From Callorhinchus milii (lineage: Eukaryota), in NCBI RefSeq assembly GCF_018977255.1, contig NW_024704742.1, positions 101,682,001-101,746,000 of the forward strand: 64,000 nucleotides of DNA, written 5' to 3'. Shown one piece after another: positions 1 through 64,000 of the stretch. The position numbers and the translations under genes were made by a program. The notes below the pieces were generated by a model, which saw nothing but the letters and a program-made list of their open reading frames with translations, was not told where the DNA came from and searched no databases. How positions within the stretch are numbered: position 1 is the stretch's first letter; every line of letters begins with the position of its first letter.

Positions 1-118
1 AATCTCTTTTGCACCCTCTCCAATACCTTGACATCCTTCCTAAAGTGTGGTGCCCAGAACTGAACAGAGTACTCTAGCTGAGGCTTAACCAATGTTTTAT
101 AAAGGTTCATCATAAGTT
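1..118 (-). mobile_element. CR1 ORF2 fragment
   Basis: Reverse complement matches 7785-7890 (gcaccacactttaggaaggatgtcaagg). Confidence 0.85.
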
Positions 119-409
119 GTTGCTGCTGCTGTAAATGACCAGATTCTTCCTGTACCAGAGATTTCCACTCAAGAACCATAAACTGAGCGGTTTACAATCA
201 CCAGGAGAGTGCTGGCAGAGATTTGTATGGCAAGTATTAGTATCTTATGGGATGAACAAAGGGAGATATCAATAAATTGAGGACAACAGTGGAATCCATT
301 GTAACAATGCGACTGTTCATTATCCTTTTGGTATCATTGGTTTGCCTGAGAACACAACTTTTATCTTGAAAATTGGTCTTGAATCGCTCTAAAATAAGGA
401 TGTAACTTC

Positions 410-560
410 ATAAAATCATAGAATTATACAGTACAGAAGGAGGCCATTCAGCCCACCTTGTCTGTGCCAGCTTTTTGAAAAATGCCATCCAATTCAATCC
501 CACTCCCCCGCTCTCTCCCCATAGTCCTGTAAACTTGCCCTTCCCAAATAATTATCTAAT
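410..560 (-). mobile_element. CR1 3' end
   Basis: atcatagaattatacagtacagaaggaggccattcagccc. Confidence 0.8.
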
Positions 561-777
561 TAAGTTGTCACGAATGGAATCCAAATCACACCCAATGGAC
601 TCCGAGTTCCAGACATTAAATACTGTATATCTAATGATGTTGCCACAATAGCATGGCAGGAAACCTCCAGCTGGTTAATGGAGACTTTTGTGTAATAAGA
701 TTATGCATTCCACTTGCAATTTCCTCACTTACATTAGTCATAGGATCGATCACGTTTTACAATTACACTGCTAGAAA

Positions 778-1050
778 ATAATAATACTTTCATTTCATAT
801 GGCACCTTAGTTTATTGTGGAAAAGTCTTAACGCATTTCACAGGATTTACTGTAAATTCTAGTGACTGTATATTTTATAGATGAACACAGGAGACAATTT
901 GCACCCTGAATGTCCGACAAACTACCACAAAGCAAATCATCAATTTTATCTGCAAAATGTTTGACCAGGACACCAGGTAAACTCCCTTCTCTTTTTCAAA
1001 TAGTGCCATAAGATCTTTAACATTCACTTGAACGGGCAAATGGCTGCTTT
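778..1050 (-). mobile_element. Old SacSINE1-like DeuSINE fragment
   Basis: aaatagtgccataagatctttaacattcacttgaacgggc. Confidence 0.65.
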
Positions 1051-2084
1051 GAAGCCTCAAATGAGTTGTCACAAAAACTTGTTTTCAAATCTTTTCAATC
1101 TTTCTCTGGAATTTTATTTTCTTTAGACAGAAGGGATCTGCAGTGAAATGTCATACCAAAGTATTGAAACAATCTCTCTTTTTCAGGGAGTGTTTGTTTG
1201 ATTGGGTTTCAGAGGTTAACATTGTCAGTAGATGAATCAACAGCGGTAAGGATGGTCATCAATATGAGATTGTGTGGAATGAAAAATGTGATACTTGATG
1301 TGATAATTATATGAATTACAATTATTACACAAGATACTGTCAAAAAATTCTTTTTCATGTTACTCATTGAATTTCTTTAACTATTCATCAAGCACCAACA
1401 AAATTTTTATATTTATATAATGCCTCTCATGTCAGGAGACACCTCAAAGCGCTGCAGATAGCTAGCTGGGAGCCCAAGCCTGGGGTGGTGGGTGGAGACT
1501 GAAGGTGAAGAGGAGAAAGGGAAACTTGAAAGAAGTGTACATTATAATTTAGCACTTGCTATGTCTTCAGTTTCACCCAATACTTACCGATCATATTTTA
1601 CTATGACTCACTGACTTTATTGTTGTGGGTCTACCTATGTAACACTGTGTCAACATACATTAACATGACGCAAAACTGGGAAAAAAATCTAGTTTCTCAG
1701 TTAAACAAATACTGTCGTTTCTGTTCATTTAGTGAATTTAATTTAAGAAGCTTGCAACTGAGACCTCTAAGCAAACATTTATGCAACTGACAATATCGAT
1801 TTTAATGAAATTGTGTTAAATTCCACATGTCATAACATGTGAAGTGTGAGCAACCAGTTTCAAGTGGTAATAGATTTAAAAAGCCAGAGATACGACTGTA
1901 GTAAAAATGTGAATGCCTTTTTAAAGGCTCATTTTGAACATGTTAATTGGCTGATGACATTAATATACCTGACTAGTTTCAGATGAACAGGAACATCAAC
2001 AGGTTAATACTGAGTCTGTGTGAACATTTACTTGTTTTAAAAATCCATCTGCCAAAAAAAACTTAAAGAAATACACATACAGCA

Positions 2085-2780
2085 TCTCATCTGAGCGAAA
2101 AGCTGTGAATTCAAGCCTCACATCAGCTCTTGAACTCCTAATCCAATCTACAACTACAATACCTGGGGAGGGCTGCATTGTTGGAGAGGTCATCCATTGG
2201 ATGAGATGTTAAAACAAGGTCACATCTACCTATTCATCAGGTGATCATTAATCATTGATGACATTACAACATATGAAAAGAGAAGAGATTAAATAAATTG
2301 GTTACTCATTGTTTGTGGGGCCTTGCTGCCAGCGGCAGATTAATGTATGGGTCTTCGGAACCTGTGTTCAGGGACCCCAACCAGGGGCCTAGGGCACATC
2401 TGCCAACATCTCAAGTGGCTAAACGTGGGTTGCAATAAAAAAAGTATCTGTGACACGGAAAGTGGATGGGCTCTGTGTGCACACAAATGTCAACCTCGCG
2501 AAAACAGTTTGAATTGAATTCAAATCTCAGGGTATCATGCGAGTTGTAAGTCAATTAGAAGCCATTATGGGAGTATGTATGAACCAGTCTCTCTGAGGGG
2601 TCCTCAATGTTTGTGGTGCCCATTGCCCCAAGAATTCATAATCTGGCTCTGCTTGCTGCATGCAAAATGGCTGCTGCATTTATCAACAAAAACAATCGCT
2701 ACATTTTCCAGTGATTACTGCGTTAAAGAGCTTTGAGATATTTTGACCTGATAACTTTGCAGTATAAAAATTCAAGTTTT
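2085..2780 (+). mobile_element. Old SacSINE1-like DeuSINE, split by the MITE
   Basis: ggatgagatgttaaa...caggtg, Deu-like gtttgtggggccttgctg|catgcaaaatggctgctgc, gctttgaga tail. Confidence 0.7.
2330..2651. mobile_element. Non-autonomous hAT-type DNA transposon (MITE), 8-bp TSD
   Basis: Imperfect TIRs cagcggcagatta / taatctggctctg; TSD CTTGCTGC at 2322-2329 and 2652-2659. Confidence 0.8.
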
Positions 2781-3419
2781 TTATCATGTTTTATTCCTCC
2801 CCTTTGAGCTACAACAATGTTCCAATATTATTATTCAATAATAATTTGCAAATAGAGTTGTGGAGCAAAGGCCTCCAGAGAACTAAGATTGTTCTCAACA
2901 GCAATATCCTAGTGCCAGTGTACAGGAGGATTGCAGGTTTCACAACCGTGCAGTAGCAAGGCAGACCTGATAAGCCAATCCAGCAGCATGAGGAGGGAAC
3001 TGAGTGAGGTGAAACAGAGTGAGAATTTTGTTAAGGAATTTGGTGAGAGTGGGAATTCTTCAGCCAGAGAACACTTTCATTCAGTAAGTGAGTGGGAAAT
3101 CTATCTTGAGGTAGAGGCAACCTTATATGTAAGCGAACAAACAAGTCAAATAGCAGTTAATCATAGGCCAGGTGTTGGGGATTAAAAAATCTCTGACCAG
3201 TCGAAACTGGGTGCTTATGTTTGAGTCCTATATAAAAGGGAAGACTTGCGAGAGCCTCACTTGAGCTCAGCAGTGTGAGGAGGGAACTGAGTGAGGTGGA
3301 ACAGAGTGTGAATTCTGTTAAGGAATCTGGTGAGAGTGGGAATTTGGTGCAGAGGGTGAAAGAGGTGCATAATTATAAAATATACAATATTTATATTAAA
3401 AGAAAACATGTCTGGAAAT

Positions 3420-4301
3420 ATGGCAGGGCAGCTGAGACATGTTGAAACTCCAGGATACTTTATGTGCTCTGGACAAACATGTGTGTAGAAAGTGCCACTG
3501 GCAGCTTGAGCTCAGGGTTACTGAGCTTGAGGAGAGGCTGGTGTCACTACATAGGATGCGAGAGGCTGAAGGGTTCACGGATCGAATGTTTCAAGAGGTG
3601 GTCACCACAGAGCCACAGAGGGTTCAGAAGGAGAGTAAGTGGGTGACAACCTGGCATGGTAGGAAGACTCAATGAACAGTGCAGAAATCCCCTGAGAGTT
3701 TGGCACACACAAACTGGTTCTCTGTATTTAATACCATTGAGGGTGATGACACCTCTGGGGAGGGGAGTCAAAAGCAAATGGATGCACAGGGGGACACGGG
3801 GAAGAATATCAATGCAATTGTCATTGGGGACACAATGGTGAAAGGAGTATTTCTGCAACCAAAGACATGGCTCTTGCATAGTATGTTGCTTCCCTGGTAC
3901 CAGGGTTGAAGACATCACGGAATGGGTGCAAAACGTTCTACAGGGGGAAGGGGAGAGTCCAGAAGTGGTGGTTCATGTTGAGATCCATGACGTAGAGAAA
4001 AAAAGGACTGAGATCCTACAGGGAGAGTATCAGAAGCTAGCGAAAAGCTAAAGAGTAAGACCTCAAAGGTGATGATCTCTTTGAGTGCCTCGTGTAAGTG
4101 TGTATCAAAACAGCAGGATCAAACACATGAATGCATGGCTGGAGAAATGGTGTAGAAAGGAGGGCTTCAGATTCTGAATCATTGGGGCCAGTTCTGGGAC
4201 AGGAGGGAGCTATACAATGTGGGTGGGTTACACCTGATCAGGGCTGGGACCAACGTCCTCGCAGGGAGGTTAACTAGTGCTGTGGGGAACGGTTTAAATA
4301 A
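3420..4301 (+). pseudogene. CR1 ORF1 remnant (zinc finger/leucine zipper + SGNH/GDSL esterase)
   Basis: ATG at 3420; fragments HVCRKC..LELRVTELEERL, IVIGDTMV (GDS-like), VVVHV, GLHL; ends ggtttaaataa; frameshifted. Confidence 0.8.
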
Positions 4302-5460
4302 ATTTTTAGGGGGTAATGGAATCAGGATGTAGCATTAGAGAGGACAAACAAGTTACATAGAGGACTGGGAGAGACGAATAATAAGGAGTAATCCAGAAAA
4401 AGGAGGGATTAGACGAGGGAGAAATGCAGAACAGACTGAATCGGTCTTGGAGTGCATGTCCATAAATTCACGGAGTGTGACAAATAAGATTGGTTAGCTG
4501 CAGGCTCAAGTTGCCACATGGGGTTATGACGTGGTGGCAATAATGGAGACCTGGCTCAAACAAGGACAGGAATGGGAGCTGAATATTTCTGGCTTCAATG
4601 TACTCAGAAGGGATAGGGAAGGAAAAAAAGGAAGGGTGAAGGTGGCAATATTGATTAAAGACCCGCTTAAGGCCCTGGAAAAGCACGATGGGCGAGAGGG
4701 TCCAAAAACAGAATCTATTTGATTAGAGTTAAGGAGCAGAAAGGAGCTGTTATTCTGTTAGGTGTATACTAAAGACCACCAAATAGTGGGAAGGAGATAG
4801 ATGAGTAAATCTGCAGGCAGATTTCAGAAAGACACACAACCAATAGAGTAGCGATAATGGAGGACTTCAATTATCCTCACATAGACTGGCAAAATAACAG
4901 TGTAAAGGGAAAGGAGGGGGAAGGATTCCTGAAATATGTGCAGGATAACTTTCTGGATCAGTATGTTTCCAGCCCAACGAGGAAGGAAGCACTCCTGGAT
5001 CTAGTAATGGGGAATGAAGTGGGATAAGTGGAGCAGGTTTCAGTAGGAGAGTATTGGACAACAATGATCACAACATCATTAGGTATAGAGTACTTATGGA
5101 AAGGGACAAGGAGCAATCAAAAGTGAAGATACTCAACTGGAACACAGCTAATTTTAGTGAGTTAAAAAGGAATTAGCCAAGGTGGACTGGAAAGAGAGAT
5201 TGACAGGTAAAATAGCTACCAAGCAATGGGAAGCCTTCAAGGAGGAGATAGTTCAGGGACAAAACAGATGCATTCCCAAAAAAGGGAAAGGTAAGGCATC
5301 CAAACCTCCACTGATGACCAAGGAAATTGGGATTAAAATAAAACAGGAAAAGGAGGCTTATAATAAATGTCAGGTTCAAAATACATAAGATAATCAAATA
5401 GAATATAGAAAGTACAGAGGAGAACTAAAAAAGGAAATAAGTGGGGTAAGGAGGTTGTAT

Positions 5461-5784
5461 ATAATAATAATAATAATAATCCTTGCATTTGATATAGCGC
5501 TTTTCACGTCGGGAGGATGTCCCAAAGTGCTTCACAGAACACACTGTAAAGTGAATTGACTGTATATTTGTGGGCGAACGCGGCAGCCAATTGCGCACAG
5601 CAATGTCCCACAAACAGTCGTAGATTGAAAATGATCAATATATTATTGTTTTTTTTTGGAGGGATTATTATTAGGCTCTGTGTGGAGTAAGGAAACTTGC
5701 CCAAGGTTTCGCCCTGCCGGGAATTGAACTCAGGTCTCTCGCTTGCAAAGCGAGTGCTCTAACCACTGAGCTACAGGATTCCAC
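5461..5784 (-). mobile_element. Young tRNA(Ala-like)-derived Deu-domain SINE, full length
   Basis: A box tagctcagtgg, B box gagttcaattcc, Deu-like tgtgggacattgctgtgcgcaattggctgccgcg, L2-like tail and (TTA)n; interrupts CR1 ORF2. Confidence 0.92.
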
Positions 5785-6333
5785 ATGAGAAAAGATTAGC
5801 AGGTAACATAAAAGGGAACCCTAAGGTATTTTATAAGCATATAAAGAATAATAGGTTAGTCAAAGGGTGGGTCCAATTAGTGACCAAAGAGGAAATCTTC
5901 TTGTGGAGGCAGACCCACTGAATGAGTACTTTGCATGTCTTCACAAAAGAAGAGGATGCAGCCAATGCCACAGTGTCGGAGGAGAGGGCAGAAAAATTAG
6001 ATAAGATCAGAATAAACCGAGACGAGGTACTAAAATGGTTGTCGGTGCTCAAGGTAAATAAGGCACCCGGTCCGAACGGGATGCTTCCTAGGTTACTGAG
6101 GGATGTAAGGATGGAAATTACAGAGGTTCCGGCCACAATCTTTCAGTCCTCCTTGGACACCAGGGTGGTGTCAGATGACTGGAGTGGGTGAAGGTAATGC
6201 AGTTGATGTAGTCTATATGGAATTTCAAAAGGAGTTTGATAAGGTGCCACATAAGAGACTTGTAAGCAAAATAGAAGCCCATGGTATTAAAGGGACAGTA
6301 GCAGCATGGATACAGAACTGGCTGGAAGACAGA

Positions 6334-6778
6334 AACAACAACAACAACAACAAGATTCCGTTTATAGAGCGCCTTTCACGTCGGGAGGACGTCCCAAGGC
6401 GCTGGACAGTTGGGTCAGGACCCGAGCAGGGGGGAAATGGTCAGGGTGAGGGAGGGAAGGGAGGGAGCGAGGAGGGGGTAGAGAGTCGAGAGGGGAGCTG
6501 AAGGCACGGTCAAAGAGAAAGGTCTTGAGACCGGCCTTGAAGGAGGAAAGGGAGGAGGCGGCGAAGGCACTGGGGGATGGAGTTCCAGAACCTAGGGGCT
6601 GAGAGGCTGAAGGCCCGGCTACCGATGGTAGGGCGGTTGGGGCGGGGGATGTGGAGCAGACCGGAGCCAGAGGGACGGAGGGTACGGGCAGGTAGGTAGG
6701 GGGATAGTAGGTCGGAGAGGTAGAAGTGAGCAAGGCCGTGAATGGCCTTGTAGGTGAGGATGAGGATCTTGAATTCGA
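6334..6778 (-). mobile_element. Young L2 LINE 3' fragment with (TTG)n tail
   Basis: Minus strand encodes EFKILILTYKAIHGLA...FKAGLKTFLF (L2 ORF2 C-terminus); nearly identical to 26689-27128. Confidence 0.9.
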
Positions 6779-6784
6779 GAGTGG

Positions 6785-7326
6785 GCACCTTACTTTAGGA
6801 AAGATGTTAGGGCATTGGAAAAGGTGCAAAGGAGATTTACCAGGGTGGTACCAGGAATGAAGGACCTTAGTTATGAAGAGAGGTCAGTGAAACTAAGATT
6901 ATTCTCCCTAAAGCAGAGAAGATTAAGAGGGGATTTAATAGAGGTTTTTAAGATCATGAGAGGATTCAATAGGTTGAACTGGGAAAAACTTTTCCACTGG
7001 AATGCGGGTCAGTAACCTGAGGACACCGATTTAAGATAGCTGTCAAAAGAAACAGAGGGGACATTAGGAAAATGTTTTTCACCCAACGAGTTGTTTGGAT
7101 CTGGAATGCATTACCTGAAATGGTAGTGAAAGCCGATTCAATGACAACTTTTAAGAGAGAAGTCGATGGGTATTTGGGGAGGACAAGATTGCAGGGCTAT
7201 GGAGAGAAAGCGGGCCAGTGGGATTGAGTTGGATTGCTCTTTTCAGAGCCGGCGCAGACATAATGGGCCGAATGGCCTCTTTCTGTGCTGTATAAATGTA
7301 ATTTTGTTGTTGTTGTATGATTCTAT
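6785..7326 (+). mobile_element. 5'-truncated CR1 copy 'B' inserted in CR1 A, TSD GAGTGG
   Basis: Repeats the ORF2 C-terminus (EKVQRRFTR...) also seen at 7875 and ends in a CR1 3' end (gggccgaatggcct...gattctat). GAGTGG at 6779-6784 and 7327-7332; host RT resumes at gtggtggtgaatgg. Confidence 0.85.
7294..7313 (+). mobile_element. Ultra-short L2 3'-tail insertion in the 3' end of CR1 B
   Basis: aaatgtaattttgttgttgt matches L2 tails at about 18527 and 37728; flanked by TGTAT at 7289-7293 and 7314-7318. Confidence 0.6.
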
Positions 7327-8179
7327 GAGTGGTGGTGAATGGTGTTTTTCTGACTGGAGGGAGGTTTACAGTGTAGTCCGCCATGGGTTAGTATTGAGAC
7401 CACTGCTGTTTTTGATCTATATAAATGACCTGGACTTGGGTATAGGGAGTATCATGTCCAAGTTTGCAGATGATACTAAGCCAGGAACAGTAGAAAATAG
7501 AAATAGACTGCAAATGGACAGAGACAGACAGGTAAAATGGGCAGACATGTGGCAGATGAAGTTTAATGTGGAGAAATGTGAAATGATGCATTTTGGGAAG
7601 AAGAATGAGGAGAAGCAATATAAGCTGATGGTACAATCTTAAAGGGGGTTAAGGAATAGAGAGACCTGGGGGTTCATATAAGTATATTTTTGAAGGTGGC
7701 AGGGCAGATAGATAAAGTTGTTAAAAAAAGCATACAGGTCACTAGGCTTTATAAATAGGAGCATAGAATACAAAAGTCAGGAAGTTATGATGAACCTTTA
7801 TAGAACATTGGTTAGGCCTCAGCTAGAACTGTGTTCAGTTCTGGACACCACACTTTAGGAAGGATGTCAAGGTATTGGAGAGGGTACAAAGGAAATTTAC
7901 CAGGATGGTACCAGGAATGAAGGACCTGAGTTATGAGGAGAGGAAAGCGAAACTAGAATTATTCTCCCCAGAGCAGAGAAGATTAACAGGAGACTTGATA
8001 AAAGTTTTCAAAATTATGAGGAGATTTGATAAGGTGAACAATGAGAAACTATTTCTACTAGCGGGTGGGTCGGTAACCTGAGGACACCGATTTAAAATAG
8101 TTGTTAAAAGAAACAGAGGGGAGGTGAAAATTTTTTTTACACAGCGAGTTATTCGGATCTGGAATGCATTACCTTTTTT

Positions 8180-8493
8180 GTGGAGTCCTGTAGCTCAGTG
8201 GTTAGAGCACTCGCTTTGCAAGCGAGAGACCTGAGTTCAATTCCAGGCAGAGGGCGAAACCTTGGGCAAGTTTCCTTACTCCACACGCCTAATAATAATC
8301 CCTCCAAAACCAAAAACAATAATAAATTGGTCATTTTCAATCTACGATTGTTTGTGGGACATTGCTGTGCGCAATTGGCTGCCGCGTTCGCCCACAAATA
8401 TACAGTCAATTCACTTTACAGTATATTCTGTGAAGCGCTTTGGGACGTCCTCCCGACGTGAAAAGCGCTATATCAAATGCAAGGATTATTATT
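8180..8493 (+). mobile_element. Young tRNA-derived Deu SINE, full length
   Basis: Near-identical to the 5461, 23265 and 51535 copies; inserted in the CR1 A 3' region. Confidence 0.92.
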
Positions 8494-9529
8494 AAAGGGT
8501 GGTGGAAGCTGGTTTGATAACTCAATTGTATAATATTGTACACAGAGATAATTTTTGTGTACAGCTGAGTAAAATAGTAATCTTTGCATTAAATTTCATT
8601 TCAAAAGATGGTCTCAAAGCGCTTCACAGGGTTACTTGCGGTGTAATTGTAGGTGAATTCGGCAGCCAATTTTTTAACAAATTATTCACTGATTGCACTT
8701 GATTCGCCCCCAAAAGCACATCCTTACCGTCCTTCAACAATGTTTGGGATAGTAGAATAGTGATGAATGCTCAGTATGTTTTGTGTGGCTAATATGCACT
8801 CTGGTCTGTTGTAGAACTGTAGGCTTGTGGATTATACCATTATATGTTTCAAGAAGGTCGAATAGAATGTCTAGCAGCACGGGAAACTCTGCTGCTTGGG
8901 AAGCAGATCTTCAGTACTTTTTATTCGCACAATTACTCCTGAGCCTCATCGCCACATTTGTTTTAACATTACAGATGGTTGTTGAGAAACTGGAGAAAAA
9001 CAAATCTCATCTGTGGCTTTGTGAAAGAAAGAAGTAACTTTGAAAATGAACACATGTTAGAATACCAACATGAAAACACGGAAGGCTGGCCGGCTGCAGA
9101 TGCACACAATCATTTATTCAGTTCAAGTGCTGCTGACAAATATGAACACAGGAATCCATTCATGCAAATAAATACAACTGGTACCAGCTGGCTGTTGATG
9201 TCAAAATAAATTTACTGTTTGAGGATATCATTTACAAAAAAAACTATTTTTCACACCTACCAAACTGGCCAGACTATGTTGGTTATTAATAATTATAATC
9301 ATTGCATTTGATATAGCGCCTTATCATGTCATTGAGACATCTCAAAGGTCTTCACAGAATATATTGTAAAGTGAATTGACTACATTTTGTGGGAGAAAAG
9401 CGGTAGCCAATTGTGCACAGCAGTGTCCTATAAACAGCTGTGGATTGAGTGACTAATTTATTATTATGGATTTCTATATTAGACTCTTTGTGTGTCTATA
9501 TTAGACGTTACTGTTTGTCAACCATTGCT

Positions 9530-9620
9530 CAGGCCATGTAGTTATTGAATGGCGGAGCAGGCACGAAGGGCCGAATGGCCTACTCCTACTCCTAATTCTT
9601 ATGTTCTTATGTTCTTATGT
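9530..9620 (+). mobile_element. CR1 3' end with (TTCTTATG)n tail
   Basis: gaatggcggagcaggcacgaagggccgaatggcctactcc...ttcttatgttcttatgttcttatg. Confidence 0.8.
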
Positions 9621-9854
9621 ACTGTATTTATTTATTGTGTTTTGTGGTGTTGTAGACGTTTTATACTGTATTCCAGTTTTGTTCCTGCAAGTGATTCGTA
9701 GTCTATTAAGCAATCTTTGCATTTCATATAACTCTGATCATGTTAGCAAGATGTTTCAAAGCATTTTACAGGAATTTACGTCTCAGAGGGGACCTTATAG
9801 AGATCCCCTCTGAGATTATTTCTAATCCCATTTCAAATAAAATTTCAAATGGGA

Positions 9855-10215
9855 TTATAATAATAATCCTTATGTTTGTTATAGTACCTTTCATGTCAGA
9901 AGGCCATCCCAAAGTGCTTCACAGGATATACGGTCAAGTGCAGTGACCATGTGTTTTGTGGGCAAATGTGGCAGCCACTTTTGCCCACAGCAATGTTCAA
10001 ACAATTGTGAAATTGATGACCAACTTTATTTTAGGGAATTGTTGGCCAGAACATTGGGAGAAACTCCCTTCTCTTTTTGAATAGTGCCATGGGATTTATA
10101 ATATCCACCTGAACAGGCAGATAGGGCCTCAGTTTTAACATCTCATCCAAAATACTGACCTACAACAATGCAGCACACCTCAACACTGCATTAGAGTGTC
10201 AGTTTAAGACGATGT
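9855..10215 (-). mobile_element. Old SacSINE1-like DeuSINE
   Basis: aatagtgccatgggatt...ccacctgaacaggcaga on the plus strand. Confidence 0.75.
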
Positions 10216-12350
10216 GAGTTCCAAGTCCTGATCCAAGTTGTAGGTTTGAACAAGAGGATACATGTCACATAAAGGGCAATTTCGGAATGGACACCAGTAT
10301 TTATTTACCCAGTGGTTAATTAACAACTAGAACAGCTTACCAGGAAGAGCGTTGAGGCCAGGATGATGGAGTCATTTTTAAAAAAACAAATAAAATGGGC
10401 AGAAATGCCTTCTTCATTCAAACCAATATAGTGATTTTGTGAGAAGCAATATTCATCTGGGTCAGAGAGTGCCTGGGTGAAAGGTGTGTGCTTTTGTACT
10501 TTTCTGCCCGATTATACTACAGTGGTTGTTTTACATTGCTTCCAGTAGCACAGTAATTTGAAGCAAGAAACCTGCTTATAACGCTCAGTTTGTAATGCTC
10601 TTGCTGGAACTGAGCTCAAAAGAAGCAGAGCTTCTGCACGCACGCAAATAAGAAGAAATCATTATCCTGAGCCAAGTTTCAGTTTATTTTCAATTATGAA
10701 AGAGTTGGGAGTGTGGCCAATTATGAAGTTGCCTTTTGAAGTTTGCTACTGTTCCCACCAGGCTGGTAAATGAAGGTGCTACCCAAACATCACAATCCAA
10801 TAAAACTGTTTTAATCCTCAGCATGGTGTAATATTGTCCCCCTATATACCAATAAAGGTCACTGAGCAGAGCAGCAGGAAAACTTTAAGGAAACTGGCAT
10901 TAGCAGTTTCAGGAAGTGGAGCCCTTGGAGACAGTGTAAATCACTCAGCAGTCAGATTTTATTGATTGACCTTTTTCAATGGAGATTCAGTCCATTGGAA
11001 TTGACCGTCTCTGAGGTAAGTTTTTCTTTAATGAAAACAATATTTTGTGCCTGCAAGCAGCATTTTATTATTACACAGCTCATTACCTATTTGCTGCCAA
11101 GATTGACACAAAGAAACAGTGAGTTAGGAGAGCAAAGAACAAGTTATGAAAAAGTAAATCAACTCCATTATCCATTCATTTCAGCAGTGGCCGTTTTTCA
11201 TAATATCAAAATAGTAATGTTAAAACTCTTTAAAATTACCTCAAAGATATTTCAATCAAAGCAGACTTCTGGCTTTGTGAAAAGAAACAAACGTGTGCGG
11301 AACATGAGGAATGGAAGAAATTAAAGAACTGAAGGAAACAGAGAAGTATTAGTCCATCAATGGCTGGCAAGTCCCCCCGATCAGAGCCTTTACCCTGCCC
11401 ATTCTACCTGAAGCCCAAAAGCAACTACGCCCCAAACCTGTAGAACCAACTGCCTCAATCCCTCCACTTGCCCCCTCTTTGCCTATCTTTAGATCATACC
11501 TGGAACCTTTCCTCTTCGGCCATATCTTCAGTCACCTCCCCTTTCTCCCCTGCTCGGTGTCAAACTTCACCATTGTTCAGCACTCTGAGTCGTTGAAAAT
11601 TAATTAGCTCAAAAGCAATCAAGCAAAAGTGAAGACTATGTATTCATCCCCACTATCTAATCGTGGTCTCCAGCCACCCATTCACACCATTCCCCTTCCA
11701 ACCATTACAATAATCATTGTATCCCACAGTGTATTTTACAATCCTGGTCTGTTTCATACCATAGCATGTTTGGTGCACTTTTGACTACATGGACAGTTCA
11801 CAGGAAATCCCGTTATAACTCCTCTTTGTTAAAGTGTGCTGAACTCACTCCCATAGCTCATTGGGGTGAACATAATGGGTTCCCTTTTACATTGTATCAG
11901 ATGAAATCCATTTAACTCAGTCACCAATCATACCAACTCTGTAATGGATATCCCTGGAATGTGCAAGTTTGGGGTAAAAAGTGAGGATTGGCGGAAACTA
12001 TAATGCCGCTGTGCAGACTATTGATCACGTTTGGCCTTTTGGAAGTCTGCAAATGAGAACCATTGCCCTCAATCTAGGCCGAGAACCCCCAACCTTGTTC
12101 CTAACCAAATGTTCATCCAGCTGCTTTTTGAAAGAATTAATCAACGGCATCCACTACATTTGTTGTGAAACTGTTTCATATTCCTTCTACACTCAGGACA
12201 ATGGGTACTATTAATTTGCCTTATAGCATTTTTCAAACCCAATATTTATCACATTTTGTTACAATGATTTTGTTAAACAAGGATTATTAATAATGATCGA
12301 TATCTTGATGTTTCATGCGGTGACAAAATGCAATCTACTATGTCTTCAAC

Positions 12351-12356
12351 TTTATT
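12351..12356 (-). terminator. Candidate TNFAIP8 polyadenylation signal AATAAA (alternatives at 12421-12426 and 12908-12913)
   Basis: Plus-strand TTTATT about 0.95 kb beyond the stop codon, in AT-rich, repeat-free sequence; U-rich ttgcattttgtc follows on the minus strand. Confidence 0.4.
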
Positions 12357-13308
12357 CAATAAGAAAATGACTGAAAGACCCACACATTTTGTTGATACAT
12401 TACTCCATGGTTGTTGCAAATTTATTCTTTGGTTTGCGACAAACAAATAATTTGCACACATTAAAATTTGTGAACAGCTGGTCAGAGAAGCAATAGCAGA
12501 CATACTATGTAAATGCACATAGCACAATTGAACATGGTAAAATTGCAAGATATTTGGGAGTTCATCAAATTGCAAAAAAAAGATTTAAAAAGCAGCTAAA
12601 ATTGATCAGATTGAGTTTCCAAGTAGCAAATCATATTCATTGATTCTTTGTACTTCAAATATCCCTCATATTCAGTCATAATCCAGACACCCTACTGTCT
12701 AGGAAAACTTCATTACAATAACTGTCAGGAAAAGCAGTCGCAAACAACTTCTGTGAAAAACAGTCCTGAAATGCCATCTGTGAATTTTCTCTACTTGGTC
12801 ATAATACTGCAAGAATTTTTTTTGTCTGTATGAACTGTTCAACCTACTTTGCAGCAGTGATTCCAAAACAACATTGATACTGTGACATCAGTCTTGCTTT
12901 CTAATATTTTATTACTCTTTAGAATGTTTTGGAAATTTTTGCATTTAGAAAACTGTAAGAAAGGCACGTATTTTTCATAATAGTCCAGATGTTTGTTGGA
13001 TTTCTTCCGCTCGTGTGAGTTCTTTAGCAGATTGATTCCAGAGACTGAGTTTGGGTATCCACTAAGGTTTTAGGAGCTAGGCATACAGCAGTTTATCTTT
13101 TGATGGGCAACAAGTAGCAGGCAGTAAGATCTAGACTACTTTGTGCATACTGATATAGAAATGGGAGCCAATTCTTTATAAAGAAAACGTCTTTTTTTGT
13201 TTTACAAAGGCATATTTTTCATGGCATTGTTGCTTCACATGTGAACAGTTTTCTATATTGTCAACAGAATGTTCAACATTAATTTGGAAGTGTACATTTG
13301 GCGGGCGT

Positions 13309-13874
13309 TTATATATTCCCATCGTCCAGCATTTTGTTCACACCATTACAAATTTTATGCAGATTATTTTTATAAAGTCCAAAAGGATTGTACAGTGCAG
13401 CCAAGAACTCACAATCCGCAAAGTGATTAAACACATGATTGATACGTCCGTGTGACTTGGCAGTCAAATGGCGCTGGATGACCTGGTGCAGCATGTCCCT
13501 GCATTCGTTCAAAAGTTTGGACAGAACATTGCGGTCAAAGGTAAAGTCAACCTGATGGAAACTGACAATTGTCATAGCTAGCTGGTGAAGCTTCTTCTTG
13601 AACTTCTCCATCAACATTGTCTCTTCATCATTGAACTGGTTATTTCGGAACAGGACTCCCAGTTTTATGACCATCTTGATGAGATTTTTGATGATCTTCT
13701 CTGCCTCCTTTTTGTTTTGAGTAAACTCCTTGGTTGTTTTATAAAGCTCATCTAAGACTTCACTGCTGTTGTCATCAACCAATGCTGTTGCTATTGACTT
13801 TGAAGCCATCTTCCCAAGTATTTTCTTCTGAGCCTGGACAGCCAGACTTTTGGAATTGAAGACCTCAGTGGCCA
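13309..13874 (-). CDS. TNFAIP8: TNF-alpha-induced protein 8 (TIPE family), main/last coding exon, phase-1 acceptor
   Basis: Translates (x)[44 protein letters not shown]...[31 protein letters not shown]...NKMLDDGNI*. This closely matches vertebrate TNFAIP8 as I recall it (ATDVFNSK N-terminus, ALYNPFG and MLDEENI C-terminus). Acceptor on minus strand cccttctgtgtttctttttcag|TGGCC, AG at 13876-13875; stop TAA 13311-13309; 566 nt = 2 + 188 codons. Confidence 0.96.
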
Positions 13875-14034
13875 CTGAAAAAGAAACACAGAAGGGATTA
13901 AACACACGATAGAAAACTATGATAAGACCAGGAATGCCTCCAGGTTTTTGTAAATTCAATCTAAATGTGTACAATACAATCTGCTCTTATTTCACAGCTT
14001 TTAGAAAATAGGACATAAGTTTGCGTTGTAAACC

Positions 14035-14230
14035 ACAACAACCAAATTGCATTTGCATAGCACCTTTCACATTGGGAGGATGTCCAATCAGTGTTTCGGA
14101 CCCGAGCTGATGGTCGGGATCGGGGAGTGGGGGAAAGTAGGTGACCGAAGACACGGTTGAAGAGGAGGGTCTTGAGATGGGTCTTGAAGGAGGCGAGGCG
14201 GAGGTACTGCGGGATGGAGTTCCAGAGGGT
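14035..14230 (-). mobile_element. L2 3' fragment about 160 bp from the TNFAIP8 acceptor
   Basis: LWNSIPQYLRLASFKTHLKTLLF and tail. Confidence 0.8.
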
Positions 14231-14619
14231 GTAAAGGGTAATTTCAGGACAGTCACTAGAAAGTTTTACTTTACCAAACGGGTAATCAATGACTAGAATA
14301 GATTGCCAAGAAGGGTGCTTGACATTGAAGGCTAGGGTACTGGACTCATTTAAAAAGCAGCTTAATGCAACCATGGGGAGAACGGTAGGGTGGGTTTTCT
14401 GGAGGGGTGCAATTGGATCGGCCAAAGGAACCTTCTTCATCTAAACCAATCTTGTGATCTTGTGTGATCTATTTTTTATTTTATTTTGCAGGTGTGCAAC
14501 ACCATTGACTCACCGCCACACATTGTGTTACACTACTCATTCAATTCTACAAAAACAGGCCACCTGGGTTAGTATCCTGCTGGGTTAATTCCTTTTCTGC
14601 CCATTTCCACTCCTGAAGA

Positions 14620-14860
14620 TACTGACTCTTGGTGCTAATAGCAACTCCTCCGAGTTCATGTGTGAACCCAGGCAGTGAGTACAGTATGAGTATCAACTGT
14701 GGGAACACTTCAGCACAGCCAAATCTGATCCCTACCAAAAGTCAGCATCATTGGATCAGGAGCAGGAGTGGCTAACATCTCCCCTGCCGAACCCAGTGAT
14801 GTTGAGTTCAATTGTTGTAACCCAAATGCTATTTCTGAGATGAGGTAACAGCACAAACTA
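14620..14860 (-). mobile_element. Ancient AmnSINE2-like element
   Basis: Reverse complement contains ctcctgctcctgatcc, ggctgtg, actcactgcctgggttcacacatgaa, resembling the AmnSINE2 consensus as I recall it. Confidence 0.5.
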
Positions 14861-15633
14861 TCCGTCAGCACTTCAAAATGGTAGCCAATGTGGGAAAGGC
14901 AAAATAGCCGACTTCCAGGTTACTGCCAACATCATTTCATTTGCGCAAGTGCCATTGACCCCATGACATTTTCGTCAGGGGCTATACGGCACTCTGAAGA
15001 TTCGAAAGATCTATTGCCCACTCTTTAGACTTATTGGGTTAGGTAAATGTGGAGGTCCACACCTCAATTGCGCTATAAGTCAACCTGTGTTATAATGAAG
15101 CACAAACCTAAGGTTCCCTGTAAACTCTATGTTACCAGTAGCTAAATGGGCAGAACTTGACTTCTGGTTTCCATTCTACCCATGCAGAATGTTGTGCTCA
15201 CTGTGGAAAGATTACAGACTGGAATTATATTTCTTCGGTTAATGTGTACTTAAGGATAACTGTAACTCAACAAAACCTTATTTGCTAAATGGAACCTTAA
15301 ATCCAACCTCAGGAAAAGGTCCCACAGCTGCAACTCAGATCAGTTTGAATGATCTTACAAATTGAGGAAGGATTTTACTTGCATAAACTTATTATAGTAT
15401 AATCTCAGTTGCCAAATCTCATTTCACCTATCTTTACTTCCTGATATTCAGAAACGAAAGATGTAATACACATCAATCCTAGTCTTTACACACAACACTG
15501 TCAATTTTAGGCACCACAACAAGAATGTTCAATATATTTTCCTCCTTGCTTAAAGCTAAAGTATGTTTTTATTTAGCAGTTTGCTTGAAGTTGGTGCTAT
15601 GCTGACAAAGGGAAATCAAGGGAGTTACATTGC

Positions 15634-15849
15634 ATTCCACACACCTAATAATATTCCCTCCAAAACAAAACAATAATAATTTGGTCATTTTCAATCCACG
15701 ACTGTTTGCGGGACACTGCTGTGCGCAATTGGCTGCTACATTTCACCCACAAATATATGGTCAATTCACTTTACAGCATATTCTGTGAAGCGCTTTGATA
15801 GGTTGAGAAGATGTGAAAAGCGCGATATCAAATGCAAGGATTATTATTA
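15634..15849 (+). mobile_element. 5'-truncated copy of the short SINE subfamily
   Basis: Matches from ccacacacctaataat to ggattattatt. Confidence 0.85.
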
Positions 15850-16139
15850 GTAGTAATAGTAGCTGTCTATTTCACCACTATTACTAGTGTCCAATGTTTT
15901 ATAATTCTGTTCATGCACAGAACATCCAATGCCATTGTGTTACATACAGGAATGGCATCTTTGTGTGCAGAATGAGTATCATATATCATCAGGATTTATC
16001 AAACAGGAATAATGTACTTGGAGTGTGGTTCAGGCATCAACACCATCATGTAACCCCATAGTGCAGCAGGTAGCATAATATTACCAGTCATCTGTGCCTG
16101 GAGCAACTGCAGGCTGTTCAATTGGAATATCAGCCTGAC

Positions 16140-16556
16140 CCTGTTGGCAGCACTTTCTCACCTCTGAGTCAGAAGGTTATGGCTTGAGCCTCATGTCAAG
16201 GTTTTGAGCTCGCAATCTATGCTGACATTCCAATACAGTGCTGGGAGAGAGTACATTTTTGGAGATGTTGTCCTTAAGACATTAAACCAAGGTCCTCTCT
16301 GCCTGTTCAGGTGGATGTTAAGAATCCAATGGCATTATTTGAAAAGAGAGGGGAGTTTCCCCAGGGAAGGGATATTCTACAGATTAAATTGATCATTCAT
16401 ACCTTCATAGCTGCTTATCAGATATTGCTGTGTGCAAATCGACTGCCACATTTGCCCACAAAATACACAGTTACTACACTTTACAGCAAATCCTGTGATA
16501 CACTTTGAGACATCCTCCTAAAATGAAAAGCGCTATATCGATTGCAAGGATTATTA
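16140..16556 (+). mobile_element. Old SacSINE1-like DeuSINE
   Basis: ctctgagtcagaaggtt...gcctgttcaggtggatgttaag...tail. Confidence 0.78.
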
Positions 16557-16984
16557 AATAGTTGTTACTAATGAAATAACCCAGAACACTACACACATCA
16601 TCGATTGAGCAGAGTTTGTGGTGTTTCTAGCAATGTGACGAAAAGACACACTTTACAGATCTGAAAGCCTGTATTACAAAAAGGTAATTTGCGCAACTGC
16701 AAAACCATAGAAATTTACTGCACAGGGAAGGTCATTTGACCATCATGTTTGTGTTGGCTTTTTTAAGAGCAATCTTTTCAATTCCATTTACATATCCTTT
16801 CTTTAAACCCTTGCAGTTTACCATTTAACACAGTTTATTTGCAACTAGTGTCTGTGCAACATTAAAGACAGAAAGATAGGACCAGATAGGATATAAACTA
16901 GCTTTTATGAATCTAATCAGTAAATCAAACAGCATCTCGTACACAATAGTATCTTATTTATCATTTTCTGGCAAGGCTGGGGTC

Positions 16985-18545
16985 AATGGAGCACCTGGTC
17001 CCTCGACCCCATCCCTACCCCTCTCCTCACCTCCCAGCTCCACCACCTCACAGACATCATAAACCTGTTCACTGGCACCATTCCCGCCCCTCTAAAAATG
17101 GCTGTCACCACTCCTATCCTCCCTGGATCCATCCCTGCTCTCAAACTACCACCCCATCTCCAACCTCCCTTTTGTTTCCAAGGTCCTGGAACGAGTTGTT
17201 GCTTCTCAGCTTTGTTCCTTCTTCTCCCGCCACTCCCTTTACGGACCCCTCCAATCACGTTTCCATGCTGTCCAATGCACAGAAACAGCTTTGGTCAAAG
17301 TGACAAATTACATTTTGTCCATCTGTGACCAGAGCTCCCTCTGACTCCTCGTCCTCCTTGACCTCTCTGCTGCCTTTGATACGTTGAACATTCTATCCTC
17401 CTCCACCGCCTCTCCTCTCACCTCAACCTTCATGGTTTTATCTTGAAATGGTTCAGATCGTACCTCTCACACCATCTCAATTTCATTTCCACAAACGGTT
17501 TCTCCTCTAGTCCCCGCACCGTCTTGTGCGGCATTCTTCAGGGCTCTGTCCTTGGTCCCTTTTCAATATCTATATGCTCCCTCTTGGTGACATCATCCGC
17601 AGACATGGGGTCAACTTCCACATGTATGCGGATGACACCCAACTCTATCTCTGTGCCTCCACCCTTGACTCCAGGACCACTGTTGTCCTGAAAGAATGTC
17701 TGTCAGACATCAAGTCCTGGATGAGAGCTAACTTTCTACAGTTGAACGTCAACAAGACCGAAGCTCTCCTGATTGGCTCCTGTCAGAACCAGCACACCTC
17801 AGGAGCTGACAGCATCACCATCCAAGATGCACACTCCACCTTACTAAGCCAGTCGGGATCCTTGGCATCTTGTTTGACCAGCAAATATCCTTCCTATTAC
17901 ACATCCATGCCATGACCCGCTCTGCCTTCTCCCACCTCCGGAACATCACCCGGCTCCGCCACCGTCTCACACTGCAGGCCAGGCTCGACGATGCAAATTC
18001 CTTGCTTGTCAGCCTACCCAAGTCTTCCCTCCATGGCCTGTAGATCATCCAGAACTCTGCAGCCCATGTCCTCTCTCGCACCAGGCTCCACGACCCTATC
18101 ACCCCCATCCTCGACGGACTCCATTGGCTTCCCATCACACAGAGCCTATATTTCAAGATCCTGGTCTTCACCTTCAATGCCGTCCAAGGTCTTGCTCCCC
18201 ATTGCCTCTGCAACCTCCTAACCCCCTACCAATCTGCCCACTCCCTCTGCTCAGAGGGCTCCGGACTGCTTCTCGTCCCCCACCTCGCCCACCCCACCAT
18301 TGAAGGTGGGCCTTCTGCCACCCAGACCCTACCCTCTGGAACTCCATCCCGCAGTCCCTCTGCCTCGCCCCCCTCCCTTGTCTCCTTCAAAACCATCTCA
18401 ATATCCTCCTCTTCGACCGTGCCTTTGGTCACCCTCCACCCTCCCCAATCCCGACCCCTAGCTCGGATCCGAAACACTGATTGTCCAGCACCTTGGGATG
18501 TCCTCCCGACATGAAAGGCACTATACAAATGTAATTTTGTTGTAG
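16985..18545 (+). mobile_element. 5'-truncated L2 LINE with RT remnant
   Basis: QGSVLGP, FHMYADDTQLY, FLQLNVNKTE; L2 3' tail gggatgtcctcccgacatgaaaggcactatac. Confidence 0.9.
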
Positions 18546-19068
18546 TAATTTCTTTAGCTCTAGTTTATCGAAACTGGAGGTGAAGGGCAGGGAGGAGTTG
18601 GCAAGAGAGATTAGACAAGATTTTATTTAGGGAAAAGCACAAGCGTTAACTTGATTCTGGTTCTGTGCTGCAACATTCTAGGAGGAGAAATTTCACAAAT
18701 CAGGGGAACTGCACTTGATACCAGTAAACCTGTCTTTTTTTAAAACTATTTTGTAGCTAATAATTCTAAAATTATTGGTCTCCAGGACACAATGAGCTCT
18801 TGTGGGTAAAATCTGTGACTGGGATATACGCCTGAATTCCTTTTCTATTGTCTGACTAGTCTGTGGTATGACACAATAGATGAATTTCACAATGGAGATT
18901 TTTGTTAAGAGAAAAACAAACACTTATTGATACACACGTCTTCAAAGTGGATGACCCGAAACCACACACAGAGTTTACACACCCCAGTGACTTATTTTGC
19001 ATAACAATTTGTGGCAACATAATAGGTTTAAGGTTCCATTCCAACAATTTATCTCTAGAATTTCCATG

Positions 19069-19311
19069 TGTAGGTGGGATGCATGGAATTCTGTTTGCTT
19101 TGGATACTCTTAAGCATGGTGATGGGTGTCCTCATTTGTGTCCGGAATTAGGTAAACAGGATGCATCTCCCCAGGGAGAGAGTTCGCATTCAATTCTAAT
19201 ACATAGGTATTTCCATATATGTAGGTGGGGAACTCTCAGTTTGGTTTGGGTACTCTTAAATATAGTGATGGGTTTCTGGATGTGTCAGACACCCAGCTGA
19301 CTAAAAAAAAA
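19069..19311 (+). repeat. Unclassified dispersed repeat (two partial tandem copies); related copies at 42293-42450 and 58150-58245
   Basis: Shared motif ggaa..ctcagtctggtttggatactcttaagcacagtgatgggtttc...gtcagccacctggctgacc. Confidence 0.7.
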
Positions 19312-21689
19312 CATAGATTTACCGATTCCAAACAAGATTCCTTAACAAGTTAAGCTTGTTTGCAAACTTCATTCTGTGGTGTCAGTTCCACCCCTTTCCC
19401 TTGAGTAGTAAAACAATCAGTGCAAAATGGGGAATCCTTCCAGTAAGCAGATTTACATTACACAACTCAACTCCAAAACAATCTACTCAGGAGAAGAGTT
19501 GACCATCATGATTTCTTTTTCTTATGGAATCCCATTAAAATTCTGCATTTTAAACCCCAATATGTGTGCAACTAGCTGCCGCTTTTCACCCACAAAATAC
19601 AGTGTTTACTTTACAGAAGTTCCTGTGAAACACCTTGAGATGGCTCAATGACCTAATAAGGTACTATATCAAATGCAAGGATCTGTATTATTATATGTAT
19701 GAAGTGTAGAACAAACTTATATTTTTCTTCTTCTCATTCCTCACACTACAGAAAGGGGTACTGATTTAATGCCTAACAGACAAACTGTGTTTAATCTGAA
19801 GTGCTAGTAGAAAGATAAAAAGAATAAAATTTGTAAGAGTACCAAAAATATGTCATGCATTTTCAATTACACGTGACCAATGTTACTGATCAAATTCTTT
19901 AATGGAAAAAGCATGATGCATACTTCTGTAACTGTATTTTCTTCCTCTGTGTCTATTTAGGATCTGTAGAATCCCATTTCAAGTAAATCAAAACAATATT
20001 TTAATGTGACCTTTATTCTCTGATAAAATACCCGACATTTCACAAGATCCCCAGCTCTTGAACATCTTAAAGCATTTTGCAATGTTTCTGTGACATGCAG
20101 TGATGATGTTTTTGCAGAAGCTTGTTGTATTCTGGAGAATTTCAGCACAGGTTAAAGCCAAGGTATGAGGACCACCGTGTGCCCTTAGGGATACTGTTTG
20201 AGTTTAATTAGCTAAAACCGCACAGCTTACCATTATAGAGCACTGCCGAGCTTCTGCTACTTGCCCAGCTAGGGCCATCCAACCCATTATAAGTACTCCA
20301 AAACGTTACTCCACATGAATAAATACAAGTTGTTGTTGTTAGGGCTTTGGCTCTCAGGGTTAATAAGAGCAAAGCAGGAAGAATCCCAGCCCTGAGTGGC
20401 TTATGTGCTTCTCAAAATTCTGCCAATGCGTCAAATTGGCTGGTCCATCATTAACTGATCCTGGAGTACTGCAGACCTGCTGAGCTCTGGTTCCATACCA
20501 CAGAGATAGCTACCTACACAGGATTGACTTGAATTGCACTATGAAGCATATTATATTATGAACATTTGTTATACTGTACAGTTGATTCAACACTACTTTT
20601 TCCAGTCAATTGAAGAATGTGTGTGGCAGCTTGAATATGTATAAAAAATTTTAATTTAGAAATGACTACATTACATCTGTACCCATCTGATAACAGCTGT
20701 TACTAATCTCAACTAAGATCCTTCCTCACAGTTTCACGAAAAGCAGAAATGAGATTTACCACAAACCCTTGTGACTCAAGTGTCCCATTTGTCAGTTAAA
20801 CATATCAATGGAATGACACTGTGACAGTCTGCCGCTGAAAGGTCAGTTTAACTAAAGTTTACAGATAATGCATTTCAAAAATGGGAAATGCTATTCAGCC
20901 TGTGGAGACAGTTTGCCAATTTATTTTATCATTCCAGATCTTTTAATTTTCCTATTTTCTCTATAAACAATAATAGTCTTACTACCCAAATATCTATCTG
21001 ATGGAAACTGAGTTCTCATTCTCATTCACTATCCTCAAACACTGCTCAAAGTATGTTTGAACTCAGACCATGTGAACAAGCTTGACAATGATGCACACCT
21101 AATATTCCTTGTTCTGGCTGGCTAACAGCCACATGCTGACCATGCAATTGTGTTCCAGCACAAGTTGCAAGAGGAAAAGGGAAGTAGAGAAGGGGAAAGG
21201 GCAATATCCTCAGTTAAGTTTACATATGCAGAACAATCTTTTGAAATCATAGACCTCTAATGAGGAAAGGGTCCTGTGGTAAACTGGAAGTCTGTGGACG
21301 TCAACGTACATGTACGGTCTCCCTATTTACTTCCAGTTTCTAATTTAACAAGTTCCGCATTAGAGAAACAGAAATATTTATACAGGGGCAGTCAATTCTG
21401 AAGTATGAGAAAATAAACAAAAGGTAAAAGAGAAAGGAAAGCCTAAAGGAAGAAAACGGAGTCATAAAGAAGTACACATCTCACGCTCCTATTTACTGGG
21501 TGAGGGTGTCTTGTATTTCTGCAATCTTTGGGACTCATCTCTTCATACCCTCAGATGTTCCAGTGAAGTCTCTAATGGAGAGAAATGGGGTGGGGGTTGG
21601 AGGAGAGCATTGGGTCATGTATACTGGAATGCCCAGCTCAACAACAACAAGTTGCATTTCTATAGGATCCGTCACACAGGGTAGAGTCT

Positions 21690-21990
21690 TGGTTCGCTTA
21701 TCAATATCATATTTCGACACCAAGCCAGGGAGGAAAGGGGAGGTGACCATACACACAATTAAGCTGAAGACGGGCAAAAAAGGGGCAGGATGACGTAATT
21801 GAGACAGGACGTTCCAGAGGTCTGTGTGTGGTGGCTGAAAGCATGCTTGCCGATGATGGAATTGAGTGGTTGAGGGACATGCAGCAGGCCCAAGCTAGTC
21901 GAGCAAAGAGGTAGGATAGAGGAGTAGGGTGTGAGCAGGTTTGAGAAGCAGGGAGAACAAGGGCATTACGTAATTTGTAGGTGAATGCTG
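21690..21990 (-). mobile_element. Old L2-like fragment
   Basis: Degenerate similarity to the L2 3' ORF region (acgttccagagg, ggtggctgaaagc). Confidence 0.55.
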
Positions 21991-22004
21991 ATTCTCCATC
22001 CAGA

Positions 22005-22275
22005 ATTATAGAATCATAGAATTTTACAACACAGAAGGAGGGCATTCGGCCCATCGTGCCTGTGCTGGGTCTTTGAAAAAGCTATCCAATTAGTCCCACT
22101 CCCCACTCTTTCCCCACAGCCTTGCAAATGTTTCCTTTTCAAGTATACATCCAATTCCTTTTTGAAAGTTGCTACTGAATCTGCTTCCACCAGGCTTTTA
22201 GGCAGTGCATTCCAGATCGTAACACCTTGCTGTGTAAAAAACTTTCCTTTCATCTTCCCTCTGGTTCTTTTGCCA
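22005..22275 (-). mobile_element. CR1 3' end
   Basis: (ATAGAATC)-type tail; FFTQQGVTIWNALP. Confidence 0.85.
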
Positions 22276-23099
22276 GAGAAGGTACTTTAAACACAAATTA
22301 ATCTCTCCAGACATTTCTGTAAGGTAATGGCTGGTCTGCTCTTTATTTGCCCTCCTTTTACTTGATGTTCTCCCGACGTGAAAAGCGCTATATCAAATGC
22401 ATGGATTATTTGATTATTATGTTCAACAGTGAATGACAAAAGTTCCACTTCCACATCATTGACATCTTTCCCCTTGATAGCACAAAAACACTCGAGTTAC
22501 TTTCAGAACAGCAAGTGAACACTTAAGTCACTTCTAGAACAGCAAGTGCTTTAAAACAATTTGACCAAGATGTGCTTTTATAGCAAAGTCCCACACTTGC
22601 CTCCCTGGCAACCACATATACATTTTCCCAGCAGGAGTAGCTAAAAGGCGATTAGAGATGAAAGCCTAGATGATTGTTCCCTCTGTAAACTAGCAGTAAT
22701 GTGGCTTTATAGCTACACTACTCAGTGTCATATTTTGTAATGTTTTTACCCATTGAACCATCAGGGTGGTGGGGGAAAGAAAGGGCAACTGTATATTTAG
22801 TTTTTAAAGCTGCAACTGCTAGTAAAATGTTACATTTTTCAGTGAACTTGCTAATACAGTATCTGTCAGGAAGCCAAATGGATCAATGAACAAGCATGCT
22901 CAAGAAACTGGGTGCTAATTCATAACTAAAAATGAAAGGAAACACGGAAACAGCTGAAAGGATTCAGTGCACATGTGGGAACCAATAATAATTTAAATAA
23001 AATTAAATGTACTGTATATAGCGAACATCACAGTAATTTAATCTGCAAGTATCTGATGGAAGAGACTTAGTAATATCTATTCTAGATGATGGTTTTTGG

Positions 23100-23860
23100 T
23101 CTTGTGTTGGCTCAGTTGGTAGCACGCTCATTTCTGAGTCAGAAGGTTGTGAATTCAAGCACCACGTCAAGCACTTGGAGCTCATCTCCTAGACTGACAC
23201 TCTGGTGCAGTAGTGAGTGAGTGCTGCCTTAAAGGAAGTGCTGTCCTTCGGATGAGATGTTTTTGGAGTCCTGTAGCTCAGTGGTTAGAGCACTCGCTTT
23301 GCAAGTGAGAGACCTGAGTTCAATTCCAGGCAGGGCGAAACCTTGGGCAAGTTTCCTTACTCCACACGCCTAATAATAAACCCTCCAAAACCAAAAACAA
23401 TAATAAATTGGTCATTTTCAATCTACAACTGTTTGTGGGACATTGCTGTGCGCAATTGGCTGCCGCAGTCGCCCGCAAATATACAATCAATTCACTTTAC
23501 AGTGTGTTCTGTGAAGCGCTTTGGGACGTCCTCCTGACGTGAAAAGCGCTATATCAAATGCAAGGATTATTATTATTATTAAACCAAAGTCCCAACTCCC
23601 TGTTCAGGTGGACATTAAAGATCACATGGTACAATTCAAAAAGAGAAAGGAGTTTCTCCTAGCTGAAATCCCCCAGATGAAATTGATCATTCGCTTCATG
23701 GCTATTTGTGGGACATTGCTGGGCACAGATTCAACATTTGCATACATTGACTGTATGACTGTCACATTCGCCTATAAATATACAGTCATTATATTTTACA
23801 CTAAATCCTATCAAGTACTGTGAGACGTTTTGACAATGTGATAAGATACTATATTAAATT
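23100..23860 (+). mobile_element. Old SacSINE1-like DeuSINE, split by a young SINE
   Basis: ggctcagttggtagcac...ctgagtcagaaggttgtg head; ttcaggtggacattaaagatc body resumes at 23581. Confidence 0.8.
23265..23580 (+). mobile_element. Young tRNA-derived Deu SINE nested in an older SINE
   Basis: Same consensus; splits the host sequence gagatgtt|aaacc. Confidence 0.92.
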
Positions 23861-24984
23861 ACTGTTTGAATGATATATTTTATATTTGTCAATCTATAAT
23901 AATAAATAATAATAATCTATATGAAATATATTCTCTTTTTGGTTACAAAATGCATCAAACATACTGACCCATTTTTGAGAAATTTGGCCTCAAGTTCCAC
24001 TGCGCGTTCCTGAGGTCCCACCCAAGTACAAAAGTGAGGTAGCTAAGTAACTTGTTTCCCATCTAAAGCGAGTCATAGATTGCAAGGCCTGGCTCACCAA
24101 ACGCAAAACTCGATTCATATAACATAGAGCAACACTACCTACAAAATACCACATCTTCTTTTCTGCCTAATACCCTGAAGACTTCAAACATAATTTTATT
24201 TAACACCGACCACTTTTCTCAGCGCTGTGCCTACCTGCTGACATTTGCTGTACCAGTGCTGATGTAATTAACATGTACCTGCTCCTTCTGTAACCAATTC
24301 AGAGTTATTAATGTTCATTATGCGCTATGTGGTGTTAAACGTAAAGGAAATTATAGGTTCCCTTAATTATTTAAATGTAGAAAATGGGTTAATTCTACAA
24401 TTAATAAATCTTTTTTATAGCTGTTACATTATTAAAGGAATTACACCTGGCATATAACAGAGTATTGCGAACAGTTTAATGTACTAAAATTATTACTGTA
24501 AAAAACACAAAAGGGGGTAGAAATTATGTTTTTGGTTGTGGTTTAATAAGGATCAAAGTGGGGAGAGGAGAAGGAGAGAATATGTTTCACATGAAATATT
24601 GTGTTGAAATTGGAAATGTACTTCAGGCACCTCAAGCCAAAGACAGTAAAAATCTGAACCAAATTCCCTTAGTATAGCAGGCTCTTTGTGACAAATATCC
24701 ACCATAAACATTCATTACAAAAATCTTCAGCTAACTTGAACAACATTTAAGAAGGAGCAATCTATTTGAGACACGTCTGACAATGTGTTTCAAGCACCTC
24801 ATAAAATTCCAGGCTGCAAATGAAGCAAAACTAAATGGGGTTGCCAGATACTTATCCCGTACTACATAAAATAAGTCTTTCTTCATTGACTATATTAAAG
24901 TCTTTTTCTTGGCTACTAATGTTTTATGAAATTATTCAGCATTGCCTATTTTTTTTCTTTTTGCACTCATACTTGTTTGTCAGC

Positions 24985-25370
24985 TCACTTCAGTTGGTAG
25001 CACTCTCGCTTCTTTTACCAGAAGCCCTACATCAGAACATGGAATGCATATAGTCTAAGCTGACACTCTAATGCAGTGCTGAGGTGGCTGCATTTTTGGA
25101 GGTACCATACTGTATGTAAGTCATTAAACAAAGGTCCCATTTGTCTGTCCAGGTGAATGCTAAAGATCCCATGGCACTATTCATAAAGAAAATAGAGTTT
25201 AACCTGGTGTCCTGACCAACAATCCCCCAAATAAAATTGGTCACTAACTTCATGTACAATTGCTGTGTGCAAATTGCCCACTGCACTTTATAGTATATCA
25301 TGTGAAGTGCTTTGCGATGTCATGAAGACGTGATAAGGCATTATATAAAATGCAAAGATTATTATTATTA
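24985..25370 (+). mobile_element. Old SacSINE1-like DeuSINE
   Basis: cagttggtagcactctcgc...caggtgaatgctaaagatcccatggcactatt...tail. Confidence 0.75.
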
Positions 25371-26134
25371 TACTGACCCAGATTCCAACATGCTGCTTCA
25401 GGAGAGCAGGACAATTTGTAACAGATTTTCAGTGAGCCACCAGTAACATTGCAGCATTTCAGCTGACACTCTCATAGTCCAGAGTGAAAGACCGTCTCCT
25501 AAAGTTTCATTTGTCCTCCCTAATATCTCTTCCAAATATGAAACTATGGGAGGTAGAATAGAAAACACAAAACGGAATGTATTTTTTTGTGTGTTACCCA
25601 ACAAACAAGCACGATTATGATCTTAGAAATTCTCTGTAAGAAAGGATTGCAAAATACTATTGTCAAAGCAAAGCCTTTGATTATGATGGATGGAGTTGTG
25701 AAGAGGTTAGAATTCCCGCAGCTAGAAGGCTGCAGCTGGTATTTTGTTCTTAATTTTAAATGTTCTCAGGAATACTTATTGAAAGGTTATCCATAGTCAA
25801 CTGAATGAAGCAAAATCTTTATGCAATCTCATAAGCAATCATACTGGCAAATAGGGTTGCGTACTTGTTACACACTGCTGTCATACTGATATCCCCCATT
25901 GAAAGGCAATAACGTTCTGAATGTAGATGCATTTTTAGCCTCAATGGACACTTCTGATCATGCAGAAATTCTCAAACTGGCATTACATTCTGGTCATTGT
26001 GTGGTTATGTTGGAATATGGCTTGTGTTGATTAATTATTGTTCTATTCTGCTAAAGCTTTCCTGCATCAATTTCTGTCATAATTGTGACATTTAATTGCT
26101 TTTAGTAGAAACACAATACTGTATTGTGCAGTTC

Positions 26135-26388
26135 TGCTTCCACCCTCTGGAACTCCATCCTGGAATCCATTTGTCTCACCCCCTTCCCTTGCCACCTTTA
26201 AGGCCCATTTCAAGATCGACCTTTTGGACCGTGCCTTGGTCATCCTCCCACCTGCACCCCCCCTTGCCCACCACCCCTCTTGATTCCAATTCCCCCACTC
26301 AGATGTAAACTCTTGACTGTTCAGTGGCCTTGGGATGTCCTCCCAATGTGAAAGGCCCTATATAAATGCAGTTTGTTATTGTTGTTGT
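26135..26388 (+). mobile_element. L2 3' fragment
   Basis: ctctggaactccatcc...gggatgtcctcccaatgtgaaaggccctatataaatgc. Confidence 0.78.
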
Positions 26389-26688
26389 ACATACATGCCA
26401 CCCATTCAGAAGAGATCTGGCACATCCCATTGCTGATGAGGGATAAGTGAAATGTTCATGTTCATCTATCTAAAAATTAAATTGCATAATCCGCACTGTA
26501 TTTTGCCAGTAAAACTATTTCATTGGAATTTGGTGCCCGGTGGATCAGAAACAGTAGGGAATTCAAGATTTACCATGGTATTTACTAATCTTTTTGCAAA
26601 GCTTGAAGTTAGACCCTATTCCCCTTGTTCCATTATTGGACTTTAATCACAAAGGAATTTTAAAATCATTGCCTACATATACCACACA

Positions 26689-27283
26689 AAACAACAACAA
26701 CAAGATTTAATTTATAGAGCGCCTTTCACGTCGGGAGGATGTCCCAAGGTGCTGGACAGTTGGGTCAGGACCCGAGCAGGGGGGAAATGGTCAGGGTGAT
26801 GGGAGTGAAGGGAGGAAGCGAGGACGGGGTAGAGAGTCGAGAGGGGAGCTGAAGGCACGGTCAAAGAGAAAGGTCTTGAGACCGGCCTTGAAGGAGGAAA
26901 GGGAGGAGGCGGCGAAGGCACTGGGGGATGGAGTTCCAGAGCCTGGGGGCTGAGAGGCTGAAGGCCCGGCCAACGATGTTAGGGCGGTTGGGGCGGGGGA
27001 TGTGGAGCAGACCGGAGCCAGAGGAACGGAGGGTACGGGCAGGTAGGTAGGGGGATAGTAGGTCGGAGAGGTAGGAGGAAGCAAGGCCATGAATGGCCTT
27101 ATAGGTGAGGATGAGGATCTTGAATTCGATCCTCTGGGGGATGGGAAGCCAGTGGAGGCGAGCGAGGGTGGGAGTGATGTGGTCGTGAAGCCTGGTGCGG
27201 GACAGTACACGAGCTGCAGAGTTCTGAATGACCTGCAGCTTGTGGAGGGAGGTGCCGGGAAGGCCGGCGAAGAGAGACTCGTT
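26689..27283 (-). mobile_element. Young L2 3' fragment
   Basis: LHKLQVIQNSAARVL...HITPTLARLHWLP...; near-identical to 6334-6778. Confidence 0.9.
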
Positions 27284-28879
27284 CACAAACTGTGGTGACT
27301 GGGTATCAAGGGCATGGACATGGATTCAGAATTGGTTGAAGGGAAGGAGGCAGAGAGTCATTGTTAAGCCAAAATGGGGGAAGAATTAAGTGTAGTCCCT
27401 CAATGATAACAACTTGCATTTAAATAGCATCCTTGATTCTTGTAACATCTTGGAGGACTAAAAAACCTCTTAGGGGTTTGTAATGGATCCCTTCCTGTTC
27501 CTTGAAAACATTAATTCATACTGGATTCACAGATGCAATCTATAGTTGAATTTGCAGATGAGACTACGTTAGGGGGATATGTGGCACCAAAGATCTTACA
27601 AAGGGTACACCACCAACCAACACTGAATTGGAGTGTCAGCCTAGACTATGAGTTTGCACCCCTGACGTTGGGCTTCGACTCACAACCTTCAGACTCAAAG
27701 GCGAGCCAGGCTGACACATAATTTTGAAGAGAGATGCCCGTGGACGTAAACAAGTGTCAGGGACCAAAAGTAGCAAGCAGAACCCAAAAGATGGAACCTC
27801 ATGGAGCAGATCCTATGATGTTTAACATACTCAGAAAGGAGGACCTTTTATTTCTTCTCTAATACCACTGGTTTTACACATACTTTCCCAGAGAAGGCTG
27901 TGTCCATCTCCACCTAATGTAAGAACAGCTGAGATACCCATAGCATGAAGTTCACTTACGGACCTCAAGTTCCAGAAAGGAATGATTAGTGGTAGGGGGC
28001 TTCTGCAGCGAAAATGATGGCACTTACTTCGAACCTCTGGTACGAGGCAATGTTTTTCATTTCTCAATCTTCAACAAGTAGAACATATCCAGTTAAATTA
28101 AATCTTTGTGGAACATTCTTTTAATGTAAAATCAAGTCTGATTTAACACTGGATCAATCATTTATAAAACTATGTAAGAATGTCAGGAATCACTGACATT
28201 CTAGAAAATTTAAAAAAAGATAAATTATTTAATTTAAGCTCAACTAGTTTCACTTTTAATCAAAGGCAGCACTGAAGTCTGTGACTTCACTTTTCCTAAA
28301 AATCTTGTGGTTTTCATACCGTGGGGGCAACAACAAAACCCAGTTCTCAGCACTGTGAACAGAAAACAACTTCACACACACACACATGTGCATGAGTACT
28401 GCCGGTCTGCCTCTATGTTTCTTCTGATATGGAAGAGCAGATTGAACAGTCAGAAAACAAGATGAAAAGCAAGCCATTGTGTTCCCAAACTTTTAAACGC
28501 CTCTGTTGAAAAAGCCAAGTTAAAAAGCAGATTACACAGTGTTCTGGCACAATAGAAAGCACAGAATAAAGGACTGAATTCTGTAAGCATATCTCAAACC
28601 CATTTATAGAGTTCACTAGCATCAGAGGCACCACTTGATTACTTTTATTTTGCAGTTTTTCAGTATCTTCTCCATGGTTGCATTGTTCAGCAACACAAAT
28701 TCATCATTTAAATAAACTTCTGCCAACTTCTTAACTATTCTTGCGGATTTCCTGTAAATCAAAGGAATTACTTGTATCTGCTATAATTCCTCTTAACTTA
28801 ACAAACCCATATACAGTCATGTCCTGTGTCCCTTTCGCAACTCAGAAGTATGCAGTCATAGTGCATAGGCAGTACTGAA

Positions 28880-29172
28880 CAACTTTTAGATGAATAGGCA
28901 AACTGAGGCCTGTCAGTCTATTCGGGTTGATGTTAAAGATCCCATGACACTATTTAAAAAGAGGAGTTTTTCCCAGTGTCCTGGCCAACAATCCCCTAAT
29001 AAAATTGGTCATTCACTTCATGGCTCTTTGTTAGATATTACTGTGTGTGAATCGGCTGCTGTGATTCCCTAATTAAAAAACAGTTAGTGCACTTCATAGT
29101 AAATCCTCTGAAGTACTTTGGACACCTTTCCGACATGAAAGGCTCGATAACAAATGCAAGTATTATTATTGT
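28880..29172 (+). mobile_element. Old SacSINE1-like DeuSINE fragment
   Basis: gatgttaaagatcccatgacactatt...tail. Confidence 0.72.
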
Positions 29173-31057
29173 TATCCTAAAATCATAGAAATAACAGCAC
29201 AAATAGGTCATTCGGTCCATTGAGCCCAAACTGGTAAGTTCTAGTTTGTGCACTGGATATAACTGCTCTGATCCTAACTCCCTTCTCTTTCGTGGTGCTC
29301 TTTTCTATTCTTCCTCTTCGAACACTTATCCATCCTCTTTATTCCACAAATTACCAAGAAAAATAAAGAAAAACAATTCACTGAAAGTCCTGTCTGGCTG
29401 GTTGTTATTGGATTTTTTTTAATTTTAAAAGACTTTACAGAGCATTAAAAAGATTATCGTGTTACACAGCAACATTAGCTGAGTAAGAAAAGACTCAGTT
29501 GTTTTGTTAAATGCATCAAAAGATCTACACGAGTTCCTGAAAATAAATAGCCAGATTGTCAGAACACTTATATCTGAAAGGCTTTCTTATTTGTATTACT
29601 TTCACTGTACTCCATTTAAATACCAGCTGTAGGCATAACCCTTTTCCAGAGTTACAGGAAAAAAAGGCACTAAAACAAAAGACCTTTCATTTGGAACACT
29701 GCCATCACGACTCCAGGCTCGTAATACCAATCTCAAGTCTGACTCTTACTTAGCAGTGGCTACATAGGCACTTATTTTACCAACTGATCACAGACAATAA
29801 AATGTTCAAATGATTCCTGTGCAGAATCCAGCTCCCTTCACAACTATACCCGCTTATCCCCCTCCATGCACACATACTCACACACAGAAAAGCTGCCTCT
29901 CTATTAATTTCAGGTACTGTGGCTTAGCAGCAATAAATTTATCAGAAACAATTTCTTCTTTAAACCCTTTTGGTGCAGCCTATTTAAAGCAGAGAGGACA
30001 TACCTTCTTTTGGTTCATCGGTCTCCAATCCCATTGTCGAACTGATATTACACTCAGTTGAGATATTCGCCATATCAACCTTGCAAGCTTGCTGCTATCA
30101 CATCAATCTTTACATGTACACTCAGAGGAACAACTAAAATGACCAAAAGAAAATTCCTTTAACCAGTTTCTAAGGAAGTGGGCAAAGATGCAATGTTGCC
30201 TCAGTTATGTACGTCTGCTTCACTTCATGATTTTAAGCAATCATCCCTCCCTCTAACTCACACAGGGTGGAGTCAACTTGTCTCCTTTCCAAGTCCCCTT
30301 TCCAGCGAGCGATAAGACCGACAACTGTACAACAGAGGCCAGCAGGGGTATATACCAGTCATTGCTTTCCTTTAACAGTTCTCCTATTGCAGTACAAGAT
30401 TCCAGGCGTCTGCAGTCACCAGGGGCAGGACTAGGGGAAATAAATCGCATTCTTTTACAGCTAACTCAAACCACACCTATAACCACCACAAACTATTTGG
30501 AAGGTATGCTGTGACTCCAGAGCACAGGAGCGTTCTCACACTGAATCAGGAAGATCTTGAGAACTAAAGCGCGGTTGGTTTTGTTGGCTTTAACATCCCA
30601 GAGGTTTTACTACAGAATGGTTACCAGTCCAAGATTTTTTTAAAAACAATACCTTAAACTATCTGCCCCAAATAGCATATTGTGGACATGCAGGAAAATA
30701 AAACGAAACACTGTCATATTTTCATCAGGGGAAAGGAGGGGTAAAAACGGTTGACTAGTAAAATAGCTCTTTTTTTAAGATCACTTACATCCTTAAAACT
30801 GAGGCTTCACTGTTGTAGCAGATTTGCAAAGTTCACAAAATCTAAATACCATAGTATTAATACAATCATACAATCACAAAATTCAGAGAAGTACGCCACG
30901 AATAAGCTTCAAACAGACAAATTCCTCAATAGAAAATTGAACATAACAAGTTTTTATGAATTGAAAAAAATGAAAGTTAGGATCTAAATGCCATGGACCA
31001 GTTGTTGAGTTTTCAGTAAGTTAGCCAGCGGCTATCATTACATTGATTACATTACAT

Positions 31058-31330
31058 TACCGTAGTGTAGTAGTTAGCACGTTTGCCTCACAAGCGAGAG
31101 GACCCGGGTTCGTTTCCTGGGTGGGACGGGGCGAAACCTTAAGCAAGTTTCCTTATTCCACATGCCTCTGTTTACATAGCAGTAAATGGGAACCTGGTTG
31201 TTAGTCGATTGGTGCTTCACTTTCCGGGGGTAATAATTTCTCCAAAGAAAAAATTATAATTTGATCACTCAATCTACGACTGTTTGTGGGGCACTACTAT
31301 GCACTATGCCTGCCGCGTTTTATTATTATT
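31058..31330 (+). mobile_element. Long-form SINE with tRNA-Val-like head and extra central segment
   Basis: ccgtagtgtagtagttagcacgtttgcctcacaagcgagaggacccgggttcg head, then cctctgtttacatagcagtaaatgggaac segment, then Deu-like region. Confidence 0.82.
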
Positions 31331-33470
31331 GTAATGATAAACATTAACCATTGACAGACCTTCAAGATAACTTATCAAAGCTCCACTTATTTTGGTACTA
31401 AATTAGCAAGTGGTTCAGCATGGATTCTGATTCATGGCACACACTTATTTGAGGACTTTTCAGGTTTTGTGAGGGACAAGAACAGGAATTAAAGGATTCA
31501 AGAAAAAAGAACTGCTATTGTACAAAAAAGACTTTGGAATTACAGACCTGGGAAAGATTTCTGGAGAAAAACAGGAGAAATTAAAATAACCTACAGAATA
31601 CCAGCTTTAATTTTTAGACTGAGTTAAGAATGTAGTATGACTCGCTGCAAATCATAGGTAGCAAATCATACTAAATCATTAGTAGCTTCTTTATTTGTCA
31701 ATCCAAACTCTCAGGAATCCACCACTCTGAAACACCTATTTTTTCCCACTCCCAGTATCCCTTTATACGTCCTGCCTGTCCTCTTATCGGCCCTTTGTTA
31801 ATTGTCCATTTACTCTTAAATGAGTATCCAACAAAGAATTATCAAATTCTACATTCTCTGAAATGCTGCAATTTTTTTCCCCAGCAACACAGGGTTTCAA
31901 GTCAATGCAAAAATTATTGATAACTAAATCTAAATCAGACTGAATCCTTATCCTCTTTGCCATCCTTTAAAGATTGTCGCTGGCAAGTACCAGAGAGCGA
32001 TACTTTGAATGACGCTGTGATTTCCGGTATCAAACTTAATCACTCAATAGGACAACCAGACAAGATAACTCAGCAATATCATTCTGAAGGTCAAACATTA
32101 TGTCTTCCTATGACTCTGACTGACGAAAGTGAGAAATTCTACTTTGTTTTAGCATCATGTACCCTGCAGTGTAATAGAATAATTTGTGATTTTTGCGTAA
32201 TAAATTCTATGTGTGAATTTCATGAGGGTTTTAGAAATTTAGTCCAGGAGAGAAAATGTCCCATTAAAAAAAAACTATTAAAATGTGGTCCATACACCTA
32301 CCAGCGCAACAGAGAGCCATACAGCACACCACTGACACTTATATTAGCCGCAAGAACTAGTCATCAGGGCTGCTCCATAACATACTCAGCAAGGTGACTC
32401 CCTACCACAATACATTACTCATACCTTGCTGTGTGTACCATATACAGGGGAACCAACAAGTGAATGTTTGAGATTGTGTTGCAATGAAAATGCTGCAATA
32501 ACTATAGAATTAAAAAAATAAGCACCTCACTGTGGAAATCTTAGGAAAGATTCAGACTATCGTTACAGCTGAACTGCTGTAGAGGAAATCCTGATGATAG
32601 GAGCCGGAAAGCCACAACTGTAATGTTCTACAAGAGGATGTTGAACTTGCCTCTTGTATCTGCAGCTCTGAGCTATACAGGCAAAACTTTGCTGAAAACT
32701 GGCCTCTCGACTCATTTGAAAACTATTAACTCTGTAGATTACCTTTACTCATTTTCTGACAAGAATTATTCATTGAAATAAATTTGTGGCAGACAAATAC
32801 AGCAACCTCCTCCCTAAAATCTAAGTAGGTCAGTGAACAAGTGAATTCGAATTTTCTATCCCACGTGGGTTTTGATCATTTGTTACACCCAACTGTTCCA
32901 GTTTTTTCTCTTCATCCAACATTACTTTGCAAGGTAAGGTGAATGAGATAGCTTCAGAGGAGGAGCTAGTACCATCACAGACACAATTGGCTTCCTTTTT
33001 CTGCTATAAACAGTCCATGAGCCTATAATACTGGTCGCTCCTTCCCAAATGATGTAACACTTTGTCAATGACCTTACCAGCAGCCTCCCTGCAAATGGGA
33101 GGGGTAGGGAAATAATCTAATAAAGCCTTTCTGAAAGTAGAGTAAAAATCTCAAGAAAGTGAAGACGGTAGTAGATTGACAAAACACTTTAATCCAGATT
33201 TCACTACACCTTTCAGTTGGATGAGCAGTACTCCAGTAGATACATTTTATCCTGTCAATGAAATAGAGTAAGAGTAAGAGTAAGGCTGCAGATTGGAACA
33301 CAGAGCAGTGGCTGTACAAATTGATGTGTGTTTGATGTCAAGGAACGACATTGCAGGTTAGAACTTCTGCTTCACTTTTGCAGGTTTGTGAAGACAGAAA
33401 AAGGTCCTATTCTAAAGCCTCAACCATTCTATATCCAGCCACCAGGAGGTGTACAATGTCCCTTTTTGTG

Positions 33471-33492
33471 CACACACACACACACACACACA
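33471..33492. repeat. (CA)n microsatellite
   Basis: About 11 CA units. Confidence 0.9.
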
Positions 33493-33880
33493 GATAGTAC
33501 AGAAGCAATCTGGTGAAACTTTGGTATATGATGTGATGATTATCAATTCAATGTAAAGAAAGCATTGTATTTTTACAGTATAATACAATACCTGAGTGAG
33601 AGGGTTTAGTTAATTGGAGAAAATTGAAAAGTTGAGACTGTTTTTATTGGAGTGGAGAAGATCTTACAGGTTTCAAAGTTATGAACGTTTGGTTAAGATA
33701 GAATAAATTTAAAAAGGCTTTTACCATTAATTGGTGAGTCAAATAGCTTCCTTTTGTCCTATGAACATAGCAATAGATACAGTGCCCTTCATGGGGTAGT
33801 ATCTCGGGGGGGTTAACAGCAGTGTGGCTTGACATTGAGCTGGAAAACGATTTGTGGCAGACAAATACAGCAACCTCCTC

Positions 33881-34275
33881 TTTGACCGAAGGCACGGTCA
33901 AAGAGGAAAGTCTTCAGGTGTGATATGAAGAAAGGCAATGAGGAGAAAAAAAGGAGAATGAGGCAAGGGGTTACAGATATTCAACGCATAGTGGCTAAGA
34001 GCACAGCTGCCAAATGTGGAGCAGAGGGGATGAGGAAAGTATAGAAGATCCAAGCCAGTTAAGCAAAGACAGCAGATAATGGAGTGGGGTCTGAACAGAT
34101 CTGAGAGGCAGGAAGGTGCCAGGGCATGAAATGATTTGAAGGTAAAACCGAGGTTGTGACCAGATTTGGTGAGTCTGAGGGATAAGCAGGGAAAGTTCAG
34201 GAGTTCAGAAACACAGGTGACAAGACATTGAGCCAAGGAGGGTGGCTTCCGTCATGTCCATGTTCAGCTGCACAA
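33881..34275 (-). mobile_element. Old L2 fragment
   Basis: TFKSFHALAPSCLSDL; gaccgaaggcacggtcaaagag. Confidence 0.7.
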
Positions 34276-35389
34276 AGTCAGGATTCATGCGCTACATTTA
34301 AGATCACAAAAGAGTTCTTAAATTGAGAAAGATAACCAGGATAAACTGGATTATTTTTTAAACAGAAGATATTTCGAAAACAGAATACTCTACCTAAAAA
34401 GTCAACTGCAGGGGTATGGGGAAAGGGCAGATAAATGGGAGTGAAAGGATTGTTCTTAAAAGAGCCAGCGAGGACAAGATGGGCCAATTTGCCTTCTTTT
34501 GTGCTGTAAATTGTTATGGTTCTACCACAATTGGCTGCTGAAGCCGAACCCATAATACAATTAAGAAGGTTAATGGCAAAAGGACTGGACAAATGGGAAT
34601 AGAGGAGATATCTCTAATGGAGGAGTTACACCAAACTCAGAAATGATGGACTAAATGGCTTCTTTCTGTGTTGTACATAATGTGTGATTCTATTCTACAA
34701 AGATAGATTTTTTAAAATAATTTATAGGAATTGGCCCATCATTTGTGGAAAAGTTTTAAGGTGTGGTCCGCAAAAGCTGTGCCCTTTTGACATAGAACGG
34801 TGTGTTTTAACAAGTTTTTAAAAGAATGTTATTTGGGAGTTACCGAGTTGAAGAACTCAGTGGTGGACAAAGGAACAGCTTGGATACTGAAGGTGTTTTC
34901 TACATCTGGAACTTTAGTAAAGCATCTTCTTGGTGGAGTGCGTGAACGATAACAGTGCAGAATCTGGTTACACTGTAACTTCACTTAACCCTTGATTCTC
35001 TGCCCTACTAATAAGGAATGTTAGAGGATGAGGTGCCCCCAGGCTTTTCATCAGCAATTAAGCCAGTTATTGAATTTTAGTTGGTAGGTGTTTTGGAAAT
35101 GGTCAAATTCCTTGCTCCTTATTAAGCCACGTTTAAAAGGCCAAATTTGCAATAACATATCCGCGGGCCATTACTCAAGATGGTTTCAAGGGATTTGTTT
35201 GCAAATGTTAGAGAAAAAAATACTACAAAATATTTCATTTTGTTTCCAACTATACTATTACGACTTTCCATTAGTACCATTCACCTTAATTTTTTCAACC
35301 ACAAAGCTTTTCGAAAATCCATATACACATCCACAGAATTACCTTTGCAATTCTCTTGGTTATTTTATCAAAGGTCTCTATTACATTTG

Positions 35390-35645
35390 TAATAATAATA
35401 ATTCTTGCATTCGATATAGTGCCTCATCATGTCTTCGAGACATCTCAAAGCGCTTCACAGAATATACTGCAAAGTAATTTGACTGTACATTGTGTGGATG
35501 AAACGTGGCTGCCAATTGCACACAGAAATGTCCCACAAAGTCGTGAANTTTTTTTTGTGAAGGGATGCTTACCCCTGGAAAAGCAATCCGCCAACTGGGT
35601 TCCTAGTTACTGCTAGGTAAACAGAGGGGTGTGTAGTAGGTGACC
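35390..35645 (-). mobile_element. Long-form SINE, partial
   Basis: Tail, Deu and central segment recognisable. Confidence 0.75.
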
Positions 35646-35831
35646 AGGTGGAAGCGCGAACAAAAGCCATTTGCAAAAATGTAGTGCTGGCGGTTTGTAA
35701 GGTAGGACTCGAATCAAGCGAGTGTGTCCCACTGAGGTGGCTGATGGAGGACAGGCGGTGGAGGAGGACTGTGTCTGTATGATGGGAAGCCAATGGAGTA
35801 GGGTGAAGATAGGAGTGATAGGGTCAAGTTT

Positions 35832-36022
35832 CAAGTTTCCTTACTCCACACATCTCTGTTTACCTAGCGGTAAGTAAGAATCCGGTTGTTAGTTAATTGG
35901 TGGATCACTTTTCCGGGGGTAATAATTCCTTCAAAAAAAAAATAATAAATTGGTCACTCAATCCATGACTATTTGTGAGACACTGCTGTGTACAATTGGC
36001 TGCTGTGTTTCGCACACAAAAT
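35832..36022 (+). mobile_element. Long-form SINE, internal fragment
   Basis: caagtttccttactccacacatctctgtttacctagc...Deu. Confidence 0.78.
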
Positions 36023-36389
36023 ATGTTGTTTGTTGGGAGTGCTATTTGCAGACAAGGAAAGGTTTTCCATTCTTCCAGTGGGCAGTCTTATGGCTCTCTA
36101 AGTGGCAGAGGGTCAGAATGATGGTGCAGTTCCTCAGAGAGTCAGAGTGGAGAAACTGAAATTCTATCAGTCAACCATTGCAACATTGCTGGACTTTAGA
36201 AATTCCTGTACTTTGAAGTACAGTTAACACCACACAGAGTAATTTTGTTCATCAGTTGTTCAGTTGGTTTATGACACGCCAATGATTTTTATTACTGTCC
36301 AACCATGAAACCAGACTCCATGCTCTAGTGAGGCACAATATAAAAAAGGCTACTACTAACATAATTTCCTGTGTACAGCTATGTTCAGG

Positions 36390-37140
36390 AAGCACCAAAG
36401 GCACCACAAAAACTGTGCACTACTCAAACATCATACTGGAGGCCAACAATAACTCCAAAATCCTTTTCTCCACTGCCTACCACCTCCTCCGTGCACCCCC
36501 TCAAGCACACTCTATCATCACATCTAACGCCAAGTGCAAAGAGGTCATGGACTTCCTTACCTCTAAAATTGACAACATCCGCCTGGCTGCTTCATCACTC
36601 TGCTCCATGACGCCTACCACCACCGCCATTCCGTCACCCTCACCCACCCTGCCCTCAGCTCCTACCAGAGCCCTCATCCTACATTCATTTGCAGCCATCT
36701 CCCCTTCCTTCCTCTCATCCACCATCACCACAATGAAACCCACCATCTGCTGCCTCGACCCACTCCCCACCCAACCGATCACTCAGCTCCCCATCCTCTG
36801 CCCACCGCTGGCAGACACTATTAACCAGTCTCTCTCCTCAGAATCAGTCCCACTCGCCCTCAAACCCCAGTTATCACTCCCCCTCCTTAAAAAACCTACA
36901 CTTGATCCTTCCAACCTCGGCCACTACCAGCCGGTCTCAAACCTGCCCTTTCTTGCCAAAGCTCTGGAATGCATTGTTGACAACTAACTTCACGCAAACC
37001 TCGCCCTCCACACCCTACTCGAACCCCCCTCCAGTCCAGTTTCCGCCCTGACAACAGTACAGAGATAGCGCTCGTGAAGGTCACAAATGATATCCTCTCT
37101 ATCTGTGACCAGGGCTTCCTCTGCCTCCTCATCCTCCTGG
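36390..37140 (+). mobile_element. L2 ORF2 internal fragment
   Basis: CCLDPLPT, LKKPTLDPSNLGHYQPVSNLPFLAKALE. Confidence 0.85.
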
Positions 37141-37176
37141 ATGGACCATCACACAGAGGATCAGAGGATACAGTTA

Positions 37177-37458
37177 AACAACAACAACTTGGATTTATAT
37201 AGTGCCCTCCACGCCGGATGGCGTCTCAGAATGCTTCACAGTAACGGATCCCGGGGCCGAGCCAGGGGGAGGGGGAGGAAGGTGACCAAAGGCGCGGTCA
37301 AAAAGAAAGGTCTTCAGCCGAGACCTGAAAATGGGAAGAGAGGGGGCAAGGCGAAGGCAGTGAGGAAGAGAGTTCCAGAGCCTCGGGGCATAGTGGCTGA
37401 AGGCACAGACACCGAGGGTGGAGCGGAGGACTCGGGCGACAAGGAGGAGGCCTGACCA
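37177..37458 (-). mobile_element. L2 3' fragment, variant-tail subfamily
   Basis: APRLWNSLP...FRSRLKTFLF; (TTG)n tail. Confidence 0.85.
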
Positions 37459-37755
37459 GTTCAAGATCCTGGACCTCACTGTCAAAACCCTCCATGGCTC
37501 CGATGAGCCTTCAGGCACTCTGCCCCCATCCTCTGGAACTCCATCCCGCAATCCTTCCACCTCACCCCCTCCCTTGCCTCCTTCAAGACCTATGTCAAAA
37601 CCCTCCTCTTCGACCGTGCCTTCAATCACCCTCCTTCCCCCCCACCCTCCACCCTCCTCAATCCCAATCCCCAACTTGGGTCCAAAACACTGATTGCCCA
37701 GCACCTCCTGATGTGAAAAGTGCTATACAAATGTAATTTTGGTGTTGTTGTTGTT
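37459..37755 (+). mobile_element. L2 3' fragment
   Basis: FKILDLTVKTLHG, ctctggaactccatccc, tail and (TTG)n. Confidence 0.82.
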
Positions 37756-37840
37756 GCCCAACATTTCGCCCTGCCGGGAATTGAACCCAGGTCTCTCGCT
37801 TGTGAGATGAATGCTCTAATCACTGAGCTATAGGACTCCA
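37753..37840 (-). mobile_element. SINE tRNA head only
   Basis: Reverse complement ggagtcctatagctcagtgattagagc...gggttcaattcccggcagggcgaaatgttgggcaa. Confidence 0.8.
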
Positions 37841-40019
37841 GTCACTGTAGTCACTACATTTTGCAGTAAATCCTGTGAAGTGCTTTGAGACGTTCTCAAG
37901 ACATGAAAGACGCTACATCAAGTGCAAGAATTTTTTTTAATTTTATTGTGTCCAACGATCCTTCAGATAAAATCGGCCATTCACTTCATAGCTGTTAATG
38001 GAACATTGTGTGCAAATAGGCTGTTGCATTCACTTACAAATATAGTTACAACACTTTACAATGAAAAACCTATGACAAGCTTTGAGACCTTTTGACAATG
38101 TGGTAAGGTGCTCTGTCAAATGTAAGGATTACTATTATTGTTAATTTTTATTATAATTTCTATTCTTATTTCCCCCAAATGTCAAACAATCTGCTCCAAT
38201 ACACCTCCAATGCAGTAAATCTGTCATTTAAGTAATGGGCAGATTTGAAAATCTAATTTTAATCAATTAATATAGATGGAAGTTACAGATTCCCTGCTTC
38301 GTTAATAATGTAAATTATATTACACGACCAATTCCACATTTACCCATTTGGCAAATGCTCCATGTTAAGACTTAAAAGCATAATGCAAAATAACACTACA
38401 GTTTTAATGGAGCTCCACATTTCAATGGATATTCTGAAGCAGGGCATTTCTTTTATGTACAGTTCACTCTTTATAAAGTGCTACAGAGCAGCTATAATTT
38501 GGCAATAAATAGCCAATAACCGCAACTGCTTGACATCATAAATCTCAATGTGGATTAGAATCCTGGCCATCTGCCATAAGTAACTGCTACAAAAGCATTC
38601 TTGCTCCAAGAGTTTCTGAATTTCAGAATCCAACTTATAAACCTTTCAAGAGCAGAATTCAATGGCAAGTCCCCACATCAAAACAAGCAAAAAATATTTC
38701 CTGGACTTGATTAACAGGACTCTGGGGCTTCACTGAGTGAGCATTTCCATATATTCTGTTCTCCAAATGTTAAATCTGAAGTGATATTTGCATACCTGTA
38801 CATATGGTAGAGATTCACTCAGTCCCTCAGGAGTTTTTTTTAAGATCTCGGAAGAAATGCACCCTTTGCAAGACTCATGGGTTTCGGACGCATAAAATCA
38901 ATGGGCGATAATGGCCACTGATGGCTCCTTTTTCAACATTGTAATGTTACGTTTCTGACTGCTTGGCACATTTGCAATGCAAAGCTATAAACCGTGTTAT
39001 AAAGCAGACACTTTGCACAGCATGCACCTCACTCTGTCACCTATATAGAAACCCATTAAATCAAACTACATCATAATTGTATTACTTTTTGTTGCTTCCT
39101 TCGTAGATACAAATAAAAGTTTAATACCACTGGCAAAAAATATATATATTTAAAAAGTACACACTTTTTATATTTTTTATTGAAAACATGAATACACAAA
39201 CTATTCGCTTACAGTAAGTGTGCCTAGTCATCATTGCAAGGACAAACTGAAGGAGGAATTTACAGACAGCTAAGTGAAAGCAACGGAAAGAAATTGGTCA
39301 TGCTACTAAGTGCAGAGACGAATGGTATACGCCCCTATAATGGTCTTTTTCCTTTCTAACCACAACCCATCAAAGACCTCAACTCACTACAAGAGGAATT
39401 TCCTCTGTCTGCATTTTCTACCATACTCTAAGACAGCAAGCTTCATTTGCATCAAGTGTCACTTATTTGTAAGATTAAAGGAAATGCTCAACAGAAAATT
39501 ATGCCACCATCTCTACACACACTCATGCTCCTTTTGTCTGTCCGCAAATTGACCAACACGTATCTGTATTATACTTCCAGCAATGATACAATCAAGCCAT
39601 GTTTTCTAAGGCTATGTTGCATATTTAGTCGATTGAAAATTACCTTGGATTAAGCTCAATTAGGTTCCTACTTACTGCTAGGTAAACAGAGGCGTGTGGA
39701 GTAAGGAAACTTGCCTAATGAATTGTTTAACAGAATACTGAGTTCAACACTTAGAATGGTTCCCATTATTTTGGAAAAGTACACTGACAGCCAGATAAGA
39801 ATCCACTGTTCCTCAGATTCATTAAGACTAAAAGCATTGAATCTGTACTTACTCAGAATTACAACTTGTACTTACTCAGAATTTCACATCAGCAGTTCAG
39901 CATAGTGAAGTGGTTAAATGCACAACACAACAACAAATTACAATTGTATAGCGCCTTTCATGTCAGGAGGACATCCTATGATGCAATGTTATGTTAAGCC
40001 ATAAAGTCGAGTAAATTTT

Positions 40020-40225
40020 TGAGGGGGAAAGCGATGATAAAAGGGAAAAGTGGCAAGGCTGCTCACTCTTGGATTGCTATTCAGCAATACATGCTAGACT
40101 CGTGCATGATCGATTTCAAGACAGTATTTTCCTCAGATAAGATGCCTCCCTACAGATGAATAGCCTGCTGACCCTCAATGTCCAGCCTCAAGCATGAAGA
40201 CTGCACCACTGGATGAGGTACAGTA
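40020..40225 (+). mobile_element. Ancient AmnSINE2-like element
   Basis: gaatagcctgctgaccctcaatgtccagcctcaagcatgaagactgcaccactggatgaggtac; related to 14620-14860. Confidence 0.5.
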
Positions 40226-41030
40226 CCAAGTATGAGTTAGCACCATCAACAGAGAAGAGATAAGGAAGGAAAATAATGGAAGTTAAATTTGCTTTTTTGT
40301 TTGTTTAAGCATATTTTTGTGTACACTAATATATTAGGTTGAGTTCCATGGTGAAGCAAAGGCAAATGTAACAACGACAGATCCACTACACAAATGTGAC
40401 TCTGGTGATAATGAGAGCGCAGAAAGACTGGAAGAAAGTGTTCTGAGGCATCAAATAACAAGTCAGATTTTCCATAATGAATCCAAAGTCCAGCAAAGAT
40501 GATCTTGCCATTAGGGTAAGACTTGCTGACTTACACAAAATAAACCAAACCCACAAATAATAAATAAATGTCTTACTTTTTGGATCACGCAGATGTCCCT
40601 ATAATAGTGCTATACGATGTCTGAAGGTCACATATAAATATCGATCTGTATTCGATGGTGGTGTAGCCTGGGACTGAAAGATAAAAAAAATGAACAAATT
40701 AGTTGCTAAATATCTGGTACAATATGTTATATTTGAAACTGCAATTTGGAATTGGAATGGAATCTCTCTCTTAATCTGGTACTCTTTGTGAGATTATTAC
40801 TACACTTTGCTATAATTTTTCAAAATAAACAGTTGGAGGAGAAATAGCTAATTAAGATTTGAAACTTACATTTTGAAAGAAACAGCTGAAAATCAGAAAT
40901 GAACAGTACAGTTAATATCCCCAAAGGCTTCCAACACTAGATGGCAACAACACCTTTGGTGCACTTCATGTCCCAAACAGCAGAGCAACATATTAATGGC
41001 ACAATTATTTTGCAGAAAATACATTACAAC

Positions 41031-41279
41031 ATAATAATAAAATAATAATCCCTGCTTTTGATATAACGCCTTATCACGTCTTCGAGACATACCAAAGCGC
41101 TTCAGGAATTATTATCCCCAGAAAAGTGATCCCCCCAACAACTGGGTTCCTCTTACTGCTTGGTAAACAGAAGCATGTGGAGTAAGGAAACTTGCCCAAC
41201 ATTTCGCCCTGCCAGGAATCAAACCCAGGATTCTCACTTGCAAGATGAGTGCTCTAACCACTGAGCTACAGGACTCCAC
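41031..41279 (-). mobile_element. Long-form SINE lacking the Deu domain
   Basis: Head and central segment are joined directly to the tail near 41105. Confidence 0.8.
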
Positions 41280-42544
41280 AAAGTACCATAAATTAGACAA
41301 AATTGAGCTTGAAATATTTGAAACTCGTTTCAAAAGAACCGTTTCACCCAAGTGCATTTTTATAGTGCCTTGCTATATGTGTGTCAGCCTGGCACTTTCG
41401 CCTCTGAGTTGTGAGGTTGTGGATTCAAGCCATGAGATGAATGATCAAGTTATCAGAAAACATATTAGCTAGGACTCCGGGAGAAACTCTTTCAAACAGG
41501 ACGAAAATCCACATTAAATATTTGACTAATATACAAAGTTTTCCAAAGCATGCAAGGATACCATGCATCTTGTCACAGGATAGGGCAGGAGGCGGGGTGG
41601 GAGGCCTCCAACAGACCAGAGGCCTCTGCAATGCATCTGAACGTGGTGTCAGGTGTCAGGAGCGCAGACATGTATATTCTTACTAACTCATTGCCTTTCC
41701 ATGCTTTTTTTTAATAACAGATCCAGAGAGATATGTACCCGTCGTCTGAGATGAAGTCAACGATTTTTTTAATACAACAGTTCAAAAACTTCAGAGAAAA
41801 CAAAAAGAAGATATCACAATTGGGATTTAGTCTTTCTCTATATTAGCCAATACACTTAGCTTTAGCTTGGGAGGGAGAGGTGAAGGGTAAGCAAAAGTCC
41901 CTTGAGGCTGAGATGGTTACAATGTGATGTGCTTTAGTAATAGAATATCACATTCAATTTCATCTTCTAGCGGTCTCAGTAGTGGAGTTCTTGAGCACAG
42001 CAGTTGTACGGTGCTCTAAGGCAAAGTTGATAACAGAATGGACAGCCTAGTTTGTTGGCAGGATTTAGAGGGGATAGACAGGTCACTGGGTTAGGGATTC
42101 TTCCCACTCAACTCCTGTTAATCGTACCCTAACAAGCAAAATGGCCACAGCTTAACGAACGGTGAGAAATTTGCCAGACACTGTTTGCAACAGTAAATTG
42201 CGCAACTTTTGCTGGTTAAACTCCAGTAGTACCTCAACACACAATCTGAAAACCCAAGCTCTTGCCAACCTGCACCTAATACTTTCCAGAATTCTCCCCT
42301 TCAGGGAGATAGAGTACATTCAATTGGAGACAAATAGAAATGTCCATGCATAGGTGACATGAATATGTGGAACTATCAGTCTAGTTTGGATATTCTTAAG
42401 CACAGCAATGGGTTTCCACATGAGTCAGCCACCTGACCACCCCCCCAAATATTTGAATGTTGACAAGGTAGAAAAAAAATGGCATTTTGTCATCGCATAT
42501 AACTATAATTACATTTTTTCATAACCAGTGTTAATAAATATATA

Positions 42545-42873
42545 AATAATAATAATTCTTGCATTTGGTATAGTGCCTTATCACATCGTTGAGCTGACTT
42601 CACCGAATACATTATAAAATGGATCGACTGTGAAATGCGGCAGCCAATTGCACACAGCAGTTGCCCACCAACAGTCGTGGATTGAGTGACCAAAATTTTA
42701 AAAAATTTAGAGAGATCCCTGGAAAATGATCTGCCAAGTGACTAACAATTGGGTTCCTACTTACTGCTAGGTAAACAGAGGCATGTGGAGTAAGGAAATT
42801 TGCCTAATGAATCAAATCCTGGTCCTCTTGCTTTCGAGGCAAGTGAGCTAACCACTCCATTATGGGACTCCAC
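42545..42873 (-). mobile_element. Long-form SINE
   Basis: Tail, Deu, central segment and degenerate head. Confidence 0.8.
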
Positions 42874-45389
42874 CGCAAATCTGAATCACCCAAGTGCAGT
42901 TTTAATAACATTGGATTCAAGAATAAAAACATATGTGGACCCATTCAGCCTTCACCTCTAGCTGTAGGATCCAGAGGGTGAGAGTGAAAGATGTTGAGTT
43001 AGTAAAGACTGAGGGTGAGCGAGATCTAAAAAGTGTAGAAGAAAATTAATTATTTGTTAATTTGCAATTTTATTCTGGTTTCAATGTAGAATACTATAGC
43101 TTGTACTTTATTAACTCAAACTCTAAAATGAAATCTACCCCCAAGGTGTGCTAAGCCCATGCTTACAGTGTATGAATGCAGCACCACAATACTGCACTAT
43201 TTTCCCATGAATGATGAATGGCCGATGTCTTTAGTTTCACGAATGAGATCAGCAATACACTACATGCACCCCAGATTGCAATCATTCCTGCCAGTCTCCT
43301 CAAATTTCGATGTAAAATCAAGTTGCTTGTGGGATAATCATTGGTTATTCAATGGGTCACATTATTTCAGTAACACAATTGGAACACTGTAAAATGATTT
43401 CTTTCTACTCAGTGGCTAGCATACTCAATGCATTTCTTGAGGTTTTCCCAGTCGGCTCTATGAAGCACTTCCTCCCAATGTGAAAGGCGCTACAAATGTT
43501 AAATACTTGTTTTTTTGTCAATTATGTTTATACTCCATGGGCTTTTATTAAAAAAAGAATGGTTGAGGCGGTTAAGTGAGGTTTGCAATGGCAGATCTGT
43601 AACTGTAGGCAACAGAAGTCTCTTCTTCAAAAGTCCTGGGCCCTAATCCCAGATTTAAACTCTGCTACTCAACAGCTTCCTGGCCACGATTACTCATTGG
43701 AACCTCTTTAGTAAATTAAAAATAAAAGCAATTTCCAAACACCAGCCAATATAAACAGATGGCTATGGGACAAACTGTCACATTCTCCAAACATGAGATC
43801 TGCAGAGAAAGGAGTACTAGACTGACAAACCTTATTAATCCATTATATATACACAACACATATGCTGATACACATTATATCTAATGCCTTCTGTAGACCA
43901 CGTATTGGTCGTTGATCACTGACCAAGTATTAACGTACATGGCTATTTGTGGGACATTGTTGTGACCAAGTTGGTCACCATTTCACAAGTAATTCCTATG
44001 AAATCCTTTTGAGACATCTTAACAATGTGATAAGACGCTTTAGCAAATGCAAGAATATTATTATTATTATGCAACTGGAATGGAAGACCTGGGGAATTTT
44101 TGCAGGGCCCCGACTGGGCAATTTAACATAATTTATCTGTAGTTCTGCACTTCCACAAAACAACAAAAGCCAAGGAATGGTGTCAAGCAACTAATTACAT
44201 TGTCTACAACCCATTCATCGCTCATACTGGAATGCTTTTCAATACCTATTTATATTATGAAAATACAGAGTGAAATATTTAAAAGGGTTAGCAATTGATA
44301 CATGACAAGTCTAATAACGTAAGGAATATACAGCACCTGAATATGTATAAAAGCTGCAACAAGAGGATACTATTCAGCCCAATCCTTTTGTGCAGTCAAA
44401 CATATCACAAACTTTCATAGCTGCTTGTGGGACATTGCTGCGCACAATTAGGCTGCCGCGTTTGTCAAAAAACACACAATTACTACACTTTACAGGATAT
44501 CCGAGCACTCCAAGACGCTGTCCAACATGAAGGCCACTGTATAAATGCAAGATTGTTGTTATTATCTGATGAAGCGCTTTGGAACATCCTCCCGACGTGA
44601 AAGGTGCGAAAGCAAATGCAAGAATTAATATTATAAACTCTAACCTTCTAGTTTCCCAGAGGGAAAGTTCAAAAAAAGTTCTCCCTGACAAAGATGATTG
44701 AAAAACCCTACAAAATACTAGGTATTAAAGTATTCAAAGTACAAAAGAATTCCACTGGAATTCCCCTGTGTGTTTGCATAAGGTTTACAACTGTTTTGAC
44801 TGGCCAAGAGCACTCATTGCTGATGAACTATTCAAATTGTTGCAGAATGCAAACTGGCAATTCACAAAGGGAAAGTGCACAATGTTTTGCTTAAATGTTT
44901 AGAATTCCATTGGGGCTTTTTGCTATATGTTTTTTTGTGATCTTGTGAATAGAGGACCTGGACAGTGGTTAGTCAGTGTATGGTATTAAGCAGCTATAAA
45001 TCACCACTAAAACATTTCAAATAATTATTTTCAGGACAATCTTACTCTCCCATTCAAACAAAGGAGCTCATTTACAACATCAACAACAACAACACATTAC
45101 ATTTGTATAGCGTCTTCACATCCTGGAAGTGGGAGAGAAACATGCTGATGTAGGCAAGATGATTATCCAAAGGGATACACTGACAGAGGGGAAAAAGAGA
45201 GAAAAATCTGAGGGAGAGCCAGCTCACATCAATAGAACTTTTACACAGCATTTTGTCAACTGAAAATGTTCATATCGGGGATAAAACAAAACTCTTTTTT
45301 AAAACATACAGAAAAAAGAAAGACAAACAGCAACAATATATACTTCATTACAACCAGGAAATGCAAATATCTGGGCACGTATTGATAAT

Positions 45390-45780
45390 AACAACAACAA
45401 CAACAAGATTACATTTGTATAGGGCCTTTCACGTCAGGAGGACATCCCAAGGCGCTGGACAGAGTACAGCATTTCAGACCTGAGTTGGGGTCAGGGAAGA
45501 GAAGGGAGGGGGAGGGGAAGTGGGGTAACCGATGGCATGGTCGAAGAGGAGGGTTTTGAGGTGGAACTTGAAGGATACTAAGGAGGGGGCGAGGCGGAGT
45601 GATTGGGGGATCGAGTTCCAGAGGTTGGGGGCAGAGTGGCTGAAGGCTCTCCTGCCAATGGTGGGGCGGGTGGGTCGGGGGACGTGGAGCAGCCGGAGCC
45701 GGCTGAGCGGAGGGGTTGGTAGGGGGTTAGGAAGTCACAGAGATAGGGTGGGGCGAGATCATTGAGGGCTTTGTAGGTGA
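45390..45780 (-). mobile_element. L2 3' fragment
   Basis: TYKALNDLAPPYL; L2 tail. Confidence 0.85.
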
Positions 45781-45805
45781 TTATAATAATAATAATAATA
45801 ATGCT

Positions 45806-46001
45806 AAGGCAAAATGTTGCAGATGCTGGAAATCTAAAATAAAAACAGAAGCTGCTGAGAACACTCACAGGTCAGGCAGCATCTATGGAGAGAGGAAAGT
45901 GAATTAACATTTCAGGTCGATGACCTTTGAATGGTCACTTTGCTCTCTCCATAGATGCTGCCTGACCTGTGAGTGTTTCCAGTAACTTCTGCTTTTATTT
46001 T
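45806..46001. mobile_element. Penelope-like-derived inverted-repeat element with 14-bp TSD
   Basis: Arms 45836-45902 and 45935-46001; TSD ATAATAATAATGCT at 45792-45805 and 46002-46015. Confidence 0.72.
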
Positions 46002-49000
46002 ATAATAATAATGCTTAACTTAGTATAGTGGCTTTCATGTCAGGAGGCCATCTCAAAGCGCTTCACAGGATATTCTGTAAAGCGCATTGACCGTATGGGT
46101 TTTGTGGATGAATGCAGCAGACAATTCGTGCACAGCAATAGAATGAGTTCATCAGTTCATTCACCAGGCATCATACATACACATGCACTGTTTACCACTT
46201 AATAATCCTTTCCTTTGACATAACGTCTTATCATGTCGTTGAGACGTCTCGAAGCGCTTCACGGAATAAACTGTAAAGTGAATTGTAGGCGAAACGCGGC
46301 AGCCAATTGTGCACAGAAGTGTCACACAAACAGTCGTGGATTGAGTGACCACATTTTTTTAGTAACAGTTTTCAAAATTGAAACACATTTATAAAATAAC
46401 AGTGATCATTCAGAAGCTTATTTGCTCACTTGGAAAGATCTGAGAAGTGCCATGCAATTGGCTTAAAATTAATACACACCATCCTTTTGTTTCATTATAA
46501 CCGTACAATACCAACCTGTGAAGGTTTGTGGGCCCTAATTGCCAAAAGATCATAATTTCAACATGTGAATGTAATTTTTTTCTAGCTCCATTTTAGATTT
46601 CCCAGCTTAAAATGAACCGTTTGTGCATTTTACAGTCAATCCGCTTAATTTCAAATTCCTTTAAAGTCAGCATTGTATTTCTATTCAAAGATTTTGAATG
46701 AGCCCAGTATTTTTAAAGAGATGATTTACACAAATATCTTAAATCTATTCGCAAAGCCCTACATTTAGGGAATGTATTTGTAAGAGTATGTACGAAAGGT
46801 ACATTGGAAAAAACATTTATAATAATAATCTTTGCATTTGATATAGTGGTGCCTTATCATGTCATCGAAACATACCAAAGCACTTCACAGGATTTATTGT
46901 AAAATGCAGCCATCGTGTAGCAAATGCTACTGCCAAATTGAGCACAATGACCATGACATGAACTCGCTTTACTTTTCAAGGAGTGTAACACGATCTTTAA
47001 TGTGCACCTTTTATTGAAATGTTAACAATTTTATTGAAAGAAAAATCATCACAGAGAGTAAGCTTCAGTAGAGGTGGCGTTAAAAACTCCTGTATGTACT
47101 ATAATTAATAGTCTGTAATAACCTCGAGTACCAGCAAATCAATTATCAAAGTTCATAAGCTTCTACCTCCTTCAAACTGTACAATTAGTCCAAAGTTTCT
47201 TTGGTTCTGTACTCCACTCACAGAAAAATCAGATCAGAACAGTGTAACACTGGGGAAAATTCTGGGGAAAAAACCTTCCTCAGTTATATTCTGCCCGTTG
47301 TTTGTGTTACCAATCTGATCATAATACTGGTTAATAAAGGTCACATACAGGCCCAGTGAGGCAAGTGAAAAAATATCCACTGGTCTTGTGACCTGGTCTC
47401 GGGCTGGATTTAAAGCTGATCAAGGACTTGATGTGAAACATCAGTCATTCAGAACAGTCACAGACGTAGAATTAAGGACAGTCATAGATGGGTAAAAGTA
47501 GGTATCATCAGCATTTGTTCACCTACAAAAAAAACAGTAACTACACTTTACTGTGTATCTGACAAAGCACTTTGAGACTCCTGACATGAAAGGTATTATG
47601 TCAAATGTAAGGATTATTTTTACTTATGAATTAATCATGAACATCTCTTTTTACTGGTAGGGGATTCAAGGAAAAATGCCATCAATTCATGATTGTGATA
47701 CGGTGTGTAAAAGGAGAATTTCTGCTTTCACATCTCTGCTGTTAGAGCAGAGTCTATGGTTCTATCGTAATGGAAGCTAGTTCAATGTTTGCTGATGATG
47801 TAACCAAAGTGCAGCATGTAAATCAGAAACACAAAATGACAAAGGATAGAGCACTAATGTATTTATTATATGAGAAATGAGTTGGACAGTGAAATCAACA
47901 CCTAATGAAGCCAAACTTACATTTACAACAGATGACTTTGGAGGCTCAAGTCAAGAAGTCATTAGAGGAGCTGTATTCATTAGAATAATAATAATATTTT
48001 CATTTGATATAGTACCTTTTACTATATGGGACACTGCTGTGCCTGATTGGCTGCATGTTTCGCCCACAAAATGTACAGTCTATTCACTTTACAGTATATT
48101 CTGTGAAGCGCTTTGAGACGTCTTGAAGACATGATAAAGTGCTATACAAAATGCAAAGATTATTATTATTACCTTTAACATTTCTCCTTTCTCTTTTCAA
48201 ATAATTCCACAGGATCTTTAGCATCCATCTGAACAGGCAGAGAGGACTTTGGTTTAACGTCTTATCTGAAGGACAGCACCTCTAACAATTCAGCACACAT
48301 CCAGACCTGCGTAGGGTCAAGGGTTTTCAACCAGTCGGCTACCGCTATGTGGCGCTCTCATGCACAATTAAAAAGACAACAGGAAGGAACGATAGAACTG
48401 CTATTGAGCCAAGTTGAATATGAAGCCAGGTGCTCAAAATATTTCTTGCATCTCAAAAAATATATGCACTTTAATGTTTAAACTGTGATAAATATCGTTG
48501 CCACCACTTATTTTTGAGCATGTGTGAGAATCTATCTAGAGGTGATCAACCAGTTGGAGACCTTTGACCTACAGATCATATGAGTTCAGAGTCCCAATGT
48601 GAGGCTTGAACTCAAAACCTTCTGACTCAGAAGCAAGAGTGCTTCCACTGATAAAGCTGACACACAGGCTGATTGTATTGACACAAATAGGAATGGAACT
48701 AGTAAACATGGTGCAATGGAGCTGGGCTATGAAAGTTAAGTAGGACAATGGAATTGTTAAAAATGTGAAACACAGTAGAGATCCAGGAAGAATTTGAGAC
48801 ACAGCAAGTCTAATTCAATCAGACAGGATGTCATTGTTGACTTTGTGTTTACTGGTGCATTGTACCACCAAACAGTATTGTACAGTAGAGTCAAAACAGA
48901 GCAACAGCATCTATACCAAAGAATGTAGAATGAAAATTCAATCCTGGACTGCGTTGATAAATCATTTAAGATCGAAATTTCCAAACATTCAGTACCTAGA

Positions 49001-50517
49001 GGTTGATGCCCTGGAACTGCAAGCAGAGATGTGCTTCATCTGCTGTAGCAATAGACAGCTTGGGTTTACAAAGGATGGTACACACTTCTGAAGGTCATTT
49101 AAGGTTTAAAGCTCCACCTAGTCCCTTCTATATACAGTCAATTCACTTTACAGTATGTTCTGTGAAACGCTTTGAGGCGTATCAAAGATGTGATACTGCA
49201 TGAGAAACAGTTGTGGAGGCCAGGACATTGGATGTATTTAAGAAACAGATCAATGCTGTAATGTTAAGATGGTAGAGTTGATATTCTGCGATCATAAGAA
49301 CAAACAGACTGAAGTCACGTCTCTTGTGATTCTGTATTGTAATGAGTGAAAAGAGATCTTTTCTGCTAGGAGCCATTATCAAATTATACACAGAAAATAA
49401 ACAAAAGGGAGCAAAGAAACCCTTCAGCACGCAACACTGGCCTAACTCAAATCATGACACATTGCAAAGCCACCTCTAAACCTATTTTCACTCATTTATT
49501 AATTGTAAAAGAGCAACATACACAGGTGTCAGTGTCTCGTGGGGCAGTGCAGATCAGGATCCCAGCTGTAGCTCAGGGTTCGCAAATCCACAGACAAGTT
49601 TGTACATGTAGCACAAAAGAAGTTTCTAAAAGTCCCCAAGGACAAACTCTTAACACTTCAGTTTTCACTAAACGATAGCAACAATTCATAGCAATTGATA
49701 ACACATAGCTATCTTAGGTCACCCAGTCAGTTGAGCACTGGACCTGGACCTGGAGCAATGCAAGGATTATTATTATTATTATTATATTATTATTTCCCCA
49801 TTTCACCAAAACATGGCAGAATTTATAATCCCTTTCCCCATCTTTTCTCATCTCTCGATACCTTCCTTTCCAAGTCTCTAACTTTATGGCTGTCTGAAGC
49901 TACATTCCCATTGTACAACAATGTCTGTTGTGGTGCTAGCTCCCCCATTGGAACCTTCCAATCACATCCTGTTCCCTGCTTCATACAGGAACTGGTTTCA
50001 TGCAGATGGTAGTCACTAAAATGGGAAGTATTCTTATAACATCTTTCAATCATACATACAAGTACCATAAAACAGCAACCAATAGATAATAATGTATGCA
50101 GTGGGTAGTCACTGTTATTTTATCGAGCATGGCCAGGTGGAAATGGGATTTGGGTGCCAACAGAAAAATTATTAAATTTTTAACATGCTTTTTTTTCAAA
50201 GAAACTTCTGCCAAAGAATTTTATGAGGTTAGTCAGACATTGAGCTGTGGTTGAAGCAAATAGCATCAATGTATTTAAGAAAAAGAATGCATACGTGAGG
50301 GAGAAGTGAATAGAAGGATATAAGAGAAGGGAATAGGAGGGGTGGTGTCCAGTGTGGAACAGTTGAGGTGAGTGGCCTATTTCGTTTGCATCACTCTATG
50401 TAACACAAAGCCTAAAGCTAACTTCAGAGAACTTAGATTTCACAAGTTTGCAAGACACGTAACATTGGTGATGCCAGTGCCAACCGAGTTTCATTCTTGT
50501 CAAGTTTCAGCAATTGT

Positions 50518-50792
50518 AATATAATAATAATCCTTGCATTTGATATCGTGTTTTATCACACCATCGAGGCATCTCAAAGCACTTCACAAGATATACTGTC
50601 AAGTGGAGTGACTGTGTGTTTTGTGGGCGAAACGCAGCAGTTAATTGCGCACAGCAGTGCCCCACAAACAGTCGTGGATTGAGTGACCAAATTATTTTTG
50701 TGAAATTTGAAGGGTTTATTACCCCCCGGAAAGTGATCGGCCAATCGAGTAGCAACTGGGTTCCTACTTAACACTAGATAAACAGAGGCGGT
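50518..50792 (-). mobile_element. Long-form SINE, 5'-truncated
   Basis: Tail, Deu and central segment. Confidence 0.8.
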
Positions 50793-51534
50793 GTTCATTT
50801 TCTTTTTTTTTTTGAAGGGATTATGTTTCAAAGCGCTTCATTCACCTTGAGAGGATTTACTACAAAGAGTGCAATTGTCGGCGAAACGTGGCAGCCTGTT
50901 TTGCACCTGTCATTTGTCAAATAGACAATTAAAAAAACTGGAACTACTTGTACAATAAGCATTATGTCTCCTTCTGAAATGTGTATGTACACAGTTTATG
51001 TAAATCTTAAAATGCTTTTTTTGAAAGCAACAGTAAAGCCATAAATATTTCAACAGCAACTCAGTTGATTGCATGGAGGATAATACAGAACTAGCAGATG
51101 ATGTACTCAATTCAGCTGAGGAAATTCTGGCACCATTATATCTGTGTACTGCTAAAGTAAGCTCCTCAATTGATCTACAGTACTACCCTATCATTTTCAG
51201 ACTACATGCTTTAATCCCTTACATCCTGTTATTCTTTAGATATGACAAGTTGAATGCAAGGTACTGGCAGTATTTTGTAGTCAAGTCACAAAGATTTGAT
51301 GAACAGCTTAAGCCCCCACTGTAGTTTGAATGACAAAAGTGAAAGAGTAATAATGATGGAATGACATAGATTTTAATGCATGGTATCAGATGTATAGGAT
51401 TGCAGTTATAGTAGTTTGTTTTACTGCAATGGCATTGTAGAAATCAGGTGGTGTCTGATCTCTGGTCTGTTTTGAGTTAGCCAATTATGCCCAGGAGGCA
51501 GTGGGGCCCATTCAGTAACAGAAGAGAAAAAGTA

Positions 51535-51851
51535 AATAATAATAATAATAATCCTTGCATTTGATATAGCGCTTTTCACGTCTTCTAGACGTCCCAAAGC
51601 GCTTCACAGAATATACTGTAAAGTGAATTGACTGTATATTTGTGGGCGAACACGGCAGCCAATTGCGCACAGCAATGTCGCACAAACAGTCGTAGTTGAA
51701 AATGACCAATTTATTATTGTTTTTTTTGGAGGGATTATTATTAGGCGTGTGGAGTAAGGAAACTTGCCCAAGGTTTCGCCCTGCCTGGAATTGAACTCAG
51801 GTCTCTCACTTGCAAAGCGAGTGCTCTAACCACTGAGCTACAGGACTCCAC
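51535..51851 (-). mobile_element. Young tRNA-derived Deu SINE, full length
   Basis: Same consensus; tail loop TAGAA. Confidence 0.92.
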
Positions 51852-51994
51852 ATGTAAAGATATCTGCCAAGCTTCCTACTTCTGATTGATATTCAGTGCC
51901 CCCTGTCGGAAAGTGCTTGTTTAAATATTAGGTTTACCTGTGTAAAGTAACGTAAAGAACTGTAGGTTGGATGGAATCTGTAGAACCATACATA

Positions 51995-52212
51995 AGCCTG
52001 AGTCCCCTTCTTTTCCTTATTTACGTGCGCTCTCTTGGTGATGTTATCCACATACATAGGGTCAACTTCCACATGTATCGTGATGACACCCACATCTACT
52101 TCTCCTCCTCCAGCTACAACTCCAGGTCCACTGATGTTCTGTCAGCTTGCTTGTCAGATATCAAGGCCTGGATGAGAGCAAACTTCCAATAAATGCAATT
52201 TGCTGTTGTCGT
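51995..52212 (+). mobile_element. L2 RT fragment joined to an L2 tail
   Basis: VNFHMYRDDT...CLSDIKAWMRANFQ. Confidence 0.75.
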
Positions 52213-54677
52213 TGTCAGCGAGCCCACCCAGAGGCAACGAGAATCACACTTTCTCCTGCTGCTTCTATTTCTGTTGCCACTGGAGATAGGATGAACACCC
52301 ACCTCAGTGTGAATCATAGAATTTCTACAGCACATAAGGAGGTTGTTTTGCACTTTCACCTACAAATACATAGTCATTATACTTTCCAGTAAAGAGCAGC
52401 ACTTTAAGGCATTGCGACCCGCGCCCAAGATGTTTCAACAAAGTGATAAGGCGCAATATCAAATGGAAGAATTATTATTATTTATTGTACTCATGCCGAC
52501 TATGAAAGATTTATCTCTTCAGTCTCACTCCCTTGCTCTTTCCCCGTATGCATTCACATGTTTTCTTTTCCAAAGCTATTTAAAAGCTATTAATGGATTC
52601 TGTTTCAAGCACTGTTTTAGTAGGGATTTCTATGTTCAAAAAGTGTTTTAACCTCTTCCTTTGCTTTTATAATGATCTTGAATTCTTGTCCTCTAGTTAC
52701 CTATCCATTCTGCGGTTTTCCACCCCAGCAAAATGCATTTAACTCAATAAACTATTTGGGGCAATGAACATCTTTGCAGCCTTATATAATGATATAATAC
52801 CTTTTCTTATTGGCAACAAAACAGCAGGAAAATACAGAGCTTTTGCTTTTAAAAAACAGTAAAAAATCAGGCTGATTCAAGGGAAATTCAGCCTGGGTAT
52901 AACACACTTTTTCAAGAATTACCTTCTGTGTTATTTCAACACAATCAATATGATTAGGGATGAAAAACTGAACTTTAATGGATGTAGAGGTTCCTGTCCA
53001 GGATGCAAACGTACCAATTTCCACTTGCATAAAAAGCTTTTACGGATCCTTTCAAAGGTACCCAAATACAATATGGCTTCAAATGCCTGGTCAATGCTCC
53101 TCTGTGTGTTCTGTACACAAAAGAAAAGACTTGATCAACATCTTGTGATCACGGAGGGGACGTTTCATAAGATACATTTCAGGTTATCATTTTAACTTGG
53201 GTTTGTTTCCTCAGTGAGCAAGATAATCTCTGAATTCTGAGTGCTATATCCTGGTACCAGTAATTGTGTTTATCCAAGTTTGTCTGTTGGAATTACAAAA
53301 ACAATGCAAATAATTGATGGAAAATCTAGTTTCCTGATATAATGGCCACGGCCAAACAAATGCTGAAGGTGTGGGGGATGTCCTGTTTATTGCTAACCAG
53401 ATCAAATTAAAGAACTTTCCTGCCAAAATAATTCCCAAGGCAATCGTTTCCAAATCTTGGAAGCTTTTGGCAACAGTAACATCCGAGCAGCGCACAATTT
53501 TCCTTGAATCTGTCTGATTATTTCAAATGACTTCATTGAAGTGCATTTGAGTAAAACTGTCCAATCCACTGGATAGTCAGTTTCATCATTAACCCCCAGT
53601 GTTACCTCAGCATATGATAACATTAGCATCTTTATTTAAAAAAAGTAAAAAATGGAAAATGCTGAAACTGAATAGGTTAATTGGTCAAGAAAAGAGAAAA
53701 TTAAGTTAATAATTTGCAGGTGACCCTTTGTGAAGAATTCTCAATGAAGCGTTAACCTTCCTCTAAAATATGAACCCACTGTCTTTCAATGCTGCATTTA
53801 GCTTATGGACACTTGAGAAATAGTTCTTAAGTAGCCAAGACAAAGGGCCTTCTGCATCCAAACTAATCCTGGGGTCTTGCAAAGAGGTTGGGGGATTGGG
53901 GGAGTAAGCAAATCAAATGGGTAGGGAGGTGTTATGAAAACTGGTAAGGACTGTTGTGCTGGCGATACAGAGTTTTGTGCGAGTGAAAATCCAGGATCAG
54001 TCATTTATATTGCTGCACAGGTTCCAGTTGCTTCCATAACCATCTGCAGGGGCAGTGGCACAACCTAGGTTATCTGATGGTATTACATTATGATGGTATT
54101 GCATTAGCATGGCAAGGCTGGAATCAGGGCTGTGCTATCAGTTATGAGGTTGATCATCGGGTGATGCATTTTCCGATTTTGGTTCAATGTTCAATGTTCC
54201 AACATTCAGACTTTCTACATTCAGTTTAAATCACATAACCCAGCAGAATATAATAAAAACTTGTCTTTCACATTAACCACACAAACAAAAAGCTGTTTTC
54301 TATTCACAAGTAACAAAGGATCCTTGCATATGAGTATTACTTTCTGTACACATCCTCCTTTCACACACACTGCAAAAATAATCATCTCACTTGACAGTAA
54401 TTACCTGTGAAGTGATTTGAGGCATTTTGACATGATTAGGCACAATGCAAAAGCTTATTCTTTCTCTATCACCATGATGAATGAACAACATGTGACAAAT
54501 CACTGTAAGTCATAGCTGTTACAGGTAGAAAAGGTTCAAATTGTTTATTGGTGATCCATGCAATATTTTCTTTAAATTCCATGCTATCCAGGGTTTGGCA
54601 GTGTGTCTGATTGATGTGTAATTGATACTAGGACTTTGAACTCACATAGTTCAGGCCAATGGTTCTCAAAGACTCAC

Positions 54678-54726
54678 TGGCGGCCACAGTGTGACTTTGT
54701 GTAATCTGTGTAATCACCTCTTTGAG
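54678..54726 (-). other. TNFAIP8: 3' part of putative TNFAIP8 upstream (first) exon supplying the A of the start codon; 5' boundary unknown
   Basis: Minus strand ...cactgtgGCCGCCA|GTGAGT: consensus donor at 54677-54672. Joining to the acceptor at 13874 gives GCCGCCATGG. No in-frame upstream ATG before the in-frame TGA near 55073. Confidence 0.7.
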
Positions 54727-54977
54727 CCAGCCAGCACGAGGAGAGAGGGAGAGAGCACACCCTGCCTGACCAGCCAGCACGAGGAGAGAGGGAGAGAGCA
54801 CGCGCCTGCCTGACCAGCCAGCACGAGGAGAGAGGGAGAGAGCACACCCTGCCTGACCAGCCAGCACGAGGAGAGAAGGAGAGATCAAGCGCCTGCCTGA
54901 CCAGCCAGCACGAGGAGAGAGGGAGAGAGCACGCGCCTGCCTGACCAGCCAGCACGAGGAGAGAGGGAGAGAGCACG
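54727..54977. repeat. Minisatellite, 43/44-bp unit, about 5.7 copies
   Basis: Unit ccagccagcacgaggagagagggagagagcac(ac/gcg)cctgcctga starting at 54727, 54770, 54814, 54857, 54901 and 54945. Confidence 0.97.
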
Positions 54978-55164
54978 TGCTTGCCCAACCAGCGGCCCGC
55001 GCTACCTTTGCGATGTTCCCTGGGAGCTGTCGTTTGGCAGCCGTCTCTGCAGAAATGGGTACAAGGCACGCTCAAACTACAAGGGCTGACATTTGCTCCG
55101 ATCCACACAGGTACACACTCTCTCTCACCCCCAGGGCAGAGGGAGGAGGGCAGCCACATTTAAG

Positions 55165-55480
55165 AAACACTGACGCTGGAGGAACGCTGCATTGTCAGAG
55201 GTGCCGTTCTTTGGATGAGACATTATACCAGAGACGGTCATGTCTGCCTGTTCAGGTGGACAGTAATGATCCCATGAACTATTCGAAAAGAAAAGGGAGT
55301 TTCTCCCTGTGTCCGGGTCAATAATTCCGCAAATAAAATTGATTATTTACTATAAGGCCATTTATGGGATATTCTTGTGTGGACTGCTATGTTTGCCTAC
55401 ACTTTACAGTGTATCCTGTGAAGTACTTTGCGGTGTCTCCCAGTACGAAAGGCACTATACCAAAGGCAGACATTATTATT
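55165..55480 (+). mobile_element. Old SacSINE1-like DeuSINE
   Basis: gctgcattgtcagaggtgccgt...ttcaggtgga...tail. Confidence 0.75.
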
Positions 55481-55575
55481 ATAAAAACAGAAATTGCTTT
55501 TCACTCAGCAGGTCAGGCAGCATCTATGGAGAGAGGAAAGTGAGTTAACGTTTCAGGTTGATGACCTTTCGTCAG
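55481..55575 (-). mobile_element. Penelope-like fragment with hammerhead core motif
   Basis: Homologous to 45836-45928; reverse complement begins CTGACGA-aggtcatcaacct-GAAACGTT. Confidence 0.7.
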
Positions 55576-56225
55576 GCAGAGCTTATTATTGAGTACGGTT
55601 CAGAGCGATTGTGGCTATTCCTGGTAAAACTGGTTACAGAGTGGCTGCAACTTTGTTAAAGATTCCGGATAAGAACCACCACTGTTTAACCTTCACAGTT
55701 CTAAACATCATAATTTCCAGAGCCAAATTGTTGTCCATTTTGTTCTATGGTGGTAAAAAACCTAAATTACACATTCTGGTGGCTAAGTTCTGCAAAGAAT
55801 ATTGGTAGAGTTGGCAGGTCTTCAGAACACCAACCAGAATTGCTATTGCGTTATATATACTGTATAAATATTCCCAGAGAGTTGTTTGTATGTGGAATGT
55901 TTGGCCAAGTGGAGCTTTCAAGAAGGAAGTAGACTGGCGCATGAAGGAGAAAGGCTTGAAAGGGTACGGGGTAAAGCAGGTGGTGGGATTGAAGTGATCT
56001 CCTTGTTCTATGAGCCGGTGCAGACTCGATGGGCCAAATGGCCTCCTTCTGCGCTGTATATTTCTATGTTTCTATAGAGAGAGAGGCAGACAGAGAGAAA
56101 GAGAGCAGGCAAAATTATTAAGCATCATAAATGATGGCTGGGTGAGCCACAATTTCATGTCAGGTTTAAAATGATGGCTTTTAAACAACTTGAATTGTGT
56201 CCTCATGGTAAAGAATACCATACAA

Positions 56226-57812
56226 AAGCATAAGACGTAAGAGCAGGAGTAGGCCATTTGCCCCCCCAAGCCTGCCCCGCCATTTAATAATATCATGGTT
56301 GATCTTCTAACCTAATTCCATTTACCCGCCCTATCCCCATATCCTTTAATCCCTCTATCCTTTGGAAATCTATTAACCTCAGTCTTGAATATGTTCAAGG
56401 ACTGAGCATCCACAGCCTCCTGGGGTAGAGAATTCCACAAATTCACTGAGTGAAGAAATGTTTCCTCAACTCAGTTCGAAACGGCTGACCCTTAATCTTG
56501 AAACTATGACCCCTAGTTTTAGATTCTCCAACCAGGGGAAACAGTCTCACACTGTCTACTCTTGTCAAGCCTCATAAGAATCTTATATGTCTCTATAAGA
56601 TCACCCCTAATTCTTCTATGTTCTAGAGAATATAGGCCTTGTTTACTCAACCTATCCTCATAGGTCAGTCCCCTCATCCCAGGAACCAACCTAGTGAATC
56701 TACGCTGCACCCCCTCTAAGGCGAGTATGTCCTTTCTTAAATAAGGAGACCAAAACTACACACAATATTCTAGGTGCGATCTCACCAAGGTCTTATGCAA
56801 CTGCAGCAAGATTTCCCTACTCTCGTATTCTAACCCTTTTGCAACAAATGTCAACATGGCATTAGCCTTCCTAGTTGCTTGCTGTACCTGCATACTAACT
56901 TTTTATGACTGGGGTACAAGGACACCCTCTGAACACCAACACTACCTGGTCTCTCCCCCTCCAGAAAATAATCCACTTTTCTATTTTTGCTACGTAGGTG
57001 AATAACTTCATGCTTCCCCACATTATACTCCATCTGCCAACTTCTTGCCCAGTCCCTAGCCTGTCTATTTCCCTTTGCATTCTTTGTTTGTCATCCTCAC
57101 AGCTTACTCTCCCACCTATCTTTGTATCATTCGCAAATTTAGATATGTTAAGTTCTATATCCTCATCTAAAGCATTGATATAGACTGTAAATAATTTAGG
57201 CCCAAGCTCTGATCATTGTGGCACTCCACTAGTCACATCCTGACAATCTGAGAAGGACACGTTTATCCCTACTCTCTGTTTTCTTTGTGTTAGCCACTCT
57301 TTAATCCATGCTAATATATTACCTTTCATTCCATGGGCTCTAATCTTATGCAACAGTCTTTTATGTGGCACCTTGTCGAATGCCTTCTAGAAATCCAAAT
57401 ACACCATATCTACTGGATCCCCCCTATCTAACCTGCTAATTACATCCTCAAAAAGCTCTACAAGATTTGTTAAACATGATTCCCCTTTCGTAAAGCCATG
57501 TTCTGCCTAATCATGTTGTGATTTTCTAAGTACTCTACGACGACGTCCCTAATTAAGGACTCTAGAATTTTCCCTACCACCGATGTCAGACTAACTGGTC
57601 GATAGTTCCCCATTTTTGTCTCCCACCATTCTTAAATATCGGTGTTACGTTTGCGACCTTCCAATCACTGGGAACTATTCCAGAATCCAGGGAATTTAGG
57701 AAGACCAAAAATAAAGCATCCACTATCTCTGCAGCCATCTCTTTTAAAACCCTAGGATGCAGACCATCAGGTCCAGGGGATTTATCGGTTTTTAATCCTA
57801 ATAATTTCTCTA
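56226..57812 (-). mobile_element. 5'-truncated CR1 LINE (RT to 3' end)
   Basis: Reverse complement has KSPGPDG, DKVPH, KFAND, QRRFTRLVPGM; 3' end atggcctactcctgctcttacgtcttatg. Confidence 0.9.
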
Positions 57813-60628
57813 GTCGTGAGAGATTACAGGCACTAATCTCATTATTATTCCCTACATAAATTCTTCCAAGAATAAAAAAGAATTACAGTGCTGCCATGAA
57901 AATAGGATTTATGTTGAGATGTATGTAGGGTACCATGTCAAACACTTGACAATAAACCCAAGTATAACATTAAACACCATTTATTCAGTAACCGATAGAA
58001 GACTGAATTACCATCTCATAAATTGAAGGCTAATAACCAGCTATACTTCTATCGTTTGCCAAAAAACAGGCATAAATTGTCCTAGTGGACTCATCATTTC
58101 ATGTAAAGTACTGTGTGGACATTTGCAAGTCTGCCAAACGCCTTGCAATAGATGCATTGGAAATGTGGAATACTCAGTCTGGTTTGGATACTCTTAAGCG
58201 CAGTGATCCGTTTCTGCACGTGTCAGCCACCTGGCTGACCAAAAATAAATTTTAAAAATCTTATAATGAATAGTGTCAACCATACATCCCATGAAGGAAA
58301 ACCACAGTTAACAGATTCCTCTAGATAGGAAACAGATCACAAACTGACACACTGGGCACATCCATGGAAGATAAATAAAGCTATCTCCTTGCTGGCAGAA
58401 AAGTGAAGGGGATAAAACGGAAACAATTATCTTTAATTATGAATCTATTAAAGACCTGAGACATCAATTGTACTGGATTGGGTCTTGGGCCAATTTTAAG
58501 TTTGTGTCGGAACTGTTCCTTCATATAATTGGCTCAAATAAATGGATCACTGATATTAACTACGACTCAGCCCTCAGCAATTTGTGAGACAAGTGAAGAT
58601 TTGAACTAAACATTACATACAGACAAACAACACTAACTTTTCGGGTGACGTATTACCAATAGTCACAGTTATTAAGAGCATAACAGCAACAACAGCAACA
58701 AAATTACATTTGTAAAGTGCCTTTTACATCAGTAGGATGTCCCAAGGAGCTGAACAAAGTCTGAATGAAAATGGTACAGTCTTGCAGTGATCACCTTTTN
58801 AAAAAACTCTAGAAGTTCTTTGATTATGGTGAAATAGTGAAGGCAAAACATGTGATTATCAGTATGATGCAAATTAAATGTCACTGTGAAAAATATGATT
58901 GTTAATCTATTGACAGTGAGTTCCCAAGAGCTGCTGAAGCAGAGTTTCAAAACCTTTAAGTTACTGTCATTGCATTATTCAGAGACCTGAAATCTCCCCT
59001 AGTGTTAACCTAAGACCAATTGTGGAAAATTCTTCAATTCAATCTCAATTTGGAAACCGGTTCTGTCTAAGAAGTGCAGAAAACCGTCTTGCAAATTAAA
59101 ACTATATGTAAGAATTTTCTGTAATTCTTTGTCATCTTAAACTGTATGAAAGAAATCATCAATTTGCACTTTTTGAAGTGCCTTTGACACAGGATCATGT
59201 CTTGAAGCACTTTACCAACACAGAATGGGAGCAAAGAAAATTGCCTGAAGACACAAAGAGTTGGTATTTAGAAGGGTTGTGAATGCAGAGAGGATGCTTG
59301 TGAGGCAGAACGATTTTGGAAGGGAATTGCAGAGAGCTTTTAAGTTAAGACAAGGTGATTTTGGAGGGATTTTGATAGCTGAGCACTGCAGTGATTCAGA
59401 ATATTCAAATTGTGTATTTTATTATGGTCTGCTGTGCTGCAGATGAACCTGATCTATTCTTCATTTCCTTTATTCTCCAGTTATGATAAGGAGAGGTTTG
59501 TTAACAGATGCAGAATGGAAAATGCTGACAGAGATTTGGTTCCAAAGGAAATCTCCCCATACAACATAGATTAAGCCTATTGTTGAAGCAAATAATAAAC
59601 TAATGTAACATCGAAATAACCCCAAATAAAATTGGTGACAAATGTAAAAAGAAATGTTGAGAGTAAAACTGACTGCCCAGACCAACTAGGTTTATTATGA
59701 AACCAGGAGTTGGGATGCAAAATTCTGGATCAGTTGAAGTCTGTGAAGGGTGAAACCACAGAGATCAGCAAGAAAGCTTGTATATTACTGATAAAGGGCA
59801 TGGATAGGAGTTACAGAACTCACCAGCACCCTCCTGTACTGCACCCATCATTTCACCCTAGCCAAGCTGCTCTGATTTTCTGCCCTGCAAGTACATCAAC
59901 ATACACAACAACTTGTATCTTACAGCATCCTCCTTGTTTTTAAAGCCCGTCATGGTCTGTCTCTCGTCCCATTATATCAAGTGGGTGGTGGGAAGGCGAG
60001 GTGTGGTGGGAGAGAGATCAGGACACAGATGGATAAAGTGATGACTAAACTGGATTTAATTTCCAGCACTAGAATGATTCTGCACATCCTTAACGCAATA
60101 AACTCAGCAATAAGATAACTGTACAAAAAACACCTAAAATTCTCTGCTCTGTGTTTTTTACAAAAAAAGTGATCTAATTTTCTTGTCAAGATATTAGAGG
60201 TATAGCTTAATATATCAGGCACAGTTTTACTCATATGAGTGGGCAGCTTGCAGTGACTGTACACCAGATGGATCAGACATCAAATGAGTTTTTCTCTGCC
60301 TTTGCAGCAAATGTCTGCCGAATATTTTCTTTCTCTTCCAAGTAGTTGAACCCTGTGCACCAGATGACGATTAATATAAAATCTCACACATGTTAGCAAT
60401 TACCTTATCTCTCCGGGGACTGAAATAGCCTCAGAAAGAAAGATACTGATAAACTGCACCATTTTAACGATGGGCTTTGGAGGTTTATTTTTTCAGCTGA
60501 ATCCAAAGGCTGATTTTTAAATATATTTTTTCTTCCAAAACAATTTGCAGCGCAACATTGTATTTAAGCTTCACAATTCAATCCACAAGATGTTAGCAAC
60601 ATTTTCTGTGCACATTTAAAGGAAGATG

Positions 60629-60936
60629 GTGGAGCCCTGTAGCTCAGTGGTTAGAGCACTCACCTCGCAAGCGAGAGACCTGAGTTTGATTCCCAGCAGA
60701 TCAAAACCCTGGCCAAGTTTCCTTACTCCACACGCCTGATAATAATCCCTCAAGAAAAAAGAATAATAAATTGGTCACTTCAATCCACGACTGTTTGTGG
60801 GATACTGCTGTGCGCAATTAACTGCCGCATTTCGCCCACAAATATACAGTCAATTCATTTTACAGTATATTCTGTGAAGCGCTTTGAGAAGATGTGAAAA
60901 GCGCTATACAAAAATGCAAGGATTATTATTTATTAT
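60629..60936 (+). mobile_element. tRNA-derived Deu SINE, short subfamily, more diverged
   Basis: Same architecture as the young copies. Confidence 0.88.
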
Positions 60937-62179
60937 AAGATGATCCCAATACAGATCAATGTGTCAAGATCGGGCTGTCATCCTTGACTGTGCAATGCAG
61001 CCTTGCAATAAATGTATTTGGAACATTAAGTCTGCATTACTTAGGAAGGTTTTTGTAATATAACCTGATCAACTGAAAGCTGAGATGCAACCATGTGCTA
61101 ATCCAACGATTATACTCTTCTGGTCCACTAAACCCAATTTAAGCAACCTGACAATGACATCATAGTGCTGCAGACAGACTTTGAATTATGCTCCAGTTTA
61201 TTCCTTTGGTGTTCAAATGGGAATTCCTGATTTTTAGCAATTAACAAGAATCTACAAAGAATTCACACAGCGCTGATGTTCCCTTTCACCCTGAGCTGAG
61301 TTTCAAACCCCAAACCCAATGGGCCAGTTGTGGAAAAAAATCTAGACCCAAAATTCCACCTGATCCTAGTCTGTAAAACCATTTTGTCACTTAAAATGTA
61401 AAATCATAAAGAGATGTAGAAAATTCTTAAATTTACTCTTAAATTGGAAGCTGATTTTCCACAATTCTTAAATAGAACCAGATTCCAAATTAAGGCAATT
61501 TGACAATTTTTTCACAATTGTGCAACATCTTAAGTTTTAAGACAAGAAGGCCTTATGGGCTACGATTAGGTAAAATTTCAGCTCTCTTATCCTCACCAAT
61601 TCTTGGCAGAGTACTGGACCTTTCAACGCTTCTGGTAGGCAAAGTAAAAGTACAGTTTTAATTTCTTGGCAACCACAGCAGCAAAGAACTCAATGGTATT
61701 CATTCCTACAGGAAGCTGCAGGCTACATCAGCAGTCTGGACATTGAAACCTCACACTGAAGTAAATAAATAAATAAAATCTTTGTTTAAAAACTACACTG
61801 CTACATTCATGATCTAACGAGTAATGGTTTAATGTATACGTTGTTGGTTGGTGGCACTTGAATTACTGCGACAGTGTTGGTTAAGTCTGCGCACGGATGG
61901 AGCTCAAGCACTGTGATTGTCATCCCCAAAACAATACCAGGTCATTTGTTATCATTCTCATCGAATTAGTTCACCTGCAAATCTGATCTCAGATCAGATC
62001 CATTTTTCATCGCTCAAACCTTAAAAGCAGAAACTCAGCATTTCGAATCCTCAATTTGATTCTGTTTCTATGGAAAACAGTTTTATGGGAGGATTAAGCA
62101 GGCTTGGTTTCCCTCCCTGGGGGTGGGAGTGTGGTATTGGAGGCTCCACGTTTGAAAGAGGATACTGTACTCTGTACTC

Positions 62180-62490
62180 TGATATAGCGCCTTATCACAT
62201 TGTCAAAACATCTTAGCTTCACCAGATTCACCAGATTCCACTGTAAGGTGTAGTGACTGTATACAGCAGCCAATTTGCACACAGCAATATCCACAAAGAG
62301 CCAAAACATAAATGACCAATTTTATCTGAAAGATTGTTGGTTAGGACACTATTCTCTTTTCAAGTATTACCATGGGATCTTTAACATCCACCTAAATAGG
62401 CAGACGGGAACTTCAGTTTAATATTTCAGCCAAAGGCTGGCACCTCACTCCGGGAGCTCTCCCCAGCACTGGAGTGTCAGCCTAGGCTGC
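62180..62490 (-). mobile_element. Old SacSINE1-like DeuSINE
   Basis: catgggatctttaacatccacct...cactggagtgtcagcctag. Confidence 0.72.
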
Positions 62491-63068
62491 TGAGTCGAGG
62501 ACTTCAAAGTCCCACATCAAGCAATACTGGACAATTTAGAGTTGTTGGGTAGCTTTGCATTTCCTGAAGTATTTCAGAAGTAAAATATTACTGTATATGT
62601 AAAGTGAAGCATGATTGCAATATTATTACAAAAAGTACTACACGTGCAGATGAATGTTCTGGGATTGGCCTGGTCTCCAAAAGCTTTCCTTTTCAGGCTG
62701 TGACAGGCAAAACAGAAGATGTATGAAGAAGGGAAAATATGACTGACTGGTGATCCAGTGCAAAGCCTGAGAAACCACTCCGGAAAATATGTTCAAAATA
62801 TGTGCTGTGAGTGAAAGAAAAGTACAGACTGAGGTGAGCAAATTCTCAATGAGACAGTGAGTGCTGTGCTACTTGGGTTGGAGATTGAATGAAATAATGA
62901 GGAGTGCTATTTATTGAGGGAGAGGCTAGTATTGTGGGGGTGGATGAATGTTTTGCTTCATCATGTTTGGGACTCAGTAGTTAAACAATACTTTAGAGAT
63001 AATAGTCACCAAACTTTACAGTGAAGCCCTTTTGCGATAGCCAATTTAACCAAATGCAAATTTGTTAC

Positions 63069-63357
63069 AATAATAATAATCCTTGCATTTGATAGTGCCT
63101 TATCACATCTTCAAGATGTCTCAAAGTGTTTCACAGAATATACTATAAAGTGAATTGACTGTATATTTTGTGGGTGAAATATGGCAGCCAATTGTGCACA
63201 AACAGTTGTGGATTGAGTGACCACATTTTTTTTCTGAAGGGATTATTACCCCCGGGAAAAGCAATCTGCCAATCGACTAACAACTGGGTTCCTCCTCACT
63301 GCTAGGTAAACAGAGGCGTTTGGAGTAAGGAAACTTGCCCAACCTTTCGCCCTGCTC
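63069..63357 (-). mobile_element. Long-form SINE, 5'-truncated
   Basis: Tail, Deu and central segment up to gccctgc. Confidence 0.82.
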
Positions 63358-64000
63358 AGGAAAATTGCGAATGTCACCCCTTTATTTATGAAGGGAGGGA
63401 GAAACCAGGAAACTATAGACCTGTCACTTTAACATCAGTCGTAGGGAAAATACTGGAATCCATCATCAGGGACAGAGTGACTGAACAGTTGGACAGGTAT
63501 GAGCTAGTCAAAGAGAGTCAGCATGGGTTTGTGAAGGGTAGGTCGTGTCTGACTAATCTATTTGAATTTTTTGAGGATGTCATTAAAATGGTTGATAAGA
63601 GAGCGTCTATGGATGTCGCTTATATGGACTTTCAAAAGGCATTTGATAAGGTTCCACACAAAAGATTACTAGCGAAAATGGAAGAGCGTGGAGTTGGAGA
63701 TAACCTTGTGACGTGGCTTGGTAATTGGTTGGGAGGCAGGAAACAGAGAGTAGGGATAAAGGGAACATTCTCTGATTGGCGGGATGTGACAAGTGGTGTC
63801 CCCCAGAGGTCTGTACTGGAACCTCAGCTATTCTCCATATATATATATAAATGACTTGGATGAAGGAATAGAAAGTTCTGTACCCAAGTTTGCAGACGAC
63901 ACTAAGCTAGGAGGTTGAGTAAGTTGTGTAGATGGGAGTAGGAAGTTACAAAGGGAATTAGACAGATTAAGTGTGTGGGCAAAGCTGTGGCAGATGGAGT
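63358..64000 (+). mobile_element. CR1 RT fragment running off the window end
   Basis: SQHGFVKGRSCLTNL, YMDFQKAFDKVPH, SGVPQRSVL, KFADD. Confidence 0.92.

Follow-up and report, generated by a model that had tools for sequence, protein, structure and literature searches.

Human and other tetrapod TNFAIP8 genes produce a 198-aa isoform 1 and a 188-aa isoform 2 (MATDVFNSK...) from transcripts that carry different 5′ exons. Passages of a review on the human gene list products of 198, 188, 210, 166, and 201 aa, and describe the 5′ non-coding regions as “highly variable”; the isoform considered there in connection with human cancer is the short one (PMC6356598). More generally, start-codon introns exist but “are relatively rare” (Nielsen & Wernersson 2006, PMC1626468), and VAMP1 is given as a vertebrate gene whose start codon is split AT|G (TOGA2 preprint 10.64898/2026.06.30.735536).

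We analyzed a 64,000-nt stretch of DNA from the elephant shark Callorhinchus milii (hereafter the window) whose TNFAIP8 gene can be compared with both kinds of system. Like its human and tetrapod counterparts, the gene has one coding exon, variable N termini, and a 188-aa form that begins M-A-T. Its long form resembles the ~198- to 212-aa forms in models from rabbit, python, gar, and coelacanth, in which the extension ends ...KE-V-ATDVF. As with split start codons in general, an intron lies inside codon 1, and in TNFAIP8 it is of phase 1. Unlike the general case, however, a single exon beginning with TG is served by 5′ exons that end either in A, which completes a start codon, or in G, which creates a Val codon.

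A literature search, limited in coverage, found no printed description of a split ATG in TNFAIP8. The split ATG is already implied by public records and gene models of C. milii and many other species. Because the arrangement is implicit in those models, the gain offered here is small, consisting of a proposed correction to the exon assignment and a conserved leader exon.

The TNFAIP8 Coding Exon Begins with TG

The coding part and stop codon of TNFAIP8 lie on a single exon of the minus strand (13309..13874), which was assigned by Pfam family PF05527 and by protein identity. Translation from position 13872 yields 187 residues (ATEVF...DDGNI), and the stop codon is at 13311-13309. The TNFAIP8 domain (PF05527, E = 2.1e-80) covers residues 5-185 of 187 and profile positions 1-181 of 181, and so spans the whole protein. 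The product is 100% identical to proteins named TNFAIP8 and, over the common part, to database proteins P0002 and P0123. The gene is TNFAIP8 of a holocephalan, and the sources of the identical proteins specify this animal as Callorhinchus milii.

Read on the minus strand, the 5′ edge of the coding exon is ...tttttcag|TGGCCACTGAGG, where T is position 13874, and the acceptor boundary can be written tttttcag|TGGCCACT. The TG directly follows the AG of the acceptor (cag|TGGCC), there is no ATG at that codon, and the first ATG inside the exon is codon 23. A previous sequence-only reading of the window had described a coding exon that lacks an ATG after ...ttcag, and our data agree with it. The exon begins with TG because a phase-1 intron falls inside codon 1. 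According to this model, the conserved protein resides wholly on exon 13874-13309 (minus strand), and the first base of codon 1 would be supplied by alternative 5′ exons.

Split start codons are easily lost in annotation, and ORF finders mis-call TNFAIP8. For example, a 221-aa ORF called from 13974 starts at TTG and runs through the polypyrimidine tract. The same earlier reading had dismissed this call as extending into the intron, and it was right to do so.

Two Types of 5′ Exon Account for Two Recorded Isoforms

Proteins of 188 aa that begin MATEVF... and are identical to the window product are recorded from C. milii three times, once in a genome annotation and twice as cDNA-derived entries (AFM85482.1 and AFK11489.1). 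The genome annotation is located on the same 139-Mb contig as the window. On this database evidence, the mature message carries an ATG where the coding exon offers only TG. Unspliced RNA would read GTG at this position, and therefore an exon ending in A must exist. In elephant shark TNFAIP8, splicing joins an A to the TG and thereby assembles the start codon, in agreement with the sequence-only reading.

A 5′ exon of the other type ends in G. Its coding part (30004..30073, minus strand) was located by a scan, and its translation is identical to the N-terminal 23 residues (23/23) of the 211-aa isoform P0123, known both from a cDNA-derived entry and as the annotated isoform X1; the recorded cDNA-derived protein of the 211-aa type is AFK10585.1. 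The exon has an ATG at 30073, a second ATG at 30034, and the 3′ end ...AAAGAAG|GTATGT. The 211-aa isoform reads MANISTECNISSTMGLETDEPKE-V-ATEVF..., wherein the G of this exon and the TG of the coding exon form the Val codon. By this route, the message would use its own ATG, read through G|TG as Val, and produce 211 aa, or 198 aa from the second ATG.

Thus, the 211-aa protein needs exon 30073-30004, whereas the 188-aa protein needs an A-ending exon. These findings support the conclusion that the N terminus of TNFAIP8 isoforms is set by which 5′ exon is used, with the G-ending exon giving 211 aa and an A-ending exon giving 188 aa. It had been suggested that first-exon choice gates whether and how the ORF is translated. 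The “how” is consistent with the two N termini, but the “whether” is not supported; the whole domain is present in both recorded isoforms.

A Conserved Leader Exon Is the Most Likely Source of the A

The better candidate for the source of the A is a 97-nt non-coding internal exon on the minus strand (40577..40673), here called exon A, that was recognized by its splice sites and by homology to shark gene models. Its acceptor (ttttttttatctttcag|TCCCAGG) is strong, its donor is CCAAAAA|GTAAGA, its last base is an A (40577), and there is one copy of it in the genome. Splicing of exon A to 13874 over an intron of 26,702 nt would create AAAA|TGG, with A at -3 and G at +4, and would encode the 188-aa MATEVF isoform. 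In the predicted message, ...CGTGATCCAAAA is directly 5′ of ATGGCCACT, and the predicted 5′ UTR of the 188-aa type ends with ...CTGCGTGATCCAAAA ahead of ATGGCC. Exon A also carries an out-of-frame ATG-TGA at 40633-40628 (a start-stop uORF) and an in-frame TAG at 40601-40599. Because this TAG, 8 codons upstream, closes the upstream frame, translation would be expected to start at the assembled ATG.

Two shark models carry a counterpart of this exon. In Scyliorhinus torazame isoform X1 (P0010) and Heptranchias perlo isoform X1 (P0132), both of them computer predictions that were compared as protein rather than as DNA, the stretch preceding M-ATE[IV]F is homologous to 40673-40577 and shares the same final A. 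These stretches match exon A by tblastn with E values of 4.8e-6 for P0010 and 7e-4 for P0132, and they match nothing else within 124 kb (the window plus 60 kb upstream). The scores of 32.3 and 28.9 bits exceed the respective maxima of 25.4 and 26.9 bits obtained with shuffled sequences, such that 0 of 200 shuffles reach either one. The P0010 alignment begins at the exon A acceptor (40673) and, when the query ends at M, reaches 40581, which is at most 4 nt from the donor. The S. torazame exon likewise spans 32 codons plus 1 base. The two matches fall in two different frames, as expected of conserved non-coding RNA. The species differ in that both sharks have an upstream in-frame ATG, with an annotated ORF of 242 or 249 aa, whereas the TAG closes this frame in C. 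milii.

From this homology and the splice signals, we infer that the 40577|13874 junction is used in C. milii. The A of the start codon most likely comes from exon A, 26.7 kb upstream, and not from 40.8 kb upstream as the sequence-only reading had it. We assign a probability of roughly 0.72 to the overall arrangement in which exon A (40577) supplies the A, the G-ending exon 30073-30004 serves the 211-aa isoform, and a donor motif at 54678 is a chance look-alike. Exon A would then be a conserved 97-nt leader with a start-stop uORF, which makes it a candidate for a role in translation.

Sequences Upstream of Exon A

The acceptor of exon A calls for a further exon upstream. No first exon or promoter feeding exon A was found within 124 kb by regular expressions or HMM, and the peptides of the shark upstream exons were also not found in this region (regular expressions; best score with a two-sequence HMM, 1.2 bits). 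A regular-expression search for exon ends of the “C[NI]PD” type gave none because the residues differ in C. milii. When the first 56 residues of P0010 served as a protein query, the sole match was P0010 itself.

Candidate promoters for exon A are the 54.7-55.1 kb region and a CpG island that lies outside the window, ~68.5 kb upstream of 13874 (~82.4 kb in extended coordinates). Other CpG-island flags were rejected. Those at 6.3, 26.7, 45.4, and 65.3 kb are copies of one dispersed repeat, and reverse-transcriptase ORFs overlap the flags at 99-101 and 104.7-106.7 kb.

A Donor Motif 40.8 kb Upstream Is Probably a Chance Look-Alike

The donor originally proposed to supply the A is GCCGCCA|GTGAGT (54672..54684, minus strand), which is indeed present, with A at 54678 and GT at 54677-54676. 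Joining 54678 to 13874 would remove an intron of 40,803 nt and yield GCCGCCATGG and the 188-aa isoform, and ...ACTGTGGCCGCC would lie directly 5′ of ATGGCCACT in the predicted message. The site had been said to stand out for its full Kozak context and its GC-rich setting. The setting is as described, but the local GC peak is due to a 44-bp tandem repeat of 6.1 copies (54727..54993), detected by repeat finding and a GC/CpG scan, whose array makes up 267 nt of the 54.7-55.1 kb region. This region has a GC content of 0.61 and a CpG observed/expected ratio of 0.53; with a CpG island defined as non-repetitive DNA with GC ≥ 0.5 and a ratio ≥ 0.6, a CpG-island promoter was rejected here. In addition, the Kozak-plus-GT string at 54678 is no more frequent than chance. 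Within the 124 kb, the minus strand has one copy of GCC[AG]CCAGT and the plus strand two; for [AG]CCAGT[AG]AG, the counts are two and one, respectively.

Some features of the site compare well with those of exon A. By a donor weight matrix built on approximate frequencies, 54678 ranks 13th among the 1861 A|GT sites upstream within 110 kb, and the exon A donor (GTAAGA) ranks 17th. Exon A carries an upstream ATG, whereas the nearest ATG upstream of 54678 is at 55092. These 414 nt are free of ATG partly because of the tandem repeat.

Other observations argue against the 54678 donor and its 40.8-kb intron. A comparison with orthologous first exons had been recommended, and none of the N-terminal extensions taken from vertebrate TNFAIP8 models (n = 29) matches 54.6-55.1 kb. 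Among the sequencing runs containing the coding exon, none was recorded as RNA, and ten were presumed to be RNA. Of four runs compared with 54000-55170 (X1, X3, X6, and X15), X1 and X6 had no coverage, and a loose end at 54678 was seen in none. Run X3, which behaves like the DNA-sized run X15, gave a 367-nt contig that continues unspliced over 54678 (54390-54756). One run has A for G at 54682 (plus strand), and so the Kozak base is polymorphic. Most likely, GCCGCCA|GTGAGT is a chance look-alike next to a tandem repeat, and 54678 is at most an upstream candidate for the end of a non-coding exon.

This last role is unlikely, but it survives best among the alternatives. The exon ending at 54678 would be real and non-coding, either as a first exon or as an internal exon starting from ttctgcag|AGACGG at 55046, and would be spliced to 40673 while adding nothing to the start codon. 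The upstream exon that exon A calls for could be provided by this strong, ATG-free donor, located 14 kb upstream on the same strand, with the acceptor-like site at 55046. However, no sign of its transcription was seen, the N-terminal parts encoded by shark upstream exons match nothing in the 124 kb, and the true CpG island at ~82.4 kb, with its good G-ending donor GACGAGAG|GTGTGT, is an equally good candidate.

Direct splicing from 54678 to 13874, whether as the principal route or alongside exon A (e.g., in transcripts that skip it), is more doubtful still. A consensus GTGAGT intronic donor adjoins an optimal Kozak string at what is, of the 7 A|GTRAGT sites that precede 13874 in the window, the sole one in GC-rich DNA, the preceding 414 nt lack ATG, and elasmobranch models show several different A-ending 5′ exons. 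This proposal is opposed by the 0/29 homology result, the chance frequency of the motif, the repeat origin of the GC-richness, the GCTGCCA version in one run, the weak copies of 54945-55092 elsewhere in the genome, and the existence of a conserved A-ending exon at another location (exon A).

It is very improbable that neither 40577 nor 54678 is used and that some other exon, in or beyond the window, supplies the A: 12 of the 1861 A|GT sites outscore 54678 in the weight matrix and the region examined beyond the window is 60 kb only, but the higher-scoring sites all lack homology support and a minus-strand WD40 exon at ~96.5 kb suggests that another gene starts to take up the region there. The protein matches of this WD40 exon are to generic WD40 proteins only.

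Conservation of the Split Codon

In vertebrate TNFAIP8 models, the codon at the junction specifies M in 35 and V in 57 (n = 92), with no other residue represented. Such alternation between M and V at a single codon implies that the phase-1 intron is shared. Moreover, conservation of the A-donating exon between a chimaera and sharks shows that the arrangement is old. Thus, the homologous A-ending exon ahead of M-ATE in the two shark models, along with M or V in 92/92 models, supports an earlier suggestion that the split-ATG design is ancient.

Elasmobranch models also contain A-ending 5′ exons of at least two further kinds (MVLLTW-M and MSWAHLSKSE-M), for a total of at least three distinct ones, and therefore more than one A donor per species is possible. 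The A-ending exons of mammals, whose translation is ...RRRRA[TL]PP-M, are GC-rich, in contrast to the AT-rich, internal exon A, and they have no similarity to either elephant shark candidate (exon A or 54678).

A broader and improbable interpretation is that the TG-first exon constitutes a family-wide, ~400-million-year-old “socket” in which the last base of the 5′ exon decides the protein. It would be a selected translational switch, with several A-ending exons, perhaps including the one at 54678, kept by selection. If this were true, A would create the start codon of the 188-aa form, G would connect an upstream ORF via Val to give 198-211 aa, and any other base would leave Met23 as the start of a 166-aa protein. 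In its favor, three paralogues in the C. milii genome all have TG immediately after the acceptor, the codon is M or V in every one of the 92 models, and elasmobranch models have at least three distinct A-ending exons.

Splicing assembles the TNFAIP8 start codon

The whole conserved TNFAIP8 protein in the window (C1:101682001-101746000 of the 0.99-Gb assembly) is carried on one minus-strand exon. The 5′ edge of this exon reads ...ctttttcag|TGGCCACTGAGGTC, with its first T at 13874, and translation from 13872 yields 187 residues (ATEVFNSK...MLDDGNI) that end at a stop codon at 13311-13309, with the Pfam TNFAIP8 domain spanning residues 5-185 (E = 2.1e-80). Inspection of the sequence revealed no ATG at or just before the exon start. 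The sequence-only reading had the exon starting with TG after the acceptor, without an ATG, which is borne out by the minus strand at 13874; it was also correct in discarding a 221-aa ORF-finder call from 13974, which has a TTG start and runs through the polypyrimidine tract. Just upstream of the exon (about 14040-14100) lies a SINE-like element related to one at 55175-55300.

Because unspliced RNA reads caG|TG at this point, products that begin with M-ATEVF need an upstream exon ending in A. Protein searches identified three such products, all from Callorhinchus milii according to their sources. These include a genome-annotated protein from a 139-Mb contig (P0002; 188 aa, 100% identical to the window product) and two cDNA-derived entries, one of 188 aa (P0122) and one of 206 aa with a shifted C-terminus (P0003). 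The 188-aa MATEVFNSK protein predicted from a spliced start codon is matched by P0002 and P0122, and the suggestion that the split-ATG design is ancient agrees with the M-A-T start that C. milii shares with 188-aa models from gar, python, rabbit, and several sharks and rays. The notion of a spliced start codon holds up; the arrangement is old, and public gene models already contain it. Introns that disrupt start codons are described as a known but rare class (PMC1626468), and the TOGA2 preprint mentions VAMP1 as having a start codon interrupted by an intron.

A candidate exon for the missing A

N-terminal extensions of shark models, which are translations of their 5′ exons, were used as tblastn queries against the window and a further 60 kb on its upstream side (124 kb in all). 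Among 29 vertebrate extensions of at least 12 residues each, the only hits with E <0.01 outside low complexity came from Scyliorhinus torazame X1 (P0010), Heptranchias perlo X1 (P0132), and C. milii’s own isoform. Residues 23-60 of P0010, directly before M-ATEIF, match 40673-40560 (E = 4.8e-6), and the corresponding stretch of P0132 (residues 28-55) matches 40686-40603 in a different frame (E = 7e-4), as expected of conserved non-coding RNA. The pre-M queries score 32.3 and 28.9 bits, respectively, versus shuffle maxima of 25.4 and 26.9, and 0 of 200 shuffles reached the real score for either query.

To judge from its sequence, the candidate exon at these matches (exon A, 40673-40577, minus strand, 97 nt) is a textbook internal exon, ttttttttatctttcag|TCCCAGG...CGTGATCCAAAAA|gtaagaca. 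The P0010 alignment starts at its first base, and with a query ending at M it extends to 40581, within 4 nt of its last base, which is an A (40577). Joining this A to 13874 would create AAAA|TGG, with A at -3 and G at +4, across an intron of 26,702 nt. An in-frame TAG at 40601-40599 closes the upstream frame, which accounts for the 188-aa product. The genome has a single copy of this exon, which also carries an out-of-frame ATG-TGA (40633-40628, minus strand), a minimal start-stop uORF. We put the probability that the ATG arises at the 40577|13874 junction at about 0.72.

The acceptor of exon A implies a first exon further upstream, and the first-exon peptide parts of the shark models gave no match in the 124 kb. 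Two candidates may be considered for this role. The first is an exon ending at 54678, where GCCGCCA|GTGAGT is indeed present on the minus strand, acting as a non-coding leader. This site ranks 13th among 1861 A|GT sites by a donor weight matrix. Upstream of it, the nearest ATG is at 55092, with an in-frame stop at 55074, and the ATG-free stretch is largely tandem repeat. None of the sequencing runs that contain the coding exon is recorded as RNA; ten were presumed to be. Among four runs whose contigs were compared with 54000-55170 (X1, X3, X6, and X15), X1 and X6 had no cover there, which counts neither for nor against the donor, and X3 gives DNA-like cover, unspliced across 54678. We consider the leader reading rather improbable. 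At 54682, where the plus strand of the window has G, one X3 contig reads A; this CpG transition turns GCCGCCA into GCTGCCA within the proposed Kozak string.

The sequence-only reading had instead joined 54678 directly to 13874 through a 40.8-kb intron, citing the Kozak context and GC-rich setting. Compared with chance, the motif is unremarkable: the 124 kb holds one minus-strand and two plus-strand copies of GCC[AG]CCAGT, and two and one, respectively, of [AG]CCAGT[AG]AG. The GC peak (GC 0.61, CpG observed/expected 0.53) is a tandem array (54727-54993, 44 bp x 6.1 copies). The high-copy SINE-like element at 55175-55300, with thousands of genomic candidates, adjoins this region, and weak copies of 54945-55092 occur at other genomic sites. 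This intron is probably wrong, given that none of the 29 shark and other vertebrate extensions matches 54.6-55.1 kb and that a homologous A-ending exon lies at 40673-40577; direct joining is slightly less probable than the leader role. Least probable is that some third site supplies the A, as no other extension gave a qualifying hit beyond those named. These estimates were made separately, and their total slightly exceeds one.

The second candidate first exon is a non-repetitive CpG island (L005:8380-8900, outside the window, gene’s strand, observed/expected about 0.9) ~68.5 kb upstream of 13874. After the island come GACGAGAG|GTGTGT, which is a good donor, and a (GT)n run, and a long C-rich ...GGCATG... 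tandem array lies just downstream. The island is a possible distal promoter for TNFAIP8 or an unannotated transcript.

A G-ending exon and the Met/Val codon

A scan for mini-ORFs of the form ATG...[GA]|GT recovered ATG(30073)...AAAGAAG|GTATGT, which encodes MANISTECNISSTMGLETDEPKE. All 23 residues of this peptide are identical to the first 23 of P0123, a 211-aa isoform on record both as a cDNA-derived entry and as annotated isoform X1. Over its last ten residues the peptide is similar to the M[GES]S[EA].[DE]E.KE-V sequence with which the 198-aa isoform begins in other vertebrates. The G-ending coding exon named by the sequence-only reading as evidence against a split ATG does exist (30073-30004, minus strand), yet the A|TG product occurs alongside it.

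Among the 92 vertebrate models in hand with an ATEVF-type motif and a preceding residue, that residue is V in 57 and M in 35 (residue 1 in 19 of these), and never any other. A review (PMC6356598) lists human TNFAIP8 products of 198, 188, 210, 166, and 201 aa whose N-termini and 5′ non-coding regions vary. In the sequences of two TNFAIP8 paralogues from the genome analyzed here, the coding exon likewise opens with TG after an acceptor-like site: ...ctctcacaag|TGGGAGCGGAG at L002:1400-1480 (G000:C26), and ...tccctgcag|TGATGGAGAGT, with an ATG immediately next, at L003:1300-1370 (G000:C157). These TG-first exons suggest that the intron position may be older than the TNFAIP8 family duplications.

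Surrounding repeats and neighboring gene

GC-rich blocks at 6300-6900, 26700-27400, 45400-45900, and L004:1200-2000 were rejected as promoters because they are copies of one dispersed repeat, which has a GC content of about 0.61 and passes CpG-island thresholds. Identity is 95% for three of the copies, over 445-588 nt, and about 70% for the fourth. Flanking the region are fragments of LINE reverse transcriptase (RVT_1) at 56300-57900 (minus), 63306-63854 (plus), and L007:3700-7400 (plus). About 82 kb separates the coding exon from an upstream WD40-repeat exon on the same strand (L007:2432-2698, minus; Pfam WD40, E = 1.4e-10), whose matches among solved structures are generic WD40 proteins only.
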